Source of the DNA: a virus
Virus record (IMG/VR): IMGVR_UViG_3300045988_163304
Location: 64,001-128,000 of that record
Length of the DNA stretch: 64,000 bases
Reading direction: 5' to 3' (one strand)
Shown: in pieces, positions 1 to 64,000 of the stretch
How positions within the stretch are numbered: the first letter of the stretch is position 1
How the letters are laid out: each line of letters opens with the position of its first letter
The notes under the pieces: generated by a model
Databases searched by the model: none
What the model was told of the DNA's origin: nothing
Seen by the model: only the letters and a program-made list of their open reading frames with translations
Position numbers and translations under genes: made by a program

Positions 1-100
1 TATGTTTGATAAAACAGGATTACTTGGATATAAGGATTCGCCAATCGATGATGGTAAAGATATTTTCTTGAAATTATTTAAAGAAAGGATTATAATATAA
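1..100 (+). CDS. 3' end (or complete 33-codon ORF) of an upstream gene; frame from ATG at 2-4, TAA at 98-100
   Basis: Open frame ending TAA that overlaps the next ATG (TAATG). Confidence 0.3.
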   Translation, partial: MFDKTGLLGYKDSPIDDGKDIFLKLFKERIII

Positions 101-276
101 TGAGTGAATTGCATTGGAATAAATATAATGCGGCTGCAGATTTAGATCCATTCCCAGATATAAGATATCAATGTCCATTATGTTATAAAAGTTTTAAAGA
201 AGAATATGATAAATGTCCCAACTGCGGAAAAGCAATAAAAGGAGAATTACACTATGAAAGGTATCGTTTGGGGTAA
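100..276 (+). CDS. small zinc-ribbon protein with two CxxC pairs (CPLC...CPNC)
   Basis: ATG 100-102, TAA 274-276; four Cys in CxxC-x16-CxxC spacing. Confidence 0.45.
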   Translation: MSELHWNKYNAAADLDPFPDIRYQCPLCYKSFKEEYDKCPNCGKAIKGELHYERYRLG

Positions 277-565
277 TCGTTGGATTTCAGCAGTAAATAA
301 ATTAGATTAGATAGCACTAAAATACGAATATCTCCATATTAGCCCTATTCAAATAATTAAAACTAAAAATGAATATACAATTACTTATGAAAATGGAGAT
401 AATTGGCGAGCTATACGAGGTAATACTAATAGTCGAGGATATAAATGTAATATTTCTTATATTGATCGTGAAATTGCTGATGATATTGTTGATACTATTA
501 TTAAACCTTGTACCACTGATTTTCCTTATCATGGGTTTGAGTATTATTATCCAGAAAAGGACTGA
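254..565 (+). CDS. hypothetical protein with one in-frame TAG at 308-310
   Basis: ATG overlaps the end of the previous gene; 103 codons; TGA stop. Confidence 0.4.
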
Positions 566-637
566 TATAAATAATAAACTTAATAAAAAAATTAAAATAT
601 ATAGGTAGTGATTTAATGAAAGGAGGGTGACTATTCT

Positions 638-2383
638 ATGGAATACCGCCTAAGAGCACCCGAGTTCCCGATATATACACCGGTAGAACAAGTGCTAGTA
701 AATCGTGGAATACCCTACGATTAGATTAATCATTATTTAAACACTACTGATAATGACATTTTAGACCCTCGGTTAATACCGCACTTGGATGAAGGTGCTA
801 AAATGCTTATTAAACATATTTCACAAAATGACAAAGTTCTGATATAGGTAGATAGTGATTGTGATGGATATACGTCTGCCGCATTACTTATGAATTATCT
901 ATATTGTCTATTTCCCAGTTTTGTGAATAATAACATTTCTTATCGTGTCCATATGGGAAAACAGCACGGTATCATTCCAGATACAATTCCAGAAGACGTT
1001 AAATTAGTAATAGCTCCAGATTCAAGCTCAAATGACTATGAAGCTCATGAATATTTAAATCTAAGTGGAGTTGACGTGCTGGTAATAGACCACCATGAAG
1101 CTGATCACATTTCTAAATATGCTTGTGTAATTAATAATTAGTTATGTGATTATCCTACTAAATCATTATCTGGTGTAGCGATGGTCTGGAAATTTTGTTG
1201 CTACATTGATATGTTATTAAAAACTAACCATGCGTAGAAGTTTTTAGATTTAGTAGCTCTTGGATTGGTGGCCGACATGATGGATGTGCGAGATTTTGAA
1301 ACAAGAAGATTAATAGATAAAGGACTTCAACAAATCCGCAATCCTTACTTCAGAGGTGTGATTGATAAAGACCAATTTCATTTTACAAATGAGATTACAC
1401 CTATTGGAGTAGCTTTTTATATTGCTCCATTAATTAACGCGACAACTCGCGTCGGAACGCAAGAAGAAAAGCTCATGCTATTCGAATCAATGCTTGATTT
1501 TCGGGGATACGAACTTGTCCCATCAACAAAACGTGGATGTAAAGGTCAAGCAGAAACGAGAGTAGAACAAGCTTGTCGAAATTGTACCAATATTAAAAGT
1601 AGGCAAACCAAAATTCGAGACAATAGCTTGGAAAAAATTGAATAGATAATCGTAAATCAAAACTTATTGAGTAATAAAATCTTAATCGTTCAATTAGATG
1701 ATTTGATTACTGACCGCAACCTAACTGGATTAATAGCAAATCAATTAATGAGTAAATATCAAAGACCTGTTTTAATCTTAAATAGAATTGAAAATGAAGA
1801 TGGTACAATAACTTGGGAAGGGTCTGGTAGAGGATACGACAAATCTCGATTGAAAGATTTTAGAGGATTTTTAGAAAATAATAAATATGTTATGTACGCC
1901 GAAGGCCATGCAAATGCATTTGGTGTTGGTATTAAAGATGAAGATATTAGCGCATTTATTGTATCTACAAATTCTGCTCTAGACGGTTTTGATTTCACCC
2001 CAATCTATAATGTAGATTTTATCTACAAATCAGATGAGCTGACTCCTGATAAAGTTATTGATATTGCAGGAATGAAAAGCTTATGGGGCCAAGGAGTAGA
2101 AGAAGCTGAAATTGCAGTAGAAGGTATTAAAGTTCATAAAGACAATATACGTATTCTATCGCCAGATAAAAATCCTACTCTAAAGATAATGTTGCCGAAT
2201 GGCATCAATTTTATGAAGTTTAGGTCGTCTGAAGAGGAATATGATAAACTATATTCCGAATTAGGTTATGTGACAATTAATATCGTTGGTGAATGCGAAC
2301 GAAATATTTGGAATAATAAAATTAGTCCTCAAGTTATGATTAAAGATTACGAAATTGTAGATAGGGCAAATTATTATTTTTAA
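638..2383 (+). CDS. RecJ-like DHH/DHHA1 single-strand DNA exonuclease; five in-frame TAGs at 722, 845, 1139, 1235 and 1646
   Basis: RBS AAAGGAGGG then ATG 638. DHH motifs VDSDCDGYTSAALL and DHHEAD, RecJ-like LSGVAMV and LDLVALGLVAD, and DHHA1 GHANAFGV. The three ORF-track fragments share one frame and are joined only by TAG. Confidence 0.8.
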
Positions 2384-2436
2384 TAATTGACACTTATGAC
2401 TAATAGACCAAAAACCTATTAGGAGGAATTACAATT

Positions 2437-3267
2437 ATGAAAAATACTATTTTGAATAAATGGCTGATTGCATTAAGCTGTGTATTAATTATTGGATGCA
2501 GCATTAAAACTGTTGAAGCATCAGTCATTACTCGAAATGCACTTTCGGAAGCTTACATCCCTTCTGAAATGTCTTCTGTGGTAGATCTTACTACTACGAT
2601 TGAGTATAAACAAATTAGAAATATATCTAAAACAGAAGATACACAAGAATTAAGAACACTAATCCAAGAGTGTAAAACATTAAAAGAATCCGCTGAACAA
2701 ATGCTAGTATTGGCTGATAATTTAGGATATACCGATAAACATCCAGTAGTTAAAACAACGACTGCTGAAATTGAACAATTAAATAAATTGATTACAATTT
2801 ATGAAAATCGGTTAGAACAAAAACGTTGGGAAATTCGAATTGAGAAATACCCAACTGCTTCTAGTATTTGGTTATATTTAAGCGATCAAGGATATAGCGA
2901 TGAAATATGTGCCGGTATCCTTGGTAATATAATGGCTGAGGTTGGTGGACATACTTTAGATATTGAACATACTACCAATACCCATCCAGGATATTATGGT
3001 ATATGCCAATGGAGTTTAAAATATAGTAATACTAAAGGTATGAATTTATCTGAACAATGTCAATATTTAGTTGAAACTATTGAAAATGAATTTAATTCAT
3101 TTGGTAGTGAATATAAATCAGGATTTGATTATGATGATTTTATTGAAATGACTGATATTGAAGAAATTGCATTAGCATTTGCTAAATGTTATGAACGCTG
3201 TGGATCAGGTTCTTATGATGTGAGACAATCAAATGCTTTAATCGCTTTTGAATATTTTGCATCTTAA
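2437..3267 (+). CDS. secreted lipoprotein (lipobox LIIGC) with a coiled-coil region and a C-terminal phage-tail-lysozyme-like domain
   Basis: RBS AGGAGG; signal peptide plus Cys lipobox; C-terminal segment CAGILGNIMAEVGG...GYYGICQWS resembles the AGILGN/GxGQW phage tail lysozyme family. Confidence 0.55.
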   Translation: MKNTILNKWLIALSCVLIIGCSIKTVEASVITRNALSEAYIPSEMSSVVDLTTTIEYKQIRNISKTEDTQELRTLIQECKTLKESAEQMLVLADNLGYTDKHPVVKTTTAEIEQLNKLITIYENRLEQKRWEIRIEKYPTASSIWLYLSDQGYSDEICAGILGNIMAEVGGHTLDIEHTTNTHPGYYGICQWSLKYSNTKGMNLSEQCQYLVETIENEFNSFGSEYKSGFDYDDFIEMTDIEEIALAFAKCYERCGSGSYDVRQSNALIAFEYFAS

Positions 3268-3330
3268 TTATATATGGTTATATGGAGAGGTATTTCTCCC
3301 TATAACCCTTATTTTCATTTATGGAGATAA

Positions 3331-3535
3331 TATGACAAAATTTAAATCAGCTTGGGATATTGCTCAAGACTTACATAATTTACTATATAATACAGAAAAA
3401 TCTGGTAATGAGATATACAATGAAGTATTTGAAATTAGTAAAATTTTCGCAGAGACATTCCTTACAACGCCAGAAGATTTCGCTCGGTCGTTTATGGCTC
3501 TGAGAACCGAAATCCAAAATGAAAAAGTGATTTAA
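3331..3535 (+). CDS. hypothetical small protein
   Basis: ATG preceded by GGAGA; 68 codons. Confidence 0.4.
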
Positions 3536-3563
3536 AAATTTTTATACCAAAATGGTGATATAA

Positions 3564-4760
3564 ATGATTTTAACAAATAAACAAGAACAAGGATTAAAAA
3601 TAGCAGTAGAACGATATAAAAATAAAGAACGATATACAGTAATAGCAGGTTATGCTGGAAGTGGTAAATCAACTCTAATTAAATTTATTATCTCTGCCTT
3701 AGGAGTAAATCCAGAAGAAGAAGTTTGTTATGTGGCATTTACTGGTAAAGCAGCCACAGTTCTCTAGACTAAAGGTTGCCCGAATGCGACTACTGCTCAT
3801 TAGTTATTATATAAAGCGCGGATTACGCCTAATGGAACATATAAATTTTTCCCAAGACCAAGAGAAGAAATAGTACATTATAAAGTAATTGTAGTAGATG
3901 AAGTTTCAATGCTCCCTAAAGCTATGTGGGAATTACTTCTATCTCACGGTATTTATATTTTGGCAACCGGCGACCCAGGTCAATTACCACCAATAGTCGA
4001 TGAAGATAATAATCATGTTCTCGACAATCCACACGTTTTCCTTGATGAAATTATGCGTCAAGCGCAAAATAGTGAAATTATTAGATTTTCAATGTGGATT
4101 CGTGATAACAAACCAATCTCTTCATATAAGGGCACTGAGGAACAGGTTTTAATTCGATTTAAATGGGATGAAATGCTTCCTTAGATGTATAATTGGGCAG
4201 ATCAAATTATTTGCTCAACAAATGAAAAACGAAATGATATTAATCGTATAGTCCGAACTCAAAAAGGATATGACCCAGATCGACCTTGCATTGGAGATAA
4301 ATTAATTGGATTACATAACCAATGGGATTTTATGTCTTCTAGTCATACATGGGCATTAACTAATGGGACTATTGGGATATTAGAAAATTTCTACGTTGAA
4401 GATATACGATTTCCCTATTGGATTTATAAAAATCCTGTACCATTTATGTATGCTCAATTAAGGCTTGACGATGATGATACATTTTGTGGAGTCCCTATTG
4501 ATTATAATCAATTATTAACTGGCAAAAGAACATTTGAAGGAAAACAAATTTATCAAATTAAAAAGAATAAAAATTGTCCTGACCCTCCATTTGATTTTTC
4601 ATATGCCTATGCCATTACTTGCTGGAAAGCGCAAGGTAGTGAATATAATAAAGTATTAGGGTTTGAAGAAGCTCCACCTTATGATAGAGAAACTCATAAA
4701 AAGTATTTATATACCTTAGCAACAAGAGCTAAAGAGAGGTTGGTATTAATTAGAAAATGA
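3564..4760 (+). CDS. Dda/RecD-like SF1 helicase; three in-frame TAGs at 3768, 3801 and 4182
   Basis: Walker A GYAGSGKST, GDPGQLPP, DEVSM, and motifs V/VI CWKAQGSEY and LYTLATRAKERL. The three ORF fragments share one frame. Confidence 0.8.
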
Positions 4761-5362
4761 TAAAAGTATTAACTATTGATTTTGATATTATGCTTTGGAA
4801 ATCTATTGAATTATATAATGGAATGGCTGGGGCTGTTTCTTGGGAAGAAATTGAAAAAAATGAATTATTACATTTTGTTCAATTTGATAGTCAAATTTAT
4901 GAATTATTAACAAAAACAATTTGTCAAATCAGTAAAAATATTCCAAAAGAAAATGTTCATTTTATTACTTCTCATTAGCGTGCAGTAAAATACATTCCTT
5001 AGAATGAATTAGTTGAGTTAACTAATATTGATCATCATCATGATTTACAATATAGTGATTAGGATAATATTGATATTTTAACTTGTGGAAATTGGGTTAA
5101 ATATCTTTTTGAACATAATTATAATATCAGTAAATATATTTGGGTTAATGATCCTAATTCTATTTATTGTCAATTTAATAGCAAAAGATATTGTTAGCAA
5201 TCAGATATAATTTAGGCTTATGATTTAACTATGACTAATTATGATGTATTAATTATTTGTTTATCTCCCCCATGGGTGCCACCTAAATATAGACCATTAT
5301 ATAATTGTTGGATTGATATGTTAAATCGGATTTATGATACAACATTTGTCGTAGATGATTGA
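4757..5362 (+). CDS. hypothetical protein (IDHHHD motif); five in-frame TAGs
   Basis: Continuous frame from 4757 to TGA at 5360-5362 if TAG is sense. Confidence 0.45.
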
Positions 5363-5387
5363 TTTATAATAAATTATATGGTATAAT
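5359..5387 (+). promoter_or_regulatory. sigma70-like promoter upstream of the polymerase gene: TTGATT, 17 nt, TATAAT
   Basis: -35 at 5359-5364 and -10 at 5382-5387 with an exact 17-nt spacer. Confidence 0.5.
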
Positions 5388-5424
5388 ATTATTATAAATA
5401 AAATAAATGAGAAAGAGGTGGATT

Positions 5425-8400
5425 ATGCGACCATATTTTGGCGTACACAACCATACTCACTATTCAAATCTGCGTTTATTAGATTCTATTAATAGACCAG
5501 AAGAGTTGATTAAAACAGCAGAAAAATTAGGATTAAGTGGTATAGCAATTACTGACCACGAATGTTTATCTGCTCATATGGAAGTTAATCAATTTGCAAA
5601 AGATTTTTTAAAAGAGCATCCTGATTTTACTATTGCGTTAGGTAATGAAATCTATTTAACTGATACAAGAGATTGTGGTCAAAAGTATTATCATTTTATT
5701 CTATTGGCAAAAGATGAAATCGGTTATAAAGCATTAAAAGAATTGAGTTCAACTGCTTGGATTAATTCTTATACTGATAGAAAAATGGAACGTGTGCCAA
5801 CACTAAAATCTGAATTAAAAAATGTAATGGCACAATATAAAGGACATGTTATCGCAACAACAGCTTGCATTGGTGGTGAATTAGGTTCTAATTTATATCC
5901 AATGTATGAGGCTGAAGTAGTAGGCGATATACAAACTAAAAGCATTTATTATAATAATGTTGTTAGATTCATTGAATTTTGTATAAATGTTTTTGGTAAA
6001 GACGATTTTTATTTAGAGTGTGCTCCGTCTACCATGAAAGACCAACTTGTAGTAAATCAAAAGATTTATCAAGTAGCAAAAGCATATGATTTAAAAATGG
6101 TAGTTGGAACCGATGCTCATTATTTAACAAAGAAAGATAGACCAATTCATAAGGCTTATTTAAATTCTAAAGATGGCGAACGTGAAGTTGATTCATTCTA
6201 TGAATTCGCTTATGTAATGGATAGTGATGAAGTAGAAGAATTAATGCTACCATATATGGATACTTGGGATAAAAATAAAACTCCTCAAGAAATTATGAAT
6301 TGGATTTTTGATAATACATTAGAAATTCAAAAGAAAATAAAATTTTATTCTCTGGAACGTAAACAACAAATTCCAAGAGTAGAAGTAATTGATTATAAAA
6401 AAGGATTCATTCCAGCAGATTGGCTTGAGAAATATCCTGTTATTTGTTCACTGATTAATAGTGATGATATTCAAGAACGATATTGGGTGAATGAATGTAT
6501 TAAAGCACTGCAAGAAAAACAATTATATGAGAATGAAACATATATATCTCGACTTGAAACTGAAGCTAATGTAATTAAAAATATTGGCGAAAAACTTGAA
6601 GATTGTTTGTTTGCTTATTTTAATGCATTTAAACATTATATTGATTTGTTCTGGGAGTGCGGAAGTATTGTTGGCCCAGGTCGTGGCTCAGCAACTGGTT
6701 TTTTATCTAATTATTTATTGGGAATTACTCAGCTAGATCCAATTCGTTGGGGATTACCATATTGGCGTTTCTTGAACTTAGAGCGCGCAGAGTTGCCTGA
6801 TATTGATATCGATCTTGCGCCAAGCAAACGCCCGGCAATTTTTAGTGCTATTCGTAAAGAGCGGGGAACATTAGGTTTAATTCAAGTTGCAACGTTTGGA
6901 ACTGAAGGAACAAAGCAAGCAATTTTAACTGCTTGTCGTGGTTATAGAAGTGATGATTATCCCAATGGTATTGATGTAGATGAAGCTCAATTTATGTCTT
7001 CATTAATTCCGCAGGAACGTGGATTTTTATGGCCGATGAAAGATGTAGTAAATGGTAATCCTGATAAAGATAGAAAACCAGTAACTACATTTATCCAAAA
7101 GGTAAATCAATATCCTGGTTTATTGGATATTATTGTATACATTGAGGGCATCGTTAATAAACGTTCTTCTCATGCTTCTGGTGTTATTCTATATGGAGAA
7201 GACCCATTTGAAACCGCGTCATTTATGAAAACCCCTAGTGGTGATTTAATTACTTGTTGGGATTTGCATAAGGCTGAAGCCGCCGGAGATACTAAATATG
7301 ACTTCCTGGTAACAGAAGCATGTGATAAAATTATTCAATGTTATAATTTATTAAAAGAGGATAATCAAATTCCTGATATTGGTCTACGTGATTTTTATAA
7401 TAAATATCTTCATCCAGAAGTAATAGATACTTCTGATAAGCGCATTTGGGAACATTTGGCCGCGGGAGATATTCTTGACGTATTCCAATTTTCTACTGGT
7501 GTAGGTTTAGCTATTGCTAAAAAACTGAAACCAAAAGATCCTATGGAAATGACAGCCGCAAATGCTATGATGCGTCTAATGAGTGAAAAGGGCAAAGAAA
7601 GTCAGCAAGATAGATATTATCGAATTCAAAAAGCTGGTATTCAAGTTTTTGATAAAGAAATGAAAGATAATCATTTGCCAGACGAAATGATTGAAAAAAT
7701 GCATAAGCATTGTGATAGATATTATGGATGTTGTCCACTTCAAGAGCAAATGATGGAAATCCTTATGGATGTCGCTGGATTTACATTAGGCGAAGCAAAT
7801 AGCGCGCGTAAAGTTGTTGCTAAAAAACAAATGGCAAAAATTCCTCAATTAAAAGAGCAAGTATTTAGTAAATTTACTAATGAACATAATGCTGAATATT
7901 TTTGGGAAAATGCAATCGCTCCTCAATTGGGATATGCATTTAGTTTAAATCATTCTCTTCCTTACTCATTTGTTGCAATTCAAATGATTTATTTGGCAAT
8001 TAATTTCAATCCTATTTATTGGAATTGTGCTTGTTTGATTGTAAATAGTGGAGCATTAGAAAATGAACCAGAAGAAATGAGCGATGAAGATTATGATTAT
8101 TCTGGCGAAGAATATTGTGGTGTTTCTCCAGAAGATGTAATGGAGAATAAACCAAAAAATAAAAAAGTGGCTAGTACTGATTATGGTAAAATTGCTAAGG
8201 CGATTGGAGATATTCAGTCTGCTGGTATTAAAGTCAGTTTAGCTGATATTAATAAAGCTAAATTTGGATTCGCGCCCGACGTTGAAAACAATCAAATTCT
8301 ATTTGGTTTAAAAGGATTATTGAATGTTGGCGATGATTTGATTAATAATATTATTGCAAATCGTCCATATATATCAGTGAAAGATTTTTATTATCGCATT

Positions 8401-9378
8401 AAGCCAAGTAAGCAAGCAATGATTTCATTGATTAAAAGCGGTGCATTTGATGAAATGATGGACCGTAAAGATTTAATGATTTGGTATATTTGGGAAACAT
8501 GTGATAAAAAATCTCGTTTAACATTACAAAATTTAGCAACTTTAATTCGTTATAATTTATTACCAGAAGATAAAGATGAATATATAATTGCAAGACGAGT
8601 TTACGAATTTAATAGATATTTAAAAGCCGTTTGTAAAGATGGTAATGTGTATAAAGTCGATGAACGAGCAATTAATTTCCTAACTGAAATTGGTTGTGAC
8701 GATTTAATTGGTAGTTGTTACCTCTTAGATTCTAAAGCTTGGGATAAAGTATATCAAAAATATATGGATACATTCCGGGCTTGGATTACAGAGAATAAAG
8801 ATGTTATTTTAAATAAACTAAATAATAAAATATTTAAAGATGATTGGGATAAATATGCATCTAAATCTATTTCTGCGTGGGAGATGGAAGTTTTGTGTTT
8901 CTATTATCATGAGCATGAGTTAGCCCATGTAAATAATAGTAAATATGGATTTGTCGATTTCTTCCATCTACCAGAAGAACCAATTGTTGATAAAGTTTTT
9001 TCTAAGGGTAATAAAACGATTACTATGTATAAATTACACAAGATTTGTGGAACTTGTATTGCTAAAAATAAAACTAAATCAACAGTTACATTACTCACTA
9101 CTTCTGGAGTTGTTGAAGTTAAATTTAGAAAAGAATATTTCTCATTATTTGATAAACAAATTTCAGAAAAACAAGCTGATGGTACTAAAAAAGTAATGGA
9201 AAAAAGCTGGTTTAATCGTGGTAATATGATTGCTGTTCAAGGTATTCGTCAAGGTGATAATTTTATAGCGAAAAAATATGCCAGCTCTGGTGGTCATCAA
9301 TTATATAAAATTGATAAAATTTTAGATAATGGTGATATTGAATTAAAAGATGAAAGATACAATGGAGGATCTAATTAA
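5425..9378 (+). CDS. dnaE: DNA polymerase III alpha subunit (DnaE-type) with an N-terminal PHP domain; no internal TAG
   Basis: PHP motif GVHNHTHYS; palm active site GSATGFLSNYLLGITQLDP...PDIDIDLA; RBS AGAGGTGG. Confidence 0.85.
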   Translation: MRPYFGVHNHTHYSNLRLLDSINRPEELIKTAEKLGLSGIAITDHECLSAHMEVNQFAKDFLKEHPDFTIALGNEIYLTDTRDCGQKYYHFILLAKDEIGYKALKELSSTAWINSYTDRKMERVPTLKSELKNVMAQYKGHVIATTACIGGELGSNLYPMYEAEVVGDIQTKSIYYNNVVRFIEFCINVFGKDDFYLECAPSTMKDQLVVNQKIYQVAKAYDLKMVVGTDAHYLTKKDRPIHKAYLNSKDGEREVDSFYEFAYVMDSDEVEELMLPYMDTWDKNKTPQEIMNWIFDNTLEIQKKIKFYSLERKQQIPRVEVIDYKKGFIPADWLEKYPVICSLINSDDIQERYWVNECIKALQEKQLYENETYISRLETEANVIKNIGEKLEDCLFAYFNAFKHYIDLFWECGSIVGPGRGSATGFLSNYLLGITQLDPIRWGLPYWRFLNLERAELPDIDIDLAPSKRPAIFSAIRKERGTLGLIQVATFGTEGTKQAILTACRGYRSDDYPNGIDVDEAQFMSSLIPQERGFLWPMKDVVNGNPDKDRKPVTTFIQKVNQYPGLLDIIVYIEGIVNKRSSHASGVILYGEDPFETASFMKTPSGDLITCWDLHKAEAAGDTKYDFLVTEACDKIIQCYNLLKEDNQIPDIGLRDFYNKYLHPEVIDTSDKRIWEHLAAGDILDVFQFSTGVGLAIAKKLKPKDPMEMTAANAMMRLMSEKGKESQQDRYYRIQKAGIQVFDKEMKDNHLPDEMIEKMHKHCDRYYGCCPLQEQMMEILMDVAGFTLGEANSARKVVAKKQMAKIPQLKEQVFSKFTNEHNAEYFWENAIAPQLGYAFSLNHSLPYSFVAIQMIYLAINFNPIYWNCACLIVNSGALENEPEEMSDEDYDYSGEEYCGVSPEDVMENKPKNKKVASTDYGKIAKAIGDIQSAGIKVSLADINKAKFGFAPDVENNQILFGLKGLLNVGDDLINNIIANRPYISVKDFYYRIKPSKQAMISLIKSGAFDEMMDRKDLMIWYIWETCDKKSRLTLQNLATLIRYNLLPEDKDEYIIARRVYEFNRYLKAVCKDGNVYKVDERAINFLTEIGCDDLIGSCYLLDSKAWDKVYQKYMDTFRAWITENKDVILNKLNNKIFKDDWDKYASKSISAWEMEVLCFYYHEHELAHVNNSKYGFVDFFHLPEEPIVDKVFSKGNKTITMYKLHKICGTCIAKNKTKSTVTLLTTSGVVEVKFRKEYFSLFDKQISEKQADGTKKVMEKSWFNRGNMIAVQGIRQGDNFIAKKYASSGGHQLYKIDKILDNGDIELKDERYNGGSN

Positions 9379-9974
9379 TGTATAATATATTAGCATTAAT
9401 TGGTGAAGCGGGGAGTGGTAAGGATACCATTCTCCGTAAACTAATTGATGATACAAAACATTATTATAATGGTAAATTACCTCTACATGAAATTATAAGT
9501 TATACTTCGAGACCTCCAAGAGAAAAAGAAGTGGATGGTATTAATTACCATTTTATCTCAGCAGAAAAATTTGCTGAAATGATTTTATAGAATCAAATGT
9601 TTGAAGCTACTGTTTTTAATGAATGGTGCTATGGCACAGGAATTGAGTCAGTCAAAGAAGGCGCTATCAATGTAGGAGTATTTAATCCAGAAGGCGCAGA
9701 GATTCTATTACATGATAAACGAGTAAATTTAATTATCGTTTATATCCACGCAGATGATAAGATTCGATTAATTAGACAGTTAAATCGAGAAGTTAACCCG
9801 GATATTGATGAAATTATTCGTCGATATAAAACAGATAAACTCGATTTTGAAGATGCTGATGATTTATGTAATTGGTTATATATAAATAATACTCCTGCGG
9901 AATTAGAATATATATATAAAGATTTAGCATTGTTCCTGTCTCGATGGCCGGAGCATCTGGACACAACTTATTAA
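9378..9974 (+). CDS. guanylate-kinase-like nucleoside monophosphate kinase; one in-frame TAG at 9591
   Basis: P-loop GEAGSGKDT; TSRPPREKEVDGINYHF...YGTG matches the Gmk family. The two ORF fragments share one frame. Confidence 0.65.
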
Positions 9975-9988
9975 TCTATTTACAACAA

Positions 9989-10035
9989 ACACTAAATATA
10001 GTGGATATCCTAATTTTTTCCACTATATTTAGTGC
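9989..10035 (+). promoter_or_regulatory. tandem NrdR-box-like operator pair (two 16-bp boxes, 31 bp start to start) overlapping the nrdD promoter and RBS
   Basis: acactaaatatagtgg (9989-10004) and ccactatatttagtgc (10020-10035) match the NrdR consensus acaCwAtATaTwGtgt at 14/16 and 13/16. Together they also form a perfect 16-bp inverted repeat. Confidence 0.5.
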
Positions 10036-10046
10036 GGAGGTTATAA

Positions 10047-12296
10047 ATGTTTTATATAATTAAACGTAATGGCGATGTAATGCCATTTAACAAACAAAAA
10101 ATTATTGATGCTATTACTAAAGCATTTATTGCTGTAGATAAAAATATTTTTGAATCAGATAGTATTAATAGCATCGCTGATGAAGTAGAATATAGAGCGA
10201 GTCATTTCCCCGATGGAAGCGTTAATGTTGAAGACATCCAAAATTGGATTGAAGAAGCATTAATGGCATCAGAGCGTCCTGATATTGCTCGTGCTTATAT
10301 TCGCTATAGATATAAAAAAGAAGTTGCTCGCACTCATTCAACTGAATTTATTGCTGCAATTGGTGAAAAAATTCGTGGAGCTAATATTCAAAATCAAAAT
10401 GCTAATGTTGATGAAGCATCATTTGGTGGGCGTATGGGTGAAGCTAATAGTCTCTTAATGAAGCAATATGCTCTTGATTATATCGTATCTCCTCGTACAA
10501 AACGTAATCATGAAGAGAATATGATTTATACCCATGACCTTGACCATTATGCTGTGGGTGACCATAACTGTTTATCAATTCCATTTGATGATTTGCTTGC
10601 TAATGGATTTAATACTCGTCAAACAGATGTGCGTCCAGCAGGTTCAGTAAACACAGCATTTCAATTAGTTGCAGTTATTTTTCAATTACAATCTCTTCAG
10701 TAGTTTGGTGGAGTGAGTGCTACTCATCTTGATTGGACTATGGTTCCCTATGTTAAAAAGAGTTTTAGAAAACATTTTAAAGCATATTTAACTGATGTTG
10801 ATGATTATAGTGAAGGTATGGCTCTACAAATTATGAGTGATTGTGAGCCTATTGAAATTTCTAATAAAGAATTGCAAAGTCAATTTGGTCATCAAAATGC
10901 TTATAATTATGCTCTAAAACAGATAGAAAAAGAAATCCATCAAGCAGTTGAAGGTATGTATCATAATTTAAATACTCTTCAAAGTCGTAGTGGTAATCAA
11001 CTTCCATTTACTTCTATTAACTATGGAACTTGTACTCTTCCAGAAGGAAGAATGATTACAAAAGCCATATTAGAAGTGTCTCTTGAAGGATTAGGTAAAT
11101 TACATAAAACTTCTATTTTCCCTTGTGGAATTTTCCAATGTATGAAAGGTGTTAATAGAGAACCAGGTGACCCGAATTATGATTTATTTAAACTTGCGTT
11201 AAAATCTACTGCTAAAAGATTATATCCTAATTATGCAAATGTTGATTGGTCTGGAAATGCTGGCTATGATATTAATGACCCACGCACCTATTTTAGCACA
11301 ATGGGATGCCGAACTGCTAATGGATATGATATTAACGGTTTAGGTCAATTAAAAGATGGCCGTGGCAATATTTGTCCGGTAACTATTATTATGCCTACAC
11401 TAGCTATGATGGCAAAAGAAGCAGCTGAAAATAGTGATTTTCAATTAACTCCAAAAGCTGCTAGGATTAGAAGTTTTATGACTTTACTTGATGAAAAAAT
11501 CCATGAGGCAAAAGATCAATTAATTGAACGTTTTAATTGGATTTGCTCTCAAAGTCCGGCTTCAGCTAAATTCATGTATGAAAACAATCTAATGGCAGGT
11601 TATATTCCCGAAGAAGGAATTAGAAGTGCGCTTAAACATGGAACACTGGCTCTAGGTCAGTTAGGACTAGCAGAAACTCTACAAATTCTTATTGGCGTTG
11701 ACCACACTACTCCAGAGGGAATGGAATTAGCAAAAAAAATTGAATCCTTATTTAAACAGCGTTGTGCGGAATTTAAGGAACAATATAAATTAAACTTCGG
11801 TGTTTATTATACTCCCGCAGAAAATCTCTGTTATACTGCAATGAAGAAATTTAAGGCTAAATACGGCGAAATTCCTAATGTAAGTGATAAAGAATTTTTT
11901 ACTAATTCAATTCATGTTCCTGTATGGAAAGAAATGAGCCCATTTGATAAAATTGATATTGAGAGTCAATTAACTGGATATAGTAATGCCGGTTGTATTA
12001 CTTATGTTGAGTTAGATTCTACTGTATCTAATAACTTAACTGCTCTTGAGCAAATTGTAAATTATGCTATGGATAAAGATATTCCTTATTTTGCTGTAAA
12101 TGTTCCTAATGACACTTGTCTCAAGTGTGGATATACTGGTGAATTCAATGATAAATGTCCAGAATGTGGTAGTAAAGAAATTCAGCAACTTCGTCGTGTG
12201 ACCGGTTATTTAACTGGTAATTATAAAACTGCGTTTAATTTAGGAAAGCAAGATGAAGTTGAACATCGAGTCAAACATGTAGGAGTGATGGAATGA
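10047..12296 (+). CDS. nrdD: anaerobic ribonucleoside-triphosphate reductase NrdD; one in-frame TAG at 10704
   Basis: LNTLQSRSGNQLPFTSINYGT; C-terminal Zn ribbon CLKCGY...CPECG and glycyl-radical RVTGY. The two ORF fragments share one frame. Confidence 0.85.
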
Positions 12297-12787
12297 GATA
12301 CGCCGGGATAATTAAAAATGATATTGCTGGAGCTCCTGGAGTGTGTGTCTCATTTTTCACTCAAGGATGCGCCAGACATTGCGAGGGCTGTTAGAATCCA
12401 GAAACTTGGGATTTTAATGGCGGAAAAGAATTTACTACAGATACATTAGATGATATAGTAAATGCTCTTACTGCTAATGGTATACATCGTGATTTTTGTA
12501 TTATGGGAGGAGAACCCCTCGCCCCAGAAAATCTATTCCTTGTAGATTTAATTATTGAACATATTAAAGAAGCTCTTCCTAAAACAAAAATTTTTTTATG
12601 GACTGGATATATAATGGATGAATTGGCTATGCGCAGAGAGCCACATCTAAAAAATATTGTTGATAATATTGATTGTATTATTGACGGCCCATTTAAGATT
12701 GAACAACGAGATATCACCTTACCTATGCGTGGCTCACGCAATCAAAAAGTTTATTACGCTCCATTTGACTTATGGGAAAAAATATGA
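12293..12787 (+). CDS. nrdG: anaerobic RNR activating radical-SAM protein NrdG; one in-frame TAG at 12392
   Basis: ATGA start/stop overlap with nrdD. GCARHCEGC-[TAG]-NPETW matches the NrdG CxxxCxxC motif; C-terminus LWTGY...IIDGPF. Confidence 0.85.
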
Positions 12788-12814
12788 TATAATATAGAAA
12801 ATGGAGGATAATAA

Positions 12815-13360
12815 ATGACTAATGGATTAAAATGTATTGGTGTAAAAACCATTGATGAATTAAAATATTCTCCTCAAGTATTTGAAAATGGGGCAGTAGC
12901 ATATACTGATGATAAAAAAGTATATTGTTATATAGATAATAAATGGGAAGAAGTATCAAATTATGGTACTGTTGACAAAATTGATGATACTAAAGCTAAT
13001 TTAAACTTAAATTTATATGATTTAAATAAATCTTTAGTACGTTCATTACCAGACCCCGATACAGATACATTAGGAGATTATCAACAAAAAATTAATAGTT
13101 ATCATCGAAAAATAAATAATAATTATTATCTTATGTTATGTAGAGATTATAATTATTATACTGTATTCCATTATGAACCAACAATTATCGCTGATTCATT
13201 TGGTAAATCTGTATTAGATTGCCTCGCTGATGTTGGTAAGATTAAAACATTAGATTGGAATGAAGAGCAAGGCGCCATTGAAATTTGGATGTCTATTGAT
13301 GATAATATTTATATGTTCTATTTATTTGGATATGATGCAGGGGTGGTGGATTTTTCGTGA
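12815..13360 (+). CDS. hypothetical protein
   Basis: RBS GGAGGA; 181 codons. Confidence 0.45.
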   Translation: MTNGLKCIGVKTIDELKYSPQVFENGAVAYTDDKKVYCYIDNKWEEVSNYGTVDKIDDTKANLNLNLYDLNKSLVRSLPDPDTDTLGDYQQKINSYHRKINNNYYLMLCRDYNYYTVFHYEPTIIADSFGKSVLDCLADVGKIKTLDWNEEQGAIEIWMSIDDNIYMFYLFGYDAGVVDFS

Positions 13361-13392
13361 ATCGTTTATTTTGTAGTTTATAGCCATTTGAT

Positions 13393-13635
13393 ATGGTTCA
13401 ACAAATTTATGCAGTAGATAATAATGGCAATATCATAGATACATTTAGTTGTACGTTCGACGATATGATTGAAGCTGTTCCATCCTATTGCAAAAATAAT
13501 AATATTAATGTAATTCATTTGTTAGGTATTACTGATTACACATTTGAAATGAAACAAAGAATGATGGAATTTTGTAAAACTAATTACGCATATGAAAATT
13601 TAAATCTAATTATTGATTGTGGAGAAGAAAAATAA
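13393..13635 (+). CDS. hypothetical protein
   Basis: ORF of 80 codons. Confidence 0.4.
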   Translation: MVQQIYAVDNNGNIIDTFSCTFDDMIEAVPSYCKNNNINVIHLLGITDYTFEMKQRMMEFCKTNYAYENLNLIIDCGEEK

Positions 13636-13886
13636 TGGAATACCTAGTAAGTACAACTGAAGTATATAGAGTTGATGATGAAGCTAGTGCTACTTCTCTA
13701 ATTGAGAAGGCTAAACATGATAGTATGTATGAACTAGCTAAGTATAGTTCTGTAAAGAAGGAAAAGAAACAGAAAGGAGAAATCATTGATGAATGGTATC
13801 AAGTTTCATTAACCAAGAAATTCAATGATGAAAAAGACCCTATTTCTGTTGTTAATATTAAATATGGGGAGCAAATTGATTTCTAA
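13635..13886 (+). CDS. hypothetical protein
   Basis: RBS GGAGAAG then ATG at 13635. Confidence 0.4.
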   Translation: MEYLVSTTEVYRVDDEASATSLIEKAKHDSMYELAKYSSVKKEKKQKGEIIDEWYQVSLTKKFNDEKDPISVVNIKYGEQIDF

Positions 13887-14443
13887 TGATTAAGTTTGAA
13901 AGAGTTTCTAAATACCCTGATGCTGTAATTCCTACTCGTAGCACTGCTAATTCGGCTGGTTATGATTTTACTGTAGCTGAAGACATTGTAATTCCATCTT
14001 ATTCTAATCAAATGAGTGAAATGGTTCGATGGGGTAGAACAGGCCATACTTATACTCTAACTGAAATGGCTAGTTTTACTAAAGAATTAAAAATAAAACC
14101 TACTCTTATTCCTACTGGAATTAAATGTTGTCTTGATGCTGATACATATCTTGAATTATCAGTACGTAGTTCTACTCCATTAAAGCATTGGATTATTCTT
14201 GCTAATGGAGTGGGTATTATTGATGCTGATTATTATAATAATCCTGATAATGAAGGACATATTTATTTTCAAGTAATTAATCTTACTCCATTTGATATTC
14301 AACTTAAAAAGGGAGACAAAATTGGTCAAGGTATTATTAAACCTTATCTAACAACAGATAATGATAATGCTTTTGGTCAACGACTTGGTGGGTTTGGCTC
14401 TACTACAAGTAGTCCAGAAGCCAATCAAGCTAGTCTAACTTAA
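13886..14443 (+). CDS. dut: dUTP diphosphatase (long form); no TAG
   Basis: Motifs SAGYDF, GVGIIDADYY and RLGGFGSTT. Confidence 0.75.
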   Translation: MIKFERVSKYPDAVIPTRSTANSAGYDFTVAEDIVIPSYSNQMSEMVRWGRTGHTYTLTEMASFTKELKIKPTLIPTGIKCCLDADTYLELSVRSSTPLKHWIILANGVGIIDADYYNNPDNEGHIYFQVINLTPFDIQLKKGDKIGQGIIKPYLTTDNDNAFGQRLGGFGSTTSSPEANQASLT

Positions 14444-14952
14444 TGAATATATTATTTTTAGATTTATCATCTAAATCTACTGGATGGTGTTTATCTTCTG
14501 AAAAAGGGGAAATGCTCAAATGGGGATTAATCCCTATTTCAGGAGATAATACTCTTGAACGTATTAAACAAATGACTGATAAAATTGTAGATTTGATAAA
14601 AGAAAATAGTGTTGGTAAAATAGTTGCAGAAGATGTGCATCCAGAAGCATATGGGAATAAGTCTCATACTGAACGTGTTTTGATGTGGCTTCAAGGGTCT
14701 GTGGCCCTAGGCGCTCATAGTGTTGATACTAACATTGATTATGATTTTATTGAATTTATGAATTCATCATCATGGCGAAAATTACTTGGAATGAAGCTCG
14801 GCCCAAAAGTAAAACGAGTCGCTCTTAAACAAGCAGATATTGAGTTTGTAAAAAATAAATATGGTATAGTGGCTAACGATGATGTATGTGATGCTATATG
14901 TTTGTATACTGCATATTTCACTAAACCTCAAGAAGAGTATAATTGGGAATGA
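14443..14952 (+). CDS. RuvC-like Holliday junction resolvase
   Basis: ILFLDLSSKSTGWCL and DDVCDAICLY acidic motifs. Confidence 0.65.
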   Translation: MNILFLDLSSKSTGWCLSSEKGEMLKWGLIPISGDNTLERIKQMTDKIVDLIKENSVGKIVAEDVHPEAYGNKSHTERVLMWLQGSVALGAHSVDTNIDYDFIEFMNSSSWRKLLGMKLGPKVKRVALKQADIEFVKNKYGIVANDDVCDAICLYTAYFTKPQEEYNWE

Positions 14953-14973
14953 GGCCAAAATACAAAAAAAAAT

Positions 14974-15028
14974 AACTCCTTATTTGTAAGAACAAATGGA
15001 TAGAGATTCTTACGGAAAGGAGTTTTTT
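14974..15028 (+). terminator. compound hairpin plus T-run after the replication gene block; its 3' arm contains the RBS of the next gene
   Basis: aactcctt...aaggagtt with inner stem gtaagaa/ttcttac, followed by TTTTTT. Confidence 0.45.
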
Positions 15029-15030
15029 AA

Positions 15031-15525
15031 ATGCTTGATTTTATCGCCAAATATTGGCTTGAGTTTTTATTTGGTATAATCGCATTAGGACTTACGGGTT
15101 TAGCTAAATACTTTTATAATTTATATAAAAAAGAAAAATAGCGTTTAGAAGATGAAGCTCATGAAAAAATTATTAAAGAATTAAAAAGTAAAATTAGTGA
15201 TGAACATAAAACTACAGCTAATTTATTGCAAACTGAGCGAAATTTATCTAAACAAGAAAACGATAGTTTAAAACAAGAAATTTATAATGTAAATGATAAA
15301 ATAGATGTTGTAAGAGATGGTATTTTATCTATTTAGGGAAAACAATTTAAAAATGACTGTCGAAAATTATTAAATCCAGACCATGAAATCACTCTCGATG
15401 AATTTGAAGAAATTGAGAGCGACCATGAGACATATAATAAAATGAATGGAAATCATACAGGAGATAAACTATTCCAAATGGTAGAATAGAAATTTAGGAA
15501 TAGTTTATCTACTTATAAAGAATAA
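15031..15525 (+). CDS. membrane protein (N-terminal TM helix) with a coiled coil; in-frame TAGs at 15139, 15334 and 15487
   Basis: RBS AAGGAG; reads to TAA at 15523 if TAG is sense. Confidence 0.45.
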
Positions 15526-15570
15526 AAAATAGCCGAGAATTAAATAAAACTTAATTCTCGGCTTATAATA
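15526..15570. terminator. bidirectional intrinsic terminator where plus- and minus-strand blocks converge
   Basis: 13-bp stem agccgagaattaa/ttaattctcggct flanked by A- and T-runs. Confidence 0.55.
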
Positions 15571-15572
15571 AT

Positions 15573-16094
15573 TTATTCTTCTATTTTATAATAATATTTT
15601 AAAAATTCAGGGCTAAAATCGTAAGCTAACCCTTCTGTAATCAATCCTTCAATTTCACAAATTTCTGCGGAAACATTTTTAATTAATTTTTTAGCTATTT
15701 TTAATTCATGGAATGCCATATTTTCTTTGAAGTGCATAGCGGCCTCTTTATAAATGCTCACTGTTTCCTTCTCCCAATCGAGCCAATGGTAGAGACTCTC
15801 TTTACTTAATGATTTAATGGCTCCTTTGGTAACATCCATAGATGTTTTACTATACCATTCTGCTGGAATTAATGTTGTGTTTTCCATTTCAAATTGTGGA
15901 ATTGAAAAATATATTTTTGCATAACAATCTTTAATACATTGAAGAGTTTCTAATTCTTCCTAAGATTGATGACAATGGATTTCTTTTAAACCATCTAAAC
16001 ATAAAAAACGGTAATAGTCAGTCATATTTTCATGATAAACTACTCCCTCTGTTTGGCGTTTAATTATAGAAATCATATATTCTTGACAATCCAT
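15573..16094 (-). CDS. hypothetical protein; one internal TAG at 15888
   Basis: Frame continues upstream of the track ORF to an ATG near 16094. Confidence 0.45.
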
Positions 16095-16099
16095 TCAAC

Positions 16100-16522
16100 T
16101 CACCCAACCTTTACGATATCGACTTCAACAGTTGAATAGGTTGTTGCACCAGTGTTAACAAATGTCAAATTGGCATTGTTATTTATAGAACGACATGATG
16201 GTAGTACTTTTACTAACGTAGTAAAATGAACTGTGCCAGTGTCAACTAGACTTGCAATTGCGGCTGGAATGGCAGTTCCATTATTGTAAGCCTAGACTGA
16301 AAATGTGTTGCCAGAGCCAGCATTACCAGTTGCGGTTACCGCAACTAAATAAGTGCCGGTTCGAGTTAAACTAATCGCAGTACTGCCTGCAATATGAGAA
16401 ATACCACAGCCACTTTGGAATATATTATTTTGAAGTGGGATGGGATTACCCGTAGCAAGAGTCTAGCTAGTTGTAGAGGTAGTCTTTAAAATTGGATTAG
16501 AGCAATTTGAACAAGTACTCAT
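16100..16522 (-). CDS. protein with a BclA-C-terminal-like (C1q/TNF-like) domain; two TAGs
   Basis: ISLTRTGTYLVAVTATGNAGSG...VHFTTLV...STVEVDIVKV resembles the Bacillus BclA C-terminal domain. Confidence 0.5.
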
Positions 16523-16579
16523 TCGTATGAACTCCTTTCTTAGTTAGAATAGAGGGAGGATATTTCCTCCCTCAATAAA

Positions 16580-17257
16580 TTAATTACCGCAAGCGCCGCA
16601 TCCACTAAATGCATTATAAATATTACTTGCAGTGTAAGGGCTACAAGTAATATATGCAGGAGTAGGATATGGACGTAAGGTGTTTAATAAGTCAGAAGTC
16701 TGATTCATGTTCTGAATTGTTAAGTTGGCAGACTGTAATTCAGTACGCAGACTCTCAATCTTGTCGGTAGTTAAATAATCAAGAATACGCTGAATACCAG
16801 CGTTTTGATTAGTTAAAATATCACGAGTATTTAAGTTACTAGTATTTACAATATCGCAAGTATTTTTAGCATTCTCATATCTCACAGCGTCAATATTGCG
16901 ATTAGTTGTGCAACAACATTCTTGCTGAGCGAAACGATTATCGTTTAGCCCTTTCATTACTTCATATTGGATATTACCCCAACGATTAGTTGCGTCACGT
17001 TCAAAAGCGCTTACTTCAGAAAGAATCATATCTTGATTGCGGAACATATCTTGGCGGCCTAAACCGTCAGTTAATTCAGCACGAGTTAAAGCGCCTTGGG
17101 TAGAACCACCGCCAAATAGTCCACCGCCTCCCCAAGCCAGTAGGAAGAATAAGAAGAATACCCAAGTCCAAGTGCCGCCAAAACCATTATCGTTGTGGTC
17201 GCCTTGAGTCATTGCCATGATATCAGCAGGAGATAATCCGTTTTCAGTTAGAGCCAT
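16580..17257 (-). CDS. membrane protein, Gly-rich with a Cys cluster (CCCTT; C-terminal SGCGACGN); no TAG
   Basis: Intact 225-aa ORF; TM segment WTWVFFLFFLLAWGGGG; RBS AAAGGAA. Confidence 0.5.
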   Translation of the reverse strand: MALTENGLSPADIMAMTQGDHNDNGFGGTWTWVFFLFFLLAWGGGGLFGGGSTQGALTRAELTDGLGRQDMFRNQDMILSEVSAFERDATNRWGNIQYEVMKGLNDNRFAQQECCCTTNRNIDAVRYENAKNTCDIVNTSNLNTRDILTNQNAGIQRILDYLTTDKIESLRTELQSANLTIQNMNQTSDLLNTLRPYPTPAYITCSPYTASNIYNAFSGCGACGN

Positions 17258-17413
17258 AATTTTTACATTCCTTTCTAATTATATTGAGATTGGAAGATAG
17301 AATAAGCTTCATCAAAATTGATTCCTTTTTCTCGGCAGATATTGCGAGCGATTTGAATAATTTCTGCTTCTGATTTTCCTTGAGCCATTCTTTGTGCCTA
17401 TTGGAATAAGGGA

Positions 17414-17854
17414 TTAGAATTTAAATTCTGTAGCATCGCCATTGGATTCATCATTTGGTTTGGATTCATCTGCGTTAGCTCCTTTCAGTTTATTAATTTC
17501 ATTAACTAGAATTGTGACTGTTTTCTCAAATTCTTCTTTGCTTACGTAAGAAGCGTCAGATGGTGTTGCTTCTGGCTATGCTGTTGGAGGAGGAGTAGCT
17601 TTTAATTCATACATATTCAATGAAGCTGTTCCATCTAAATTGATTTGTTTTGTGTAGATGCGTCGATTTGCTAAGTCTGGAAAATAGAAAACCGACCCGT
17701 CAAAATCAATACCTGTTGCTCGGACTTCTTCAAGACTAGAGACCGGCCGACCTTTTAATCCTTGAAGTTGTTGAGTATATTGATTAGTAGACATATAACG
17801 ATTCAGGTAGGGATTTTGAGATTGAGGATAATAGTTATAACTGTTTGGATACAT
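17414..17854 (-). CDS. hypothetical Tyr/Gln-rich protein; one TAG at 17576
   Basis: ORF reads through TAG to TAA at 17414. Confidence 0.45.
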
Positions 17855-17878
17855 TTTCTAGAAAATACCTCGCTTTCC

Positions 17879-17929
17879 AAATTTTTTACAACGAAGTAAA
17901 AAATTTTACAGTGGTGTAAAAAATTTTAC
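17879..17929. promoter_or_regulatory. repeated near-palindromic element GTAAAAAATTTTAC (2 direct copies 20 bp apart plus an inverted half-copy) in a divergent intergenic region
   Basis: Copies at 17896-17909 and 17916-17929; aaattttttac at 17879-17889. Confidence 0.35.
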
Positions 17930-18045
17930 TAAGCTCCTCCATTATATAATGTAAATTAAGATGGACTAATTAATAATTTTTGCCTGGTTATTTTCGGGAA
18001 AACTATCTAGAATATTTTTCATATTAAATAGGAATTGGTATTTTA

Positions 18046-18074
18046 TTGACTTTTCCAAAAATTTATTTTATAAT
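18046..18074 (+). promoter_or_regulatory. consensus-like sigma70 promoter: TTGACT, 17 nt, TATAAT
   Basis: -35 at 18046-18051 and -10 at 18069-18074. Confidence 0.55.
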
Positions 18075-18103
18075 ACAGAAAATAGAAGAGGAGGAAATAA
18101 TTT

Positions 18104-18517
18104 ATGGATTGGCTAGAAATGCTACAACAAATTTTCAATATTCTTATTGTCCCAGTATTAACAGCTGTCTCTCTATTCTTGGTTCGTTTTATTTAGTCTA
18201 AAACTAATGAGTTGAAGGCTAAAACCAATGATGAAACTCTTCAAAAATATATGGACATGCTTAATAAAACAATTACTGATTGTGTATTAGCAACAAATCA
18301 AACATATGTTGAAAGTCTGAAGGGACAAAATGCATTTGATAAAAATGCTCAATTGGAAGCATTCAAAAAGACTTATGACGCTGTAATGGGTATTCTGACT
18401 GAAGATGCTAAAGAATATCTTAATGAAGCCCTTGGCGATTTGAGTGGATATATTACCACTAAAATCGAATCTGAAGTCAATACAAATAAAGCTCAACCTA
18501 AAAAGGCCGAAGATTAA
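18104..18517 (+). CDS. membrane protein (N-terminal TM) with a coiled coil; one TAG at 18194
   Basis: RBS GAGGAGG; the frame joins the 18212 track ORF through TAG. Confidence 0.5.
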
Positions 18518-18850
18518 TTGATTATCTGTTTGTGCGGGAGTACTAAATTCAAAGAGTCCTTCGAGAAATTAGAAGCAATCCTATCTCTCGAAGGACATAT
18601 TGTTTTATCTCCTCGAGTATTTGCTCACGCAGATAATATTATATTACCGTCAGACACAGAAACTAGATTATTAAATTCTAGCAAGGATAAAATTAATATG
18701 GCTGATGCTGTTTATTTTATTACTGGAGAAAATGAATATATTGGAACAACTGGCTATCAAGAAATTTGTTATGCTAGAAAATTAAATAAACCAATTACTT
18801 ATTTCTCTAATGAAAAAATTGATGAATATGGTTATAATGTTATCCGATAG
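18518..18850 (+). CDS. nucleoside 2-deoxyribosyltransferase-like (DUF4406/NDT-fold) protein
   Basis: N-terminal ICLCGSTKF; GTTGYQEICYARKLNKPI matches the NDT-family xGTxxExGyAxAxgKPv motif with its conserved Glu. Confidence 0.5.
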   Translation: MIICLCGSTKFKESFEKLEAILSLEGHIVLSPRVFAHADNIILPSDTETRLLNSSKDKINMADAVYFITGENEYIGTTGYQEICYARKLNKPITYFSNEKIDEYGYNVIR

Positions 18851-18876
18851 TATGTGAATAACATGATGGAGCAAAC

Positions 18877-18932
18877 AAAAAATAGCGATTAAGAAAAACA
18901 TTACAAGTTTTTTCTTAATCGCTATTTTTTTA
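18877..18932. terminator. bidirectional terminator: 20-bp perfect inverted repeat with flanking A/T runs
   Basis: aaaaatagcgattaagaaaaa / tttttcttaatcgctattttt. Confidence 0.6.
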
Positions 18933-18940
18933 TTTATAAA

Positions 18941-21049
18941 TTAAAATACTTTAATCCATACACGCCCATTAACTTTAACTTTTCCCGTTCCCCATTCTTC
19001 ATAATCAGGAACTGCTGAAATAGTACCAATCGCGCAATAGCCTTTATCTCTATATTCTTCATCAGTCATAATAGAAACTGTTCCATCAGGACCAGAGCAT
19101 ACTGGACGCCCAATATTCTTTTTAAATTCTTCATGAGATTCATATGGATAAGCAAGAACACGTCCACTTACTGCTATTGGAGTTTTTGCCTATTCAGTTT
19201 CACCAATAGCAAAACCAAATGTGTCAGATGTAATATTAGCGCCCGGCATCATGCGCTCAGTTGAAGTAATAAGAGTATCGTCACCCACTTCAATCACACA
19301 TTTGCCTGGTTCAATAGTATCTCCTTCACGGAACTCAGCATAGTCATTCCATACTGCTCCATATAAAGGTTGATAAGCTGTAATTTTAGACCCACTCATA
19401 TTCATATAAGAAGTATAAGTTGAGCCATTATTAGAAATATTACCCCAAAAATTAAAACCGCCATTAGCACAAAAACTAATATCTTCACAGTCAACTAAAT
19501 TAGAATTTAATTTACTTGGGAAGACACAACCACCCTCACCAGATGTTATAAATGTAGCTCCATTAGTTGAACCAAAACGCACTGCAGCATTATTTACATT
19601 TGTAGATGCTGTTCCTATCATATCCACTAAATCTGTAGAATAATATGCCCCAGATCCATTTTGATACTATCCAGATAAAACTGGTAATCTGACACCTCTA
19701 GCTGGTTTAGATGTTGTAAATTTAAATGTTATTTTTCCACTCATTGTGTCACCAGTTTTTTTAACATAATTAGAATCATGATTATGAGAATTTGAAGCCG
19801 CTCCAATATTAGCTGGAGTTATATTAATATCTTTAGCAGCACTACCATTATAAGTAAATTGGTTTGTTCCTTCAGTAGTTCCACTGTTTAGTTTAATGAC
19901 TAAATTATTATTAACTTTATCGGCACTACCAGCTTTAGTAGCCGTTGTTGCAGTAGTCGCATTACCATTTAAATTGCCATGGAACCCATTGGGCTAAATG
20001 GAAGCAACTAACTCTCCATCAGCGGCAGTTCCCTTAGTATTTCTATAGAAATTCCAAATTCCACCATATTCATGAAAATCAACTTGATTATGTCCACTAT
20101 ATCCAAAATCAATAGCATGATAATAGGTATTAGCATTACCTTCACCACGGAATTTTGCACTTTGAAAATAATGAGTTTTATCAGTGCCCGTAGCGATATA
20201 AGGAGCAGTAAATAATCCAGTATCATTAATAGTAACTGTTAAATTATTTTTAATGACTTTACCTGTTGCATCAGCAAATGTAGAAACAGCATTTGCAGTA
20301 GAAGTATTAGGTCCTATCACCGCGCCATCAATATTTGTTTGGGCAACAGTCCAATGAGAATCATTTGCTGATAACCCATCAGCAATACAGATAACTAAAT
20401 CTCCTATTTCACAAACTTTTCCGGCATAAGTTCCCGCTTTATTAACACGATAAGTCCAACCTGTTTCATGGGTATCTGGTAAGTTATGAGTGTTATCAAG
20501 AATGCCTTTAAATATCATAGCATCATTGGCACTCAATATTTTATCAACATACTATTTAGTTGTTAATTCTAAATTATCTACTGGGTCTTTGGCTACTTTA
20601 ATACCTTTACCAGCTGTAATTTCAATAGCATGGCCCGTCCCATTAGTATTGTCAATGACAATACCGCGACCTGCTCCAGTATTAGAAATTAAAATTTCAT
20701 CTTTTCCAGCTACATTAGGAATAACTAAAGAACCATTTTTAATACCAATCTAAGTATATTTAGCTTCAATTAAATTTTTTGTAGTATCTTTTAAATTAAA
20801 TGCTAAAATAGGATAAACGATATTATCATTAGTAGGCATTTCAGATGCTTTTAACAAATCACTGGCATAAGCATTTAATGGAATACGATTAGTTCCTATT
20901 TCTGCTTTTGTTGTTGAAGTACCATCACCCGCAATATCAATATAGAACTTGCCATCATCTGTAGTAAAATAAGCAAATCCTTCTTTAGCATTCGGGACAT
21001 TGGTTGTTAAATTTTTAGCCAAGCCCTTACTTACTTTAAATAAAGCCAT
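18941..21049 (-). CDS. tail fiber protein (conserved Gram-positive fiber N-terminus; C-terminal domain shared with gene 22523-23512); at least five TAGs
   Basis: The four same-frame track ORFs are joined by TAG. N-terminus FAYFTTDDGKFYID; RBS AAGGGAG; TAA at 18941. Confidence 0.65.
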
Positions 21050-21218
21050 TGTTTTTATAAACTCCCTTCTCTGAAAAAAAGTTTAAAATATTTATTTTAT
21101 ATAAATATTAAGAATTTTTATTTGTATATTATTTTAATTTGGCCATAAATATATAATATCGCAATTAATTTTTTTATTATTTAATAGAATAAAATGAGTG
21201 AAAGGAGACTTGAAATAA

Positions 21219-22478
21219 ATGGATATTGCAAAAGTTGTAGGGTTAAATAATTTAAAAACTTTTTATGCTGAGTTAAAAAAGAAATTTGCTCCTAAACAAT
21301 TGGATTCTATAGTAGATGAAACAGGCAATCCAATTTTAGATTCTAATGGAAACCCACAATATTATGAATATATTACAACTAAAAATGGGTATACTGCTGA
21401 ATAGATTGATGATCGATTAAGTGATATAAGCTTACCAGAAGGAAGTCACTATTTACGAAGTGACACTGGAACAAAAGGATATACTCAAGAAGAAGTTAAT
21501 AATAATTTTATGCCACAATTATTAGGACGTTCTTATTTAATTTGCACAAATACAGATCCGGAAAATTTAAATCAAATTACTGTTTAGGGATATAATAAAA
21601 CTGAAATAGATAATAAATTTGTAGCAAAAAGTGATGAATTTTATTATTTAACAAATACTAATGGCGATAAAGGATATACACAAACAGAAGTTGACCAAAA
21701 ACTAGAAGATTTAGTTTCTAATTAGAATAATTGGATTCAAGGATTAAGATTAATTACAGATTTGTCATCTATAGATTATAATAATTTTTTATATTTTTAT
21801 ACAATTAATGATACAAATTATTATCCATTACTGCCCGATGATTTTGAAAGTTTACAATCAAAATATGGTGAACAATTAAAAATTTATTCACATAATTGTT
21901 TAACCTATGGAGTTAATCCTAATTATATTAATAGCAATATTGTAAAAACAGTTCAAGGATTAATTAATCAAGATAAAATGATTTTAGCAACTACAGATTT
22001 ATTTCCTACGGTTGAGAGTATCCCATCTTATTTAAACTTTATTGAAATAAATTCTGATACTAATGAGGCAACGATAATAACAAATCCAATAGAAATTTTT
22101 AATAAGCTTCCTACTAATAATATTTATGTATATCAAGGAACAATTTTGAATATAATGGATAGCGTCCAAAATATTGTAAACAATAACACTCAAGATGCTA
22201 TAAATAACTATATAAATCAATATGTTCTTTATAATAATAATGATTATAATTTTTATACTTATCCTGATTACATACCATATTTTACTTTAGATGAAAAAGG
22301 TAATTACAATAAAATTACTTCTGCCCAAGCAAAAATTTTAGGAAAAACAAATGATATTTATACAGTTCAATTAATGCTATATACAGTAAATGATTTAGAA
22401 AATATTATTGAAGTAGAAGTAAATAATAAAATTGAAGAAAAAATCCGTTCTATGGTAAAACCTGATTCTTTACAATAA
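21219..22478 (+). CDS. structural or fiber-like protein with repeated KGYTQxEVD motifs; three TAGs; opposite strand to its flanking fiber genes
   Basis: The 21219 and 21762 track ORFs share a frame, with the gap spanned by TAG only. Confidence 0.5.
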
Positions 22479-22488
22479 AATAAAGGCA

Positions 22489-22528
22489 CATAGTAAAAAT
22501 ATACTATGTGCCTTTATTTTTTTTACCT
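22489..22528. terminator. bidirectional terminator hairpin
   Basis: aaaggcacatagt / actatgtgccttt followed by T8. Confidence 0.55.
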
Positions 22529-23512
22529 AATTCTAATCCATATACGCCCATTTACTTTAATATTATCTGTTCCCCAAGTATCATAATAAGGGATTTCACT
22601 TACATACCCAACTATCGCATCAGGCCATTCTTTAATTTCTTCACGAGTCATTAATGATATTGTTCCATTCGGACCACTACAAACAGCCGCTCCCGGCTTA
22701 TATAATTCTTTATCTTCATTAGGATAAACTAATACTCTACCGCATACAGCAATAGGAGTTTTTGCTTTTTCAGTTTCTCCAATAGAAAAACCAAATGTAT
22801 CTGAGATAATATTAGCTCCTAACTATAAACGCTTAGTTGATAATTCTAAATCTCCAAAACCAGTTTCAATTATACAACGGCCTGGTTCTTTAATATAAGA
22901 TTCTCTATACTCAGCATAGTCATTCCAAACTGCACCACGGATTTTCCCTGAGCAATCTAGAAACCCATCTTCCTTACATTCTAATCGTAAATTATAATGT
23001 TCTTTACCATCTGTATATTTAGAAATATTAAAATTAATACCACTTTTATCAGCAGTTGATTTAGGGTATAAGGTAAGTTGACCATTTTCTAAATAAGTCT
23101 AATTATAATTATTAGTCTATCTTATTAAGATTTTATTAGTAGTAAGATTTCCATTTTTGAATCCAGAAATTAAAACTTTTTTAGAAGTATCTCCTTCTTT
23201 ATAGTTTAAATATCCAGTATCAGATAAAGAACCATCACTAAATGATAGACATTTATTAAGAATGGCAGTGAGATTAGAATCAGGATTGTTTTCATCAGTG
23301 ACAGTTAGAATATAATTATCGTTTTTATCTTTTTTCAATGTAACTTTTCTTGTGTTCTATATCTATAAATGAGTTCCATCTTTATTTAAGCGCAATCGAA
23401 TACCAGTATCTTTACCCGCTACTGGATAGGCTTTTATTATTTCTAATAATTTAATTAGCGCGCTATTCTATAAAACTACTGTATCTTTATATGGAGATTT
23501 ATATTCTGCCAT
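22523..23512 (-). CDS. tail fiber protein paralog (C-terminal ~150 aa homologous to gene 18941-21049); multiple TAGs
   Basis: RBS AAAGGAG; AVWNDYAE...DTFGFSIGETEKAKTPIAV...KVNGRIWI aligns with the other fiber. Confidence 0.6.
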
Positions 23513-23589
23513 AATACTTCTCCTTTCACACTTTATATATCTATTTATTATCAAAAATTATAACAAATCATTATTTATATTTACCCAAA

Positions 23590-23630
23590 AAAATAAAGGG
23601 AAGACTAATTTAAAGTCTTCCCTTTATTTT
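23590..23630. terminator. hairpin terminator
   Basis: aaagggaagact / agtcttcccttt plus a T-run. Confidence 0.5.
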
Positions 23631-24246
23631 TATTTTATTAAAAATTATCAATCCACTCTAAAGCAAATGTACCTTTCTAATGTGCTTGTTCTAAATCATG
23701 AATTGCCTAAATAAATGCTTTATCAAAAACAAATTCTTCTTGAGAGATATTATCTAAATCCCAATTCTGACCTTGTTCTACAATCGCTTCTGCAACTAAT
23801 GTATTCAATTCATACATTAAATGGCCAGCAGCATTAAGACTAAAGAATTTAATAGCAAATTTTACAGTACCAGCATATTTAGTAGCGGCATTTTGAATTA
23901 CCCAAGGCATAATAATTTTTTGATTTACATTATCAGTAGTAATATCCATATAAGGTACTACATAATAATAGGCTTCACCTTTTGCATTTTGAAATTGAAT
24001 AATGCAACAAGTATTAGATAAATCCATGCCATCAAAATATCGATCAAATGTAAAGTATAAAGTCTCAGCCGAATGGTCCTGAGAGACGATAATGAAGGAC
24101 TTAGGCACTTTTATTTTACGTTCATTCAAATCGATAGGGATTAATTCTTCTTTAGGTGGAGTTGGAAGGAGAATGGCTTTGGAAGTTCGCATCTATTTGT
24201 CAATTGACCAAAGCTTATTCTCATAATCTTGATAATTAGTAATCAT
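23629..24246 (-). CDS. structural protein; N-terminus paralogous to gene 24276-26210; two or three TAGs
   Basis: MITNYQDYENK vs MITKYKDSVRL; shared ...AETLYF..DRYFD.MDL core. Confidence 0.5.
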
Positions 24247-24275
24247 GATTATTCATTCTCCTTTCTCCTAATTTA

Positions 24276-26210
24276 TCACTTAATATTAATATAGAATGCA
24301 TCACTATTTAGTGAATAAGCACTTCCATTATATTTATTAGTTACACGAATAAAATAATTACCTTCTTGATTACCAACCATTGAAGAGGTAATTGTAGTAT
24401 GCTTTCCACCTTCAATATTAGAAGATTCCAATTCACAAACAGGAATAGGATTAGTATCATCACTTTCTTCATTAGGTAATTGATATAGAGCACAAACTAC
24501 TTTATCGCTATATACTTTTTCATTAGTGGGTGTTAAAACATATTTAACATCAAATGATTTTTGAGTATACTTATCTGTAACTCCATCAGTAGATGCATTT
24601 AAATTAATCCAATATTGTCCACCTTGCTTGCTTAAACCTAAAATAATACTATTCTCTTCAATCTTAGAAGCTAAAGGAGAAACAATATATTCTTTAGATT
24701 TAGTTTCATCTAAAGTAGTTTGATTATTTAAAAATGTTTTAACTCCAACAATATATTTGCCTTCTTCTCTAATAGCAAAGCTATTATTTTGAGTAGAACG
24801 AATCCACTTTGAAGTGTTAACAGGAGTTTTATTCCCATCTTTATACCAAGCATATTGGACTAAAGCCTTAGGTTCAACTCCTACAGCAGGAGCCTCATAA
24901 GCGTCTTTATTATCATATCCAGAAGCAATAGCAGTCAGAATAACTTCATTACCAGTTAAAAATGCCACAGAATCAGCTACAGATAAATCAATATCATAAC
25001 CTTCATCTTTTAAATCACTATTATTAGAAGTAATTGTAATTTCAGCAGGAGCATCGGGCTCAGGACAAATTACCACTGGAGTATGCTCAAGAACGCCTTG
25101 ACCAATTTTCTTATTTTCTTTATCAAAAATAATTCCTTGAGCTTGAATATAATATTCACCAACGCCATTTACTTCAATAGTAGCATAACGGGCATATAAT
25201 TCACTCTTATTTGGAATAGCAATCTCTAAATCATTCCAAGTTCTAACATCTTCACTAGATGCGAGATTATAAACACTGCCCTCTTTAATGTAATAAGTGC
25301 CAGCAGGGTCTAAAGGAATACGTTTATCATTTTCATCTTTTTTAGAAACTAAAACATATTCATCTACAGGATCATCTTCTCCAGCAGGAGTAGAATACTT
25401 AATATCGGCGGCACCGGCTTGAGCACGAGCATATAATTTTACAGGTACAGAAGATAATTTTTGAGAATTGCCACTATCTACCGCATTACCTGCTAAATTT
25501 ATAGTCTATAAAGCTACTGTGGCACCAGGGTCAGTAACCAAGCCATTGGTAAGCCATTTTAAATCCTCAACTTTAGCTTCGCCTTCACCGAAACTACTAT
25601 TTTGAAGCATATTTAAAATATCATCATTAACATTAATAACTGTGGGATTAATTAAAACCAATCCCTCTTTAATATTAATTGTTGAAACTAAAGTATTTAA
25701 ACTATAGCTAGTAATATTATCACGCTCAGTATAAAATTCAACTGCGAAACTTAAAGTACCGCTTTTGCCAGTTAAATCTTTAGCTACAGGCCAACCAAAA
25801 ACAATTTTTCCAGGTTCAGCATCAACGCTCTTAGAGAAATTGACAGATTGGCCAGAAATGTCACCAATTTTCCAATTGATACGAATATTACAATTGTTTA
25901 AATCCATATAATCAAAATATCTATCAATACTAAAGAAAACAGTTTCAGCTAAATGATCTCCTTGAACTGATAAACCATTAGCAGTAAAATCAGAAGGAAT
26001 TGTAATTTTGCGGCTATTAGCATCAATTTCAAATAAAGGCTCATCCAAAGGAAGTCTTAAAAACTTTTTATCTAACTCACCAATTTCTTGTATATATCCA
26101 AAAAAGCTCTCAAGGTTATCAATTTGAATTTTACCATTACTAGCTTTGTCAATATCTTCATACAGTTTTTGATAAGCTAATCTAACAGAGTCTTTATACT
26201 TTGTAATCAT
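24276..26210 (-). CDS. tail or baseplate structural protein with Ig-like C-terminal repeats; one TAG at 25506
   Basis: Two same-frame track ORFs joined by TAG; the gap has no other stop. Confidence 0.55.
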
Positions 26211-26322
26211 AGACTAGAAAACCTTCCTTTCTAAAATAATTTTCCCTTATAGAGAGAAGAGAATTAATCTCTTCTCTCTATTTTTCAAAAAAGTTATATA
26301 TTAGATAATTGGAACTACCCAA

Positions 26323-26520
26323 TTAAACTTCTTTCCATTGATTTAATTCTTCTTCTGGAATAATTACATTTTGAACAAAATCTTTTCCATTTTTAGTAAG
26401 ACGTTTGTCATGGTCAGCAATTAAACGAAGTTTTCTAATGTAATATATATCTTCAAGATGCACGGGAGAAAGAATTGTTCCGTTTGTGCCTAAATATTCA
26501 TACATCACAATTTTAGTCAT
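26323..26520 (-). CDS. small hypothetical protein
   Basis: Intact 65-aa ORF with RBS AAGGAG. Confidence 0.4.
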   Translation of the reverse strand: MTKIVMYEYLGTNGTILSPVHLEDIYYIRKLRLIADHDKRLTKNGKDFVQNVIIPEEELNQWKEV

Positions 26521-26539
26521 TTTCTTTTCTCCTTTTTAA

Positions 26540-29500
26540 TTAATGAATAATTGTCAGTGCTCCATCAGGAATATCAGTAAATTTCTGGAGAGCAATACTT
26601 TTATCAAGATCAGTATACCATTCGATAGAATTTATCTATACAGGGCTTACACTAAAATAACCTTGAATAGCTTCATTTTGCATATTAGCATTTGTAAGTT
26701 TTGATTTACTATCAGATGTACCAATAATAATTTCATTAATACCAGAACTTCTTGCACTATTATAGTCACTCATACTACTAAATACAATACTTGCACTGCC
26801 CATTTTTTGAACTTCTGATCCAATAATAAGAGTAGTTAAACTAGGAGCCCAAGCATTCTTAATAGCATCAGTTTGAATTTCTGCGATAGTACCATTTAAA
26901 TTACTATTTATTAAAGAAGGCGTATTAACTGTTCCACTAGAGCCTATTCCTTTAAAAGTATAAGCTTTTAATATTCTTAATCCTTCTGGGAATTCAACCC
27001 ACACTAATTGGTTAGAACTATCAAACGTACCTTTGCTAAAATAACGTAGATTACATTTAGTCTATCCATTTTCTTCAAATTTTTGGAAGAATACATGAGT
27101 TAAATTTTCACCATAACAAACAGGAACAAGAACTGAATCGTAACCATTAAGTATACCTTCAGTTTTTCCTACAGGATTAGTTAATCGTTTAACATCTTCT
27201 AAAGTAGAACACCATAAATCACCAGGAGTACCAAATGTGGCATCAATACCTATTACACGTTTTTCTACACCATCGACTGTGAAAAATGCTGGTACTGTTA
27301 GTTTTCCTTTAACTTTTTTATTTAAAGCTAAAACGATACCATTATCTAAACTCCAACGAGGATCTAAATTATCTATATACCGTGAAGAAGTGTCTTGAGT
27401 TGAAGGAGTGAAATACTCAGGATGAATATCTTCATATACATTAATAGGATTATTATCAAATACTGCATAAAATGTAGTGTCTTCAGTAATCATATACTCT
27501 TCTAATTTCATAGCAGAGGAAGCAGTTGCAGAACGATTATAACCTAAGAATTTATAAGTCTACTCTAATGGTAAATCGCTATCATCTTTCCAAGGAATAA
27601 TAGTAGACATTACAGCATAATTACCATGAGGAATTTTTTTCTCTTCGATTAATGTATTATCTTTATAATAATATTTAACACTCCATTTGTGGATAGGACA
27701 AATAGCATAGAATGTATAAGTGTGAATATTATTATCAAGAGTTTGTTCACTCCATTTATTAATACTTTTATCAATATTAATAAGAATATCAGCACTAGCA
27801 GAATTAGTTAATGCCCAACCATAGAAATCATGATTTGGCTTTTTCTCACTAACATCGCCAAATGCATCAATAGGATCTGCAAACCAAGTTTCGCCTTCTT
27901 TTAAGGTCATAGAACCAATTAATTGATAACGACCATCATTACCTTCATCTTCATCCATAATTACAAATCTAGCAGTATATCCCTGTTCTACATTTGCACA
28001 GAAGATTGTTAAATCAGGATAAGCAACTTGAATAGTATTACGCAATTCAGATTCTTTAATAACTTCTGTATTATTAATATAAATAATACCAGAGATATCA
28101 GGAATGTTTTTACTAGAATTTTTAATCCATTTCTTATCACTAATAAATTCTTTAAACATAGCTAAATCAGTAATTTGATTTATTTTATCTTCTGGGATTG
28201 TTTCATCCTTACGATAAATTTCGCCATTTTCAACTTTAATAGTCCATGCATCAAAATTAGTATAAGTGTAAGGTTCTAGTCCATAATGACCATTATCTAC
28301 ATAATAAGTAGTAGATGGATTGCGCTCATCGTCGACTGTCATCTAAATATATGGACACCAATTAACATTAGTCATAGAAATCTAAGAAGTGTTAGTCTAT
28401 TGGCTACGAATAGTATAATATTGCTTTAATAGCTTATAACTATCATAACCTAAACCACCACCAGCGATATTTAGAGAAGCAATCACTGTATCTCCTTTAT
28501 CTCCAGTTGAAGTCTTATCAAAGAAACCTTGGAGGTATAAACCAGGATTAGCATGTAAATTACCTTCATCATCACGAGTAGGATTTTTATATTCATCTTC
28601 AGTAATTATATTCTTTAATAAGTTGGCTTCAACCAATTCAAGATTTGTAATACTAGTAGGTAAATATACAGTATTTAATGCTACACCCTTAGCAAATTGA
28701 ACGTTAATTAAATTAGATCCAGTAGCACGGAAATTCTCTAATTTTTCACAACTAGTTAAATCTAATACAGGAGAAGCAGCATTAAACTGAATATTACTCA
28801 TATTTACTTCTTTTAATAAAGGCATACCTTTACTATCAGAAGAGCTGGCAGGAATACTGAATTGGTTAACATTATCATTATGCCAACGCTCTCCATTTAC
28901 ATCCAAACCATCATATCCTAATTTCAAACTAGTTAATTTAGTAGCATCACCAGAAATTTCAAACTCTTGCCAATATAGATTACTCATATCGCCAAGGTCT
29001 TTCATTTGGTTAATGCCATAAACATATAGTAATTGTTCAGGATAATTTTCACTCTTACGGACACCATTTTCAATAGAGTCAATATTAAATCTTAATGCAT
29101 GAACACCATCATATTTACGAGAAGGATAGGCTTCATTATCATCACCAAGAGTAACATAAGAAGAATGGGCTGGAGTTAATGTCATCCAATATTCAGCATC
29201 AAATAAATGATTTTTAGTTAAAGTGCTTTCATCCTTGAAATAAGGATCGCTAGCCGTTTCAATCCATTTATCTGAAGTCTTATTTTTATTGTTCGCGGCT
29301 ACACGACCACGAATGCGGTTCGCACCACCACGTTGATAGTTACCTTCATTTAACCAAGAGTCAATATACTCTAAACGGTTAGATAAAAATTGTTGACGAG
29401 ATAGACTTCTATTTCCTTGTAAAGCATAGAAATAAGTACCATTAGTATCAACAGTATATACACCAGTTGTATCACTGCTAATATGTCCAGTAGTACCATC

Positions 29501-32500
29501 TAAGTAAGAAGCATCATTTGTAATAGTGATATATTTATAATATTCATCTAAGTTAACTGCTACCAATGGACGAGTGCCCAAGTCAGCTAAATTATTTGTT
29601 GTATTATAATCAGTTAAATAATATGATTCAATACGATCAACAGTTTTTAAAGGTGGCTGTTTTAAATTAGAACCAAATACACTGGTAGTAATACCACGTA
29701 AATGTCTATACTTAGGAATAATTAAGCCAGTTTTAAAATATTTATAGAAGTTATTCCATAAAACACTATCAGAAGTAGAATAGTTACCATCTTCAGTAGC
29801 ATCAACATTATATTCAAATGAAGGAATACCAGTATTATTAATACCTAATTGAGTATCAATATCATAGAAAAGTGGATACCAAATATAATCTCCACCTTCT
29901 TTTTGAGGGCCCCAAGAAGCCATCATGCAGTTTTTACCACGAGAGTCATAACATTCAAAAATTTCTGTCATAACAAAATAAGTAGCCATATATTCTTTAT
30001 CGAAGTGGTCACTTAATTCATAAGTAAATTTATCACCACGATATTCTTGCGTGTCATATTTATAAGAGCGATCACCATAAATAATAGTGGTTCCAATATA
30101 ATATTTATTTGGCTCATAAGTTTCAGCAGTCACAGTAGCTTTAGTTACTGCTTTACCGCATTTAGCATTTCCATCATAGTTATAATATGTCTTACTTGCA
30201 TCAAATGCTTCATCTTTACATAAAATAACTAATCTATCAGCCTTTGTGTCTAGCTCTTCATCGCTATAAGATTCCAAAGTATAATAACGCTTATCAGGAT
30301 TGAATGTATCAGTACTATAACAAGGAACATAAGTAATATTATTATTTTTATCAACTTCACCAGTATATAATTTAGTTTTAATAGCACTAAATAATACTGT
30401 TCCAACATAAGCAACGATATATTCATGACTATTTTCTTGATTGGGATTATAATCAGGATTCTTTTTATAATAAGTAGTGCCTTCTATATATTCTTTAGCT
30501 AAGGTATAAATCTACTCAGAAGTTGATGGATTAGGTGTCATAATATAATGTTTATTACTATCAAATAATTCTTCACCAACATCACAGATTTTATAAGTAC
30601 CATTTGATACAACTTTTTCAGTACAAGTACTCCAAACCCAAGCTACAGCACGTTCCCAATTAGAATAATCTTTCAATAAATGTTGAGCGCGATTTTCTTG
30701 ATTTAATGTAATATCATCCTTAGAGAATGTTAATGTTGGGTCTTTCTTACATTCTCCATCAGGAGCCATAATATAATCAAGGAGATCCTCATCATTATGA
30801 TAACGATATTCAAATGAGTCTGCTACCACAGGAGCAGATTGAACAGCATTTAATACACGAGAACCATCAGCATTAAATACATCAAACTTTAAATCTTTAC
30901 GATCTTGTGGATCGCGATATGAGCAGAAGGTACGACTATTATTTTCAAACTCCCAACATTCTGCTACTTTAGGCATACTCTTAGTACCATCGTCTATGAA
31001 TTTAGCTTTTGGGTCTTTGCCAGTAGTATTATCAAGAGCGAATCCATATACTTCGTCAGAGCCTTTATCTAAAAGCATGTTATACATACCAATAAATTGA
31101 TAGATAGGTTCTGTGCTACCATCAACTGGTTTCTTTTTGTGGAACGCAAGTACACGGAAACCTCGTACAGAAGTACGATAATCATCAGTATTTTCAACTT
31201 TAAAATCACTATATCCAGGTTTCATAATATACCATTTATTATATTTAGGATTACTTGAATCAGCTACTTTTAATTTTGAATAAACAGTTGGATTTTCAGC
31301 CATTAATTTTTGATATAAGGCATATGGGCCTAAATCAAAATCTTCTTTACTAGTAATCACAATATTATCTTCTAAGACTGTATTACTTGCTGTTTTTGGA
31401 TTGCCTTTATGATTATAATAAGTATAAGTAGCATCAGGGATATATTCAGTTGTTTCAGTTTCAACAGTTTTGTCAGAATCTAAAACCTAAAATGCTTTTG
31501 CATTATTATAATCGTCTAATGGATGTTTAGAATAAGCATTTTTAACCATATTTGCAAATCCCATATTATAAGTTCCAGAAGATTCCATATAGTCAATCTT
31601 CATAGTAAATTTAGTAGTACCGCAAGTATAGTTATTAAAATACCAATATTTTTGACGAGTTTTTTCATCGCCACGTTTTACATAAGCAGTATTTTCAATA
31701 TAGAAAGTATTAGGTTTATAAGGATTAGTTTCGCTAAATGTAACTTCCTTTTCACCATTTTCATCTTCATAATATTTAATTTTTAATTGGCCAGTAGCAG
31801 AATCAACTAGAGGACCTAATGTTGTACTTAAAATATAAGGCTTCTAAGTAGAACCTAATACATCAGCATTATACTATTCTCTGAATGGTCCACGGTTTAA
31901 GAAAATGTTAACACGCTTTTCGCCATCTACCGCATCGTTATTTTTAGTTTTAACTTTATAATTTCTACGAGGATAGAATTCAGATGAAGTTCCTTGAACG
32001 CTCATTGATGCGCTATCACTAATAAATGAAGGACAATGATATTTATAATAAGTTTCAACAGCTTTTTGTTTTTCAGCTGCTGTCGCACCATCACCAAATA
32101 ATTTATCAGCTTTAGCTAATTCTTCCAATTTACCTTTATTATAATACATTTCAAGCGGAGTATTAACAAATTCAACTCCAACATTTAATTTAACTTTTTT
32201 AGAGTAAGGAAGTTTATTTTCACTATCTTCTAATTTAGTAGTATCAAAAATAATATAAGGCATTAATGGAGCATCAGGATGCTCATTATTATACTTTATC
32301 ATATTAGTATAACTAAATTGGAATTCATCGATAGCAGTATTTTCTTCTGCTAATTTATTTTGATCATAAATATCTACATTCTCAAAATCAGCAGCATAAT
32401 TCATGACAATATCATTAACATTTAAATCAGTACGATATACACGGACTTTATATAAATCAATATCGCAATAATCACTGTTAAATTCAATTTTATCATTTTC

Positions 32501-34702
32501 TACAGTAAATCCATTTTCTTGAGTATTTCTAACAACACTAGTTAATACACCATTTAAATAAATGTAAATTAAGTTTTGAATTTCTTCTTTGCTATATTTA
32601 CAAACAACAGATAAAGTAATAATTTTATTTTCAACATAAGACACATTTACTGTATTAATACCATTAGAGAAAAATGCATCCTATGGACCTAAACATAAGC
32701 CAGTAACGGCCTTAGTATTGCCAGAATAATAACCGCCTATGACATTATTTAAATTAATTTGTTTTTCAGTTTTAGCAAATTTTAAATCATCATATTCCAT
32801 TCTACGTTTAACGCCATTTTTATCAACAAATTCAACTTCATAAGTTTTTAAATACCAAGCTAAAAATGCATCATAGTTAGTGTATGTAGTATTAAATTTA
32901 CCAGTTTCTTCATTATAAAATGCTTTATATAAATCACCATCATTTTCATAGCGAGTAATAGTACGAATTAAATTTGAATAGTCTTGAACATTACGAATTT
33001 TAAATGTTAATTCAATGGTATGAGATTGTTTAGTATCTTGAGGACCATCAGGATTTGCAAATACAGTAGGTCCAATAGGAATAGATAATTTAGCACCATT
33101 ACTAATACGTAAACAAGTTTTATTATCTTCGTCAGTGGTCCAGCCATTATTATACCAATTAAAATTAGTAAATGTTGCTGTGCAAGGTTCAGCTCCTAGA
33201 GCAGTAGAAGAATTTACTAAAGTAGTACGTTTAGCTAACGTTTCAGAATTAGAACGTCCGCTACCTACTGTATTTAATAAATAAGTTAAAAAGCCCTGCT
33301 TCTAAATACCAAAGTCTGTTCTTGTTGGGTCGTTTACAACACGAATTTCAATTTTACGAGTAGTCTCACGCGCTCCATCACCACAAGTAATAGTGTAGTG
33401 ATTAATTACATCTAATTCAGGATTAGCAATTTCAAAAATCGCATAATTTTTAGAATCAGTAATTGTTTGAGGAGAATAAGAAAGTTCAATATTGTTACGT
33501 TTAAAATGCACTATTGGGTTTTCAGCCTATGGATCAAAAACCCGGAAAGGAATTTGAATAGTGTCATAACTATAATATTCATCTTTATAATCTCCCAACC
33601 AAATAATTGGAGGAGCTTGAGGGTTTAAACCATCATAAACAGCTACTTCAAAAATTAAAGGATTAACTTCAATTCCTTTTTTACCATTAATAGATTGGAA
33701 TAAACGAATCCAAACTTTATGATAACCATTAGTTACAGTTGTATATTGTGAAACATTAACACTCTATAAAGTAGTTGCATTCGCCGTTAGAGGCACGCTT
33801 AAAAATGGTTCATCTTCATTGTCGAAATAATATTCAACAATTTTATCCATCGCACCATTAACATTACATTGTAATACTAATTTATTGGGATCAAAATAAC
33901 TTAAATTAGAAAAACTACTTGATTCTTGTAATTCTAATTTAGAAGTTTTAAATGTTATTAAACGAGTAACTGTGCTTGAATGGTTAGTTTGGCTAGCTAC
34001 TAACACTAATCTTGAAGAAGCATCATCCTTAGCTAATTTACCAAATTCAAAAGCATATTTCTCCCCATCAGGTACTTGAAATGTTCCTGAATTATACTGA
34101 TTATAGTTAGTACCATCATCAGTATACTCTAATTTCCAATTAATTGTAAGGATAGAATCATAAGAATTACCCTTTTTATTTTTGGCTGATGTAGCAACAA
34201 ATGTTACTTCTTGAGAGCGTCCATTAATTAAGTTAACAGTAGGTAATGGGTCTACAGTTAATTCGATGTCAGAAGCCAATGAACCAGGGGCATCTCCACC
34301 ACCACCACCAGCAACAGTTAAACGACGACATAGCACATTTTGAAATGCTCGCTGAACTTTTATTACACGATAAAAACAATTATCGCCTAAGTTGATAATT
34401 AAATCATCTTCTTCGGGATACTCTCCGCCTTCAATAGCTCCGATTGGAATATTGATTTCATCTTCTAATTTTTCAGCATCAGTCGGAGTATAATTGGCAT
34501 AATAAATACCAGAATTACTTCCTGAGCCACCACCACTACCGCTTCCTAAAAGCTTTCGTGATACCATTGTGCCATCAGCTTGAGTATAGTCTATGAAAAT
34601 TTTACCAGTATCGACTGCAAAATAAACATATCCATCATTAAAACCCATTAAATCCAATTTCGCTTCAGTACCACGAACAGGGATGAATCGTTTATTGCTC
34701 AT
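26540..34702 (-). CDS. giant (~2720 aa) tail fiber / host-recognition protein, read through 11 in-frame TAGs
   Basis: Nine consecutive track ORFs (33764, 33302, 31874, 30512, 28397, 27560, 27062, 26636 ...) are all in one frame, each bounded by cta (= TAG) on the plus strand. The gaps 32645-33301 and 33512-33763 were checked codon by codon and hold only TAG. N-terminal fiber motif GYVYFAVDTGKIFIDY; TAA at 26540. Confidence 0.55.
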
Positions 34703-34762
34703 GCAAGTATCTCCTTTCTATCTTAAATTTTATATAAAACAAAATTATATATAAAAAAAATG

Positions 34763-34788
34763 GGAGAGGAATTTTCCTCTCCCAAATT
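34763..34788 (-). terminator. hairpin terminator (minus-strand sense)
   Basis: gggagagga / tcctctccc with T8 on the minus strand. Confidence 0.5.
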
Positions 34789-34843
34789 CCTTCGTTGATT
34801 TTTAAAAAAACCACGAATATAATTATTATAAACTGTCCTTAAA

Positions 34844-36475
34844 TTAAAAAGTACCCCAAGTTAATTCAACGCTTAAGGCATTAGCGTCAGCGCCTTTAGT
34901 AAGAGTTAAAGTATCAGATACTATAGTTCCAGTACCGCTACCAACGCTTGAGCCATTAGCAGTAATAAAGTGAGTAATAGTAGCAGTATTACCAGTTACA
35001 GCAACAACATCATTACCAGTTCCATAAGTAGGTAATTTAGTAGGAGTTGAAGTAATTTCAGTAACGTGACCCTGTTTATTAGAAGTAACTTTATTAACAA
35101 CAGTGAAAGTACCACCATTACCTAATTGAGACGTATCAGTTTTGTTGTCAATTGTTTGAGTAACATCAGCGTGTTTAATAGTAACCTCTAAATTTTCTCC
35201 AGGGTTAGCTGTAGAAGAAATATCTAAAGCTGTTCCTTTTACAAATTTAATAGAACCAACTTGATCAGTTTTTGAACCAGCGTTAGAGTTTACTGTCCAA
35301 GAATTTTGAGTAGCATCACCAGCAAAAGTATAATGAGTGTCAATAATAGTATCATCGCCAGAAGGAATATAAGTCCAGGTAATAGCTTTTAAGACTCCAT
35401 TCTCTTCTTTGCCTGTAGCAATTAAAAGGTCGCCCTACTTAGCTGTTTTTCCTGATGCGTAAGTAACCTCAGCATCAACTAAGAACATATCACCATTATG
35501 AACAGGCTCTAAAGTGGCAGCAGTTCCTTTGGTTATCTGATAAGTTCCATTCATCTGGTAAGTTGCACTAGAACTGCCAACAGTACCACAATAAGTAACA
35601 CCATTTAAATCAGTGAATAATTGATCAACTTCTTTTTTGGTATATACTGGTAATTCAGAAGTTTTAGCATCTGAACCAATACCATAGAAAGTAGAACCAA
35701 TATTATATCCTAACTTTAATGCATCGCTTGAAACTGCCTTATCATCAGTAATAGTAGATACTAAACCTTTGTCAGTAAGAGTTAAGGCAGCACTCTTATT
35801 AACTGTATTTTTACTACTAATTTTAATGCCCTTACCATCAGCATCAGCAGCAATAGTAACATTATCTCCGCCCTCTACTTTCACAGTAGAATCATCTTGT
35901 AGAGCACTATCTAAAGTTAAAGTCGCAGTATTACCAGTGACAGCAGAAGATAAAGTATAAGTATCTCCAGTAACTGTTACGCCTTTAGTACCATCAGGTG
36001 TTACTTGAGCGCCTTTAGCCCCTTTAATAGTAAGATTATCATAAACATTTTTATTCTTAGTATCAGTAACTGTAGTTTTAATATTTACACCATGAGTAAC
36101 ATCAGAAACAACATTAGTTAATGTTTTATTAACGGTATCAGTAGAATAGTTAATCTGAATCCATTGAGTGCCGTTATAATAAGCAAGAATATTACCCTTA
36201 CCAGTATTGCCATTTCCATCTGTGCCAGTACTAGAACCAGAAATATAAGCAAAATCGCCTTCATGAGCTTTACCAGTGCCAGGTAATTGGTCTAGACTAC
36301 TATATACTTGAACAACTTTATTTAATAATTGAATGCCATCAGCTTGGCCAACATATAAACGATTACTATCAGAAGTTAGATAAAAAGTACCAACTTCCCA
36401 GCCAGTTCCACCATTAAGATATTCATTAATTTTAGTTTGTAAACCAAGTTTAAATTTTACAGGAGTATTAGGCAT
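34844..36475 (-). CDS. tail fiber protein; one TAG at 35435
   Basis: N-terminus GTFYLTSDSNRLYVG fiber motif; reads to TAA at 34844. Confidence 0.6.
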
Positions 36476-36513
36476 ATATTAAACCTTCCTTTCTATTATT
36501 AGAAATTAACTTA

Positions 36514-37449
36514 TTAAGTTATTTCTTTCCAAGTTAATCTTTCATAAACTTTATTAATTTCATTAACAATATTAGTGCTATCTCCTTCAGTAGGAGCATT
36601 TCCAATATCAGTTAAAGAGCCAATAGTAGAATTAAATACCTTTAATGAAGTATATTCTGTAATTAATTTTTGTTCAACAGCCTATAAATCTGAAGTTTTC
36701 GCGTAGCCTGTTAAATCTGCATTACCAAAAACACCTAATCGTTCTGGTTTTGCATTAACAATCATATACTCATCATAAAAATTATTATTATCACCACTGT
36801 TATTTGGAACTAAATAAACAACATTTTCTTTATTATTTTCTTCAGAAGTAATATCTTCTAAACTACTAACTGGCTTATAAGATAAATGATTTGCATTAGC
36901 AATTTCATTTTTTATAACAGTAGTAAAATTATCAACATCAGTACGTAACCCAGCTAATTTTTCACTAATTGCATTAAAATCTTCAGCAGGTTTAACCCAT
37001 TGAAGTTTACCAGTTTCACCCTTTTGTAAATAAGCTCCATTACTGGCATCAGTAAAACCTATTAAATTTAATTCAGGATTTTGACCTTCAATAGATTTAA
37101 ATTCAAAAGTATTTTCATTAACATTAATTTCTAATTGACTAGCAATTAAATTAGCAACGTCAGCTAAAGATTTACTTTCCCATTTACCGCTATCATTTTT
37201 AACTAAAAACGCACCAGCATCGGTTACAGTTTCTAAAACATCGCTAATATCAGATAATTTAGTAATATTAGTGCCTGAGCCAGAACCACTAATTAATTTA
37301 TCTCCTAAATACAAATATCCATTTTTTCTATCAGCAGCTTCATAAATAAAATATAGAGTATTAGGATCAATTAATTTTCGGGCTCCTAATGAATTATAAG
37401 CAGCAACTGTGCCACGTTGAAACTTTACATAATTAACATTATTTGGCAT
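36514..37449 (-). CDS. tail fiber protein; two TAGs
   Basis: N-terminus NTLYFIYEAADRKNGYLYLGD fiber motif. Confidence 0.6.
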
Positions 37450-37523
37450 ATTAATCTCCTTTCTTTTAAAATTATTTATAAATCATAAAAGAAATCTTTT
37501 CCCTTACTATTATTAATAAAAAA

Positions 37524-37552
37524 ACTTGGCCTATAATTAAACATTATAGGCC
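37524..37552 (-). terminator. hairpin terminator
   Basis: ggcctataat / attataggcc with T7 on the minus strand. Confidence 0.5.
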
Positions 37553-37566
37553 AGTCGTTTAACTCT

Positions 37567-40500
37567 TTACTCATTAAATATTTTAATAATTTCTTCCTCA
37601 GAATAATAAGAAATAGAAAAAATCTACTAGTTTTCCAAATAGTATTCTTCTTTATTATTTGGATCAACTAAAATATTTTTCCAAATACTATTAATATTTA
37701 ATGAATCAAAAGGATACTTATCTATATTTAATTTATAATAATGCGCGGTATCTTTATATTCTAAATCAGTATCATTTTTAATAATTTTATACTAAGGATT
37801 CTAAATATTATCTAAATAATACATAATTAAACATTCATTTTCATTTAAAGAATTAAAAATAGTTTGTAAATTTTCTAAATTGGTCACTTTAATTTCTGTT
37901 AAAGGATTAATTCCAAAATCATTTTCTTCTGCATTATTATAATCTAATAAATATTTTGTTGTTGCTGCCTCAGTGCTAAAAATAATATTAGGTCTATTTA
38001 AAATATATCCAGGAACACCAGGTTTATCTTCTTCCCAATTACTTTGATAATTATCTCGACTATTTTGGAATTCTCTCAATAATCCCCACAATGAATTTAA
38101 ATTACGATAATACTAAATTGTAGGACTATAAACAGACGCTTTTTTATATAAGCAATAAGGTTTATAATAAATGACTCCATCTTTAAATTCATTAGTATAA
38201 ATATCATTATTAAAGTCCTTATCACATATTAAATTTATAGTATCAATTATTTGATTATTATCATCAAAAATAATAGCATCTTTAATAATATAATCTTTCT
38301 TTTTAGGGTCAGTTAAATCATTAGGAGTAGCTTTTATAAAATAGGCTAAAGATGAATTAAATTTTTCAGTTGCTGAAACTTGATGCCAAATTGGAGAATC
38401 ATCATCTAATACATATAAAGGACCAAAAGCGCCATCGTGTAATTTATTAAAGGTTTTACTATTTTGAATATAGCCAAATGTTATATCTCCAGCATGATCG
38501 CCCTATAACAATGTTTCCTGAGTTGGGTATTCATAACGATTATAATAAGTTCTTAAAGGTAAAAATTTATCAATATTATAATTATCACTATATTTTCCTA
38601 ATAACTCAGAAATTCCATTATATAAACCCCATAGGCTTTCTTCACTAGGAATATCATAATAATCATTATCAGTTTTTAAACCTAATATTTTATAAATATA
38701 TCGAATTAATCCTGCTAATGTAGTTGGATATTCATCTGAATGAATTTTATCTCTATCATTACCAATAAATAAATAACGAGGAGCATCTAATGAAGTATTA
38801 TCCTCTTTAAAAATGTAATAAGTAGTATTTGGGTCAAGAATATCATCTTTACTAACTTGAATATAATAAGATCCATTCTTATAATATAAATCGCCATTTA
38901 AATAATATTTATTGTTATAATAGGCATTTGGATTATCAGCGCCTCCATGAATATCTGGATACTCTTCCCAAATTCCTCTTGGATAAACTAAATCCCATAA
39001 ATCTGATACAACGTTACCCAATTCTGGTAAATTAATATCAAAAGTTCGCTGGTCGATTTGTTTAGCATATTTTAATGCACCATTTACATAATATCCTGCG
39101 TCAGATAACTAAAAATCAAATGGATGAGTCGCATTTGAATATACTCCTTCTTCACTTTGATTTAATAGTTTCTAACCTTGCATATCCATATGAACTGGAT
39201 ACAATTCACCAGAACTAGTTTTAGTTAAATAAATCTAATTTTCAGCACTTTCAATATAATTACGACGTTCAGGATTAAAACCTGCTTTATTATAATGAAA
39301 TTTAGTATAAGTATCAAATTTCCAATTTCGAGGAATATGTAATTTATAATCTAAATCAGTACTTCTAAAAGTATCTATGTGGGGACCACCATTTACGCGC
39401 ACTTTAGTACGTTCAAAATATTTCTAAGTGGAATCATATTCATCATCATTGGTAATTTCAATTAATTTATTATTTTTAAATGTATATATTTGCTAAGGTA
39501 CAACTTTTAAACGATCAAATAATTCTTTAGAAATATACCCTGATTGCTAAAAAGTTTTATGATAATAGCGATAACGAGTGCCGATACCATCTGTGGCTTG
39601 ATATTTCCATCCTGGATAAATACCATCATAAGTAGTTATTGCTCCACTATAATTATTAGAAATAAAAATATTTCCAATGCTATTTAAATAACTGTCTAAT
39701 GTATCTTGGCTTTTTATTAATTCATTTCCTGTTTCATCAACTAACCAATCATAAATAACTAAATCGCTTAAAATTTCTTTGTATTGAAAATAAGGGCCTA
39801 TATAAACATCTTTAATAGGAATTATTTCATTCTAATTTTTTTGATATTGAGGAATTTCATTTTTTCGAACTATAATTGCGTTATCGATTGCATTTTGCCA
39901 AGTTAAATATACTGCATTATAATTATTCTATATTGTATTAAATCTAGTAATTAAACCATTATATAATTCTACATTTTCAGCCTATCCTAATTTTTCAGCC
40001 ACATCTTTCTAATTTTCTAACTAAGTTAAATAAGCATCAGCGCCATTAATTTTTCCATTATGTTCTTCAGAAAATGATAAATTATTCTCAATAAACAAAG
40101 TAGTATTTTTATTATTATTTTCAAAAGTTATAACTTCTTGTAAAGCTGTTTTAATTTTTGCTTCAGCCTCAAGAACTATTTGAGATTTTGTATTCCAAAC
40201 ATTTTTAATAAATTCTATTGGTAATTCTTCATATAAATCAATAGTTGTAACAGAATCATCAAAACCAATTTCTTTTTCTCCAGATTTATAATAATAAGTA
40301 TTTAATAAAGATAATTCATTACGATTACCATCTTCATATTTGATACTTACAATTTGATATTCATCATTATCAGAAGGAGCATCTACTATAGCTTCAAATT
40401 TTGGGGCTTTAGCGTCTAAACTAGATACCATAATATATTTTTCAGTAATAGTAGAATTACTTCCTACTGAACACCAAATTTTTTGCCAAACAGTATGATC

Positions 40501-41040
40501 ATAATTATCTTGATATTCTTTTTTATCAATTTCTTTATTAATAGCATATTCACAATTTTCGTCTATGCCATCAGGAGTTAATCGATTATTATCTTTTAAT
40601 ACATCGCTTTTTTTTATATAATACTAAATAGTATCATCATAACTCTCGCTCTTTTTAACTTCACAATATTCTCCATAAGGGCGAGTTCTTAAAGCTGTAG
40701 TATAATCATCATTTGTATTATAAATACTATAATTCTTTTTCTAAATATCTTGACCAATTTTATAAGTATATAATATTGGACATTCATTAGTAAATACATT
40801 TTTTTGATGCCAAACATCTTGAATATCAACTGATTTATAAGGACTATATCTACGCTCTCCATAGTTAATTAAAACATATCGCGTATTATAAACTCCATCG
40901 CCGAGAGTGTCTGCTTTATTAGATTTATCCTAATGAATTTTACTAATGGCTTCTTCCATAGCAGCTCGATTAGGATAAGTTTTATCAAAAACTAAAGAAA
41001 TTCTAGAATTAGTTTTTATATTACCATAAAAAGAACCCAT
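37567..41040 (-). CDS. large (~1150 aa) baseplate or tail structural protein; about 20 TAGs, including a tandem TAG-TAG at 37624-37629
   Basis: The 37801, 38503 and 40021 track ORFs and the start at 41040 share one frame. Explicit translation across 38100-38520 and 39000-39120 needs only TAG. Confidence 0.5.
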
Positions 41041-41381
41041 TAGCTTCCCTCCTTTTCATAAAGCATATCAATTAATAAATACGCATCTTGATTTTCATCT
41101 ATATTTGTTAATGACATTTCATCAAAATTAATAGAAGTTATAACTCCAGTGCCTTGAGTCATATCTAATTCATACAACCCAATCCCACCTAGCATAATAT
41201 AATCTTGATTAGCATTAAGTCTAAATTTTGTACCTGGTAAACTCTGAATACCTATTTTTACAATAGGAGTATAATCATCAAAAATTGTTCCAGACATTAA
41301 TTTAGCTTTACTAATAGTTGTTGGATAATTTTTTTCATTCAATTCTCCAAAATATCTAAACTAAACAATTCCTTTAGACAT
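41040..41381 (-). CDS. small baseplate-like protein; one TAG
   Basis: RBS GGAGAAGGAG; TAATG overlap with the downstream gene. Confidence 0.4.
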
Positions 41382-41398
41382 TTACTCCTTCTCCTCTC

Positions 41399-44005
41399 TT
41401 ATAATAACCTTGGCGGTGCTTTTGTTGCTGTAATTGTCATTGTTCCATTGTGTGTTAATTGTAATGATATTTTATTAAGTATATATTCACCATGTATATC
41501 ACTTTTATTATCATCTACTGTAATAATACTATTTGGTTCTAAATAATATATAGGGATAGTTTTTAAACTAATCTTTTCATTCATATAAGCATATTGATAA
41601 AGTAAATCATTTAATTCAGTATAAGCTGTTTTGCTCTATGAAGTAATATTAAATTTATTTTCATAAATAGAAGATAAAGGCATATAAGCATACCCATCCT
41701 ATAACATATTCTATTTTTTATATAATTCATATTTTTCAGGATTAATATAAATAATATTAGGAGTATCTCTATAAATAATAGACTTAATAGCATCATTATT
41801 AACAATTTTCGGCCTATCTCCAATAGCTTTTACAGAATACTTGCCAATAAAACTACTAGCGTCTTCTATAAAATCCATCCAATAAACAAGAGCAGAAGGA
41901 TCATTAACATAAGTGCGATTCCAACCATAATACACTTTTTCCTAATCCGTTAATTTATTTGTATGTCCCGCTTTAACAACATAATATTTATCTTCATCAT
42001 CAGAAGTAGGATTATAAATATCTCTCCAATATAATAACATATCGGCATAATAACTTTCATATCCAGTCTATCCATTTTTATAAGTTGGATTTAATTTAGC
42101 TAAACGTATAGCATAATCATCATCATGACCATATTGCTAATAATCACAAGCCATTTGGTATATTAATTCACGCCAATTCTATTTTGTATAATAAATATTT
42201 TCAGAATCTTGAGTAGGAATAATTGGTTTGTAAACAAAAGCTCTACCACCATGCTAATACAATGGATCAAAATAACTATTCCAAGGATGAGTGCAAGAAG
42301 CGCCATGACCAACATATCCAATAGTATTATCTGATAGTAAATCAAAAACATATAAATCTTCTTTCTCATTATCCCAACTACCATAATAAGGTCCAATTTT
42401 TGCTCCATTATAAGTATAAGCCATTAAATCATTATCAGTTGCAGGAGTATAAATTTCATTTAAATTAATTTTCGCGCCGTTTTCTTTTTTATAATATTTA
42501 CTTAATACACCGGCAGGATAATCACCAAAATATAATTTATATAATTCTGCCCAATCTTTAACGTCCCACCAATCTTCACTCAATGGCTCTCCTGTTAAAG
42601 TATCATTTGGGTTAAGCGTTTTTGCAAACTCTCCAGTGGCTTCTGGATCATAACTACGATAAGTAATACCAGCGAACGTAGTATAAATCTTTGGTTTTTC
42701 ATCAATAGCATATCGTAAATGAATTGGAGCTCCCTCACTATTAGAAGAAGTTGAATTTTTTTTACCCCAAATAATAAAATTATTTTTTATTTTAGAAAAA
42801 TCTGGCGTATTCTAAAATGAAGTAATTAATATATTATCAGAAAAATTATATTTGCTCTTAGAAGTTAACATAGCATTTTCTTCATATAATTGGTTATATT
42901 CATAATTAGTTAAACTATTTTTATCAATAGCTTTTATTTCTTTATCTTGTATTACATCAGCACTATTTTCTGTTCGGACAACACTCGTCCAAGATTGATT
43001 AACATAAGTCATTTTTTTCTAAAAAATAAATTGTCCATTAATATCATAAAAATATTCATAAGTCCCAAAAGTAGAGCAAATTTTATCTAATACAGAAGTA
43101 ACTGTATCTCCTACATTTACAGCTAATCCATCTTCTGTTGGCCAATATAATTCTACATCTCGATATCCAGCAGTAGAATTAGCTTCAATCTTAGAAACAT
43201 AATATCCTATCTTATCAGTAATACCATCTTTTAATTTTATTTTAAAATCTGTCGATCCAATAGGAGTTAATTCATTATTAGTTAAATCTTGTAACTAAAC
43301 TTTTCTACCATCCATAGTATATTTTGTCATACTGCCGTCAAAAGTAATATTTACATAAATACCATTATCATCTAAGAAAGCATATAAATCGCCATCATTA
43401 TATTTCAAAAGCTCTAACCCCCGATCAGTTAAATCTTTTATTAAAATATTATGAAAAGGTTCATTGCCGTAAAAATGAATCATTTCTCGGACAATCTAAA
43501 AAATAGGAATTTTAACATTAGTAAAACTACCATCTGGATTTTCTCTGCGCTCAACAGCAAAGTCTATCGGATTCGGGAAATTTCCTCCCACTTCTCCATT
43601 TAATAAACACATTTTATCTTTTCCAGAAATTGAAATCATACATTGATTAGAAGATAAAGAGGTGTTAAAATTAGTAATAACAAATACTCCTTGCGGAAAC
43701 CAAATAATATTTTCATAATCATCATCAATATTATTAATTAAACCAATATATAGTTTAAATTTAGTAGTCAAACCCCAATAAACATCGGTAATATTTACTC
43801 CAGTAGAAACAAGAGAAATCGAACAAGACCGACGTATAGCGGAGGATCCATCAATATTAATGGATCCTCCAGTGGCCTTTCCTTCAATTAACTCTATAGG
43901 CTCTTCATCTTTATTTAAACTAATTATTTTTATAAAAATTTCTTTCTAATTATTTAAATCTAATTTTTTTAAAAATTTTGTATCTAATAATGGATTATTT
44001 TTCAT
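41399..44005 (-). CDS. tail or baseplate protein (~865 aa); many TAGs
   Basis: Six track ORFs (41399, 41711, 42254, 42812, 43295, 43496) share one frame. Confidence 0.45.
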
Positions 44006-44022
44006 TGATACATACCCGCCTT

Positions 44023-47000
44023 TATCTCTCTTGTATAGCCTTTATCTAATTCAAGGATAAAATTATTCCAAGCATCTTTTACTTGCTATACTAATTTTTT
44101 CATTTGAGCGTCTTTTGAAGAAGCATCTGATTTATAATACTCATAATACTATTTAGAATTGGAGTCAAGAAAACCAGTAAAAATCTAGAGATATTCAGTA
44201 TATTTTGATTCATAATAATCTTTTTTTGATTTATATAATGTTTGTTTATTTGTATACATTGTTTCTAAGATTTCAGCCTATTTTACTGCTGCTTCACAGG
44301 CTTTAATATCTTTACTTAAAACTAAATCAATATACCAATAAAAAATACCAATAGAAGTAATAGCGGGGTAAGTATCATCAGGTTTATTTGAAATTGTAGG
44401 TTTATTTGTAAATAGCTCCAATAGTAAAGGATTAATACGATATTTATTAAATAACTAACTATTGCACCAATAATACAAAATAGCAATATTAGAAATTCCT
44501 TTCAACAAACTTAAATACTAAAATTTTCTCCAAGTAATTGAATCCGTTTCATTAAGAGCAGTAATTTTATAATTTGCAGGATTATTAATTTTTACATTTT
44601 TATTAAAAATATTTCTATTATTTTTATTATAAGCTAAATATAAATTATATGCCGTTCCTGATGCATCTAATAATTTATTATAAGCAGAGATAATATTATC
44701 AATTGTGCCCCGTTCAGTTAAAGCATTATCTCCTCCAATAGTATTATTTAAAAATGTCAAACGAGAACCAGTATTTAATCCTATGGTTTTTTCTATCATT
44801 TGTCGCTCAGGATAAATAATTTTATTATCTTTCATAAAAGTATTAAAAGACTCACTATTATTTGCCGTAAGAGTAATATTATCTTGATATTTATTATTAA
44901 TGTATAAATTAATTGTACCCCCAAATAATTCTGCCTGTTTAGGATTGTTTAATTCTAAAAATTGACTAATAAAATTATAAGTATTATTTTTTTTATCCAA
45001 ATCCGCTACTGGCAAATTATTATAATATTCTATAAATGTTTTTGCCAAAGCATCTCTATCTTTCATATAATATTGCACTGAATCATCAAAAACAGTAGCT
45101 ATTTTATAATTAGAATTTTCATAAATATAGTATTTTTTCTATTTAAAAAATTCATCATTCTCTATAACATTATTAACTTTAATAAATTCATCAGTCAGGC
45201 CTTCATTAATTAATATAGATTGATAGGACTAAATTAAAGTATTATAAGCATTTATAATATTATTTAATCCATTACCCTGCTCTGATAAATCAAATAATGA
45301 TTCAAAACATTTATCTCCATAACTATTTGAATTAATATAAGAAATCTAATCGGATAAAACATCTAATACTTTACGATAACCATCAGATACATAAGGCTTA
45401 CAAGTATTATCAATTAAATTAATTAAAGCTTTAATTTTAGCAGCCCGCATCGAATTTTCTTCAACAGTATATACTGGTTCATCAAATTCAATACTATTAT
45501 ACATACTATTATCAATAATTTCTTCAGAATTTGATAATTCAAAAATGAGGCCTCGACTTGTCTCTGCTTTGATATTTTCTTGAATAGTAGAAGTTAAAAT
45601 AGCTAAATATGATTCTGATTCTTGTATACCCTATGGCTAATCTATATATTTAAATCTATTTAACAATCTATATCTCATTAGAAAAACCTAGGTCCAAGCT
45701 TTTGCCTATGTCTCATATGATAAATAATTATTAATAGCTAATAAACCATAATGGTTTTTCGCACTTTCTTCAGCGCACCACTATTTTATATTTAATGTTT
45801 GATTCAAATAATTTTTATAAATACTATTTATCATAAAATTAGACCATTTTAAATCTAAAGAGGCTTGATAAATACTTTCAATTTTATCAGCATATAAAAT
45901 TAGAGTTTTAATAGTTTCACTATCACTATCTGACAAATTATTTGTTTTTCCTTCGCTAATAAACTTATCAGCTAATGATTGATAAGCTGAAAAGGCGTTA
46001 GTAGCATAATCTCCACCAACAGCATACTAAAATAAATCTTTTACTGTTTTAAATCCGCTGTTATTTAAATGAATATTTCCAATTTTTTCCATTGTACTTG
46101 CAACCTATTCATAAGGATATAAAGCTTGATTAGTTTGTTGATTAATACCAATATATTGAATTAACGCCTCAGAGTCTGGCTCTCCTTCTTTTATCCCAAA
46201 TAAAAATCGTAAATTATTATGAGCTGTTTTTATTTTCCAATAATTTTCCAAACAACTAAAAATATCACTAGAAATTGAAGTTAAAAATAGATTATCTAAT
46301 TCAGTATCATTTTCTCCATCAATTACCATATCTTGATAAGTAGCTATAGATACAGATAATTGAGTTAAATTATTCCAACTTTCTAAATAATATTTTAATT
46401 GTTTCAATCGAGCTTGAGCTTCAGTAGAACTAGTATCAGAAGTTCCATCTATTTGTTGATAATGATTTTTAATTGAATTTAAAATTTTCTCAATAGAAAT
46501 TGAAGACTCTAAATTAGTTAAAAACTTTTCATCATCTTTATATTTATTATAGTTTGTAGACTAAAAATCATCTAATATTAAAGCAATATGCTACATAATT
46601 AAATTATATAACCATAAACCTGCTTTATACTAATAAATATTAGTATTATATTCATCAGCTTTAGTTTCTAATCTATTAATCTAAAGTACATAATTTTGTA
46701 CTAACATTAAAGCATTTTCAACAACCCCATTGCGCTAATTATATAATTTTTTTAATAAAGTTGTAATTTTAGCTAATTTATCATTAATACCAATTTTAGA
46801 AGTTTTTTGAATTAAATCAACTAAATCATTTTCTTCATTTTCAACTAAATTTAATTCATTATACATTGTTTTATTTATCTATAATTTACGAATTAAATCT
46901 TCTACTTTTTGTTTATCTGCCATTTTTTGTTCTTCTGTTGTGCCTTTAGCCCAAAGATCAGCTATATTATTACGCTAAGTTATTTGAGCCTAATTTGTAT

Positions 47001-50000
47001 TTAAAATTTCATTTAATAATTTTCTATCCTAATAATTTATTTTTAAACCTAAATTTGACTAATAATTATTAGTATTCTCATAAGGTAAATTATTATTTTC
47101 AGTTAATCCCTATAAAAGAGTATCATATATACGAGTTAAAGTTAAATAACGCTAAAACCCGCAATCAGCTTCTGCAATAATTTCATAATTACGATATAAA
47201 TTTTTCAAGAAATCTGATAATTTTAAATAAGTTTCTTTCGCTCCTTGAACATACTAATCGTTTTCTTCAGTAAAATAATCAAAAATTTCTAACTAAAAAG
47301 TTACTTCTCCAATTAATCCAGTGCCTATTTTTATTACTTTTGGAGAACCTAAATTAGAAAAATATTGTTCTTCCCCTTCATTCATTTGGACCTAATTCTC
47401 ATACCTTAAATAAAAATCTGGAATCTAAGAAGCTTTTACAATAGCTTCAGCTTGATTATTCTAATCAATAGTCCAGTCTGTATGTTTATAATTTGGTAAA
47501 GAATCATAATCTTCTTTATTCACCCATTTGATAGCTGTTTCTAAATAATTAATATCATCAATTAATTTATCATTATTAGAAATACTTAAGAAATAAGAAT
47601 CTTTACTTAACTATTCTTTTAATGGATTTATTTTAGCATCATATTCTTTTCTAAGATTGTTTTTTTGGTCCTCATCTGTTGAAAGGTCTAATTTTTTCTA
47701 TAATTCATTTTCTAATGTTTTAATAGTATTAGTTAATTCTGGATTTCCTTTAGGATAAACAAATACCTCATCAATAGGTAAATAAACATTATTTCTTTTA
47801 ACATAAATATTTAAATTATTATCTAAATATTTTTTTTCACCATTAATTATTACATAAAAGAAATTATTAGTTTCATCTTGTTTAAAATCAGAAATTTTTT
47901 CATATCTATATTTATCATCAATATAAAATGAAGTATCATACTCATTAACAACAGACTCCCAATAGCAATCATAATACTATCCAGTTTTTACTCCAAAAAT
48001 ATTAGTTCGCTACGTTGGCATCCAAGTCTAAAATTTTGAAGAATATTCATACATCTAGAAAATACAAAATTCATCATTGATATCATAATAATGCTATACT
48101 TGAGGTGTAAGCTCATCAATAGGATAAGGAACTCCAAAAGGTGTAACAGAGTAAAGTAAATACTAACTTCCAATAACTTCATCATAGTCTTTTTTGGTAT
48201 AAGTCCCATCAGCCAAAGGTAAAACCTTATTAGTTACTTGTCCATTTGTCACAGCCCAAGGAATCCCATCAGGATACTTTTTAGTTAATTTATTCCATCC
48301 TTCTAATGTGACCTATTCGTAAGGAACGGCATAGATAGGAATTAATTCACGAACTCTTATTTTTAATTGTTCTAAATTTAAAATTTTTAATTTCTCTTTC
48401 TAATAATTATAAAAAGTAGTTATAATATGTTGTAGAATATCACCAGGTTCAAAATTCTTTTTAGAAAGTTCTTGATATAATAAATCTAAAGAAGAACTAT
48501 AAGTTTCATTATTTAATAAAATTCTATCATTAATTGACTATATAGCTTTTATTATTCTATTCTAATCTTCTGGCAATAATGTTATTTTATTCTTTTCAGA
48601 AACTAAAGTATTTAGCTCTGTTAGCACTGGATCAATTCCTACAAATTGATTACTTAAAATAGTTTTTAATTTAACTGCTGTAATAGCGTCAAAATTAGAA
48701 TATCTTACTCCTTGATACTAACATTCTAAGATACCTACTGGATGAGTTTCTGGAGAATTTGGAATACGAATCTATTCTATTAAAGAATTACTATTATTAT
48801 AATTATAAGAGCCAGTAATACCAATAACTATTTCTTCTTCAGTTTTTTCAGAACGATCTCCATAAGTAAGAAAAATACTTGAACCAGGTTTCATATCTTG
48901 AACAGAGAATGAACTTATATTAGATTCAAATTTTAAAATAATATCTCCAATTGGCTCATAATCATTTAAATAATAACTTCTCCACATAGAAATATATTTA
49001 CTAATTAAATCAGTCTATATAAAACCATATTGTAATAAATTTGAATAAGAAAAATCAGCAACTTCTACGCATTGAGCTGTAAATGAATGTAACATTCGCC
49101 CTAAACTATCTACTGGAGACAATGAAACATTCATAATGCGCACAATATAGTTCCCCTCTGGCCCCGATCTAAATAATTTTGGTTTCCCATTATTTAGCCA
49201 ATCTAAAACTTCCGTTTTAAAATCACGTTCTTTATGGATATTATTTTCGATTAAATCACAAGGATTCTCTAAAACTCGCTCCATTTCAGAAAAAAATTCA
49301 GCACTATTCTTTTTATTAGAGGTTTGAGTACAAGAACGAATATATTCATTTACTTCTCTATCATAAAATAATAATTCATCATCCATCTAATAAGATAATA
49401 AACCACTAATAGGAAATTCTTTATATCCAACATTTCCATTTCTAAAAATAAATGGATATTTATTACCAATAGTATTTGTTTTCTATTCTAAAATAGTAGT
49501 TTTAAATGAAGAAATTTTTGGATTAAATTTAATCTTTAAAATTCTTTCTCCATCATATAAAAATATATCTTCAAAATCAACTGATATTGGTTCACTCTCA
49601 ATTCGTGAAGAATAAATGCCAAATAAATTATATTGAATAACTCCATAAATATATTTTACACCCTATTTTACAGTATAATCATTATATTTAATTAATGAAG
49701 GACGCATATTTTCCAGTTTAAATTTTTTAATTTCTAACCAAGATCTATAATCATCTTCTTCACTCGCACGAACTAATATATATTGACCAAAATAAGCCTC
49801 TTCTTGTTTATCGACTTGATACTCAGTAATTATATCATATCCTAAAAGAGAAAAATATTCTTTAATTAAAGATGTTGACATATTTACTGTTGAAATAATA
49901 TTTTGGCATAAATTAATAAATTCTTTATTAGTAACTTTTTCATCTATTAATGTATTATCATTTTTAATAGCATCCTATAAATATTTTAAGTAAGCAATAA

Positions 50001-51300
50001 CTCTTGTCTAAATTATAGCATCTAATTTATTAAAATCATTAAATTCTACTGTTAAATGCTCAATTGTTATATACAAAAAATTCATTAAATTATTATAATG
50101 ATTTTTTTCTCCATCAACAGTTCCTATCCCTTCTACAAAACTCTTTAAAAAACTTCCTAAATTAATAATATAATCTCTTGATGTTTCTATCAAAGAACTT
50201 AAAAGACCTGTTGGAATACCAGTTAATTCATTTAATAAATATAAATTATTTTTAATATGACTCTAACAATTTTTCAACGCTAAAGAATTTTCGGAGGCTG
50301 ACAATAAATTTACCCAATGAGCAAAATTATTACTTTCATAAAATGTTTTTATTTTAAGACATAAATTTTTATTATATTTATAATATGTATTAGTTTTTGT
50401 CATTGAAAGAATAATATTTTCTTCTCTTAAAACTCTTTCTTTGCCTTTAAATCCAACTTTAATACAACCATTATTAGGTTCAGCAGTTGTAGTAATAGTT
50501 AAATCTTTTCCCGGAGCTAATAAAGTTTCTGTTGTTACTCTATAACTTGGGCTAGAAGCAACAAATCCATTTAATGTAGTTACTGTGTATATTAATTTAT
50601 AAATTTCATTTGTTTTAATAAAACTACTTAAAGTAATAGTGTCGGTAGATATTCCATATTCAATATCATTAGCATTATTATGTAATAATTCTCTTGTGGT
50701 ATAATATAATTCATCATCTTCTGTATAAAATGAAAAATTATAAGAATATACCTTTTCACTCTAATCTAAATCATCAGATAGCTAATATACGCCATGTAAT
50801 TCATTATTAAAAACATTTACACTATCAATAGTATAATTTTGAATATAAACCACTGGATTTTGAATACATTTAATAATTCCAACAGTAGAATAATATCCTA
50901 TTAATTTTTTAAAAGTAGTAATTGTCTAAATATTTCCTTCACTATCTTTATAAGTATTAGTAGAGTCAACATATTTTGATATATAAGCAATCTAAATCTT
51001 ATAATACTAACCTTCATTTAATAATTTTCCATATTTAGAAGGAATAGTAAATGTAACTGTAGATTTTTCTATATCAAAATTAGTAGATTCAATAGGATCA
51101 AATAAAAAAGTATTTGTAGATGCCGTTCTTAAGCGCAAACTAAATCCAACAAAATCTCCATTATTAACAGCTACACTGGCAGTAAAAGGAATAACTAACT
51201 AAATATCTTTTAAAACTTTAGTTTCACCTGTTATTGTATAAGTTTTACAAAAAGCTGGTAACGTTCCAGCTATTTGCGGAGGATATAATCTTTCAGGCAT
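44023..51300 (-). CDS. giant (~2425 aa) Tal-like tail-tip protein; dozens of TAGs
   Basis: Seven track ORFs from 44518 to 50008 and the start codon at 51298-51300 share one frame. RBS AAAGGAGAG; the 3' end translated explicitly to TAA at 44023. Confidence 0.45.
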
Positions 51301-51322
51301 ATTTTTCTCTCTCCTTTATCTC

Positions 51323-54241
51323 TTAAGATTTTGCTTTTTCTAAAACTTCAACGCGTTTCTATAAATTAGTAATAGTTATTTGTAAGTTAGTAATAGTTTT
51401 TTGTAAATCAGTAATAGTTGTTTGTAATTTTCTATCTTTATTTTGTAAATCTTTTATCTAAGAATTATAACTATCTAAAGACACATAAGTTTTACCAAGT
51501 TTAGGAATACCATTTGTAAAATATACTGGCTAAATCTCTGAGCCTATAGTATATTCAATTCCTGTATTATCAATTAACTATTGAGATGTTTTAGAAGTGT
51601 CAGACTGAGCAATTCTAGCAATACCAGAATCGGTTAATTCAAATATAATATTATCTTTAGAAATTCCATATAATCCATAAGTTGTATATGTATAATCTTT
51701 TCCATCTATTTTTACAGTTTTTAAAAAGGTCCCCATTAAAATCCCTGAGCGCTAAGTATCATTTAATTGACCAACAGTAGTAGATAACAATTTTAAATTT
51801 TCATTGTTAAAAAATATATCTTTACCTTTTATATCATTCCACATAGCAATAGGATAATTATTATTAATCATAATTATTGGCTATATCCAAAATAACTCAT
51901 TATTATTCTAGATATTTGTACCCTAAACATATAAATTTGTCTAAGCCATATTATTAGAAGTGGAATAAATAGTAGGTGGGATAATCATATTATTATCTTT
52001 ATTAAAATTCCAAAATTTAGCTCCATCACCTTTTAATGTCCACTCAACATTTAAAACAACTTCTAAAGAATTTTTATTATTTAATTTATATAATTTATAA
52101 GGAGTTTTTTCATATACCGGTTTTTTCCCAGTTATATCATAAGTAACAATAGAACACCCATCGGCACAAACGTATTTATCATTAAAAGAACACGGCAAAG
52201 TAATATAACTTCTTATAGTATTCATATTATAAGTACCTTCAGCGACAATCACTAATTTAGACATTAAAGTCGTATCACTGCTATTTAAATTTTCTTTGAA
52301 TGTAATTTCACCTTTATCAGTTAATTCAACTTTTGTTTCGCTATTTAATGAATTATAATACCATTTATAAGATAAATTTAATTTATTAAGAGCTTCCCAA
52401 GTATATCCATAAAGATTTGCTTTAATTAAATAAACATTATCTTTTAAAGGACGCACCATTTTTACTTCTTTTTCTTCTAATCCATTTTTTTTATACAAAT
52501 TTAACTATAATACACAATCGGCACCAGTAGATCCACTATTACCAAATAATAAATCAATACTATTTGAATACGTTTGATTATTAATTTCAACAGAACATTT
52601 AATAGTATTATTTTTATATAATGGATTATAGAGAGAAGCTATCTTAAATGGAATATAATATAAACCAGATTCTATTTTATTATAAATAGAAGCATTATCC
52701 CCTTCTTCAAGGATATGTTCAAAGGTATACCATGAGTCTTTTGCTATTCCTGGTTCGACTGGTAAAATCATACTATTAGTAGCTGGAATTGAATAAGTTA
52801 ATTTTATTCCTTTTGCTAAAGTTGTGTATTCTTTACTCGAATCTCGACTATTAAATTCAACAGCAATATTATGTATTTTTTCTCCATTTGAACGGGCTAA
52901 TAACTAATTATCTTGCCCATAAATATAAAATGTATTATCATTATTCTATGGAATCATATTTAAAGTATCTAATAAACCTACATTATCAATATAAGACCCA
53001 TTATCAAAAATACAAGGTTCTGAATGTGTTGTTAAAATCTCTCCAGTTAAAGGATCTTTTACCTATATTTGAACTCTTAATGGGCATTCTTTAATTTGAT
53101 CTCCTGTAGGCAAAGCATAAAAAAATTCATCATTTTTATTTTTTAACAATTCCATTGGTTGATAAATTCCATTTTTTATTGTTCCAGTTGCTTTCCATCC
53201 TCTACCATAAATACCATGATTATCCATATAATTTTTTAAATAAATAAATAAATAAATAGTAGGGTTAGTATAAGTAACAACTCGTTCTGTTTGACGATTA
53301 ATTATACGAATACCTAATGTTTTAATTCGCTCGTTTTCAGAATTAGAACCATAATATTTTAAACTTCCAATAGAATATAAATAAGCTCCTAAATTATCAG
53401 TATCATAAGAAGATAAATTTTCTTTATAATATCCCGCAATGATTTTTAAATTTCTAAATTTAATTTCAAAATCATCTGGATTATCTATTTTATCACTATC
53501 ATCTTTTTTAAATTTTCCATCTTGCCAAATATCTACTTTTATATCAGCAATAATTTTATTTTTAATATCTATATCAAAATATTGAGATACATATCCACCA
53601 GTTTTATATGGATTCATTAATAACATTTCATTATTTGAAATTAGCTAAGAAATTGTTCGTGTTTCTAACTTTTCTGTAGTCTAATCTTTATAAATTATAC
53701 TAATTTTTAATCCATATTTCCCAGAATTAAGATTCTGACTAGCCACATATAAATCCGCCGCGATATGATAAGAAAATCGTAATACAGTATAACCTATAAT
53801 ACCATTTGAATTTCCATCAATAAAACTTTGATTTGGAAGAATATTTTTCAAAGTTGTAGTTTGAGTAGAAGTGGGGTGTAAAATAAATTCATTAGGCGAA
53901 TCAATATAAGCCTATGATGCAAAAAAAGTCTTTGAATCATCTTTTCCTTCTGTTTTATAATTATTTATAACTATACCAGTAATAAGTTTTTTTGCTGTAA
54001 AGTCTCCTTGAGGTATTAATACATAAACTTCATCATCAATATTATAAACTTTTTCTTCATTATTAGAAAAAACAGCTAGTAATGCTCCTTTATAATCAAC
54101 AATATATTTATGAATACCATTTTCTAATAAAACTTCTTTTATTACACCAACTATCGTCTAGTCAAATGGTAAATTCTATAATCGAGCAGATACAATTGTG
54201 TCTACTGATCGGAATATTTTTTCATTTAATTCATTAGACAT
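51323..54241 (-). CDS. large (~970 aa) Dit-like distal tail protein with a C-terminal coiled coil; many TAGs
   Basis: The 51941, 52505 and 53063 ORFs share a frame with the start at 54241. RBS AAAGGAGAG; a 3x21-bp tandem repeat at 51366-51432 encodes the coiled coil. Confidence 0.45.
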
Positions 54242-54320
54242 AATTCGCTCTCCTTTTTCTCATATTCTAATAATTTTTAAGAAAAAATCTTATTTTATTA
54301 TTTATATTTGACCAATAAAA

Positions 54321-54352
54321 AATGGCGAGGTAATTAAACCTCGCCATTTAAA
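54321..54352 (-). terminator. hairpin terminator immediately after the TMP stop
   Basis: aatggcgagg / cctcgccatt plus a T-run on the minus strand. Confidence 0.55.
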
Positions 54353-57300
54353 TTAAATAGTCTTTCGACTAGCATATTGACTTGCTTCGTTCTCCATCAT
54401 TTCAAATGCTTCCATAATTTCATTACTATCAGTCACATTCGGGAAATCAGCATTAATAGAAATTTGTTGCATAAACTCTTGTGCAATTCTATCAATACCA
54501 AGAGAAGAAGGAGTTAAATTAGATAAATAATTTACAATAGTCTAAACATTTAACCCTATACTTTGTAAAATACTTGAAACATCTAAACTATCAATTAATG
54601 CAGTATCAATTGTTAATTCATTATTCTGCATCTATTCATCTATCTATTTACTCATATCTAATCTATCAAATATATCATAAGTTAAGGGGAAAGATTGTTC
54701 TGTAACATAATCAGTATTACTAAAACTTCTAGAATTATGTTGCGTGCTAATAATATTATTATCTGTCGTGGTTAACTGAGAATTTGTCTTTTGATTATAT
54801 TTACTATAATCAATATTATCCATACCAGATAATAATGCAACCATTTTATTAAGACTCGCTACAAGAGCCTCATTTCTATCAATAGCACTATTAATTTTTT
54901 TAGTATAAATATCTTCCCATCTACCAGCCGCTTCAATAACATCTTTAAAGGAATTGGTAGCGTTTTTAACTATGCCATCCATATCAGCTAATGCTTTATT
55001 AGAATCACCAGTAATCTTAATAGACCAACCAGAAGCTTCGCTAGCAAAATCGCCTTTAATACCAGCGGTTTGATTTATTTCATCCTATTTTTTACTTAAA
55101 TCATCTAATAATTTCATTGAATCATTTAATACAGTATCATGATTATCCCAGAAACGTTTAAACATTTCATCTAATGATTCATATCCACCCTTAATTGCTA
55201 AATTAGTTTTTTCAAACGTGTCTTTAATATTATCGGTATTAACCTAATAATATGAAGTAAATTTCGCTGTTGCGTCTTGGCTATTTCCAAATAACTTTTT
55301 GTATTCCCCTTCAAGATATTGCATCTTGTTTAAATACCAATCATTTAAACTAGCAATTTGCGCTTCGGCCTCTTCTTTTGTTAATTCGCCATCAGCTAAA
55401 CCTAATTCTATTTCTTTAAGTTTTTCTTTATAATCAGCCTATACTTGAAGAATATTACTTTCAAGAGTTTTTAGGTATTCTTCATTTGCTTTTTGATAAG
55501 CATTTAATTTATCTTCATATTCCTATTCAGCTTGAGCAATTTTATCTTCATCCGCGCTATATACATATCCCCAATTACCATTATTATCGCGAGTTAAACG
55601 AACAGTTTCATTAGAATTTTGAACATCTTCTAATTTCTATCTTGCTAATTCTAATTCATATTTAGATTGCAAAATTTTCAAATCATATTCACTAATTTGA
55701 GAACCATCTTTTAATTTTTTATTTAACTCATCCTGTAATTTATTCAATGCTTGTTTATGCGCGATAATATCAGTATCTTCTATAGAACCTTCAATCTAAC
55801 GTCTTAATTTATTTAATTCATAAGTTTTATCAGTATCACTTAAATATTGTTCATTAATTTCATTAGCCTATTCAATAGCTTCTTGTAATGCATCAATGGT
55901 GCCTTGAATAGGAGCAATACCTTTTTCAAATTCTTGGATAATGTTATCCATTTCTTCATCAAAGATATCTTTTGCTCTCTATAGAGCTTCTTGCCAACTA
56001 TCTAAGAAACTTTCTTCTACACCATTAATTTTATCATCAATTTCTTGTAAGGTTTTATCCCATTTCTTAATAGCTTGTTCATCGCCGTTAGCTGCTACTT
56101 TATCACGCTCAGCTTGAGCATCAGCGCGCATCTATTTCAATGCTTCTAATTCTTTTTTAGTCCCAGCTAAATTATTAATACTGTTATTCATTAATGAACG
56201 ATTTAAATTGCGAATTACTATTTTAGACTGTTCTCCCAACTACATTCCTAGTAATGATGTAATATCTTTAACACCTTCTAAAATATTTTGATAATGATCA
56301 AATAATTCAATTTGATGCTCGATATCTTCACTGAATTGATTGAAACTATCTAATACTTTTTCTTGAATTGTATTACGCATTTCAAGTAATTCTTGATTAC
56401 TAGATAATAATTCTGAACGCCAGTCTCTTAATTGCTCAATTTCTTTAGCAGTAAATCCTTTAGCTTTTAAATCAGCTTCAGACATTCCCTCTAATTCTTC
56501 TATTGAATCAATACCATGATTATTTAATAATTCCATTAATCCTTTTTGATAAGTAGTAATTTTATCAAGAGTATTCTAAGTTTTATCACCAATTAAAACT
56601 ATAGCCTCAGCCGCTGAATAAGCTTCATCTTCAATTTTACTTAATAAATAATCAAGATATTCTAATTCATCATCTTTAACAGCAATTTTAATTTCAATTT
56701 TATATTGAGTTTTTTCAAAAATTACATCAGCTAATTCAGTCTTTAAATCATATAATTTTTCTAATTGCTCTTGGCGCAAATTATTAGTTTCTTCATACTA
56801 TTCTAAAGCTTTAATAAAATCATCATAAGCATCTTCAGCGGCATCATCAGCATCTTCATTTTTACCAATAGACGAATTATATTTATCAATCTGGCGCTTC
56901 ATAATTTCATCATAATTAGTAATAGCACCAGTTTCATCAAATTCAGCGCCATAAGATGCAATTAAAGCTCTATCTTCATCCCAATATTTATTAATTTCAT
57001 CAAGATATTGATTCTATAAATCAATCATTTCATCATATTTTTCAATTTCTTGATCCATTAATTCTAATTTAGAAGTGCCAAACGCCCGCTCTTTAGCTTT
57101 CGCTAAATGCTCCATTACCTCTTCTAAATCTTCAATTTTTTGCTTAATTACATGATAACGCTCAATTTCATCTTTATATTCTTTTGGGGGAGGAGGAGTA
57201 TATGAACTTCCACCACCGCCTCCATTACCACCATCGCCACCATTTCCTCCAATGGTTCCAGAAGATTTTGTGCCTCCAGTGACTTCACCACCCATTTCTA

Positions 57301-60300
57301 AGCCACCACCAGTTACAGCCTTAACTGCTGCGGGGTATTCAATTACGTCTTCTCCATCTAAAGATTTAATAAAAACTCCGCCTGGAACATGATGGGTACC
57401 ATCAACGGTATCAGTTTCATTAGTGGCTACTAATGTATCAAAATGTTTTTTAGTCACTTGAGGTTCGACAGGATTTAACTCTAAATTAAATCCCATTTTA
57501 GCGAATTCTTTTTGTGCTTGTTCAGATGTCCATCCACTAGCTGCAATTATTTTATTACAAGCATCAATAAATCCAGCATCATTAACTTCTGCTCCGACTT
57601 CAATCGGATTGTTTTCTATGTAATTAGAAATATAATCAAAAGCATTTTGAACGTCTGATTCAACTGTTCCGGCCGCAGCACCTGCAGATTCTTCTAATTG
57701 GGCCATTGCTGAACGGGCTTTAGTATTATTAACATCTAAAACAATTTGACGCTATGCTTCCACTCTAAATTGTTGAACAGCTTTAGTATCGCCCTTCATC
57801 ATTTTAGGAATTAGTGGACCAGATTTTCTAATAAAATCTTTATTATGAGCAAGCATCTAATCAAATGTATCTTGACTTACTCCAGCTAAAGAAGCAAAAC
57901 TGTCAGAATTAGCATCTAAAAAATCCCCGAAAGATTCATATTCGGCTTCTGTTAAATCTTTATTTTTTTCTAATTTTTCAATATATTTATTTAATTCTTT
58001 ACTATTATCATTCCAAGCATCCTAAATATCTTTAATAGTACCAATATTAAGACCAGTTAATTTTCGTAATTCATTTACAGCTTCAGCGTCTCCTTCAACT
58101 GCTTTCTTAATTAAATCATAATGTTCAATAATATTATCACTATCACTAATCCATTCTTCGAAACCTTCTTTAGTCATGTCAAACATAGAAGCATATTCTT
58201 CAGAATTCTATTTTAACATATCTGACATAGCTTGAGCTTTTTCTTTTAACTAATCTTGATAATTATTATAAGCCGCTTGATAATCTTCTGTATTATCAAA
58301 AGAATCTTCGTTTGGAGTTCCCTGTTGATTTATTTGTTCAAATTCATTTACAGTTGATTGATTTTTATCCCAAGTTTCTTTTGCCTTAGAAGCATTTTCC
58401 CAAGTTGTTTTACTATCAGCTTCTATTCCTACATAATCATCAATATTAGCCACAGTATCTTCAGAGGCTAATTTATTTTCTAGCCAAGCTCGTAACTCTG
58501 AAACAGAAATATTTTTAGTCTCTTTCTAATCTTCATCTGTATATACTTCAATAGTTTTATCATTCTATAATTTAGATAAATTACCCCAAAAATTATTATC
58601 TTTATAAGTATATCCTCTCTCTTTTAAAAACTCTTGAATATTTTCATTTGAATTATTTAAAACATTAAAAGCAGTAGCAGACTAGTCGGTATAATCTGTA
58701 GCATTAGAATTACGGACTGCATCTTCAGCCATTTTATAAGCAATATCAGAGACATATTCATCACTAACTCCTGCCTCTTTTAAATCTTCTAAAATCCCTT
58801 CAGAAACCATTTTATTATACATATCATTAGTTTCTGTGTCAGCAATTCGTTGTGCCTATACAGTCAATTCTTTAATAGCATCTTGTAATTCAGTATTATT
58901 ATCAATTAAATCAATAACACTCTAATCTAAACCTAAATCTTTTAATGTATCAGAATCAATTTCTAAGTTTGGATTACGTAATTTAGCATTAATAATAGTG
59001 TCTAGATCTTTAGAAGTAATCTATTCTACATCATTATCATAATGGGTCTATCCGTGTTTAGTATAATCAGAAACAATTTCTTTTTTGCTCTAATCATATT
59101 CATATTTATCTTTAAATTTCTATTGAGCAGCTTTTGCTGATAATAAATTAGAACGTTCTTCATCCATTGAAGTACGCATAGTCTCCGCGCCAGTGTCTGT
59201 AATATACTTACGCCCCTGAGCATCAATATCCCAGTCCTATCCTTTTATTAAACCATATTTTTCAATTAAATCATCAACTTCATCATTTAACTCATTAACA
59301 GCATCTCGCCATTCTATAGTTCCATAAGTGAGATTATCAATATTTTTACGTTTATCATTTAACCCAGATAAAGTACTATTTAATGTATTTAATCTACTAT
59401 TTACATCATCTAAAGCAGTTTTAGTTTCTTCTAAATTTTTATTATTCTATTCAGCGTTTTCAGCTGCTGCTCCAGTAGCATTGTCATATATCGCCCAAGC
59501 CGCTACCAAAGCTCCTAAAGCTACAATTAAAGGCCAAATAGTAGCTAAAACTGGAACAATATTTAACCATAGACCTTTTAGAGCTGTAGAAAAAGCATTA
59601 GTTGTTACCGCCGCCTTTCCTGCTACAATAGCTTCAGCTTGCAATGCTGTAGTTTCAGTAACTACTCCTCCCGCTGCTAAAACTGCTTGGATAGCATTCT
59701 TTTTAAAAGCATCATTTAATTTTTTACTAGCTAATATATTATCTATTTTCTTTTTTTGATTCTGGGTTAATACTATTGTATTAGCCCCTATTGCTACATT
59801 TTCTAAAGAAAGTGTAAGAAATTGTTTCTAGGACTATTGTTGTAAAAAAGCATTAGCAGTACCTAATCCTCGTAAAACACTAGACACCCCAGGAACAATC
59901 ATAGAAATACTAAATAAAACAGATGTAAATTTTTCCCATCCAGAAATATCAGGATCAGATAATGTTTGCATCATAGAATTAAATGATTGTAATGCCATTG
60001 CAGCAGAACCACAAGCAGAAGCCAATGATATTATACTCTAAGTGAAAGGTATTTTATGAATTGGTTTAAAATTAATAACTGCTTGATTGAGTCCTTCTTG
60101 TGCTTCTTTTGCTTCTTTAGTAGCCTATCCCCACTATTTTAATGCTTTACTATGCGCCTAAATATCACCTTTAGCCTATTCCATTGATTTACTTGTTGAA
60201 CGACCCATTTGTTCTAAAGCATTAGCCGCATTTTTTCCTTCAACAGTAGTATTTTTTAGAACTTCTGCTAACTGCTTAAAAGCCTAACTTACTTCTTTTG

Positions 60301-62650
60301 GCTTTCCTCCATCTAATGCACTTTCAATAGCTTCTAAAGCATTTTGAAAATCTTTTGAAGATTTTGTGACTTCATCTACTGGGCCAATAAGCATATCAAT
60401 AGAAGTTCGAACCGTTTCAAAATCAATTTCACCATTTAATTTAGTATACTAAGTCCCTAATTTTTTAAGTCCTTCAATTGTTAAAGAGTATAAATCATTT
60501 CCTGATAATAAAGTTTCATTTGTTTCATGCCCAACTTCAATAAAAGTTTTATAAGTATTTGTTAATTTTTCAACTGTTTGTGCTAATTGAGACGCTGCCT
60601 GTTCCTGAATATCTAATTTATCATTCTAGAAAAAAGCTAAATCATTTCTAGCAGCGACTAAATCTGCCTAATTATTTTCAGATGGATTATTACGATATAA
60701 CTACTAAGCTTTATCTTTATTAGCTTTTAACTTCTGTAAATAACTAGTACCATAATCATAAATTTGATTAGGAGCATTTAAATCAATAGGATTAGTATCT
60801 TTATTTAATTGTTCTCGTAATTTAATTAATTTTACTGTTTCCTACTATTGTTTTTCAATAAATTGAATTTCATTTTCATAATATCTTTTTTCACTAATAG
60901 ATAAATTTTCAGATACGGTTGCTAATTTATTTTTTACTCCTAATAATTCCTAAGAATTTTTTAATTCCTATTCTTGAGCTGGAGTAAAATTAGTTCTTGT
61001 CTCTAACTATAATTTAATATTATCAGAAGTTTCTTTAGATATTTTAGCATAAACTTTATCTGCTCCACCTACTAAAATTTGAATATTATTTATTGCATTA
61101 TCTAAAGCTGGCTAAATTTTAGAGCTTAATGTCTAACCAATTAATGATAAAAATCCTAATAATAAAGGTTTAATTCCACCAATTTTATCAATAAAAGAAT
61201 CAACCCCATCAACCATATCAGATAAGAAATCTGTAAATTTAATAAAAAATTTATCATCAATTAAATCAGTATATAAAGATTCAAAAGAAGCTTTTAAACG
61301 TTTATTAGCAGCTTCCCAAGACTCTTCATAAATTTTCTATTGTTCAGTTAATGTTCCAGTAGCATTACGAGCAGTTTCGAGATTTTCTTTCATAAAATCC
61401 CAATTATCCATTAATGCCATTAATTGCGTATATTGACGAACACCAGCAACGGTTTGAGCCAATGCTACTTTAGCATCTTTAGAAATTAATGGATTACCTT
61501 CAGCATCAAATGAATTCCACTTTTCACCTAAATCACTAAGGATATCATCCATCTCTCGCAATCCGCCATCTGCTGTTTTAATAGAAACACCAACAGTTTC
61601 AAGAGCTTGAGAATATTTGCCTAATGTAGTACCATCATCAAGAGTTTTACCTAATTCTAAATCTTGAATACGAGCAAATAATGTTTTGAATGCAGTACCA
61701 ACTACATCAGCAGATTGACGAGTCGTTGCGGTTACAGTCGCTAAAGCTGAAGTAGCATATTCATAACTTAAACCTACTGTATTAGACACAGCTGCAAATT
61801 TTTCTAATCCAGCCGCAATTTCATCTGTGCTGGAAGCTGTTGCTGCACCTAATGCAGTCATAACATCAGCGTAATATTCTAATGATTGTGAGCCATCATA
61901 GAAGTTATTCCAAACAGCAGTCAATTGGTCTGATATTTTATCAGCACTTTCACCAGCGGCATTAGCCATTTTAATCGTAACAGCAGTTCTATCTTCTACT
62001 TCTTTATCTGATAAACCCTGTTGATAGTAAATCAAAGAAGCATCAGTATAATTTAATGTAGAAGTGCTTAATGCCTTTGCTGCTTTATTTGCTCTATCAG
62101 CAAATTTATCCATATAGTCAATATTATGACCAGTAACAATTCGGATATCATTTAATGAACTATTTAAATTCTAAGCGTAATGATAAGCTCCTTGCAAAGC
62201 CCCCATTACACCATGAATCATACTTGAAGAAATTTGCCATTTAACTGTATTTTTAACAGTAGTTAAAAAATCTTGTAAACGAGCATTTAATGTAATCATT
62301 GGCTAATCAGCCGCCGCTATTGATTGAGCTAATTTTATAAATGCTTGTTGTCCAGTTGTTCCCGCTTGAAGTAAACTGGTAGATAATTCAGTCACATTAG
62401 TTTTTGATTTAGCTAAACTAGCATTTAATTTACTTAAATCATAATTACCAGTTTTCTAATTATATGCTTCATTTAAATGAATAGCTAGCTCTTTAGCCGC
62501 AGTAGAAGCTGCTTTCATTTGACTGGGATCAATACCTAAATCAGTACTATATGCTACTTTAGTTAATAACTACTGCAATTCCTAAATCTGCTATTTCGCT
62601 TGAGTAGTATTCGCAGTAAAATCTAATGCAACATTTAATTGTTTTGCCAT
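54353..62650 (-). CDS. tail tape measure protein, ~2765 aa, dozens of in-frame TAGs
   Basis: All nine track ORFs here sit in frame 2 (54644 ... 61337). TP901-type TMP core (61337-62113 fragment), TM helices at 59447-59644 and a Gly-rich linker. RBS AAAGGAG; TAA at 54353. Confidence 0.75.
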
Positions 62651-62689
62651 AAACGGGACTCCTTTCTCTCATAATATAAACAAAAAAAA

Positions 62690-62728
62690 TGGGTGTGAGA
62701 AATAATCTTCTCACACCCATACACTTGA
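62690..62728 (-). terminator. hairpin plus T-run between the 62766-63290 gene and the TMP start (possible attenuator)
   Basis: gggtgtgagaa / ttctcacaccc with T8 on the minus strand. Confidence 0.45.
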
Positions 62729-62765
62729 TTATTCCTATTTAATTTTAAAAAATTAAATAGTTTAA

Positions 62766-63290
62766 TTATCCCAACTTGGTCAAAACATCTTTTAGCAATC
62801 CTAATGTTTCAGGATTCTGAATGTCATTAGTTAATTGTTCCATATCAAATGTTGTATCTTTATAATCCGTAGAAATAATATCTAAAATACCCGCCGCAGA
62901 ATTTTTATACTCATAAATTGAATGAATAGTTTCTGCCACCCAACTTTTAATTTGTGCATATTCTCCTGGATTAATTTCTCCAAATACCTTAGCAGAAAAA
63001 CCAGAACCTACTACTAAATCATATAATTTCTTTGGGTCTTCTTTTTGTTTATCAGTAAAACTTACATTTGTATATGCCATAATCATTTTTAAAATAGTAT
63101 GAAGATATACACGAGCAGGGTTATAATAACCGTTTTTATCAATGGAATCATTAATGATTTCTGAAATAAGATTTAACTTATCTCCAATAGGAAGATAATC
63201 TTTGACTTCAATAATCTAATCTCCCCATTCAAAGGTTGATACTTCTGTATTTTTATTTAAATTTAACTTTGAAAATGATACTTTTGCCAT
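62766..63290 (-). CDS. tail protein upstream of the TMP (assembly chaperone or tube protein); one TAG
   Basis: RBS AAAAGGAGG; 175 codons. Confidence 0.45.
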
Positions 63291-63319
63291 TTCAAAATCC
63301 TCCTTTTACACTTATTTAT

Positions 63320-63348
63320 ATTATACTAAAAATTTAGTTTATTGTCAA
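63320..63348 (-). promoter_or_regulatory. perfect-consensus sigma70 promoter on the minus strand (TTGACA, 17 nt, TATAAT) driving the tail operon
   Basis: -35 at 63348-63343 and -10 at 63325-63320 read on the minus strand. Confidence 0.55.
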
Positions 63349-63352
63349 TTTT

Positions 63353-64000
63353 TATTTCGATATTTTTAAAATATTTAATAATTTATCAACAGCTTTTTCT
63401 GCCGTCTCTTCCATAGCTGCTTCAGTTTCAAATTTTGCTTTATTTAAAAACAATTTAGAAATCTTTTCTTGATATGATGCTTTATCAATTAATCCTCCAG
63501 AAATAATATCTTTTATAATTTTTAATTGCTAATAAATTGTATTATAATCATATAAATCTGCACGATTTGCTTTAATACTAGTGTTTGTAAAAGGATTATC
63601 ACCACCCTATGAAGCAATAATATTGTCATAGGCTAATGCAGTACCAAAAACATCATTTTTAATCTATTGATCATCAATCTATTTTTCTAATTCTATCTAA
63701 TGAGAAATAGCAATATCCAATGCTTCAAAAATATGGCCTTGATTAAAGAACTAATACTAACGAGGATTTTTTTTCTATTTTAATCCAGAGTTACGATTTC
63801 CATATTCTTGCATAATTGATTTTCTTACAATATATCCGTATTTTCCTAAAGAAGTAAAATAATCATTTTTTTCATTTTTCGCTGGAACATATTTATTAAA
63901 ATATTTTGTCATTAATTCGCTGTATTTTGCATTAATTGCATCATTATTCTATTTTAATAAAGTAGGATTTAATTGTAATGCCATTTTACCAAATTTCACA
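63353..64000 (-). CDS. tail protein (tube or major tail candidate), partial at the window edge; about nine TAGs
   Basis: Explicit translation gives a continuous protein ending ...AVDKLLNILKISK-TAA; the frame is open to the window edge. Confidence 0.4.

What the first reader, a model, noticed from the sequence alone, without database searches (positions are those of the whole stretch)
1..64000. Genome-wide TAG (amber) stop-codon reassignment
At least 12 independent genes with recognisable homology need in-frame TAG to be translated: RecJ-like (5), Dda helicase (3), NrdD (1), NrdG (1), Gmk (1), the tape measure (dozens), and the fibers. In each case the TAG falls inside a conserved domain with the reading frame preserved on both sides. 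For minus-strand genes, every ORF-track fragment boundary is plus-strand cta. TAA and TGA still end genes (for example TGA at 12294, TAA at 54353, TAA at 26540). This is the signature of an alternative code (TAG -> amino acid, code-15-like), as in crAss-like and Lak phages.
Basis: seen in the sequence. Interest (0 to 1): 0.95.

Follow-up and report, generated by a model that had tools for sequence, protein, structure and literature searches.

The report
Gut phage reads TAG as glutamine
This 64-kb stretch of a roughly 198-kb human-gut phage uses the stop codon TAG as a glutamine codon, and near-identical genomes carry a matching suppressor tRNA; this is a real but already well-described kind of phage recoding.

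Summary
With TAG as a stop the window is fragmented: ORFs of at least 300 codons cover 18.5%. With TAG as sense they cover 79.7%, and 39 tightly packed genes cover 96%. There are 241 in-frame TAGs in 29 genes, and every gene ends in TAA (29) or TGA (10). Pfam domains of RecJ, Dda, Gmk, NrdD and NrdG run across the TAGs.

TAG means Gln. In relatives about 95% identical, TAG exchanges mainly with CAA and CAG, and 97 TAG sites aligned to standard-code relatives fit the Gln substitution profile best.

The window has no tRNA. A 198-kb genome of the same roughly 95% ANI lineage carries a tRNA(CUA) (Rfam 55 bits) behind a perfect sigma-70-type promoter, inside a 16-tRNA array.

TAG use is uneven: 0 of 45 Gln codons in the DnaE-type polymerase, 11.5% in the replication block, and 37% in the tail block.

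The phage is neither crAss-like nor Lak. It is a large Firmicute-type siphovirus-like phage. Its family also includes standard-code and TGA-recoded members. Borges et al. and the phAss-1 paper already describe all of this, so it is a new member of a known kind.

The parts
254..565 (+). Hypothetical gene, 103 aa, 1 in-frame TAG
   Evidence: Code-15 gene set
638..2383 (+). RecJ-like DHH exonuclease, 581 aa, 5 in-frame TAGs (codons 29, 70, 168, 200, 336)
   Evidence: Pfam DHH 66-209 and RecJ_OB 460-570 span the TAGs. Codons 70 and 168 are Q in 11/12 and 12/12 standard-code relatives.
2437..3267 (+). Phage_lysozyme2-domain protein with signal peptide/lipobox-like N-terminus, 0 TAG of 11 Gln codons
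   Evidence: Pfam; codon counts
3564..4760 (+). Dda-like SF1 helicase, 398 aa, 3 in-frame TAGs
   Evidence: Pfam AAA_30 14-188 and UvrD_C_2 347-396. Same position as the Dda-like helicase in Enterococcus phage VRE9_3.
4757..5362 (+). Hypothetical gene, 201 aa, 5 in-frame TAGs; a variable locus that does not align in some ~96% identical genomes
5407..9378 (+). DnaE-type DNA polymerase III alpha, 1,323 aa, TAG-free (0 of 45 Gln codons, P = 1.6e-7)
   Evidence: Pfam PHP, DNA_pol3_alpha, finger and HHH_6. 39% identical over 99% of its length to SPbeta YorL and Enterococcus phage polymerases. Codon test.
9378..9974 (+). Guanylate kinase, 198 aa, 1 in-frame TAG
   Evidence: Pfam Guanylate_kin 4-160 spans codon 71
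10047..12296 (+). Anaerobic ribonucleotide reductase NrdD, 749 aa, 1 in-frame TAG (codon 219), TGA stop
   Evidence: Pfam NRDD, E = 1e-145. PDB alignments: Q opposite the TAG in 1h78 (T4) and 9d3x, M in 8p23. Q in 13/13 standard-code relatives.
12293..12787 (+). NrdG activase (radical SAM), 164 aa, 1 in-frame TAG inside the CxxxCxxC-X-N motif
   Evidence: Pfam Fer4_12 15-153. H at this position in PflA and in 13/14 relatives.
12815..14952 (+). Block of five TAG-free genes, including dUTPase (13886-14443)
15031..15525 (+). Hypothetical membrane/coiled-coil protein, 164 aa, 3 TAGs
15573..18892 (.). Six small genes on both strands with 0-2 TAGs each (15573-16094-, 16100-16522-, 16580-17257- TAG-free, 17414-17854-, 18104-18517+, 18518-18892+)
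   Evidence: phrog_16490 for 16580-17257
18941..21049 (-). Fibre-like protein, 702 aa, 5 TAGs; shares a C-terminal domain with 22523-23512
   Evidence: sequence comparison by eye; no PHROG family
21219..22478 (+). Hypothetical gene, 419 aa, 3 TAGs
22523..23512 (-). Fibre-like protein, 329 aa, 6 TAGs of 7 Gln-type codons
23638..26520 (-). Three genes: 202 aa (3 TAGs), 644 aa (1 TAG of 20 Gln codons), 65 aa (0 TAG)
26540..34702 (-). Giant tail/host-recognition protein, 2,720 aa, 14 TAGs, TAA stop
34844..37449 (-). Two structural genes, 543 aa and 311 aa, 1 TAG each
37567..41381 (-). 1,157-aa protein (20 TAGs) and 113-aa protein (1 TAG)
41399..44005 (-). Tail protein, 868 aa, 13 TAGs
   Evidence: phrog_1887 'tail protein' and phrog_32343
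44002..51300 (-). Giant tail protein, 2,432 aa, 60 TAGs (52% of its Gln-type codons, P = 4e-7 for excess), TGA stop
51323..54241 (-). Tail protein, 972 aa, 18 TAGs
54353..62650 (-). Tape measure protein, 2,765 aa, 59 TAGs, TAA stop
   Evidence: The X-free N-terminal domain matches annotated tape measure proteins of Enterococcus, Bacillus and Lactococcus phages and of phAss-1. TAG<->CAA/CAG exchanges with ~95% identical genomes.
62766..63984 (-). Two genes upstream of the TMP: 174 aa (1 TAG) and 210 aa (9 TAGs of 15 Gln-type codons)

Best explanation
The window is part of a roughly 198-kb tailed phage from the human gut that translates its genes with genetic code 15: TAG encodes glutamine, and only TAA and TGA terminate.

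What is shown:
- TAG is a sense codon in 29 of 39 genes.
- It behaves as a synonym of CAA and CAG.
- Genomes of the same roughly 95% ANI lineage encode a tRNA with anticodon CUA. It lies behind a consensus host-type promoter, in a 16-tRNA array about 45-50 kb from the left end of the window.

What is inferred:
- The window's own genome carries this tRNA.
- The host Gln-charging machinery charges it with Gln.
- After infection it outcompetes host release factor 1 at TAG.

TAG use is graded:
- essentially none in the small early genes with host-type promoters;
- none in the replication core (polymerase, primase, DnaB, Sak4);
- none in the major capsid and major tail genes;
- 11.5% of Gln codons across the replication block;
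- 34-52% in the large, low-copy tail proteins, and TAGs are also present in terminase, portal and the lysis cassette.

The likely consequence is that TAG-rich late genes cannot be made until the suppressor has accumulated. This would act as a translational timer and/or dosage throttle, and it makes those genes unreadable to standard-code ribosomes. This last step is inferred.
For: Code.
- ORF coverage is 0.185 under code 11, 0.797 under code 15 and 0.186 under code 4.
- There are 39 genes covering 96% of the window, 241 in-frame TAGs, and no gene needing TAG as its stop.
- Pfam domains are continuous across the TAGs.

Amino acid.
- At 97 TAG sites aligned to standard-code relatives, Q is the top majority residue. 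Empirical-profile log-likelihoods are Q -281.9, K -302.7 and E -303.1.
- In ~95% identical genomes, window TAG is replaced by CAA at 15 and CAG at 9 of 30 variable sites. Relatives' TAGs stand opposite window CAA (21) or CAG (10) at 44 sites.
- The NrdD TAG aligns to Q in T4 NrdD and 9d3x.
- Adding TAG brings Gln frequency in the tail block to 43 per 1,000 codons, against 36 per 1,000 in the replication block.

Decoder.
- tRNA(CUA) lies at L422 7164-7237 on ENA k99_336181, a 198,261-bp contig (ARAGORN).
- Rfam RF00005 scores it at 55 bits, E = 6.6e-10.
- A 12/12 TTGACA-17-TATAAT promoter lies at 7052-7080.
- That contig is 93-96% identical to the lineage loci, and those are 94-97% identical to the window.
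- Relatives L416, L418 and L420 carry tRNA(CUA) in the same array. Their UGGGG acceptor and anticodon stem match the family's tRNA-Gln(UUG).

Gradient.
- Fisher P = 5e-12 for the replication block against the tail block; polymerase 0 of 45 Gln codons.
- TAG-free capsid and major tail genes, helicase, primase and Sak4 in the flanks.
- Early ORFs use CAG (60) and CAA (25) with about 0 TAG, and 36 of 39 stop at TAA or TGA.
- The base after TAG is A in 46% of cases, against 34% after CAA (P = 1e-4).

The phenomenon and the model are described by Borges et al. (10.1101/2021.08.26.457843).
Against: - The window itself has no tRNA. The suppressor was seen in a ~95% ANI genome, not in the window's own contig.
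- This lineage's tRNA(CUA) has a CCGGC acceptor stem, unlike the UGGGG Gln-type stem of its relatives. Its charging with Gln therefore rests on the codon-substitution evidence, not on tRNA identity elements.
- No RF2, glutaminyl-tRNA synthetase or amidotransferase gene was seen in the roughly 75% of the genome that was read.
- The regulatory reading is not clean. RecJ, Dda and other replication-block genes do contain TAG. The late major capsid and major tail genes contain none. The suppressor has a host-type promoter that should fire from the start of infection.
Confidence: 0.9

Rival explanations
1. TAG encodes an amino acid other than Gln (Lys, Glu, Tyr, Leu, Ser, Trp or pyrrolysine).
For: At 56-70% identity most TAG sites align to non-Gln residues (D, A, E, N, K). 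ARAGORN labels every CUA tRNA 'Pyl'. The lineage's tRNA(CUA) lacks the UGGGG acceptor stem of tRNA-Gln.
Against: The empirical likelihood favours Q by about 21 log units over K and E. In close relatives CAA and CAG account for 24 of the 39 distinct replacement codons tallied at 30 variable window-TAG sites, and for 31 of 44 in the reverse direction. The single-mutation neighbours AAG, GAG, TAT, TTG and TGG are rare. The tRNA is an ordinary cloverleaf with a GGTTCGAATCC T-arm, scoring 55 bits on the general tRNA model. From general knowledge, tRNA-Pyl is atypical, and 241 Pyl codons would be unprecedented.
Confidence: 0.04
2. TAG has a dual meaning: it is partly read through and still terminates some genes, depending on context or time.
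For: A host RF1 should compete with the suppressor. The +4 base after TAG is biased towards A, which suggests that suppression efficiency matters. Three of 39 early-region ORFs have TAG as their first stop.
Against: No window gene needs TAG as a terminator. TAGs are uniform along genes and never lie within 12 codons of the stop. Genes are tightly packed using only TAA and TGA. Of the three early ORFs ending in TAG, two have non-ATG starts and one is the N-terminal piece of a 226-aa protein that continues across the TAG.
Confidence: 0.05
3. The host itself uses code 15 and the phage simply mirrors it.
For: Contigs of this family were binned into MAGs labelled Mollicutes and Candidatus Onthovivens, which are poorly known low-GC lineages.
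Against: The phage carries its own tRNA(CUA). Its early genes and replication core avoid TAG, as expected if they must be read by a standard-code host. Sister clades of the same family use the standard code or recode TGA. Borges et al. predict standard-code Firmicutes or Bacteroidetes hosts for such phages. From general knowledge, no bacterium with TAG = Gln is known.
Confidence: 0.03
4. The genome uses the standard code, and the TAGs are pseudogene lesions, sequencing errors or boundaries of separate small genes.
For: None beyond the fragmented appearance under table 11.
Against: Only TAG interrupts frames, 241 times, and never TAA or TGA. Frames and Pfam domains continue across the TAGs. In the polymerase-flanking loci of the closest relatives, TAG is retained at 19 of 28 aligned window TAG sites. 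The same pattern occurs in dozens of independent assemblies from different samples.
Confidence: 0.005

Closest known systems
Alternatively coded (code 15) gut phage clades of Borges et al. (bioRxiv 10.1101/2021.08.26.457843): the large-genome clades Jade, Sapphire and Agate
   Same: These are low-GC gut phages of about 150-210 kb with TAG aligned to Gln. Structural and lysis genes are recoded, and recoding of replication genes varies. Clades mix codes 11, 15 and 4. Suppressor tRNAs are present in some genomes. TAG and TGA are depleted as stops. All of these features are seen here.
   Different: Membership of a named clade could not be tested, because no terminase tree or reference sequences were available. 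Here the late major capsid and major tail genes are TAG-free. The suppressor sits behind a consensus host-type promoter. No RF2 was found.
Phage phAss-1 / proposed Phassvirus (OQ749652; PMC10607447), NCBI 'Caudoviricetes code 15 clade'
   Same: It is a human-gut phage that reads TAG as Gln and has a tRNA array including tRNA-Sup(CTA). The predicted host is a Bacillota. Its tape measure N-terminal domain is homologous (37% identity), and the overall layout is the same.
   Different: phAss-1 is 136 kb, against about 198 kb here. Protein identity is below 40%, there is no DNA similarity, and its polymerase was not among the best matches. It is a distant relative, not the same genus.
Enterococcus phages VRE9_3, EF1 and H1 (~140 kb) and SPbeta-type Bacillus phages (standard code)
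   Same: They have a DnaE-type polymerase 39% identical over its full length. The replication module is syntenic: dUTPase, Gmk, Pol, Dda, RecJ, DnaB, Sak4. They carry NrdD/NrdG and a homologous tape measure domain.
   Different: They use the standard code, are cultured on known hosts, and have smaller genomes.
crAss-like phages with code 15 (validated by metaproteomics, PMC9523058) and Lak megaphages
   Same: They show the same reassignment (TAG to Gln), concentrated in late genes.
   Different: They are unrelated lineages on Bacteroidetes hosts. Lak genomes are about 560 kb. From general knowledge, crAss-like phages are podovirus-like and have no tape measure protein or DnaE-type polymerase.

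Membership tests
Genetic code 15 (TAG = Gln) recoded phage | In-frame TAG inside conserved genes, with the reading frame and domains continuous | tested here: met
   241 TAGs in 29 of 39 genes; Pfam domains span them
Genetic code 15 (TAG = Gln) recoded phage | TAG is not used as a terminator; TAA and TGA terminate | tested here: met
   Stops are TAA in 29 genes, TGA in 10 and TAG in none. TAGs are uniform along genes.
Genetic code 15 (TAG = Gln) recoded phage | TAG positions correspond to Gln in homologues | tested here: met
   Likelihood at 97 sites; CAA/CAG exchanges; NrdD in the PDB
Genetic code 15 (TAG = Gln) recoded phage | Phage-encoded suppressor tRNA with anticodon CUA | tested here: met
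   Not in the window. Present in a 198-kb genome of the same ~95% ANI lineage at L422 7164-7237, 55 bits.
Genetic code 15 (TAG = Gln) recoded phage | Gln actually incorporated at TAG (protein level) | not testable with these tools
   Needs proteomics, as done for crAss-like phages (PMC9523058)
Genetic code 15 (TAG = Gln) recoded phage | Accessory factors (RF2, aaRS); these occur in only some members | tested here: inconclusive
   None seen in the ~75% of the genome that was read. About 25-30% is unread.
crAss-like phages (Crassvirales) | crAss-type gene content and relatedness | tested here: not met
   Nearest relatives are Firmicute siphoviruses and phAss-1. The phage has a DnaE-type polymerase and a 2,765-aa tape measure protein.
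Lak megaphages | Genome above 500 kb | tested here: not met
   Complete genomes of the lineage are 197.6-198.3 kb. Lak genomes are 562 +/- 44 kb.
Phassvirus (phAss-1 genus) | Substantial nucleotide identity (the genus members share 83-86% with phAss-1) and genome synteny | tested here: not met
   No megablast match to any deposited phage. The TMP domain is only 37% identical.
Named Borges clades (Jade, Sapphire, Agate) | Placement in the large-terminase phylogeny | not tested
   No reference terminase sequences were available. Genome size and mixed codes are compatible.

The most novel reading that the evidence does not exclude
In this lineage TAG may work less as an early/late timer than as a dosage throttle and a barrier to standard-code translation.

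Three observations point this way:
- The suppressor tRNA sits behind a perfect host-type promoter and should be made from the first minutes.
- The most abundant late proteins (major capsid, major tail) and the replication core avoid TAG completely.
- Giant low-copy tail proteins, terminase, portal and lysis genes are loaded with it. The base after TAG is biased towards A, which points to competition with RF1.

A second unexcluded point is that the suppressor has a different acceptor stem from the Gln-type suppressors of its relatives. This suggests the decoder tRNA was replaced within one phage family while the meaning of the codon was kept.
Probability: 0.3. Interest if true: 0.55.

Novelty: new member of a known kind. 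Interest (0 to 1): 0.35.

Why it matters
In practical terms, any standard-code annotation of this phage is wrong. The GenBank record of its distant relative phAss-1 is fragmented in just this way. The window must be called with table 15.

Biologically, it adds a well-resolved case. One family of 130-200-kb gut phages holds standard-code, TAG-recoded and TGA-recoded members. TAG use is graded from early genes, through the replication core, to the low-copy tail genes. The suppressor tRNA can also be placed in the genome. A family like this could be used to test whether recoding acts as a lysis timer, a dosage control, or protection against translation by a standard-code host. The phenomenon itself is already established.

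Tried and rejected
1. Megablast of 25 kb of the window against deposited phages found no match.
2. Exact look-up of the polymerase protein found nothing on record.
3. tRNA searches were negative in the window and in about 370 family loci (about 6.5 Mb) around the polymerase, TMP, capsid, Sak4, early-region and topoisomerase genes. The array lies elsewhere in the genome.
4. ARAGORN with relaxed thresholds or introns gave only noise, 615 hits in all. One was a CUA 'tRNA' at window c26979-27045, inside the 2,720-aa gene. It was rejected because Rfam does not support it.
5. The GC-rich (40-55%) region next to the terminase was considered as an ncRNA or unusual tRNA array. It was rejected. There is no Rfam hit, and repeats show it is an array of small early genes, each with a consensus promoter, an RBS and a terminator.
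6. The spot in L378 syntenic with the tRNA(CUA) of L406 proved to be coding.
7. phAss-1's GenBank annotation could not be used for synteny because it was made with the standard code.
8. A pattern search for suppressor tRNAs across IMG/VR was considered and not run. About 14 specified bases would give thousands of unrelated hits.
9. PHROGs on ten late proteins named only one, as a tail protein. The 'fiber' labels therefore remain positional.
10. 'Standard-code' calls made from polymerase regions alone proved unsafe (L034 against L081). They were re-tested on structural regions of the same contigs.

Full report

Yes. The window is 29.5% GC. Counting stop-to-stop ORFs of at least 300 codons in six frames, coverage is 18.5% with the standard code, 18.6% if TGA is sense (code 4), and 79.7% if TAG is sense (code 15). 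The longest ORF doubles from 1,323 to 2,771 codons.

A greedy non-overlapping code-15 gene set has 39 genes covering 96.3% of the window. It contains 241 in-frame TAGs in 29 genes. All 39 genes end in TAA (29) or TGA (10).

Pfam domains run straight through the TAG positions, which were entered as X:
- DHH 66-209 and RecJ_OB
- AAA_30 14-188 and UvrD_C_2
- NRDD 118-744 (E = 1e-145)
- Fer4_12 15-153
- Guanylate_kin 4-160

TAGs are uniformly distributed along genes (KS P = 0.18), and none lies within 12 codons of the true stop. Nothing suggests that TAG also terminates.

**2. Which amino acid?**

Three independent lines point to Gln.

(a) Solved structures. The NrdD TAG aligns with Q in T4 NrdD (1h78) and in 9d3x, and with M in 8p23. 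It is Q in 13 of 13 standard-code relatives.

(b) Standard-code relatives. IMG/VR holds many relatives. 97 window TAG sites could be aligned to relatives that use the standard code. Q is the most frequent majority residue. Scored against the empirical substitution profile of each amino acid in the same alignments, Gln fits best: log-likelihood -281.9, against -302.7 for Lys and -303.1 for Glu.

(c) Close relatives. In genomes 94-97% identical to the window, window TAG is replaced by CAA at 15 and by CAG at 9 of 30 variable sites. Relatives' TAGs stand opposite window CAA (21) or CAG (10) at 44 sites. The other single-mutation neighbours of TAG are rare. CAA is two mutations from TAG, so this is synonymous drift and not mutational proximity.

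TAG makes up 29% of Gln-type codons: 241 TAG, 525 CAA and 54 CAG.

**3. How is it decoded?**

The window has no tRNA (ARAGORN; Rfam). I therefore walked along the 197.7-kb genomes of the same lineage. None of the roughly 370 loci around the polymerase, tape measure, capsid, Sak4, early-region and topoisomerase genes had a tRNA.

More divergent family members showed a tRNA array upstream of a DUF2828 gene. That array includes a tRNA(CUA) whose UGGGG acceptor and anticodon stem match the family's own tRNA-Gln(UUG). A further relative has a tRNA(CUA) next to a tmRNA.

On ENA contig k99_336181 (198,261 bp) the array was finally reached. This contig is 93-96% identical to the lineage loci. It carries 15 ARAGORN tRNAs, including tRNA(CUA) at L422 7164-7237, plus an intron-containing tRNA-Glu.

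The CUA tRNA scores 55 bits on Rfam's tRNA model, against a threshold of 29 (E = 6.6e-10). It has a mismatched U1-U72 pair, G73 and an encoded CCA. A 12/12 TTGACA-17-TATAAT promoter lies 84 nt upstream of it.

Its acceptor stem (CCGGC) differs from that of its relatives' suppressors. Its Gln identity therefore rests on section 2, not on the tRNA. No RF2 or synthetase gene was seen in the roughly 75% of the genome that was read.

**4. Distribution of TAG**

TAG use is strongly non-random:
- The DnaE-type polymerase has 0 TAG among 45 Gln codons (P = 1.6e-7).
- NrdD has 1 of 33.
- The replication block as a whole has 11.5%.
- The tail block has 37% (Fisher P = 5e-12), reaching 52% in the 2,432-aa tail protein.

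In the flanks of the ~95% identical genomes:
- Primase, DnaB and Sak4 are TAG-free.
- The terminase large subunit (10 TAGs) and portal (9) are recoded, as are the endolysin (3) and a holin-like protein (2).
- The probable major capsid and major tail proteins have none.

A roughly 19-kb region of small early genes follows. Each gene has a consensus host promoter, an RBS and a terminator. These genes use CAG and CAA with essentially no TAG, and 36 of 39 stop at TAA or TGA. They read the same under either code.

The base after TAG is A in 46% of cases, against 34% after CAA (P = 1e-4). From general knowledge, a 3' A favours amber suppression over RF1.

This fits the published model that recoding delays or limits translation of structural and lysis genes until the suppressor is active. 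Two features also fit a dosage-throttle reading: the TAG-free abundant late proteins, and the host-type promoter of the suppressor.

**5. What phage is this?**

It is neither crAss-like nor Lak.
- The polymerase is 39% identical end to end to YorL of SPbeta-type Bacillus phages and to ~140-kb Enterococcus phages.
- The replication module is syntenic with Enterococcus phage VRE9_3.
- After an unannotated 15-kb gut-metagenome phage fragment (MT835936, 40%), the tape measure domain is closest to phAss-1 (37%). phAss-1 is a 136-kb human-gut code-15 phage with a tRNA-Sup(CTA).
- Complete genomes of the lineage are 197.6-198.3 kb and come from human gut metagenomes.

Within the family:
- Among 80 tail-region relatives, 60 are TAG-recoded, 17 use the standard code and 3 are TGA-recoded.
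- A ~195-kb sister clade uses the standard code in both its replication and its structural regions.

MAG bins labelled Mollicutes, Clostridium and Candidatus Onthovivens give only weak host hints.

**6. Novelty**

Borges et al. already describe every element found here:
- TAG aligned to Gln in gut phages;
- large-genome clades that mix codes 11, 15 and 4;
- recoded structural and lysis genes;
- variable recoding of replication genes;
- suppressor tRNAs detected in only about 40% of TAG-recoded genomes.

Code 15 has been validated by metaproteomics in crAss-like phages (PMC9523058). NCBI taxonomy has a 'Caudoviricetes code 15 clade'.

This is therefore a correct finding of a known kind in an undescribed lineage. 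Confidence that TAG is sense is about 0.99. Confidence that it is Gln is about 0.93. Confidence that a phage tRNA(CUA) decodes it is about 0.85. Its regulatory role remains open.

Noticed in passing
L266 10,800-20,291; L273 1,600-20,000; L282 (IMG/VR contig 3300045988_160359, about 5.6-24 kb): A ~19-kb region next to the terminase has 40-55% GC, against ~30% for the rest of the phage. It is an array of at least 20 small early genes, each with a near-consensus TTGACA-N17-TGnTATAAT promoter, an AGGAGG RBS and a stem-loop terminator. It is conserved in all seven close genomes. The reason for the GC jump is unexplained.
   Followed up: partly
L080, L100, L118 (TGA); L051-L096 and L213-L251 subsets (standard code): Three codes occur in the same phage family, defined by 60-72% identity in the TMP domain: 60 TAG-recoded, 17 standard-code and 3 TGA-recoded loci. 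A ~195-kb sister clade uses the standard code in both its replication and structural regions.
   Followed up: partly
L034 versus L081 (contig IMGVR_UViG_3300013426_000017): In the same 175-kb genome the polymerase region shows no need for TAG readthrough (coverage 0.85 against 0.86), but the tail region is heavily recoded (0.37 against 0.98). This relative has late-only recoding.
   Followed up: no
L422 6055-6248: A tRNA-Glu(UUC) is interrupted by a 121-nt intron in the anticodon loop. Rfam finds it (43 bits) and ARAGORN finds it only with intron mode.
   Followed up: partly
L406 480-831 and 3509-3582: A smaller relative encodes a tmRNA (tag ANEYAIAA) a few kb from its Gln-type tRNA(CUA).
   Followed up: no
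L414 10001-14189 (also L411, L415): There is a gene pair encoding a DUF2828/DUF7788 protein (509 aa) and an 829-aa protein with major-vault-protein 'shoulder' and Vault_3 hits, just downstream of the tRNA array. The DUF2828 protein has more than 7,000 database relatives at E < 1e-100.
   Followed up: no
L422 10001-12713; L420 2702-6485: Radical-SAM-domain genes are embedded within the tRNA array. The one in the window's lineage itself contains in-frame TAGs.
   Followed up: no
window 18941-21049 and 22523-23512: Two fibre-like proteins share a conserved C-terminal domain of about 120 aa (...AVWNDYAE...TFGF.IGETE.AKTPIAV.GRVL...VNGR.WI..). TAGs in one align to K or M in the other (sequences).
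   Followed up: no
window 4757-5362: A 201-aa gene with 5 TAGs occupies the slot of thymidine kinase in Enterococcus phage VRE9_3. It has no Pfam match and does not align in some ~96% identical genomes, so it is a variable locus.
   Followed up: no
L378 6872-8284: A 470-aa TAG-free protein has an N-terminus resembling a tRNA-binding (EMAP/CsaA-type) domain. By eye it is probably an RNA ligase-like enzyme, possibly for tRNA repair. It was not scanned against Pfam.
   Followed up: no
window 22474-22523: A weak Rfam hit (MIR6274, 33 bits, E = 0.011) lies in the gap between two convergent genes. It is most likely a bidirectional terminator hairpin.
   Followed up: no
L124, L125; protein cluster of P0126: Contigs of this phage family are deposited inside bacterial MAGs labelled 'uncultured Mollicutes', 'Clostridium sp.' and 'Candidatus Onthovivens sp.'. 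This is probably a binning artefact for low-GC contigs, but it may hint at the host.
   Followed up: partly

What the first reader, a model, noticed from the sequence alone, without database searches (positions are those of the whole stretch)
1..64000. No suppressor tRNA or release-factor gene in 64 kb
Every intergenic gap was scanned: 17855-18103, 21050-21218, 23513-23628, 34703-34843 and the terminator regions. None shows a tRNA-like cloverleaf or T-loop (GTTCRA) signature. No protein resembles RF1, RF2 or a tRNA synthetase. The recoding machinery is either elsewhere in the genome or supplied by the host.
Basis: inference. Interest (0 to 1): 0.5.

Follow-up and report, generated by a model that had tools for sequence, protein, structure and literature searches.

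The report
Amber suppressor tRNA lies outside window
This 64-kb piece of a gut phage that reads the stop codon TAG as glutamine really contains no tRNA or release-factor gene, because near-identical complete genomes carry the suppressor tRNA about 43 kb upstream of the window; this is the usual arrangement for such phages.

Summary
ARAGORN, Rfam (even at E<=10), Pfam on 30 ORFs and six-frame tblastn with RF1/RF2/GlnRS find no tRNA, release factor or synthetase in the window. One sub-threshold "tRNA(CUA)" call (26979-27045) is noise. The recoding premise also holds: 241 in-frame TAGs in 28 of 36 ORFs, and at conserved sites they align with Gln.

The window is about one third of a ~198-kb phage genome. 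Sister assemblies (94-96% nt identical, collinear) were walked all the way round as a composite. They carry a ~16-kb array of 28 tRNA genes 40-55 kb upstream of window base 1, on the same strand as the replication genes. The array holds one canonical tRNA(CUA) (Rfam 55 bits). That tRNA is identical, or one base different, in the ten sister assemblies that cover the site. No RF1, RF2 or GlnRS homologue occurs anywhere in the composite genome, so charging and termination are presumably left to host enzymes.

This is the known code-15 phage pattern in an uncatalogued lineage distantly related to phAss-1. Interest is low.

The parts
1..64000 (.). Whole window: no tRNA, tmRNA, release-factor or aminoacyl-tRNA-synthetase gene. 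About one third of a ~198-kb TAG-recoded phage genome (replication module on the + strand, tail/structural module on the - strand).
   Evidence: RNA; protein; relation to 166-198-kb sister contigs
620..2383 (+). RecJ-like DHH exonuclease with 5 in-frame TAGs. The TAG at residue 174 aligns only with Gln (46) or TAG (12) in relatives.
5407..9378 (+). DnaE-type DNA polymerase III alpha, 1,323 aa, with no TAG among its 45 Gln codons. It is translatable under the standard code and was used as the anchor for finding relatives.
9990..10034 (+). Perfect 16-bp hairpin in the 72-nt gap upstream of nrdD. In phAss-1 this is the position of two tRNA-Sup(CUA) genes and a tRNA-Leu; here there is no tRNA.
10047..12296 (+). 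Anaerobic ribonucleotide reductase NrdD with one in-frame TAG (residue 219), which aligns with Gln (24) or TAG (12) in all relatives.
12263..12787 (+). NrdG activase. One TAG sits just after the last Cys of the radical-SAM Cys motif (CEGC-X) and aligns with Gln (18) or His (18).
26540..34729 (-). Giant tail-associated ORF of 2,729 codons stop-to-stop, 2,720 aa from the first ATG. It has 15 in-frame TAGs in the stop-to-stop frame, 14 of them after the first ATG.
26979..27045 (-). Sub-threshold ARAGORN call 'tRNA(cta)'. Rejected: poor cloverleaf, inside coding sequence, not seen by Rfam at E<=10, and calls at this threshold also arise in shuffled sequence.
44002..51315 (-). Giant structural ORF of 2,437 codons with 60 in-frame TAGs; TAG makes up 52% of its Gln-type codons.
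54353..62668 (-). Probable tape-measure protein, assigned from its size, coiled-coil composition and position in the tail module (no family search was run on it). 2,771 codons with 59 in-frame TAGs.
17855..18103 (.).
21050..21218 (.).
23513..23628 (.).
34703..34843 (.).

Best explanation
The window is a 64-kb internal piece of a ~198-kb tailed phage from the human gut that reads TAG as glutamine (code 15). It holds no recoding machinery because of where it was cut. In the complete genome a single amber-suppressor tRNA(CUA) sits in a ~16-kb array of about 28 tRNA genes, 40-55 kb upstream of the window and on the same strand as the replication genes.

Proposed sequence of events (inferred, following the Borges et al. 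model). A 38-54% GC early region containing no TAG at all is translated first under the host's standard code. The tRNA array is then transcribed. The suppressor is charged with Gln by a host enzyme, since the phage encodes no synthetase. It competes with host RF1 at TAG, since the phage encodes no release factor. This allows full-length translation of the TAG-containing replication-accessory and structural genes that fill the window.

Shown here: absence from the window; TAG read as sense and best matched by Gln; presence, position and conservation of the tRNA(CUA) in sister genomes; absence of RF and GlnRS homologues. Inferred: presence in this exact genome; Gln charging by the host; the temporal order.
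For: Absence in the window. Recoding: (241 in-frame TAGs in 20,254 codons, 30% of Gln-type codons, 28 of 36 ORFs; every ORF ends in TAA or TGA). TAG = Gln: (NrdD site 219: 24 Q and 12 TAG; RecJ site 174: 46 Q and 12 TAG; Q is the majority at 6 of 20 well-aligned sites against a 3% background). Sister genomes: (94-96% nt identity, collinear from window base 1; two 197.6-kb contigs with different break points imply a complete circular or permuted genome). Suppressor tRNA: ARAGORN at L171:1469-1542; Rfam tRNA 55 bits, E=7e-9; clean cloverleaf, CUCUAAA anticodon loop, GGTTCGAATCC T-arm, encoded CCA, U1.U72 and G73. An exact-match scan finds it in 5 IMG/VR sister contigs and it is also in 5 ENA assemblies. 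It is 100% identical or differs by one variable-loop base, while the genomes differ by 4-6%. Position: 43,446 nt upstream of window base 1 on contig 160359 (from the coordinates). ARAGORN positive control. No RF, GlnRS or other aaRS: and the precomputed Pfam tables. Composite closure of the genome. Code-neutral early region: (42 genes: 27 TAA, 15 TGA, 0 TAG stops, no internal TAG). TAG-free DnaE, and TAG-free DnaB and primase in the sister loci. Literature: phAss-1 relatives carry tRNA-Sup-CTA and no synthetase (PMC10607447); RF2 and aaRS are rare in TAG-recoded phages (bioRxiv 10.1101/2021.08.26.457843).
Against: The window's own contig was not found by exact DNA or exact protein look-up, so the tRNA's presence in this strain is extrapolated from relatives 4-6% divergent, and the array is mosaic between strains. 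Whole-genome coverage is a composite of several assemblies at 84-100% identity, so a strain-specific RF or aaRS insertion cannot be excluded. Outside the window the RF and aaRS search relied on tblastn with E. coli RF1, RF2 and GlnRS plus precomputed Pfam for only part of the genes; other synthetases and non-homologous factors were not searched. The Gln identity of the tRNA is not established from its sequence: overall identity does not single out tRNA-Gln. TAG-containing genes include some replication genes, so the early/late division is not clean.
Confidence: 0.85

Rival explanations
1. This particular strain, unlike its sisters, has lost the suppressor tRNA. It depends entirely on a host amber-suppressor tRNA or a host with a TAG-reassigned code, or on a co-infecting helper phage.
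For: The source contig was not recovered. The tRNA array is mosaic between strains. The literature reports TAG-recoded genomes with no detectable suppressor, about 60% in Borges et al., and two relatives of phAss-1.
Against: All ten sister assemblies that cover the site carry the tRNA, with at most one base difference, which indicates strong purifying selection. The window is 94-96% identical to them and has 241 in-frame TAGs that need decoding. Borges et al. predict that recoded gut-phage clades, other than the code-25 phages, infect standard-code Firmicutes and Bacteroidetes.
Confidence: 0.05
2. A non-canonical suppressor RNA is hidden inside the window, for example a structurally aberrant, intron-containing or split tRNA that standard tools miss.
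For: Borges et al. suggest that non-canonical phage tRNAs may escape detection. The sister genomes do contain an interrupted tRNA-Gln(UUG) that ARAGORN's default mode missed. One sub-threshold CUA call exists at 26979-27045.
Against: Rfam's covariance model, which did detect the interrupted tRNA in the sisters, finds nothing in the window at E<=10. ARAGORN with introns allowed at the default threshold finds nothing. The sub-threshold call lies in coding sequence and such calls also arise in shuffled sequence. The window has no GC-rich non-coding island of the kind that marks the tRNA array; its gaps are 16-28% GC. A canonical suppressor exists elsewhere, so a hidden one is not needed.
Confidence: 0.03
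3. A phage-encoded protein unrelated to RF1, RF2 or known synthetases, in the window or elsewhere, contributes to recoding, for example by inhibiting host RF1 or modifying a host tRNA. On this reading the machinery is more than the tRNA.
For: Many window and early-region ORFs have no family match. Efficient read-through of 59-60 TAGs in a single ORF against host RF1 competition seems demanding. Borges et al. raise this possibility.
Against: There is no positive evidence for such a factor. Suppressor tRNA alone is the accepted minimal mechanism, and most TAG-recoded phages lack RF or aaRS genes.
Confidence: 0.15

Closest known systems
phAss-1 / proposed Phassvirus group (OQ749652; Babkin et al. 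2023, PMC10607447), 'Caudoviricetes code 15 clade'
   Same: A human-gut tailed phage with a DnaE-type polymerase, NrdD/NrdG and dUTPase. TAG is read as Gln in structural genes and some replication genes. It has a large tRNA array (36 tRNAs) that includes tRNA-Sup(CUA), and no dedicated synthetase.
   Different: DnaE is only 42% aa identical and there is no megablast match. The genome is ~198 kb rather than 136 kb. There is one suppressor rather than three. In phAss-1 two suppressors sit directly upstream of nrdD, whereas here that gap holds only a hairpin. The suppressor sequences are only 59-64% identical.
TAG-recoded (code 15) gut phage clades of Borges et al. (Lak, crAss-like, Garnet, Amethyst, Agate and others; bioRxiv 10.1101/2021.08.26.457843)
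   Same: Low-GC genome; in-frame TAG concentrated in structural genes; core replication genes and the early region compatible with the standard code; a phage-encoded suppressor tRNA; no synthetase; charging attributed to host enzymes.
   Different: Membership of any named clade was not tested, because no terminase phylogeny was made. No RF2, unlike some Lak and Agate phages. TAG also occurs in several replication-accessory genes (RecJ, helicase, NrdD, NrdG).
[quoted passage not shown]
   Same: A phage-encoded suppressor tRNA that switches the code during infection.
   Different: Here the tRNA sits in a general tRNA array, not beside the lysis genes. No synthetase or release factor accompanies it. 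The recoded codon is TAG, not TGA.
SPbeta-like Bacillus phages and Enterococcus phages of the VRE9 and H1 type
   Same: YorL-like DnaE polymerase at about 40% aa identity and a similar genome size class.
   Different: Their deposited annotations call the polymerase as a single uninterrupted gene, and the phAss-1 paper reports no stop-codon recoding in the Enterococcus and Enterocloster phages it compared. No further similarity was tested.

Membership tests
Code-15 (TAG->Gln) recoded phage | Essential genes are broken by in-frame TAG under code 11 and restored to full length when TAG is read as sense | tested here: met
   Long-ORF residues rise from 10,026 to 20,134. ORFs of 2,437-2,771 codons carry 59-60 TAGs. 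Recoding TGA or TAA does not yield long ORFs in the same way.
Code-15 (TAG->Gln) recoded phage | In-frame TAG aligns with Gln in homologues | tested here: met
   NrdD site 219: 24 Q and 12 TAG. RecJ site 174: 46 Q and 12 TAG. Q is the majority at 6 of 20 well-aligned sites against a 3% background; variable sites are mixed.
Code-15 (TAG->Gln) recoded phage | TAG is not used as a terminator | tested here: met
   0 of 42 early-region genes called under the standard code in a sister contig end in TAG. The window's ORFs all end in TAA or TGA, but that follows from how they were defined.
Code-15 (TAG->Gln) recoded phage | Genome encodes a tRNA with a CUA anticodon (common but not universal in this class) | tested here: met
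   Absent from the window. Present in all ten sister assemblies covering the array, 43.4 kb upstream of the window's position. Not verifiable for the window's own contig.
Canonical tRNA (Rfam RF00005): window candidate c[26979,27045] | Cloverleaf scoring above Rfam's gathering score or ARAGORN's default threshold | tested here: not met
   No RF00005 hit at E<=10. Called only at 90% of ARAGORN's threshold, has poor stems, and such calls occur in shuffles.
Canonical tRNA (Rfam RF00005): sister-genome suppressor L171:1469-1542 | Cloverleaf scoring above Rfam's gathering score, with a 7-nt anticodon loop and T-loop consensus | tested here: met
   55 bits against a gathering score of 29, E=7e-9. 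ARAGORN default call with 7/5/5-bp stems apart from U1.U72, and GGTTCGAATCC.
Glutamine-accepting suppressor (tRNA-Gln-derived) | tRNA-Gln identity elements (weak 1:72 pair, G73, U35) and descent from a tRNA-Gln gene | tested here: inconclusive
   U1.U72, G73 and U35 are present, and the acceptor stem resembles that of phAss-1 tRNA-Gln(CUG). Overall identity to tRNA-Gln (0.55-0.66) is no higher than to other isotypes. Actual charging cannot be tested with these tools.
Proposed genus Phassvirus (phAss-1, BK046881, BK025033) | High nucleotide identity (80-86% among members) and conserved synteny, with suppressors upstream of nrdD | tested here: not met
   No megablast match. DnaE is 42% aa identical. 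The order of DnaE and nrdD differs and there is no tRNA before nrdD.
Phage 'code-change module' with release factor and/or synthetase (Lak, Agate, Jade types) | Phage-encoded RF1 or RF2 and/or a cognate aaRS | tested here: not met
   No RF-1, PCRF or tRNA-synthetase Pfam domain in 30 window ORFs. tblastn with RF1, RF2 and GlnRS is negative in the window and the composite genome. Precomputed Pfam for the early region is negative.

The most novel reading that the evidence does not exclude
In this lineage glutamine decoding itself may be the switch. The phage's only canonical tRNA-Gln(UUG) gene is interrupted by a conserved ~120-nt insertion in the anticodon loop and sits ~0.9 kb upstream of the amber suppressor. 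TAG has overtaken CAG as the second Gln codon (241 against 53 in the window). An early region of roughly 45 kb, much richer in GC and containing no TAG in the 42 genes checked, precedes the tRNA array. If the insertion is a regulated self-splicing or processed intron of an undescribed small type, or if it inactivates the gene, the phage could tune the Gln-tRNA supply and the code change together. That would go beyond the simple 'suppressor tRNA expressed, late genes read' model.
Probability: 0.1. Interest if true: 0.55.

Novelty: new member of a known kind. Interest (0 to 1): 0.2.

Why it matters
The result mainly shows that a negative finding in a sub-genomic window is an effect of sampling. 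The phage follows the established code-15 pattern of a suppressor tRNA in its own genome with no release factor or synthetase. It adds one more well-resolved example: a ~198-kb lineage absent from the phage catalogue searched here, with a highly conserved single suppressor, a TAG-free early region and TAG-free core replisome genes. That is consistent with the temporal code-switch model. For annotation, contigs of this lineage must be gene-called with table 15, and the tRNA array at 40-55 kb upstream should be expected.

Tried and rejected
1. Exact 48- and 54-nt matches from the window's ends in IMG/VR found nothing. An exact-protein look-up of DnaE also found nothing. The source contig was not recovered.
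2. Megablast of window 1-25000 against catalogued phages gave no match.
3. A search for a dispersed repeat to use as a multi-site anchor found no 15-mer present four or more times. The motif TTTTAACAATCTTRCT proved local to one region.
4. I first thought the array covered 19 amino acids and that the suppressor replaced a missing tRNA-Gln. I retracted this: Rfam detects an interrupted tRNA-Gln(UUG) that ARAGORN missed, and it is conserved in all sisters.
5. Assigning the suppressor's isotype by overall identity to other tRNAs was uninformative, at 0.55-0.72 across isotypes.
6. The pooled TAG-to-residue alignment was swamped by spurious coiled-coil alignments of the probable tape-measure protein. 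I replaced it with a per-site analysis that requires conserved flanks.
7. The relaxed ARAGORN thresholds (ps85, ps80, mitochondrial mode) give dozens of implausible calls and were disregarded.
8. Host identification: the genome-contig scan found only 77%-identity phage-like contigs binned into a 'Mollicutes' MAG and a Clostridium MAG. This is too weak to name a host or its genetic code.
9. The protein-family tool refuses DNA references that contain in-frame TAG, so TAG->Q translations were supplied as letters. The six giant ORFs were not run through Pfam.

Full report
**1. The observation**

The finding is a negative one: no suppressor tRNA, release factor or synthetase in the 64-kb window. 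It holds.

- ARAGORN finds no tRNA or tmRNA at default settings or with introns allowed.
- Rfam finds nothing at gathering thresholds, and its tRNA model gives no hit even at E<=10.
- As a positive control, the same ARAGORN tool recovers all 36 tRNAs of the published phage phAss-1, including its three CUA-anticodon tRNAs.

Lowering ARAGORN's threshold to 90% gives two calls, one with a CUA anticodon at c[26979,27045]. The finding named a tRNA(CUA) as its refuter, so I examined it. It has a 2-bp D stem, a 4-bp T stem without the T-loop consensus and a G.U-rich acceptor stem. It lies inside a 2,729-codon ORF. Dinucleotide-preserving shuffles give 0.4 such calls per window. It is noise.

On the protein side, Pfam scans of 30 ORFs show RecJ, an SF1 helicase, DnaE, a guanylate-kinase-like enzyme, NrdD, NrdG, dUTPase, a tail lysozyme and many unknowns. 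None has an RF-1, PCRF or tRNA-synthetase domain. tblastn with E. coli RF1, RF2 and GlnRS against all six frames gives nothing at E<=10. The six giant structural ORFs were covered by tblastn only.

**2. The premise of recoding**

- Reading TAG as sense doubles the residues in long ORFs, from 10,026 to 20,134, and gives 12 ORFs over 500 aa instead of 3.
- Individual ORFs carry up to 60 in-frame TAGs.
- In 36 ORFs there are 241 TAGs in 20,254 codons. That is 30% of Gln-type codons and 4.5 times as many as CAG. 28 ORFs have at least one.
- At well-aligned sites in homologues from more distant relatives, the window's TAG aligns with Gln or with TAG itself: NrdD site 219 has 24 Q and 12 TAG, and RecJ site 174 has 46 Q and 12 TAG. 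Q is the majority at 6 of 20 sites against a 3% background.
- TAG use differs strongly between genes. DnaE has none among its 45 Gln codons (P about 1e-7 at the average rate).

**3. What the window is**

There is no nucleotide match in the phage catalogue. By DnaE the closest catalogued genome is phAss-1, at 42% aa identity. It is a 136-kb human-gut phage filed in the 'Caudoviricetes code 15 clade'. Its paper reports 36 tRNAs with three tRNA-Sup-CTA and no dedicated synthetase (PMC10607447).

IMG/VR holds contigs whose DnaE is 98-99% identical. At the nucleotide level they are 94-96% identical to the window and collinear from its first base. Two of them are 197,570 and 197,697 bp long with different break points, one of which falls inside the window's region. 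That indicates a complete circular or permuted genome of about 198 kb, so the window is about one third of it.

**4. Walking the rest of the genome**

Loci can be fetched only in +/-10-kb pieces. I walked outward from both ends of the window, using chimeric queries that joined the two frontier proteins so that one scan extended both ends. I then continued through the protein index.

- Upstream of the window lie a primase, a DnaB-like helicase, a RecA-like ATPase, an SSB-like protein, a ligase, topoisomerase II subunits, a lysin, a flotillin-like protein and phosphoesterases. These labels are readings of the translated ORFs; no family search was run on them.
- Downstream lie connector and capsid genes, a prohead protease, the portal and the terminase, identified in the same way.
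- About 127 kb were tRNA-free.
- The next upstream step found a tRNA array containing a tRNA with a CUA anticodon.

**5. The suppressor tRNA**

L171:1469-1542 scores 55 bits on Rfam's tRNA model against a gathering score of 29 (E=7e-9). It folds into a clean cloverleaf with a CUCUAAA anticodon loop, a GGTTCGAATCC T-arm, an encoded CCA, U1.U72 and G73.

From the contig coordinates, its 3' end is 43,446 nt upstream of the position matching window base 1, on the window's + strand.

An exact scan of IMG/VR for its 17-nt anticodon arm returns five sister contigs. Five ENA human-gut assemblies carry it too. In these ten assemblies the tRNA body is either identical or differs by one variable-loop base, while the genomes differ by 4-6%. 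There is exactly one CUA tRNA per genome.

The array runs Trp, Phe, Asn, Leu, Ala, Thr, Leu, Glu, Glu, Asp, Met, Phe, Ser, His, Ile, Arg, Ile, Pro, Arg, Val, split Gln, Sup(CUA), Tyr, Thr, Ser, Leu, Gly, Lys, Cys. It spans about 16 kb, roughly 40-55 kb upstream of the window.

**6. A correction made along the way**

ARAGORN's list lacked tRNA-Gln, and I briefly read the suppressor as filling the Gln slot. Rfam, however, reports a tRNA spanning 194 nt between Val and the suppressor. Its exons match the intact tRNA-Gln(UUG) of a more distant relative, and a ~120-nt insertion sits in the anticodon loop. The split gene is conserved in all sisters with 97.6-100% identical exons. So canonical tRNA-Gln is present, probably with an intron. 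The suppressor's Gln identity rests on the TAG alignments and on weak acceptor-stem resemblance, not on descent.

**7. Release factors and synthetases in the whole genome**

The walk closed the circle as a composite: L240:14,524-16,245 matches L221:1-1,738, which leads into tRNA-Trp. tblastn with RF1, RF2 and GlnRS found only trivial matches (E>=0.056) in every batch. Precomputed Pfam tables for the early region list no RF or aaRS family.

This agrees with the literature. Borges et al. found RF2 in only eight TAG-recoded genomes, found synthetases rarely, and proposed charging by host enzymes.

**8. Mechanism**

- Shown: the code change (TAG to sense, best matched by Gln), a conserved phage-encoded tRNA(CUA) outside the window, and no RF or GlnRS homologue.
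- Also shown: an early region of 38-54% GC whose 42 called genes use no TAG at all, either as a stop (27 TAA, 15 TGA) or internally. The core replisome genes are TAG-free: DnaE in the window, DnaB and primase in the sister loci.
- Inferred: early genes are translated under the host's standard code. The array is then transcribed. The suppressor is charged with Gln by a host enzyme and competes with host RF1. This allows synthesis of the TAG-rich structural proteins that fill window positions 18.9-64 kb.

**9. Verdict**

The explanation is ordinary: the window simply does not include the tRNA array. The lineage is an uncatalogued member of the known class of code-15 gut phages. It is not a member of the proposed genus Phassvirus. 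Interest is low.

The remaining uncertainty is that the window's own contig was not retrieved and that whole-genome coverage is a composite of related strains.

Noticed in passing
L171:360-553 (= L212:9487-9680; sister contigs, about 44.4 kb upstream of window base 1): A tRNA-Gln(UUG) gene interrupted by a ~120-nt insertion in the anticodon loop. Exons are 97.6-100% conserved in ten assemblies. The insertion is shorter in L220 and absent in the more distant relative L218. No Rfam intron family matches, and it is short for a group I intron. A similar insertion interrupts tRNA-Lys in contig 147738 (L175:3123-3306).
   Followed up: partly
L124:1-1950, L176:10455-20454, L230:1-17000, L233, L237, L240:1-16000 (sister assemblies, between the start of the late operon and the tRNA array): An early region of roughly 45 kb at 38-54% GC inside a ~30% GC genome, packed with small genes. 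All 42 genes checked end in TAA or TGA and contain no TAG. So the genome has two compartments that differ in composition and in codon use.
   Followed up: partly
L124:700-1500 (contig 160359, about 22.7-23.5 kb): About 800 nt with no ORF, next to the divergent start of the late operon. It carries three exact copies of TTTTAACAATCTTRCT and looser copies, is conserved at 92-95% in the sisters, and has no Rfam hit. It could be an origin with iterons or a set of promoters for small RNAs.
   Followed up: partly
L218:15873-15964 (ORPK01001570, a relative at about 90% aa identity): This relative carries a different amber suppressor: 92 nt with a long variable arm, resembling phAss-1 Sup1. It sits beside an intact tRNA-Gln(UUG). 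Suppressor type therefore varies within the wider clade.
   Followed up: no
L237:~13538-13596; L212:1568-1623 and 7820-7876; equivalents in L214, L220, L225, L227: A ~57-nt dispersed repeat (85-91% identical copies) occurs in the early region and several times inside the tRNA array. It may be a shared promoter or processing signal.
   Followed up: no
L212:3022-3094 and 4615-4689 (and equivalents): The array includes tRNAs with unusual anticodons, Phe(AAA) and Ile(UAU).
   Followed up: no
L174:1-2500; L209:~1600-6400; L240:17029-19172: Strain-specific insertions of radical-SAM/SPASM-like and methyltransferase genes within or next to the tRNA array, for example about 4.8 kb between tRNA-Ser and tRNA-Leu in contig 140174.
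   Followed up: no
window 18941-21082 (-) and 22523-23557 (-): Two tail-fibre-like ORFs share a conserved C-terminal domain (GAVWNDYAE(F/Y)RE ... GRVL(A/V)YP ... VNGR(V/I)WI). By its sequence alone it may be an intramolecular-chaperone or autoproteolytic domain; no Pfam family matched.
   Followed up: no
window 22454-22546, 34704-34796, 62684-62760: Weak sub-threshold Rfam matches to unrelated RNA families (trpB motif, plastid psbM 3'UTR, several miRNA precursors) at gene boundaries. They probably reflect terminator-type hairpins, but this was not tested.
   Followed up: no

What the first reader, a model, noticed from the sequence alone, without database searches (positions are those of the whole stretch)
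5425..62650. Extreme gene-to-gene heterogeneity in TAG usage
The polymerase (1318 codons), dUTPase and RuvC have no TAG, and nrdD has one in 750 codons. The tape measure, Dit-like, Tal-like and baseplate genes (37.5-64 kb) carry TAG in roughly 2-4% of codons. The distal fiber genes (18.9-37.5 kb) sit in between, at about 0.4% (11 TAGs in ~2720 codons of the giant fiber). Such skew is what is expected if suppression depends on a phage tRNA or on timed expression. It would also fit a different evolutionary history for the fiber cassettes.
Basis: partly seen in the sequence, partly recalled or inferred. Interest (0 to 1): 0.7.

Follow-up and report, generated by a model that had tools for sequence, protein, structure and literature searches.

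The report
Uneven TAG-as-glutamine use across phage genes
This gut phage reads the stop codon TAG as glutamine, and how often each gene uses TAG is a conserved, gene-specific trait; this is a well-documented pattern in recoded phages, not a new phenomenon.

Summary
The window is a TAG-recoded (code 15) phage segment: all 41 called genes end in TAA or TGA, and TAG aligns with Gln in orthologues. In-frame TAG density varies about 5-fold between blocks (chi2 145.6, df 28, p 7.5e-18), while off-frame TAG is flat.

- Polymerase: 0 TAG in 1323 codons.
- NrdD: 1 in 749.
- Giant fibre: 14 in 2720 (not 11).
- Tape measure and baseplate block: 15-25 per 1000 (not 2-4%).

Close relatives carry a tRNA with anticodon CUA, in a tRNA array that synteny places about 40 kb left of the window.

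Timing alone does not explain the skew. In relatives' late operon, the putative major capsid and major tail genes have 0 TAG, next to genes with 20-33 per 1000.

A separate history for the fibres is not supported as the cause. The same step persists in four allelic versions that are 37-68% identical.

Per-gene TAG density is conserved across the family (Spearman 0.95-0.98), although individual TAG sites turn over. The best reading is mutation-selection balance: near-neutral use in low-copy late genes, and purging from early, replisome and high-output genes.

This is a known kind of pattern (Borges et al.), seen here in another SPbeta-related gut phage.

The parts
638..2383 (+). RecJ-like exonuclease (g03): 5 TAG in 581 codons
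   Evidence: PHROG 2484, E 5.6e-154. Counts. Orthologues keep 5, 6 and 9 TAG in three lineages.
2437..3267 (+). Secreted or lipoprotein lysozyme-like protein (g04): 0 TAG in 276 codons
   Evidence: Pfam PF18013 Phage_lysozyme2, E 5e-16. 0 TAG also in the lineage whose polymerase is 77% identical.
3564..4760 (+). Dda-like helicase (g06): 3 TAG in 398 codons
   Evidence: PHROG 325, E 3e-84; counts.
4757..5362 (+). Unknown protein g07: 5 TAG in 201 codons (24.9 per 1000), the TAG-rich outlier of the replication block
   Evidence: No family hit. Its composition predicts 5.1 TAG.
5407..9378 (+). DNA polymerase III alpha, YorL type (g08): 0 TAG in 1323 codons, 45 CAA/CAG
   Evidence: PHROG 405, E 1.9e-218. 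39.7% identical over 99% of its length to SPbeta-type phage polymerases. 0-1 TAG in every TAG-using lineage. The composition model predicts 8.2 TAG; P(0) about 1e-4.
9378..9974 (+). Guanylate kinase (g09): 1 TAG in 198 codons
   Evidence: PHROG 1815.
10047..12296 (+). Anaerobic ribonucleotide reductase NrdD (g10): 1 TAG (codon 219) in 749 codons
   Evidence: PHROG 487, E 6.8e-195. Alleles in near-identical genomes carry 0, 1 or 5 TAG.
12293..12787 (+). NrdG activase (g11): 1 TAG in 164 codons
   Evidence: PHROG 626.
13886..14443 (+). dUTPase (g15): 0 TAG in 185 codons
   Evidence: PHROG 135.
14443..14952 (+). RuvC-like resolvase (g16): 0 TAG in 169 codons
   Evidence: PHROG 159.
18104..18517 (+). 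Holin (g23): 1 TAG in 137 codons, preceded by a near-consensus promoter-like site at 18046-18074
   Evidence: PHROG 13712, E 3.9e-33.
18941..21049 (-). Fibre-like protein g25: 5 TAG in 702 codons
   Evidence: No Pfam or PHROG hit.
22523..23512 (-). g27, which shares a C-terminal domain with g25: 6 TAG in 329 codons
   Evidence: Flanked by terminator-like hairpins at 22477-22520 and 23589-23631.
24276..26210 (-). Fibre-block protein g29: 1 TAG in 644 codons
   Evidence: weak hit to PHROG 25888.
26540..34702 (-). Giant fibre-like protein g31: 14 TAG in 2720 codons (5.1 per 1000)
   Evidence: A single ORF in all relatives, 88-98% identical, with 14-17 TAG. 10 of 14 sites are shared at 88-91% identity; the rest align to CAA, CAG and other codons.
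34844..36475 (-). Fibre protein g32: 1 TAG in 543 codons
   Evidence: Alleles 37-47% identical carry 1-2 TAG (one in most), at non-homologous positions.
36514..37449 (-). g33: 1 TAG in 311 codons; first gene of the TAG-poor block
37527..37553 (-). Terminator-like hairpin exactly at the border between the TAG-rich and TAG-poor late genes
   Evidence: 11-pair stem followed by a T run. Pattern match only; function not shown.
37567..41040 (-). g34, large baseplate-region protein: 20 TAG in 1157 codons
   Evidence: Alleles 39-51% identical carry 15-21 TAG.
41040..41381 (-). g35, small conserved protein: 1 TAG in 113 codons
41399..44005 (-). g36, tail/baseplate protein: 13 TAG in 868 codons
   Evidence: PHROG 32343 and PHROG 1887 'tail protein'.
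44002..51300 (-). g37, 2432-aa tail protein: 60 TAG (24.7 per 1000)
   Evidence: No family hit was obtained; it was never scanned against PHROGs or Pfam. Alleles 38-53% identical have 17-26 per 1000.
51323..54241 (-). g38, 972-aa tail protein: 18 TAG
   Evidence: no family hit.
54353..62650 (-). Tape measure protein g39: 59 TAG in 2765 codons; the first TAG is at codon 20
   Evidence: Pfam PF10145 PhageMin_Tail, E 2.8e-22.
62766..63290 (-). g40, chaperone-position protein: 1 TAG in 174 codons
   Evidence: PHROG 30570.
63352..63999 (-). g41 (5' end lies beyond the window): 9 TAG in 215 codons (41.9 per 1000)
   Evidence: The full-length orthologue in L202 has 363 aa and 8 TAG.

Best explanation
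The window belongs to a roughly 197 kb human-gut phage distantly related to SPbeta. It translates TAG as glutamine (code 15), most likely through its own amber-suppressor tRNA.

In this reading TAG is an ordinary third Gln codon, and its frequency in each gene is set by mutation-selection balance.
- AT-biased mutation pushes CAG to TAG.
- In low-copy late genes (tape measure, baseplate proteins; terminase, portal and connector-position genes in relatives) nothing opposes this. TAG has nearly reached parity with CAA.
- TAG is purged from genes that must be made before, or independently of, efficient suppression. These are the early GC-rich block and the replisome.
- TAG is also purged from genes that need very high translational output. 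These are the putative major capsid and major tail proteins, their neighbours and SSB.
- The fibre genes sit under intermediate purging.

Shown: the recoding, the skew, its frame specificity, its conservation gene by gene, TAG site turnover, and the tRNA(CUA) in close relatives.

Inferred: that selection acts through timing and translational yield, and that the window's own genome carries the tRNA.
For: Recoding: (TAG faces Gln 115 of 326 times and 57 of 85 times in the two identity bands, then K/E/H/R or K/L).

Frame-specific skew.

Near-neutral level in the late block: CAA:CAG:TAG = 220:23:181, so TAG/CAA is 0.82. The replication block has 143:13:19 and the fibre block 131:13:34. On a CAA-CAG-TAG chain of transitions, equal GC-to-AT bias predicts TAG about equal to CAA (my inference).

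Conservation of per-gene density:
- Across 61 dereplicated head-operon loci, Spearman is 0.95-0.98 between lineage groups.
- Only about 0-40% of TAG sites (roughly a fifth overall) are shared at 48-73% identity.

Polymerase: 0-1 TAG in all TAG-using lineages, while RecJ keeps 5-9.

High-output genes:
- The putative capsid protein (Pfam YonB on record; distant hits annotated major capsid protein) has 0-1 TAG family-wide.
- So does the putative major tail protein (hits annotated major tail or tail tube).
- In the L202 operon, these two genes and two neighbours total 1 TAG versus 37 CAR. The rest of the operon has 66 versus 102; Fisher p 1.7e-6.

Codon-bias link: TAG share tracks codon and composition measures (TTR share of Leu codons rho 0.59; GC at codon positions 1+2 rho -0.63). 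A module term remains after these (likelihood ratio 31, p 3e-6).

Gradient: the early 50% GC block has 1 TAG in 2851 codons and prefers CAG over CAA.

Suppressor tRNA in relatives.
Against: - No expression or protein-abundance data exist. Capsid and tail-tube identities rest on synteny, weak homology and other people's annotations; the local Pfam and the PDB sequence search gave nothing.
- Fibre copy number is unknown, so their low TAG is not really explained.
- Composition covariates alone explain most of the variance (likelihood ratio 160.6 on 3 df, against 141.8 for the module classes). Selection on TAG itself is hard to separate from general codon and amino-acid selection.
- Borges et al. 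report a tail tube family preferentially recoded in crAss-like phages, which is the opposite sign.
- About 30-40 kb of the relatives' genome was not seen, so release factors or other code-change genes are not excluded.
- The tRNA(CUA) was found in relatives, not in the window's own contig.
Confidence: 0.6

Rival explanations
1. Pure temporal gate (the published model). Early genes are written in standard code. A phage suppressor tRNA then switches the code, and in-frame TAGs exist to block late structural and lysis genes until that switch.
For: - There is a genome-wide gradient, from 0.35 TAG per 1000 codons in the GC-rich small-gene block to about 20 per 1000 in tape measure and baseplate genes.
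- The core replisome genes (DnaB-like, primase-like, polymerase) have 0 TAG.
- In TAG-rich genes the first TAG falls within the first 20-37 codons.
- A tRNA(CUA) sits in a TAG-free region ahead of the long rightward gene array in relatives.
- This is the model of Borges et al..
Against: - Within one late operon the putative capsid, tail-tube and neighbouring genes have 0 TAG, between genes with 20-33 per 1000.
- The fibre genes are TAG-poor.
- RecJ, helicase, NrdD, NrdG and guanylate kinase all need read-through.
- Lysis genes are not enriched: holin 1/137, lysozyme-like g04 0/276, endolysin of relatives 3/612.
- The TAG share in late genes does not exceed the neutral expectation.
Confidence: 0.2
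2. Different ancestry. The TAG-poor blocks (fibres, replication genes) were acquired recently from standard-code relatives and have not had time to accumulate TAG.
For: - The family contains fully TAG-free lineages and lineages whose replication module is TAG-free while the late genes are recoded.
- The genomes are strongly mosaic. Late genes are 37-68% identical between genomes whose polymerases are 98-99% identical.
- NrdD alleles with 0, 1 and 5 TAG coexist in near-identical genomes.
- A terminator-like hairpin marks the border between the two late blocks.
Against: - The same low density recurs in four fibre-block versions as diverged as 37-57% (p 1e-5 to 2e-11 in each).
- The polymerase is TAG-free across lineages 57-98% identical, while neighbouring genes keep their TAGs.
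- TAG sites in the giant fibre gene turn over, yet density stays at 5-6 per 1000.
- GC at third codon positions in fibre genes (0.09-0.22) matches the late genes, so there is no sign of foreign codon usage.
Confidence: 0.08
3. Composition only. There is no selection on TAG as such. Genes under weak constraint drift towards AT-rich codons and amino acids, and TAG simply rides along with TTA and similar codons.
For: - TAG share correlates with the TTR share of Leu codons (rho 0.59) and with GC at codon positions 1+2 (rho -0.63).
- These covariates explain more deviance than the module classes do.
- The TTA/CTA ratio rises 4.5, 11.8, 22.2 across the three blocks, in parallel with TAG/CAG 1.5, 2.6, 7.9.
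Against: - A module term stays significant after the covariates (likelihood ratio 31, p 3e-6).
- The polymerase (8.2 predicted, 0 observed), the DnaB-like and primase-like genes and g26 fall well below prediction.
- Off-frame TAG density is flat across blocks.
- CAA/CAG is constant (about 10) across blocks, while TAG/CAG varies 5-fold.
Confidence: 0.12

Closest known systems
Alternatively coded gut phage clades of Borges et al. (bioRxiv 10.1101/2021.08.26.457843; roughly 200 kb Jade and Sapphire clades, Firmicutes and Bacteroidetes hosts)
   Same: - TAG is read as Gln.
- The genome is low in GC.
- Suppressor tRNAs are present in some members.
- Only part of the genes use the recoded codon; structural genes are recoded and replication genes vary.
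- Standard-code close relatives exist.
- The paper explicitly proposes that selection enriches or depletes recoded stops in specific gene families.
   Different: - Membership of a named clade was not tested (no terminase phylogeny).
- Lysis genes are not preferentially recoded here.
- The putative major capsid and tail proteins avoid TAG completely, whereas that paper reports a preferentially recoded tail tube family in crAss-like phages.
- The tRNA array is about 20 kb from the endolysin in relatives, not directly upstream of it.
phAss-1 / proposed Phassvirus (Babkin et al. 2023, PMC10607447; GenBank OQ749652)
   Same: - Human gut origin.
- TAG read as Gln.
- 36 tRNAs including three tRNA-Sup(CTA).
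- TAG in 28% of ORFs, mostly virion genes plus some DNA-processing genes.
- Its capsid-position protein is 50% identical to that of this phage group.
   Different: - phAss-1 is 136 kb against roughly 197 kb here.
- Its polymerase was not among the 15 best tblastn hits listed, and no record reached 60% identity.
- That paper makes no per-gene density analysis.
SPbeta-like phages of Bacillus, Enterococcus and Staphylococcus (standard code)
   Same: - YorL-type DNA polymerase III alpha: 39-40% identity over 99% of its length.
- YonB, YonD and YonG Pfam families on record for the head-operon proteins.
- Capsid- and tail-position proteins are about 40% identical to Enterococcus phages EF1, H1 and VRE9.
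   Different: - Those phages use the standard code.
- There is no DNA-level similarity.
crAss-like and Lak phages using code 15
   Same: - The same reassignment, with suppressor tRNAs.
- Late genes are recoded and early genes are largely standard.
- Proteomic proof of code 15 exists for crAss-like phages (PMC9523058, abstract).
   Different: These are unrelated lineages with Bacteroidetes hosts. No homology was tested or expected.

Membership tests
Genetic code 15 phage (TAG read as Gln) | In-frame TAG inside conserved genes that become full length when TAG is read through | tested here: met
   Long-ORF coding doubles. RecJ, NrdD, the helicase and the tape measure protein match their family profiles end to end with Q at TAG.
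Genetic code 15 phage (TAG read as Gln) | TAG aligns preferentially with Gln in homologues | tested here: met
   Gln faces TAG in 57 of 85 cases at 70-95% identity and 115 of 326 below 70%, followed by K/L in the first band and K/E/H/R in the second. Recent changes are mostly TAG/CAG. The counts are not phylogenetically independent.
Genetic code 15 phage (TAG read as Gln) | TAG is not used as a terminator | tested here: met
   31 TAA and 10 TGA stops among 41 genes.
Genetic code 15 phage (TAG read as Gln) | Phage-encoded tRNA with anticodon CUA | tested here: inconclusive
   None in the window. Present in L312, which is about 94% DNA-identical to a window-clade contig, and in L303/L304. The window's own genome outside the window was not available.
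Genetic code 15 phage (TAG read as Gln) | Peptides with Gln at TAG positions | not testable with these tools
   This needs proteomics.
Recoding as a late-gene and lysis timer (Borges model) | Early genes compatible with the standard code | tested here: met
   In relatives, the GC-rich small-gene block has 1 TAG in 2851 codons. DnaB-like, primase-like and polymerase genes have 0 TAG. Several replication-module genes do carry TAG, however.
Recoding as a late-gene and lysis timer (Borges model) | Structural genes as a class use the recoded codon | tested here: inconclusive
   True for the tape measure, baseplate, terminase-position and portal-position genes. Not true for the putative capsid and tail-tube genes and their neighbours, and weak for the fibres.
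Recoding as a late-gene and lysis timer (Borges model) | Lysis genes preferentially recoded | tested here: not met
   Holin 1/137, lysozyme-like g04 0/276, relatives' endolysin 3/612 and the adjacent membrane protein 2/123. All are at or below the genome mean.
SPbeta-related phage group | YorL-type polymerase and Yon-type head proteins | tested here: met
   (39.7% identity, 99% coverage). (PF27364 YonB, PF27290 YonD_N and PF27269 YonG_N on record for relatives' proteins). The relationship is distant; no taxonomic placement was attempted.

The most novel reading that the evidence does not exclude
TAG density could be an evolved translational attenuator that sets protein stoichiometry inside a single late operon. 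Genes for proteins needed in hundreds of copies would carry none. Genes for proteins needed in a few copies would carry 20-35 per 1000. This per-gene setting would be maintained across the whole phage family despite turnover of individual sites. That would make recoded stop codons a graded dosage device rather than only an on/off timer.
Probability: 0.2. Interest if true: 0.6.

Novelty: new member of a known kind. Interest (0 to 1): 0.35.

Why it matters
For annotation, this window and its many gut relatives must be called with code 15, otherwise half the coding sequence is lost.

For biology, the family offers a natural series of lineages: standard-code, sparsely recoded and fully recoded. 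Per-gene TAG densities are strikingly conserved across them. This makes two ideas directly testable: recoded stops as timers versus recoded stops as weakly deleterious codons tolerated only in low-output genes.

The heterogeneity as such is already in the literature.

Tried and rejected
- GenBank phages, near-DNA search with 10 kb of the window: no match.
- Exact look-up of the polymerase: not on record.
- The search for related loci with the 2432-aa g37: pattern hits, but none confirmed. In hindsight its alleles are only 38-53% identical.
- PDB sequence search of the capsid-position and tail-position proteins: nothing useful.
- Local Pfam on the fibre, baseplate, capsid-position and tail-position proteins: no family.
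- Sigma-70 promoter scan: fewer or no more hits than in shuffles, so uninformative apart from one site before the holin.
- ARAGORN on about 5 Mb of loci around the replication and structural modules: no tRNA. The array was reached only by walking about 40 kb left of the window through exact-protein look-ups.
- Protein conservation as the driver: rejected. Terminase-position, portal-position and H04 proteins are conserved yet TAG-rich, while the tail-position protein is only 58-62% conserved yet TAG-free.
- Local trinucleotide composition: rejected.
- Strand or replication asymmetry for the fibre versus baseplate contrast: rejected, because both blocks are adjacent on the same strand.
- Not searched: release factors, tRNA synthetases or anti-RF1 genes in the unseen roughly 30-40 kb.

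Full report
**What the window is**

The 64 kb window has 29.5% GC and no tRNA or Rfam RNA. Under the standard code, long ORFs cover 10,062 aa. Reading TAG as sense raises this to 20,166 aa. Reading TGA as sense changes little.

I called 41 non-overlapping genes with TAA/TGA stops. 31 end in TAA and 10 in TGA.

The + strand genes from 0.6 to 15.5 kb are replication and nucleotide-metabolism genes:
- RecJ, a Dda-like helicase and a YorL-type DNA polymerase III alpha.
- Guanylate kinase, NrdD, NrdG, dUTPase and RuvC.

A holin lies at 18104-18517.

The - strand from 18.9 to 64 kb holds fibre-like genes, then large tail/baseplate proteins and a 2765-aa tape measure protein (PF10145).

The polymerase is 39-40% identical over its full length to SPbeta-type phage polymerases. 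There is no DNA-level match in GenBank phages.

**Is TAG glutamine?**

I aligned orthologous replication genes from 43 related IMG/VR loci, scoring TAG as X. The codon opposite TAG is most often CAA or CAG:
- 57 of 85 cases at 70-95% identity.
- 115 of 326 cases below 70% identity.

In the lower band the next most frequent partners are K, E, H and R, the usual Gln neighbours; in the 70-95% band they are K and L. Between genomes about 98% identical, TAG differences are mostly TAG/CAG. These counts are not phylogenetically independent, but the signal is the standard one for code 15.

**The observation**

Two figures need correction:
- The giant fibre gene has 14 TAG in 2720 codons, not 11.
- The genes from 37.5 to 64 kb have mostly 15-25 TAG per 1000 codons, not 2-4%. 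The small g35 and g40 are lower. Only the truncated g41 reaches 4.2%.

Block rates are 3.9 (replication), 5.7 (fibres) and 20.8 (tape measure/baseplate) per 1000 codons. Heterogeneity among the 29 genes of at least 150 codons gives chi2 145.6, df 28, p 7.5e-18.

The late block differs from both others at p about 1e-15 to 1e-17. The fibre block does not differ from the replication block as a whole (p 0.21).

Off-frame TAG density is flat across blocks, so the skew is a property of the reading frame, not of local composition.

30 of the 41 genes carry at least one TAG.

**Relatives and the rest of the genome**

Related contigs of about 160-201 kb are abundant in IMG/VR and in ENA human-gut assemblies. 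One ENA contig is 97.9% identical to window positions 26517-47449.

I walked outward from the window through relatives whose polymerase is 98-99% identical.

To the left of the window:
- Primase-like, DnaB-like, ATPase and SSB-like genes.
- Ligase, gyrase/topoisomerase subunits and RNase H.
- An endolysin (CHAP + Amidase_2, 3 TAG in 612 codons) followed by a small membrane protein.
- Nucleotide-metabolism genes.
- DUF2828 and MVP-shoulder proteins, and then a tRNA array.

To the right of the window:
- The head-tail operon.
- A 1.9 kb non-coding stretch with repeated palindromes.
- A block of about 15 kb of small + strand genes with 50% GC.

The tRNA array holds at least 35 tRNAs in some relatives.

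A tRNA with anticodon CUA is present in three loci:
- L312 93-166. This contig is about 94% DNA-identical to a window-clade contig. The tRNA scores 55 bits against Rfam tRNA, whose gathering score is 29.
- L303 8597-8667, one base after tRNA-Gln(CUG) and sharing its anticodon arm.
- L303 14132-14225, which is identical to the copy in L304.

The L312 tRNA has a U1-U72 mismatch. It also has G73, a feature I recall as tRNA-Gln-like; this was not tested.

By synteny the array lies roughly 34-45 kb left of window position 1. This is an inference for the window's own genome.

About 30-40 kb of the relatives' genome was not seen. Release factors therefore cannot be excluded.

**Does timing explain the skew?**

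A gradient exists in TAG per 1000 codons:

| Gene set | TAG per 1000 codons | Note |
|---|---|---|
| GC-rich small-gene block (relatives) | 0.35 | 1 TAG in 2851 codons; CAG preferred over CAA |
| Next small-gene array (relatives) | 2.2 | |
| Nucleotide metabolism and lysis stretch (relatives) | 2.5 | |
| Window replication block | 3.9 | |
| Fibre block | 5.7 | |
| Tape measure/baseplate block | 20.8 | |

This fits the published model of early standard-code genes and late recoded genes.

Three facts do not fit a pure timer.

First, several replication-module genes cannot be completed without read-through: RecJ (5 TAG), helicase (3), g07 (5), NrdD, NrdG and guanylate kinase (1 each).

Second, TAG counts alternate sharply inside the co-directional head-tail operon of the closest relative:

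| Gene (by position) | Length (aa) | TAG |
|---|---|---|
| Terminase position | 577 | 10 |
| Portal position | 487 | 8 |
| Scaffold/protease position | 530 | 3 |
| Unnamed | 310 | 1 |
| Capsid position | 368 | 0 |
| Unnamed | 195 | 0 |
| Unnamed | 195 | 4 |
| Unnamed | 99 | 3 |
| Unnamed | 384 | 8 |
| Unnamed | 200 | 2 |
| Unnamed | 242 | 8 |
| Tail-tube position | 358 | 0 |
| g41 orthologue | 363 | 8 |
| g40 orthologue | 174 | 1 |
| Tape measure | 2757 | 56 |

The evidence for the two key identities is indirect:
- The 368-aa protein carries the Pfam family YonB on record. It has distant hits annotated major capsid protein.
- The 358-aa protein hits genes annotated major tail or tail tube protein.
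- Neither identity is proven.

Third, lysis genes are not enriched in TAG.

**Does ancestry explain it?**

The genomes are mosaic. In contigs whose polymerase is 98-99% identical to the window's, protein identity to the window varies widely:
- g34: 39-44%.
- g37: 38-53%.
- g38: 47-50%.
- g36: 61-68%.
- g32: 37-44%.
- g33: 55-80%.
- Giant fibre g31: 88-95%.
- g40: 97-100%.

Yet in each of four allelic versions the baseplate genes have 17-20 TAG per 1000 and the fibre genes 4.5-6.4. The Fisher p value is 1e-5 to 2e-11 in each version.

The one or two TAGs of each g32 allele sit at non-homologous positions. In g31, 10 of 14 sites are shared at 88-91% identity, and the others face CAA, CAG and other codons.

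The polymerase has 0-1 TAG in TAG-using lineages at 98%, 77% and 57% identity. RecJ keeps 5, 6 and 9 in the same lineages.

A recent import from a standard-code donor therefore does not account for the low-TAG genes.

The family does contain lineages with no TAG at all. It also contains lineages where only a few head genes have begun to carry TAG, most consistently the 242-aa gene before the tail-tube gene.

**Family-wide conservation**

In 61 dereplicated head-operon loci, per-gene TAG density correlates at Spearman 0.95-0.98 between three lineage groups. At 48-73% identity only about 0-40% of individual TAG sites (roughly a fifth overall) are shared.

Protein conservation is not the driver:
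- Terminase-position, portal-position and H04 proteins are 71-91% conserved and TAG-rich.
- The tail-position protein is 58-62% conserved and TAG-free.

**Neutral benchmark and covariates**

The Gln codons form a chain of transitions, CAA-CAG-TAG, because CAA to TAA is lethal. With equal GC-to-AT bias at both steps, neutral equilibrium predicts TAG about equal to CAA (my inference).
- The late block has CAA:CAG:TAG = 220:23:181, so TAG/CAA is 0.82.
- TAG/CAA is 0.13 in the replication block and 0.26 in the fibre block.
- CAA/CAG is constant at about 10 in all three blocks.

The TAG-rich genes therefore look unconstrained rather than enriched. The TAG-poor genes look purged.

I fitted a binomial model over 59 genes (window plus close relatives).
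- TAG share of Gln codons is predicted by the TTR share of Leu codons and by GC at codon positions 1+2 (likelihood ratio 160.6, 3 df).
- A module term remains significant after these (likelihood ratio 31, p 3e-6).
- Non-fibre late genes sit about 1 logit above replication genes. Fibres do not differ from replication genes.
- The polymerase is the clearest outlier: 8.2 TAG predicted, 0 observed, P about 1e-4.

The TAG-free capsid-position, tail-position, SSB-like and Band_7 genes also show the highest C-ending codon use and the most CTN Leu codons. That is the usual mark of translational selection.

**Verdict**

- The mechanism 'phage suppressor tRNA' is supported in close relatives.
- 'Timed expression' is part of the picture but cannot be the whole.
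- 'Different history of the fibre cassettes' is not supported as the cause.
- The best-supported reading is gene-specific purifying selection against a fully functional but costly or time-dependent Gln codon.

Heterogeneous use of recoded stops, with structural genes recoded and replication genes variable, is already described for several gut phage clades and for a related phage, phAss-1. This is therefore another member of a known kind.

The conserved per-gene hierarchy and the TAG-free capsid and tail genes are a modest addition. I could not find them stated in the papers I read.

Noticed in passing
L202 1-1900 (relative contig IMGVR_UViG_3300045988_141926; by synteny about 25-27 kb beyond window end); also L200, L201, L203-L205, L234, L288 10762-12200: A roughly 1.9 kb GC-rich (0.43-0.51) stretch with no credible ORF under codes 11, 15 or 4, no Rfam hit and no tRNA. 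It carries at least 7 copies of the 20-bp palindrome ATTGTTAAATTTTTAACAAT. It lies next to an AbrB/MazE-like gene, between the head operon and the GC-rich small-gene block. It could be an operator array, an origin or a partition site.
   Followed up: partly
L292 2803-16762 and L288 12202-20056 (relatives, right of the head operon): A roughly 15 kb block of 28 small + strand genes at 50% GC in a 30% GC genome. It has 1 TAG in 2851 codons and prefers CAG over CAA (56 versus 23). Its codon usage looks host-like, so these are presumably the earliest genes.
   Followed up: partly
L044-L052, L280-L287 versus window 34844-54241: Extreme mosaicism. Genomes with 98-99% identical polymerases have baseplate and tail proteins (g32, g34, g36, g37, g38) only 37-68% identical, in at least four allelic sets. 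The giant fibre g31 between them stays 88-98% identical.
   Followed up: partly
L303 1-17153, L301 449-16067, L296 1-3250, L312 93-4992: A tRNA array of up to 37 genes, interspersed with paralogous 116-aa proteins of unknown function (305 homologues in the protein collection). L303 also has a tRNA with anticodon UCA (opal-suppressor-like) although the family recodes TAG.
   Followed up: partly
L296 5707-9893 (also L295, L305-L312): Directly after the tRNA array lie a DUF2828/DUF7788 protein (about 510 aa) and an 829-aa protein with a major-vault-protein shoulder domain. Both are GC-rich (0.44-0.47) and TAG-free. They may form an RNA-associated pair.
   Followed up: no
L292 18858-19421 (- strand): A 187-aa helix-turn-helix protein with 7 TAG (37 per 1000), in a small AT-rich leftward cluster at the end of the GC-rich block. 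It is a heavily recoded putative regulator.
   Followed up: no
window 18941-19400 and 22523-22950 (- strand): g25 and g27 end in a shared C-terminal domain of about 130 aa (GAVWNDYAE[FY]RE ... VNGR[VI]WI[KR][VI]). It matches no Pfam or PHROG family and may be a fibre assembly or chaperone module.
   Followed up: no
window 10047-12296 versus L001-L003, L010, L018, L025: NrdD alleles in genomes with 98-99% identical polymerases carry 0, 1 or 5 TAG and are 749 or 756 aa long. This suggests allele exchange inside the replication module.
   Followed up: no
L207, L243, L256 and similar head-operon loci: Sparsely recoded lineages carry only a handful of TAGs, most consistently in the 242-aa gene just before the tail-tube gene. 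These may be early stages of recoding.
   Followed up: partly
window 22477-22520 and 23589-23631: Two long, perfect, bidirectional terminator-like hairpins (18-19 pairs flanked by A and T runs) bracket g27, setting it apart as its own unit between convergent genes.
   Followed up: no

What the first reader, a model, noticed from the sequence alone, without database searches (positions are those of the whole stretch)
9989..10049. NrdR-box-like operator pair on the phage nrdD-nrdG operon
Two 16-bp near-palindromic boxes match the bacterial NrdR consensus. They are spaced exactly 31 bp start to start, which fits cooperative NrdR binding on one helical face. They lie between a -35-like TTTACA and the RBS of nrdD. 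This suggests the phage places its anaerobic RNR under host dNTP/ATP-sensing control. The same sequence could instead act as an RNA hairpin.
Basis: partly seen in the sequence, partly recalled or inferred. Interest (0 to 1): 0.55.

Follow-up and report, generated by a model that had tools for sequence, protein, structure and literature searches.

The report
NrdR operator on a phage nrdD
A large uncultured gut or rumen phage carries, directly in front of its anaerobic ribonucleotide reductase genes, a textbook two-box binding site for the bacterial repressor NrdR, so the phage probably lets the host's dATP/ATP sensor decide when its own DNA-precursor enzyme is made.

Summary

- **The site.** Box 1 (9989-10004, ACACTAAATATAGTGG) and box 2 (10020-10035, CCACTATATTTAGTGC) are separated by a 15-bp spacer. 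Box 2 ends 1 bp before the GGAGG Shine-Dalgarno and 11 bp before the nrdD ATG.
- **Match to NrdR.** A weight matrix built only from 16 experimentally bound bacterial NrdR boxes ranks these two sites first and second in the 64-kb window. The pair scores 33.0 bits, against a maximum of 22.9 in 500 shuffles.
- **Defining features.** Both boxes keep C4 and G13, which are essential for binding, and the spacer length is optimal.
- **Conservation.** The same two-box architecture sits at -54 to -70 from nrdD in many divergent uncultured phages. The boxes are conserved, the spacer sequence is not, and the spacer length stays at 14-17 bp.
- **Specificity.** An exact core motif occurs in 38 of 2.9 million viral contigs, and 36 of those lie directly upstream of nrdD.
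- **RNA hairpin rival.** The boxes form a perfect 16-nt inverted repeat that would fold as RNA. Validated bacterial nrdDG operators show the same dyad, 5 of the 14 box-keeping relatives folded lose the hairpin, and there is no G-U bias.

No nrdR gene lies in the window, so host NrdR is the likely binder. The host, the promoter and actual binding remain untested. This is a new member of a known kind and moderately interesting.

The parts
9989..10004 (.). NrdR box 1 (ACACTAAATATAGTGG)
   Evidence: It scores 17.06 bits on a PWM from 16 experimentally bound bacterial boxes, the top score in the window. It has 2 mismatches to the consensus. C4 (9992) and G13 (10001) are present.
10005..10019 (.). 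15-bp spacer between the boxes (ATATCCTAATTTTTT)
   Evidence: The length falls in the 14-17 bp range that gives the strongest NrdR binding (PMC12051234). In relatives the sequence is not conserved (0.29-0.39 bits per position) but the length is: 14-17 bp, and 15 or 16 bp in 19 of 24 lineages.
10020..10035 (.). NrdR box 2 (CCACTATATTTAGTGC), near-exact reverse complement of box 1
   Evidence: It scores 15.98 bits, the second-best site in the window. C4 (10023) and G13 (10032) are present. It is a 16-nt perfect inverted repeat with box 1.
   Evidence: Read from the sequence. Its partner 17 bp downstream is TGGATA (10002-10007), which matches TATAAT at only 2 of 6 positions. The same geometry holds in relatives and in a Treponema MAG nrdD promoter: a -35 lies 4-5 bp before box 1 and the -10 sits at the junction of box 1 and the spacer (L107: TTGACA-18-TATAAG; L025: TTTACT-18-TAGAAT). 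This is inference; no transcription start data exist.
10002..10029 (+). Alternative promoter-like site TGGATA-16-TATATT, lying inside the operator (candidate only)
   Evidence: This is the only + strand consensus match that overlaps the operator (9 of 12). The number of such matches in the region equals the shuffle expectation (7 found, 7.4 expected).
10037..10041 (+). Shine-Dalgarno GGAGG of nrdD
   Evidence: Read from the sequence. In nearly all relatives a GGAGG follows box 2 within 0-3 nt.
10047..12296 (+). nrdD, class III anaerobic ribonucleotide reductase with an N-terminal ATP-cone; one in-frame TAG at 10701-10703 read as Gln
   Evidence: Pfam finds ATP-cone, NRDD and Gly_radical domains. 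The frame is continuous across the TAG. The homologue in L108 has SLQQFGG where the window has SLQ*FGG.
12293..12787 (+). nrdG activase; its start overlaps the nrdD stop (ATGA); in-frame TAG at 12392-12394
   Evidence: Pfam finds Fer4_12. Sequence read. L108 NrdG has GCQNPESW where the window has GC*NPETW.
9378..9974 (+). Upstream gene: guanylate or dNMP kinase-like, with an in-frame TAG at 9588-9590. It ends 14 bp before box 1.
   Evidence: Pfam finds Guanylate_kin. Relatives have the same upstream gene.

Best explanation
Positions 9989-10035 are a bona fide NrdR operator: two 16-bp palindromic boxes separated by 15 bp, placed on the phage genome directly in front of nrdD-nrdG.

**Shown from the sequence.** The site matches experimentally bound NrdR sites in sequence, in spacing and in position relative to an RNR operon. 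It is conserved as a box-spacer-box unit in a clade of uncultured, TAG-recoded gut or rumen phages.

**Inferred from established NrdR biochemistry (PMC9110341, PMC12051234, PMC12176259).**
1. A host NrdR tetramer loaded with dATP plus ATP places one Zn-ribbon pair on each box. The boxes are about three helical turns apart and related by the tetramer's pseudo-two-fold axis.
2. The tetramer kinks the DNA and occupies the 47 bp that end 1 bp before the Shine-Dalgarno.
3. This blocks RNA polymerase at a promoter overlapping the boxes, or acts as a roadblock to read-through from the upstream polymerase-kinase genes.
4. When phage DNA synthesis drains dATP, NrdR carries only ATP and shifts to oligomers that do not bind DNA. 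The phage reductase is then derepressed.

The net effect is that expression of the phage's dNTP-producing enzyme follows the host cell's own dATP/ATP sensor. The perfect inverted repeat between the boxes reflects the dyad symmetry of the operator, not a selected RNA structure.
For: 1. A PWM built only from 16 experimentally bound boxes of Listeria, Streptococcus and E. coli (Suppl. Table 3 of PMC12051234) ranks the two boxes first and second in 64 kb, at 17.06 and 15.98 bits. Both lie inside the training range of 10.3-20.1 bits. The pair scores 33.05 bits against a maximum of 22.86 in 500 shuffles.
2. C4 and G13 are present in both boxes. Mutating them cuts binding at least 350-fold (footnote). 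The 15-bp spacer lies in the optimal 14-17 bp range.
3. Box 2 ends 11 bp before the ATG. In L. monocytogenes nrdDG the distance is 13 bp.
4. Of 115 related nrdD loci, 49 have a pair score of at least 20 bits at -54 to -70 from the nrdD start. The best pair elsewhere in the same roughly 6.6-kb loci is usually below 10 bits.
5. Among 24 distinct lineages, information content is 1.34 and 1.15 bits per position in the boxes and 0.29-0.39 in the spacer. The per-position profile correlates at r = 0.93 with that of the validated bacterial boxes.
6. The exact motif CTAAATATAGT-N17-21-ACTATATTTAG occurs in 38 of 2.9 million IMG/VR contigs, and 36 of them have nrdD starting 12-26 bp downstream. One of these fronts a different NrdD subfamily with 33% identity.
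7. The inverted arrangement of the two boxes is also seen in validated bacterial operators. At informative positions 30 fit the inverted model and 14 the direct model, and S. pneumoniae nrdDG is a perfect 16/16 inverted pair. The NrdR tetramer has pseudo-C2 symmetry seen from the DNA-binding side.
8. The window holds no nrdR gene. An NrdR HMM hits only the NrdD ATP-cone. Only 14 IMG/VR contigs encode an NrdR relative, and none belongs to this clade. A host protein is therefore the likely binder.
Against: - No binding or expression data exist. The host is unknown, so the presence of NrdR in it is assumed. The assumption rests on NrdR being present in most bacteria and on the strong GGAGG Shine-Dalgarno sites, which suggest a Bacillota-type host.
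- No convincing promoter overlaps the operator. TTTACA-17-TGGATA matches 7 of 12 positions and TGGATA-16-TATATT matches 9 of 12. Promoter-like hits in the region are no more frequent than in shuffles. nrdD may therefore be transcribed from the near-consensus promoter before the polymerase gene (TTGATT-17-TATAAT, 5359-5387), in which case NrdR could act only as a roadblock.
- Only 64 kb of a roughly 197-kb genome was checked for a phage-encoded NrdR.
- Phage lineages share ancestry, so the conservation counts are not independent events.
- Four characterised phages with nrdD (phiCD211, vB_EcoM_REC, TR-TP2, Phass-1) lack the boxes, so phages do not generally need this control.
Confidence: 0.8

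Rival explanations
1. The inverted repeat acts as an RNA hairpin in the nrdD leader or in read-through mRNA from the upstream genes. Possible roles are a 5' stabiliser, an RNase III processing site or a translational element. On this view the NrdR-like sequence is incidental.
For: The 16-bp perfect stem with a 13-nt loop folds at -21.9 kcal/mol (z -8.9) for the 53-nt segment, and at -24.8 kcal/mol (z -6.2) for 9975-10060. Several relatives also fold well, with z from -3 to -5.6. At informative positions box 2 fits the reverse complement of box 1 far more often than a direct copy, 113 against 39.
Against: - Five of the 14 box-keeping lineages folded have no hairpin, with z from -0.9 to +1.0.
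- Among inter-box pairs that are not Watson-Crick, there are 11 G-U and 17 A-C, so RNA wobble is not tolerated preferentially.
- In-register complementarity of the spacer is 38 pairs observed against 37.9 expected, so the stem is never extended by selection.
- Conservation is of base identity at the NrdR-informative positions (r = 0.93 with bacterial boxes), not merely of pairing.
- Each arm is itself palindromic, which a hairpin does not require.
- Validated bacterial NrdR operators show the same dyad.
- There is no Rfam match.
- The hairpin does not sequester the Shine-Dalgarno and no T-run follows it.
- If transcription starts inside the operator, only one arm is in the RNA.
Confidence: 0.07
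2. The boxes are an inert relic. The nrdDG cassette was captured from a bacterium together with its promoter and operator, and the site no longer does anything in the phage.
For: RNR genes are frequently transferred horizontally and carried by phages and plasmids (PMC3019208). The window's own promoter signals around the boxes are weak. Other phages manage without the boxes.
Against: The boxes persist while the spacer and flanks have turned over, among lineages whose NrdD N-termini are only 62-70% identical. They also sit in front of an NrdD of a different subfamily. Spacer length is held at 14-17 bp. An unselected 47-bp AT-rich site would not keep 1.2-1.3 bits per position against 0.3 in the spacer.
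Confidence: 0.06
3. The site is bound by a different dyad-symmetric protein, either a phage-encoded regulator or another host factor, that happens to recognise an NrdR-like sequence. Alternatively a phage-encoded NrdR homologue lies outside this window.
For: Only 64 kb of about 197 kb was searched. NrdR homologues are occasionally annotated in phages (PMC8790148; PMC10294663; 14 IMG/VR contigs).
Against: The match to the NrdR matrix, the C4/G13 positions, the spacing and the exclusive association with nrdD are all specific to NrdR. None of the 14 NrdR-encoding viral contigs belongs to this clade. However, that scan needs exact conserved peptides and could miss divergent copies.
Confidence: 0.07

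Closest known systems
Listeria monocytogenes nrdDG NrdR operator (Shahid et al. 2025, PMC12051234)
   Same: It has two 16-bp boxes with a 15-16 bp spacer directly upstream of a class III RNR operon. Box 2 ends 13 bp before the ATG (11 bp here). Its outer half-sites are weaker and its inner half-sites are ACAC-type. The core CTAAATATAG of the phage box 1 is identical to that of the Listeria nrdAB distal box 1.
   Different: It lies on a bacterial chromosome, its promoter and transcription start are mapped, and NrdR binding was measured at nanomolar Kd. The phage site has no experimental support, and its two boxes are a perfect inverted repeat.
Streptococcus pneumoniae nrdDG NrdR operator
   Same: Box 2 (ACACAAGATATTGATT) is the exact reverse complement of box 1 (AATCAATATCTTGTGT), as in the phage. 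This shows that a fully dyad-symmetric box pair is a normal NrdR operator.
   Different: The spacer is 24-25 bp (four helical turns) instead of 15 bp, and binding is weaker.
Host transcription-factor sites on phage auxiliary metabolic genes, for example PhoB boxes before cyanophage pstS/phoA, NtcA sites in cyanophages and LexA boxes in temperate phages (recalled from my own knowledge, not checked here)
   Same: A phage gene that duplicates a host metabolic function is wired to the host regulator and signal that control the host's own copy.
   Different: The regulator, signal and hosts differ. In the library searched, no paper describes NrdR boxes on a phage genome.
Phage T4 nrdD (sunY)/nrdG and other characterised phage class III RNR loci
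   Same: A phage-encoded anaerobic reductase and its activase lie among replication and nucleotide-metabolism genes.
   Different: The characterised phages examined here have no NrdR box pair near nrdD: phiCD211, vB_EcoM_REC, Thomasclavelia phage TR-TP2 and Phass-1 all have a best pair of 10.4 bits or less. That T4 uses its own phage-programmed promoters comes from my own knowledge.

Membership tests
NrdR operator (pair of NrdR boxes) | Two 16-bp palindromic boxes matching the NrdR consensus | tested here: met
   The boxes score 17.06 and 15.98 bits on a PWM from 16 experimentally bound boxes. These are ranks 1 and 2 in 64 kb and lie within the training range of 10.3-20.1 bits. They have 2 and 3 mismatches to ACACTATATATAGTGT.
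NrdR operator (pair of NrdR boxes) | Conserved C at position 4 and G at position 13 of each box (mutation reduces binding at least 350-fold) | tested here: met
   C is at 9992 and 10023, and G is at 10001 and 10032. The requirement is stated (Suppl. Table 4 footnote).
NrdR operator (pair of NrdR boxes) | Spacer of 14-17 bp (or 24-27 bp) between the boxes, placing box centres an integer number of helical turns apart | tested here: met
   The spacer is 15 bp (10005-10019), so the centres are 31 bp apart. The binding optimum is 15-17 bp. Relatives keep 14-17 bp.
NrdR operator (pair of NrdR boxes) | Published search expression C.[AT].A[AT].[AT].G twice, 20-23 nt apart | tested here: met
   It matches at 9992 and 10023 with a gap of 21, on both strands. 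The expression is weakly specific here, with 4.3 pairs expected by chance per window.
NrdR operator (pair of NrdR boxes) | Located upstream of a ribonucleotide reductase operon | tested here: met
   Box 2 ends 11 bp before the nrdD ATG, and nrdG follows. Of 38 exact-motif viral contigs, 36 have nrdD 12-26 bp downstream.
NrdR operator (pair of NrdR boxes) | [quoted passage not shown] | tested here: inconclusive
   Only weak promoter-like matches overlap the site (7/12 and 9/12). Such hits are no more frequent in the region than in shuffles. No transcription start data exist.
NrdR operator (pair of NrdR boxes) | Bound by an NrdR tetramer loaded with ATP and dATP; an NrdR is present in the cell | not testable with these tools
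   The host is unknown. No nrdR lies in the window or in viral contigs of this clade. NrdR is reported in most bacteria.
Structured cis-regulatory RNA (conserved hairpin) | Structure conserved among relatives, with pairing-preserving substitutions that include G-U | tested here: not met
   Five of 14 box-keeping lineages have no significant fold. There are 11 G-U against 17 A-C pairs. The spacer shows no complementarity, 38 pairs against 37.9 expected. There is no Rfam family at E up to 1.
Intrinsic terminator | G+C-rich stem followed by a T-run on the transcribed strand | tested here: not met
   No terminator was called at this site. On the + strand the stem is followed by CGGAGGTTATAA.

The most novel reading that the evidence does not exclude
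Beyond regulating nrdD in cis, the high-affinity, perfectly dyad-symmetric operator could act as a decoy once it is amplified to hundreds of copies on replicating phage DNA. It would titrate the scarce host NrdR off the host's own nrd promoters. A whole clade of TAG-recoded gut or rumen phages would then derepress host and phage dNTP synthesis together. The same sequence could also form a hairpin in read-through mRNA that insulates nrdD expression from the upstream polymerase operon.
Probability: 0.1. Interest if true: 0.7.

Novelty: new member of a known kind. Interest (0 to 1): 0.45.

Why it matters
Phage-encoded ribonucleotide reductases are among the most common auxiliary metabolic genes, yet how their expression is timed is known mainly for a few model phages that use their own promoters. 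Here a clade of large, uncultured, stop-codon-recoded gut or rumen phages keeps an intact host-type NrdR operator on nrdD. This implies that the phage enzyme is gated by the host's dATP/ATP sensor, being switched on when phage replication drains dATP and off when dNTPs are plentiful.

The finding has three practical uses. It gives a directly testable case of a phage using a host nucleotide-sensing repressor. It offers a sequence marker that could help predict hosts, which must encode NrdR with this box preference. It also gives a natural set of operator variants for NrdR specificity studies. No paper in the searched library describes NrdR boxes on phage genomes.

Tried and rejected
- **Published regex.** On its own it is not significant in this AT-rich DNA (4.3 chance pairs per window). 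I replaced it with a PWM from experimentally bound sites.
- **Near-identity search against cultured phages.** It found nothing. A 70-nt distant BLAST of the operator against cultured phages gave only chance hits.
- **Bacterial genome scan with NrdD.** It returned mostly MAG contigs that look like mis-binned phages, so it gave little true host-promoter comparison and no host assignment.
- **Search for nrdR.** tblastn and an HMM found none in the window. A pattern scan of IMG/VR found only 14 contigs, none from this clade.
- **Other operators in the window.** There are none. The single box-like sites at 43741, 50819 and 5283 have no partner.
- **Promoter assignment.** It stayed unresolved.
- **Spacer palindromes.** A few relatives (L047, L071, L097) have them, which looked like hairpin covariation, but a permutation test showed no overall excess.
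- **Rfam.** No match.
- **Terminator reading.** Rejected, because no T-run follows the stem on the coding strand.
Full report
**What is in the sequence.** The 72-nt gap between a guanylate or dNMP kinase-like gene (9378-9974) and nrdD (10047-12296) reads:

TTTACAacaaACACTAAATATAGTGGatatcctaattttttCCACTATATTTAGTGCgGAGGttataaATG.

- Box 1 is 9989-10004 and box 2 is 10020-10035. They lie 31 bp apart start to start, with a 15-bp spacer.
- They have 2 and 3 mismatches to the 16-mer ACACTATATATAGTGT. About 0.84 such sites are expected per window.
- Together they form a perfect 16-nt inverted repeat, 9990-10005 with 10019-10034.
- The downstream genes are a class III ribonucleotide reductase with an N-terminal ATP-cone, and its activase.

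**Is it more than chance?** Shahid et al. 2025 (PMC12051234) searched for NrdR boxes with the expression C.[AT].A[AT].[AT].G, twice, 20-23 nt apart. That expression matches here. In this 31% G+C DNA, however, it is expected 4.3 times per window by chance, so it proves little.

I therefore built a weight matrix from the 16 boxes of eight oligonucleotides that were shown to bind NrdR in that paper (Listeria, S. pneumoniae, S. thermophilus and E. coli; Suppl. Table 3). No phage sequence was used.
- The two boxes are the best and second-best sites in the whole window, at 17.06 and 15.98 bits. The training sites score 10.3-20.1 bits.
- The pair scores 33.05 bits. The next best pair in the window scores 16.1, and the maximum in 500 dinucleotide shuffles is 22.9 (mean 12.3, sd 2.7).
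- Both boxes carry C4 and G13, the base pairs whose mutation lowers binding at least 350-fold.
- Box 2 ends 11 bp before the ATG. In L. monocytogenes nrdDG the distance is 13 bp.

**Relatives.** The window has no near-identical cultured relative. The closest cultured NrdD is from Thomasclavelia phages TR-TP1 and TR-TP2, at 74% amino-acid identity. IMG/VR holds contigs of 100-200 kb that are up to 100% identical, and many more whose NrdD N-terminus is 62-70% identical.
- Of 115 related loci from IMG/VR and from MAG or isolate assemblies, 49 have a box pair of at least 20 bits at -54 to -70 from the nrdD start. The best pair elsewhere in the same roughly 6.6-kb loci is usually below 10 bits.
- In 24 distinct lineages the architecture is constant: the upstream gene's stop, an AT-rich stretch ending in AA, box 1, a 14-17 bp spacer, box 2, GGAGG, then the start codon.
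- Information content is 1.34 and 1.15 bits per position in the boxes but 0.29-0.39 in the spacer.
- The per-position profile (high at positions 4, 6 and 8; low at 1, 2 and 7) correlates at r = 0.93 with that of the validated bacterial boxes.
- The exact motif CTAAATATAGT-N17-21-ACTATATTTAG occurs in only 38 of 2.9 million viral contigs. In 36 of them nrdD starts 12-26 bp downstream.
- One of those (L159) fronts an NrdD of a different subfamily with 33% identity, so the operator does not simply travel with one gene lineage.
- In two Ruminococcus-assigned contigs (L108, from isolate YE282, and L105, from a MAG) a near-perfect pair heads a longer operon: thyX-like, kinase, deoxyribosyltransferase-like, nrdD, nrdG.
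- Four characterised phages with nrdD have no box pair: phiCD211, vB_EcoM_REC, TR-TP2 and Phass-1. The feature is clade-specific, not general.

**Operator or RNA hairpin?** The inverted repeat would fold strongly if both arms were transcribed. The 53-nt segment gives -21.9 kcal/mol (z -8.9), and 9975-10060 gives -24.8 kcal/mol (z -6.2). At positions where box 1 is not self-complementary, box 2 follows the reverse complement (113 positions) rather than a direct copy (39) across phage lineages. Taken alone, this could suggest a selected stem.

Five observations argue against that reading:
1. Validated bacterial operators show the same bias, 30 against 14. S. pneumoniae nrdDG is a perfect 16/16 inverted pair. 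The DNA-binding NrdR tetramer has pseudo-two-fold symmetry viewed from the DNA side. An operator with outer and inner half-sites related by a dyad is therefore expected.
2. Five of the 14 lineages folded keep recognisable boxes at the same position but have no significant fold, with z from -0.9 to +1.0.
3. Among inter-box pairs that are not Watson-Crick, G-U (11) is no more frequent than A-C (17).
4. The spacer shows no in-register complementarity, with 38 pairs observed against 37.9 expected.
5. What is conserved is base identity at the NrdR-informative positions, and each arm is itself a palindrome. A hairpin needs neither.

In addition there is no Rfam match, no T-run follows the stem, and the Shine-Dalgarno is not sequestered. 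The hairpin potential is best read as a by-product of operator symmetry.

**Who binds?** No nrdR gene lies in the window. tblastn found nothing, and an NrdR HMM on six-frame translations with TAG read as Gln hit only the NrdD ATP-cone, which serves as a sensitivity control. A scan of IMG/VR with an NrdR alignment found 14 contigs, none from this clade. That method needs exact conserved peptides, and only 64 kb of about 197 kb is visible here. The likely binder is therefore host NrdR.

The host is unknown. Related contigs are binned with Mollicutes, Clostridia and Bacilli MAGs, and one lies in a Ruminococcus isolate assembly. The strong GGAGG sites also point to a Bacillota-type host; that step is inference. 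NrdR is reported in most bacteria.

**Mechanism (inferred).** By analogy with the structural and biochemical work (PMC9110341, PMC12051234, PMC12176259), the sequence of events would be:
1. NrdR loaded with dATP plus ATP binds the two boxes as a tetramer.
2. It kinks the DNA and covers 9989-10035.
3. When dATP falls, NrdR carrying only ATP forms oligomers that do not bind DNA, and nrdDG is derepressed.

The phage reductase would then be made in proportion to dNTP demand.

**The weak point: the promoter.** TTTACA-17-TGGATA matches 7 of 12 positions. TGGATA-16-TATATT, inside the operator, matches 9 of 12. Such matches are no more frequent in the region than in shuffles. Some relatives and a Treponema MAG nrdD promoter have better elements in the first geometry (TTTACT-18-TAGAAT; TTGACA-18-TATAAG). 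A near-consensus promoter (TTGATT-17-TATAAT, 5359-5387) precedes the co-directional polymerase gene. Read-through transcription with NrdR acting as a roadblock therefore cannot be excluded.

**Comparison with what is known, and novelty.** The site meets every sequence-level criterion of an NrdR operator. Binding and promoter overlap are untested. Host transcription-factor sites on phage auxiliary metabolic genes are a known theme (my own knowledge: PhoB and NtcA sites in cyanophages, LexA boxes in temperate phages). Four full-text searches found no paper that describes NrdR boxes on a phage genome. The only phage-related mentions were occasional phage-encoded NrdR homologues. I classify the finding as a new member of a known kind: an ordinary NrdR operator in an unusual place, conserved across a clade of uncultured phages. 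Interest is moderate.

**Genetic code.** The window uses TAG as a sense codon. nrdD, nrdG and the kinase gene each contain one in-frame TAG. In nrdD and nrdG these align with Gln in homologues. Reading TAG through turns the fragmented minus-strand half of the window into long ORFs, with 255 in-frame TAGs in all. No tRNA gene lies in the window.

Noticed in passing
whole window; e.g. 10701-10703 (nrdD), 12392-12394 (nrdG), 9588-9590 (kinase), minus-strand ORFs 26540-34702, 44002-51300, 54353-62650: TAG is used as a sense codon, most likely Gln (code 15). The TAGs in nrdD and nrdG align with Q in homologues (SLQQFGG, GCQNPESW). With TAG read through, the ORFs carry 255 in-frame TAGs, and the fragmented minus-strand half resolves into very long ORFs of up to about 2,700 codons, with as many as 60 TAGs each. 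Recoding affects the early replication genes as well, not only the late genes. ARAGORN finds no tRNA, and hence no suppressor tRNA, in these 64 kb.
   Followed up: partly
window 43741-43756, 50819-50834, 5283-5292: These are isolated NrdR-box-like sites with no partner box at 30-33 bp: AACCAATATATAGTTT (14.5 bits), ACACTATCAATAGTAT (3 mismatches) and CCTAAATATAG. All lie inside coding sequence and are probably chance matches.
   Followed up: partly
L108 546-592 and L105 220-266: In two contigs assigned to Ruminococcus (L108, isolate YE282; L105, a MAG), near-perfect NrdR box pairs (CCACAATATATAGTGT-15-ACACAATATATAGTAT in L108; 37-38 bits) lie about 2.5-2.8 kb upstream of nrdD. In L108 the pair heads an operon of a thyX-like gene, a dNMP kinase, a deoxyribosyltransferase-like gene, nrdD and nrdG. 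There the whole nucleotide-metabolism module, not only nrdD, would be under NrdR.
   Followed up: partly
L159 1753-1801: Another TAG-recoded viral contig carries the same operator core in front of an NrdD of a different subfamily (33% identity, E. coli/T4-like GQYGGQS motif). This suggests that the operator is kept, or re-acquired, independently of the reductase lineage.
   Followed up: partly
L152 1356-1395 and L164 10163-10203: These are the only two exact-motif occurrences in viral contigs that are not next to nrdD. They form a longer hairpin (AAAGTCTAAATATAGT...ACTATATTTAGACTTT) followed by a T-rich run. This looks like an intrinsic terminator that shares the core sequence by chance.
   Followed up: no
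L001 5338-8461 (Thomasclavelia phage TR-TP2): In the closest cultured relative, nrdD is annotated in two pieces separated by an HNH endonuclease gene. This may be a mobile intron or intein-type insertion. It has no NrdR boxes, and the upstream gene overlaps the nrdD start.
   Followed up: no
window 5359-5387: A near-consensus sigma-70-type promoter (TTGATT-17-TATAAT) lies 20 bp upstream of the 1323-aa PHP/DNA polymerase III alpha-like gene. It heads a co-directional array of polymerase, kinase, nrdD, nrdG and dUTPase genes. It could supply read-through transcription into nrdD.
   Followed up: no
L102, about 60 nt upstream of nrdD: The ribosome-binding region is tandemly duplicated (gatgtataataaatatagtggaggcggttt, twice) upstream of nrdD in a Clostridia MAG contig. 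The repeated ATAATAAATATAGTGG lacks C4, so it is not an NrdR box.
   Followed up: no
window 12293-12296: The nrdG start codon overlaps the nrdD stop (ATGA), which suggests translational coupling of the reductase and its activase.
   Followed up: no

What the first reader, a model, noticed from the sequence alone, without database searches (positions are those of the whole stretch)
12380..12400. Identity of the amino acid inserted at TAG is not settled
Most TAGs align with polar residues in homologs. In Dda it sits at the R/S of the TIH[R/S]LL motif. In RecJ it aligns with Glu near the FLNP segment. In Gmk it is at the R/N position. In the 18941-21049 fiber it aligns with Lys in the paralog (GETE-TAG-AKTPIAV vs GETEKAKTPIAV). 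All of these fit Gln. In NrdG, however, the TAG sits right after the radical-SAM CxxxCxxC motif (GC-TAG-N), where E. coli, T4 and Lactococcus NrdG have Tyr. So Gln is likely by precedent but not proven.
Basis: partly seen in the sequence, partly recalled or inferred. Interest (0 to 1): 0.6.

Follow-up and report, generated by a model that had tools for sequence, protein, structure and literature searches.

The report
TAG codon encodes glutamine here
This phage genome segment uses the stop codon TAG as a sense codon. Comparison with several hundred related sequences shows it stands for glutamine, the reassignment already known from other gut phages, so the apparent exception in one enzyme is not an exception.

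Summary
Codon 34 of the NrdG gene (12293-12787, +) is TAG at 12392-12394, directly after the radical-SAM CxxxCxxC motif. E. coli and T4 NrdG have Tyr there.

That column is not a conserved Tyr:
- Closest relatives carry TAG (NrdG 96-98% and 87% identical).
- A relative with NrdG 79% identical carries CAG.
- The next TAG-recoded clade carries CAA or CAG in 18 of 18 loci.
- Standard-code relatives, PFL-activase and 101 of the 120 nearest database homologues have His.

Window-wide, the 36 genes hold 240 in-frame TAGs. Of 147 well-aligned TAG positions, relatives show TAG at 89, CAA at 51, CAG at 15 and TAT at 3. Relatives place TAG at 31% of window CAG sites, 16% of CAA sites and at most 4.3% of sites of any other codon. 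Gene-matched substitution profiles favour Gln over Lys by 60-70 log-likelihood units and over Tyr by about 240. Gln won every bootstrap.

The NrdD TAG aligns with the Gln of T4 NrdD (HQYGG).

This is ordinary genetic code 15 in a roughly 198-kb gut phage. No suppressor tRNA was found in the window or in about 74% of the closest relatives' genome, so the decoding machinery is still unseen.

The parts
12392..12394 (+). In-frame TAG, codon 34 of NrdG, immediately after the third cluster cysteine. This is the codon the finding is about.
   Evidence: Sequence read. Aligned codons in 43 relatives: TAG 6, CAA/CAG 18, CAC/CAT 18, TTC 1. Further relatives: TAG at 87% and CAG at 79% NrdG identity.
12368..12391 (+). 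Radical-SAM cluster motif C26-x3-C30-x2-C33 of NrdG.
   Evidence: Translation. Aligns with the CxxxCxxC of PFL-activating enzyme 3c8f.
12293..12787 (+). nrdG, anaerobic ribonucleotide reductase activating protein, 164 aa, one TAG.
   Evidence: Pfam Fer4_12 1.9e-35 and Radical_SAM 9.4e-09. 4620 database homologues.
10047..12296 (+). nrdD, class III ribonucleotide reductase, 749 aa. One TAG at 10701-10703 in the motif LQ-TAG-FGG.
   Evidence: Pfam NRDD 1e-145, ATP-cone and Gly_radical. This column is Gln in all 27 sense-codon relatives and TAG in 15. It is Gln in T4 NrdD (HQYGG) and 9d3x (SQYGG), and Met in 8p23.
638..2383 (+). RecJ-like DHH exonuclease with five TAGs, starting at 722, 845, 1139, 1235 and 1643.
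   Evidence: Pfam DHH and RecJ_OB. The column at 1139 is Gln in 46 of 46 sense-codon relatives. The column at 845 has Gln as the majority residue.
3564..4760 (+). Dda/PIF1-like SF1 helicase with three TAGs, starting at 3765, 3801 and 4182.
   Evidence: Pfam AAA_30, AAA_19 and UvrD_C_2. Relatives show R/Q at 3765, K/R at 3801 and E/G at 4182.
9378..9974 (+). Guanylate kinase with one TAG at 9588-9590.
   Evidence: Pfam Guanylate_kin 2.9e-19. Relatives have E 17, A 12, N 5 and Q 1.
5407..9378 (+). DNA polymerase III alpha-type replicase, 1323 aa, no TAG at all.
   Evidence: ORF list. 39-40% identical to SPbeta YorL-type polymerases. Used as the anchor to fetch relatives.
18941..21049 (-). Tail-fibre-like protein with five TAGs. 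The TAG at 19190-19192 faces Lys in the window paralogue at 22523-23512.
   Evidence: GETE-X-AKTPIAV against GETEKAKTPIAV. Relatives at 19190: TAG 3, CAA 1, AAA 1, GAA 1.
37567..63984 (-). Late structural block: eight genes, including a 2433-aa protein and a 2766-aa tape-measure-like protein. It holds 181 of the 240 in-frame TAGs (20.8 per 1000 codons).
   Evidence: Most of the TAG-column statistics come from here.

Best explanation
TAG in this window is a glutamine codon (translation table 15). The window is about one third of a roughly 198-kb, 30%-GC uncultivated gut phage. The phage is distantly related to SPbeta-like and phAss-like phages.

Shown by the sequence data:
- TAG has largely taken over the role of CAG. 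CAG stays at about 2.7 per 1000 codons everywhere. TAG rises from 4 per 1000 in replication genes to 21 per 1000 in late structural genes.
- TAG codons arise from and revert to CAG by a single C/T transition, and they exchange freely with CAA.
- In NrdG the residue after the third cluster cysteine is His in the wider family. It became Gln in this lineage and is now spelled TAG in the window phage.

Inferred, not shown:
- A phage-supplied tRNA with anticodon CUA reads TAG and is aminoacylated through the host's glutamine route. The route would be GlnRS, which recognises U35, or Glu-tRNA followed by amidation.
- The high TAG density in late genes delays their translation until the suppressor is present.
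For: 1. NrdG column by clade. NrdG 96-98% identical: TAG (6 loci). 87% identical: TAG. 79% identical: CAG. Next recoded clade, 57-59% identical: CAA or CAG in 18 of 18 loci. Standard-code clade and phAss-1: CAC or CAT.

2. Forward test. Of 147 well-aligned window TAG positions, relatives carry TAG at 89, CAA at 51, GAA at 23, AAA at 18, CAG at 15 and TAT at 3. CAA differs from TAG by two bases, so mutational proximity cannot explain its frequency.

3. Reciprocal test. Relatives have TAG at 31% of window CAG positions and 16% of CAA positions. The figure is at most 4.3% for every other codon.

4. Likelihood with gene-matched substitution profiles.
- First set of relatives: Gln beats Lys by 70 log-likelihood units, Glu by 88 and Tyr by 242, and wins 2000 of 2000 bootstraps.
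- All 275 loci: Gln beats Lys by 60 and Tyr by 236, and wins 1000 of 1000 bootstraps.
- Standard-code relatives only (40 columns): Gln is still first, with 871 of 1000 bootstraps.

5. Columns held at 90% or more by one residue: Q 14, E 4, K 2, N 2, Y 1, W 1.

6. Distant, standard-code, structurally solved homologues. The NrdD TAG aligns with Gln in T4 NrdD and in 9d3x.

7. Gene ends.
- Every ORF ends in TAA or TGA. This follows from how the ORFs were defined.
- Homology continues downstream of the C-terminal TAGs where relatives align.

8. Literature.
- TAG-to-Gln is the only TAG reassignment reported in phages infecting standard-code hosts (bioRxiv 10.1101/2021.08.26.457843).
- It has been confirmed by metaproteomics in crAss-like phages (abstract of PMC9523058).
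Against: - No suppressor tRNA was found. There is none in the window (ARAGORN; Rfam at E<=1). There is none in roughly 146 of 198 kb of the closest relatives' genomes. The decoding step is therefore inferred.
- Only about a third of TAG columns are Gln in relatives, against 44-57% for genuine Gln columns. TAG sits mostly in fast-evolving late proteins.
- A few columns point elsewhere. At 54632 relatives have TGG (Trp) in 14 of 14. At 48313 they have Tyr in 7 of 7. These fit ordinary replacements by single-base neighbours.
- Comparative data show which codons TAG is exchangeable with over evolution. They cannot exclude a minor fraction of another amino acid, or of termination, at each TAG.
- Some 'Q' residues in database homologues are themselves code-15 translations of TAG. 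Those were not used as evidence.
Confidence: 0.93

Rival explanations
1. TAG encodes tyrosine. This is the possibility raised by the NrdG position, where E. coli and T4 have Tyr.
For: - E. coli and T4 NrdG have Tyr after CxxxCxxC.
- TAT and TAC are single-base neighbours of TAG.
- One TAG column (48313) is Tyr in 7 of 7 relatives.
Against: - Tyr accounts for 1.2-1.4% of residues at TAG columns.
- The likelihood is about 240 units worse than for Gln.
- Relatives put TAG at only 0.3% of window Tyr positions (position-weighted).
- The NrdG column is H, Q, F or W in near homologues and never Y among the 120 nearest.
Confidence: 0.01
2. TAG is read as Lys or Glu, or ambiguously as Gln plus Glu. The Glu case could arise if a Firmicute host without GlnRS charges the CUA tRNA with Glu and amidation is incomplete.
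For: - Glu and Lys are the next most frequent residues at TAG columns, at 8-12% and 7-10%.
- Lys wins 106 of 1000 bootstraps when only the 40 columns seen in standard-code relatives are used.
- The window paralogue has Lys opposite one TAG.
- From established knowledge of tRNA-Gln formation, many Firmicutes make Gln-tRNA by the GluRS plus GatCAB route.
Against: - E and K are also the commonest replacements at genuine Gln columns.
- The likelihood is 60-88 units worse than for Gln.
- Relatives place TAG at 0.4% of Glu positions and 1.9% of Lys positions (position-weighted), against 7.2% of Gln positions.
- Columns that are invariant Gln in relatives carry TAG: NrdD 10701 and RecJ 1139.
Confidence: 0.04
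3. The TAGs are real stops. The genes would then be pseudogenes or fragments, or be expressed by occasional readthrough, and no amino acid would be regularly inserted.
For: Under the standard code the late region breaks into short ORFs. No suppressor tRNA was found.
Against: - There are 240 in-frame TAGs but no in-frame TAA or TGA in the same 36 reading frames.
- Homology continues across the TAGs.
- 89 TAG positions are shared with relatives.
- Essential genes are affected: NrdD, RecJ, helicase, tape measure.
- Whole clades of relatives show the same pattern.
Confidence: 0.01
4. TAG encodes pyrrolysine or tryptophan.
For: - ARAGORN labels any CUA tRNA 'Pyl'.
- TGG is a transition neighbour of TAG.
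- One TAG column (54632) is Trp in 14 of 14 relatives.
- One phAss-1 suppressor has a tRNA-Trp-like anticodon arm.
Against: - Trp accounts for 0.7-0.8% of residues at TAG columns, and its likelihood is about 245-268 units worse than for Gln.
- No Pfam match among the 13 window proteins scanned points to pyl genes.
- A Pyl reading would predict a Lys-like profile, which loses to Gln by 60-70 units.
Confidence: 0.01

Closest known systems
Genetic code 15 (TAG to Gln) in gut phages: crAss-like phages, Lak phages and the 'gemstone' clades of Borges et al. (bioRxiv 10.1101/2021.08.26.457843; metaproteomic validation in PMC9523058)
   Same: - In-frame TAG in otherwise intact conserved genes.
- TAG columns align best with Gln.
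- Much heavier use in structural and late genes than in replication genes.
- Related lineages use the standard code, TAG recoding or TGA recoding. That paper describes this for four of its clades.
   Different: - Clade membership (for example Agate) was not tested. No terminase phylogeny was made.
- Replication genes are also recoded at low density here.
- No suppressor tRNA has been seen yet.
phAss-1 / proposed 'Phassvirus' group (OQ749652; PMC10607447)
   Same: - Human-gut phage with TAG recoding.
- Pol III alpha replicase, NrdD and NrdG.
- A tape measure protein of roughly 3000 aa.
- Converging early and late blocks.
   Different: - No megablast match among 50,697 phage records, and no Pol III alpha hit in that collection reached 60% identity (best listed 39.7%).
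- The genome is about 198 kb against 136 kb.
- phAss-1 has 36 tRNAs, including three CUA tRNAs, two of them directly upstream of nrdD. The window has none there.
- phAss-1 NrdG has His (CAT) at the column in question.
SPbeta-like Bacillus and Enterococcus phages (YorL-type Pol III alpha)
   Same: They are the best cultured-phage matches to the replicase, at 39-40% identity over 99% of its length.
   Different: They are not reported as recoded (not checked here). The relationship is distant and no DNA similarity was detected.
NrdG / PFL-activase family of glycyl-radical activating enzymes
   Same: CxxxCxxC followed by x-N-x-x-T-W. Encoded next to nrdD. Pfam Fer4_12 and Radical_SAM.
   Different: The residue after the third Cys varies across the family: Y in E. 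coli and T4, H in PFL-AE and most near homologues, W in phage phiL47, F in a few, and Q or TAG in this lineage.

Membership tests
Code-15 (TAG to Gln) recoded phage | Reading TAG as sense restores long, contiguous genes of the correct length | tested here: met
   ORF coverage rises from 39.8 kb to 69.2 kb. 36 genes carry 240 in-frame TAGs.
Code-15 (TAG to Gln) recoded phage | TAG columns in alignments match Gln better than any other residue | tested here: met
   Gln is first by at least 60 log-likelihood units and wins all bootstraps on the full set. The NrdD TAG equals the Gln of T4 NrdD.
Code-15 (TAG to Gln) recoded phage | TAG is not used as a terminator | tested here: inconclusive
   All ORFs end in TAA or TGA by construction. 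Homology continues past the last TAG in the two genes where relatives align. Two other genes have C-terminal TAGs with no aligned relatives.
Code-15 (TAG to Gln) recoded phage | Phage-encoded suppressor tRNA with anticodon CUA | tested here: inconclusive
   None in the window. None in about 74% of the closest relatives' genome. About 52 kb could not be fetched. Borges et al. detected such tRNAs in only 40% of TAG-recoded genomes.
Code-15 (TAG to Gln) recoded phage | Peptides with Gln at TAG positions | not testable with these tools
   This needs proteomics of virions or infected cells.
NrdG (class III RNR activase) | Radical-SAM CxxxCxxC cluster motif near the N-terminus, with family profile match | tested here: met
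   C26, C30 and C33. Fer4_12 at 122.6 bits against a cut-off of 22.
NrdG (class III RNR activase) | Encoded next to nrdD | tested here: met
   nrdD at 10047-12296 overlaps the nrdG start by 4 nt.
   The column is not conserved. It is Y in E. coli and T4, H in 101 of the 120 nearest homologues and in PFL-AE, and F, W or Q in others. It is not a defining feature of the family.
Phassvirus (phAss-1 genus) | Nucleotide similarity and synteny with phAss-1 | tested here: not met
   No megablast match in the phage collection. No Pol III alpha hit in that collection reached 60% identity. The nrdDG / Pol III gene order differs.
Agate clade of Borges et al. | Placement in the terminase phylogeny of that study | not tested
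   The terminase lies outside the window (seen in relatives at L137:4586-6334).

The most novel reading that the evidence does not exclude
This roughly 198-kb lineage may read TAG as Gln without a conventional phage tRNA-CUA. None was detected in the window or in about three quarters of the genome of its closest relatives.

Two possibilities follow:
- A non-canonical suppressor or some other decoding device.
- A suppressor charged through the Glu-then-amidation route of a GlnRS-less Firmicute host, which could make TAG partly ambiguous between Gln and Glu.
Probability: 0.1. Interest if true: 0.6.

Novelty: new member of a known kind. Interest (0 to 1): 0.2.

Why it matters
- Annotation. The window and its relatives should be translated with table 15. 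Under the standard code the late region breaks into short fragments, including the three giant structural proteins of 2433, 2721 and 2766 aa.
- Method. A single distant-homologue column is weak evidence about codon meaning, as Tyr in E. coli and T4 NrdG showed here. Codon-level comparison with close relatives settles the question without a tRNA or proteomics.
- Biology. Nothing new follows about the code itself. What stays open is how this lineage enacts the code change, because its suppressor has not been located.

Tried and rejected
Suppressor tRNA search
- ARAGORN on the window and on every fetched locus found none outside phAss-1.
- Rfam at E<=1 on the window, and at E<=0.1 on the GC-rich island of a relative, found no tRNA.
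- ARAGORN with relaxed thresholds or introns gave only scattered, evidently false hits. No CUA anticodon appeared among those listed.

Walking along the relatives' genomes
- I walked out of the window on both sides using search for related loci and the search for homologous proteins plus look-up of encoding contigs.
- This reached about 146 of 198 kb with no tRNA.
- One scan found nothing, because the 63352-63984 protein is too variable.

Other searches
- Megablast against GenBank phages found no match. No whole annotated relative could therefore be read.
- The GTDB genome scan returned only two MAG contigs, labelled 'Mollicutes' and 'Clostridium sp.'. They look like binned phage contigs, so I did not use them to name a host.

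Evidence set aside
- I did not use the 'Q' in the nearest database NrdG homologues. Two of the four nearest were looked up: one Q is a code-15 translation of TAG and the other is a real CAG.

Searches considered and dropped
- A generic anticodon-loop plus T-loop DNA pattern search of IMG/VR. Hundreds of chance and unrelated hits were expected against an unknown output cap.
- Using phAss-1 genes next to its tRNA array as queries, as too distant.

Full report
**The observation**

An ORF at 12293-12787 (+) reads MRYAGIIKNDIAGAPGVCVSFFTQGC-ARH-C-EG-C-TAG-NPETWDFNGG. The TAG is at 12392-12394, directly after the CxxxCxxC motif. The ORF is an NrdG-type radical-SAM activase (Pfam Fer4_12, E 1.9e-35). 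It lies immediately downstream of an NrdD gene.

TAG is clearly a sense codon throughout the window:
- ORFs of at least 100 aa cover 39.8 kb under the standard code and 69.2 kb when TAG is read through.
- 36 non-overlapping genes carry 240 in-frame TAGs in 20,273 codons and end in TAA or TGA.

E. coli NrdG (GCVHECPGC-Y-N) and T4 NrdG (GCLHKCEGC-Y-N) do have Tyr at the column.

**What the window is**

The window has about 30% GC and no tRNA gene.
- Replication and nucleotide-metabolism genes lie on the + strand at 1-15.5 kb: RecJ-like, Dda-like helicase, Pol III alpha, guanylate kinase, NrdD, NrdG and dUTPase.
- They converge on a long minus-strand block of structural genes with three giant proteins.
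- No megablast match exists among 50,697 GenBank phage records.
- The replicase is 39-40% identical to the YorL-type polymerases of SPbeta-like phages.
- IMG/VR and ENA hold many uncultivated relatives on contigs of up to about 198 kb, with Pol III identities of 98, 77, 59, 56 and 47%.

Among these relatives some lineages use the standard code even in late genes. Others are TAG-recoded, and at least one is TGA-recoded. Borges et al. describe this mixture for several recoded phage clades.

**The NrdG column**

I mapped the codon aligned to 12392-12394 in each relative.

| Relatives (NrdG identity) | Codon at the column |
|---|---|
| 96-98% (6 loci) | TAG |
| 87% | TAG |
| 79% | CAG |
| Next TAG-recoded clade, 57-59% (18 of 18 loci) | CAA or CAG |
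| Standard-code clade and phAss-1 | CAC or CAT (His) |
| One distant relative | TTC (Phe) |

The 120 nearest proteins in the 5.8-billion-sequence database have H 101, Q 9, F 9 and Y 0 at this column. PFL-activating enzyme (3c8f) has His. Enterocloster phage PMBT24 has His and Lactococcus phage phiL47 has Trp.

The column therefore tolerates H, Y, F, W and Q. In this lineage it follows the path CAY (His), then CAR (Gln), then TAG. The last step is a single C-to-T transition, which is silent if TAG means Gln. The Tyr of E. coli and T4 says nothing about this phage.

One caveat applies. The 'Q' in the closest database proteins can be a code-15 translation of TAG. Of the two looked up, one was TAG and the other a genuine CAG. 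I relied only on DNA-level codons.

**Window-wide test**

I aligned all 36 window proteins (TAG written as X) against the fetched loci with tblastn. For each aligned position with good local context (at least 4 of 10 flanking identities, no gaps) I recovered the subject codon. Distinct codons were counted once per position, to limit pseudo-replication.

Of 147 TAG positions, relatives show these codons:

| Codon in relatives | TAG positions where it occurs |
|---|---|
| TAG | 89 |
| CAA | 51 |
| GAA | 23 |
| AAA | 18 |
| CAG | 15 |
| TAT | 3 |

CAA is two mutations away from TAG, so proximity does not explain its frequency.

In the reciprocal test, relatives carry TAG at 31% of window CAG positions and 16% of CAA positions. 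The figure is no more than 4.3% for any other codon.

I then compared the residue spectrum at TAG columns with the spectrum at each amino acid's own columns, re-weighted to the same genes:
- First locus set: Gln wins by 70 log-likelihood units over Lys, 88 over Glu and 242 over Tyr, with 2000 of 2000 bootstraps.
- All 275 loci: Gln wins by 60 over Lys, 76 over Glu and 236 over Tyr, with 1000 of 1000 bootstraps.
- Standard-code relatives only (40 columns): Gln is still first, at 25% of residues and 871 of 1000 bootstraps, with Lys second.

Among 89 TAG columns with at least five sense-codon relatives, the majority residue is Q in 31, E in 12, and R and K in 6 each. Columns that are at least 90% one residue are Q 14, E 4, K 2, N 2, Y 1 and W 1.

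Two columns are invariant Gln in relatives:
- NrdD 10701: 27 of 27 sense-codon relatives. It also aligns with the Gln of T4 NrdD (HQYGG) and of 9d3x (SQYGG), and with Met in 8p23.
- RecJ 1139: 46 of 46 sense-codon relatives.

The refutation criterion in the finding, enrichment of a non-Gln residue at TAG columns, is not met.

**Codon usage**

| Gene block | TAG per 1000 codons | CAG per 1000 codons |
|---|---|---|
| Replication block | 4.1 | about 2.7 |
| Middle block | 5.8 | about 2.7 |
| Late block (37.5-64 kb) | 20.8 | about 2.6 |

TAG is therefore a commoner Gln codon than CAG in this phage. Pol III alpha (1323 aa) and the five genes at 12815-14952 contain no TAG. Where relatives align, homology continues after the last TAG of a gene, so I saw no sign that TAG terminates any gene.

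**The suppressor tRNA**

This part failed. There is no tRNA in the window.

- Leftwards, through primase, helicase, ligase and topoisomerase genes, to about 24 kb upstream of the window.
- Rightwards, through the head, portal and terminase genes, a 15.5-kb GC-rich island of small genes, an iteron-like repeat array and further small early genes.

ARAGORN found no tRNA in any of these loci. This covers roughly 146 of 198 kb. About 52 kb remains unseen.

phAss-1 is the nearest published recoded phage and is only distantly related. It has 36 tRNAs, three of them with anticodon CUA. These three are heterogeneous:
- One has a 21-nt variable arm.
- One has an anticodon arm matching the phage's own tRNA-Trp except at the middle anticodon base.

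Suppressor body type alone would therefore not have settled the amino acid. From established work on E. coli suppressors, CUA anticodons attract GlnRS through U35.

The decoding mechanism is therefore inferred. I take it to be a phage CUA tRNA, charged by the host's glutamine pathway, with late genes gated by TAG density as Borges et al. proposed.

**Verdict**

This is a further member of the known class of code-15 gut phages, so the finding is ordinary. What remains open is the location and nature of the suppressor, plus experimental proof by proteomics.

Noticed in passing
L052 and L104 (TGA); L142-L149, L151, L155, L168 and L175 (standard); L137, L114, L126 and L152 (TAG): The phage family around this window contains lineages with three codes. 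Some use the standard code even in late genes. Some are TAG-recoded. L052 is clearly TGA-recoded: ORF coverage rises from 0.44 to 0.98 with TGA as sense, and there are 24 in-frame TGAs in aligned genes. L104 shows 15 in-frame TGAs.
   Followed up: partly
L201:1500-17000 (= L200:10500-20234), relatives of the window phage, about 15 kb beyond the window's right end and past the terminase: A 15.5-kb island of 43-50% GC sits in an otherwise 25-32% GC genome. It is packed with small plus-strand genes that lack in-frame TAG. It lies next to the divergent start of the late operon. No Rfam or tRNA hit was found in the first ~10 kb, the part scanned with Rfam. Its origin and role are unexplained. It could be an immediate-early, standard-code module or a foreign insertion.
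   Followed up: partly
L201:18416-19008: A dense array of ACAACCA / TGGTTGT motifs occurs as 20-, 40- and 80-nt tandem units, resembling iterons. Two independent contigs of 166 kb and 168 kb end within about 100 nt of each other at or just after this array. It is either a replication origin, a genome end, or an assembly-breaking repeat.
   Followed up: partly
window 5407-9378 and 12815-14952; L057:562-2618 and 6703-7806: TAG avoidance is gene-specific. Pol III alpha (1323 codons) and five consecutive small genes have no TAG. In relatives, three long structural-block genes (unannotated; possibly capsid and tail tube or sheath) also have none. Their neighbours (terminase, portal, tape measure) have 9-59.
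   Followed up: no
window, all genes: CAG is nearly absent, at 2.6-2.7 per 1000 codons against CAA at 23-29. TAG outnumbers CAG even in early genes. TAG looks like a replacement for CAG rather than an extra codon.
   Followed up: partly
window 54632-54634 and 48313-48315: Two TAG columns run against the trend. All 14 relatives have TGG (Trp) at 54632, and all 7 relatives have Tyr at 48313. Both are single-base neighbours of TAG, so they are probably ordinary W-to-Q and Y-to-Q replacements.
   Followed up: no
L055:12442-12610 and L056:5744-5820 (phAss-1, OQ749652): The three CUA tRNAs of phAss-1 are unlike each other. One has a 21-nt variable arm on a Gln-like body. One has an anticodon arm matching the phage's tRNA-Trp except at the middle anticodon base, and a U1-C72 mismatch with G73. 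The third folds poorly.
   Followed up: partly
L278 (CAMELE010000001.1, 163,874 bp) and L279 (JALFQD010000403.1): Relatives with a Pol III 77% identical are filed in GTDB genomes as contigs of an 'uncultured Mollicutes bacterium' MAG and a 'Clostridium sp.' MAG. These are probably phage contigs binned by composition and are not evidence of the host.
   Followed up: no
P0001-P0004; L276, L277: Public protein databases already hold this NrdG translated with Q at the TAG position. Of the two nearest homologues looked up, P0002 has TAG at the column and P0004 has a genuine CAG. Neither gene translates to the stored protein under table 11. Using such entries to infer the meaning of TAG would be circular.
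   Followed up: yes
window 18941-21049 and 22523-23512 (-): Two tail-fibre-like genes share a near-identical C-terminal segment (..SDTFGF.IGETE[TAG/K]AKTPIAV.GRVL.YP..). This points to a duplicated or exchanged receptor-binding module.
   Followed up: no
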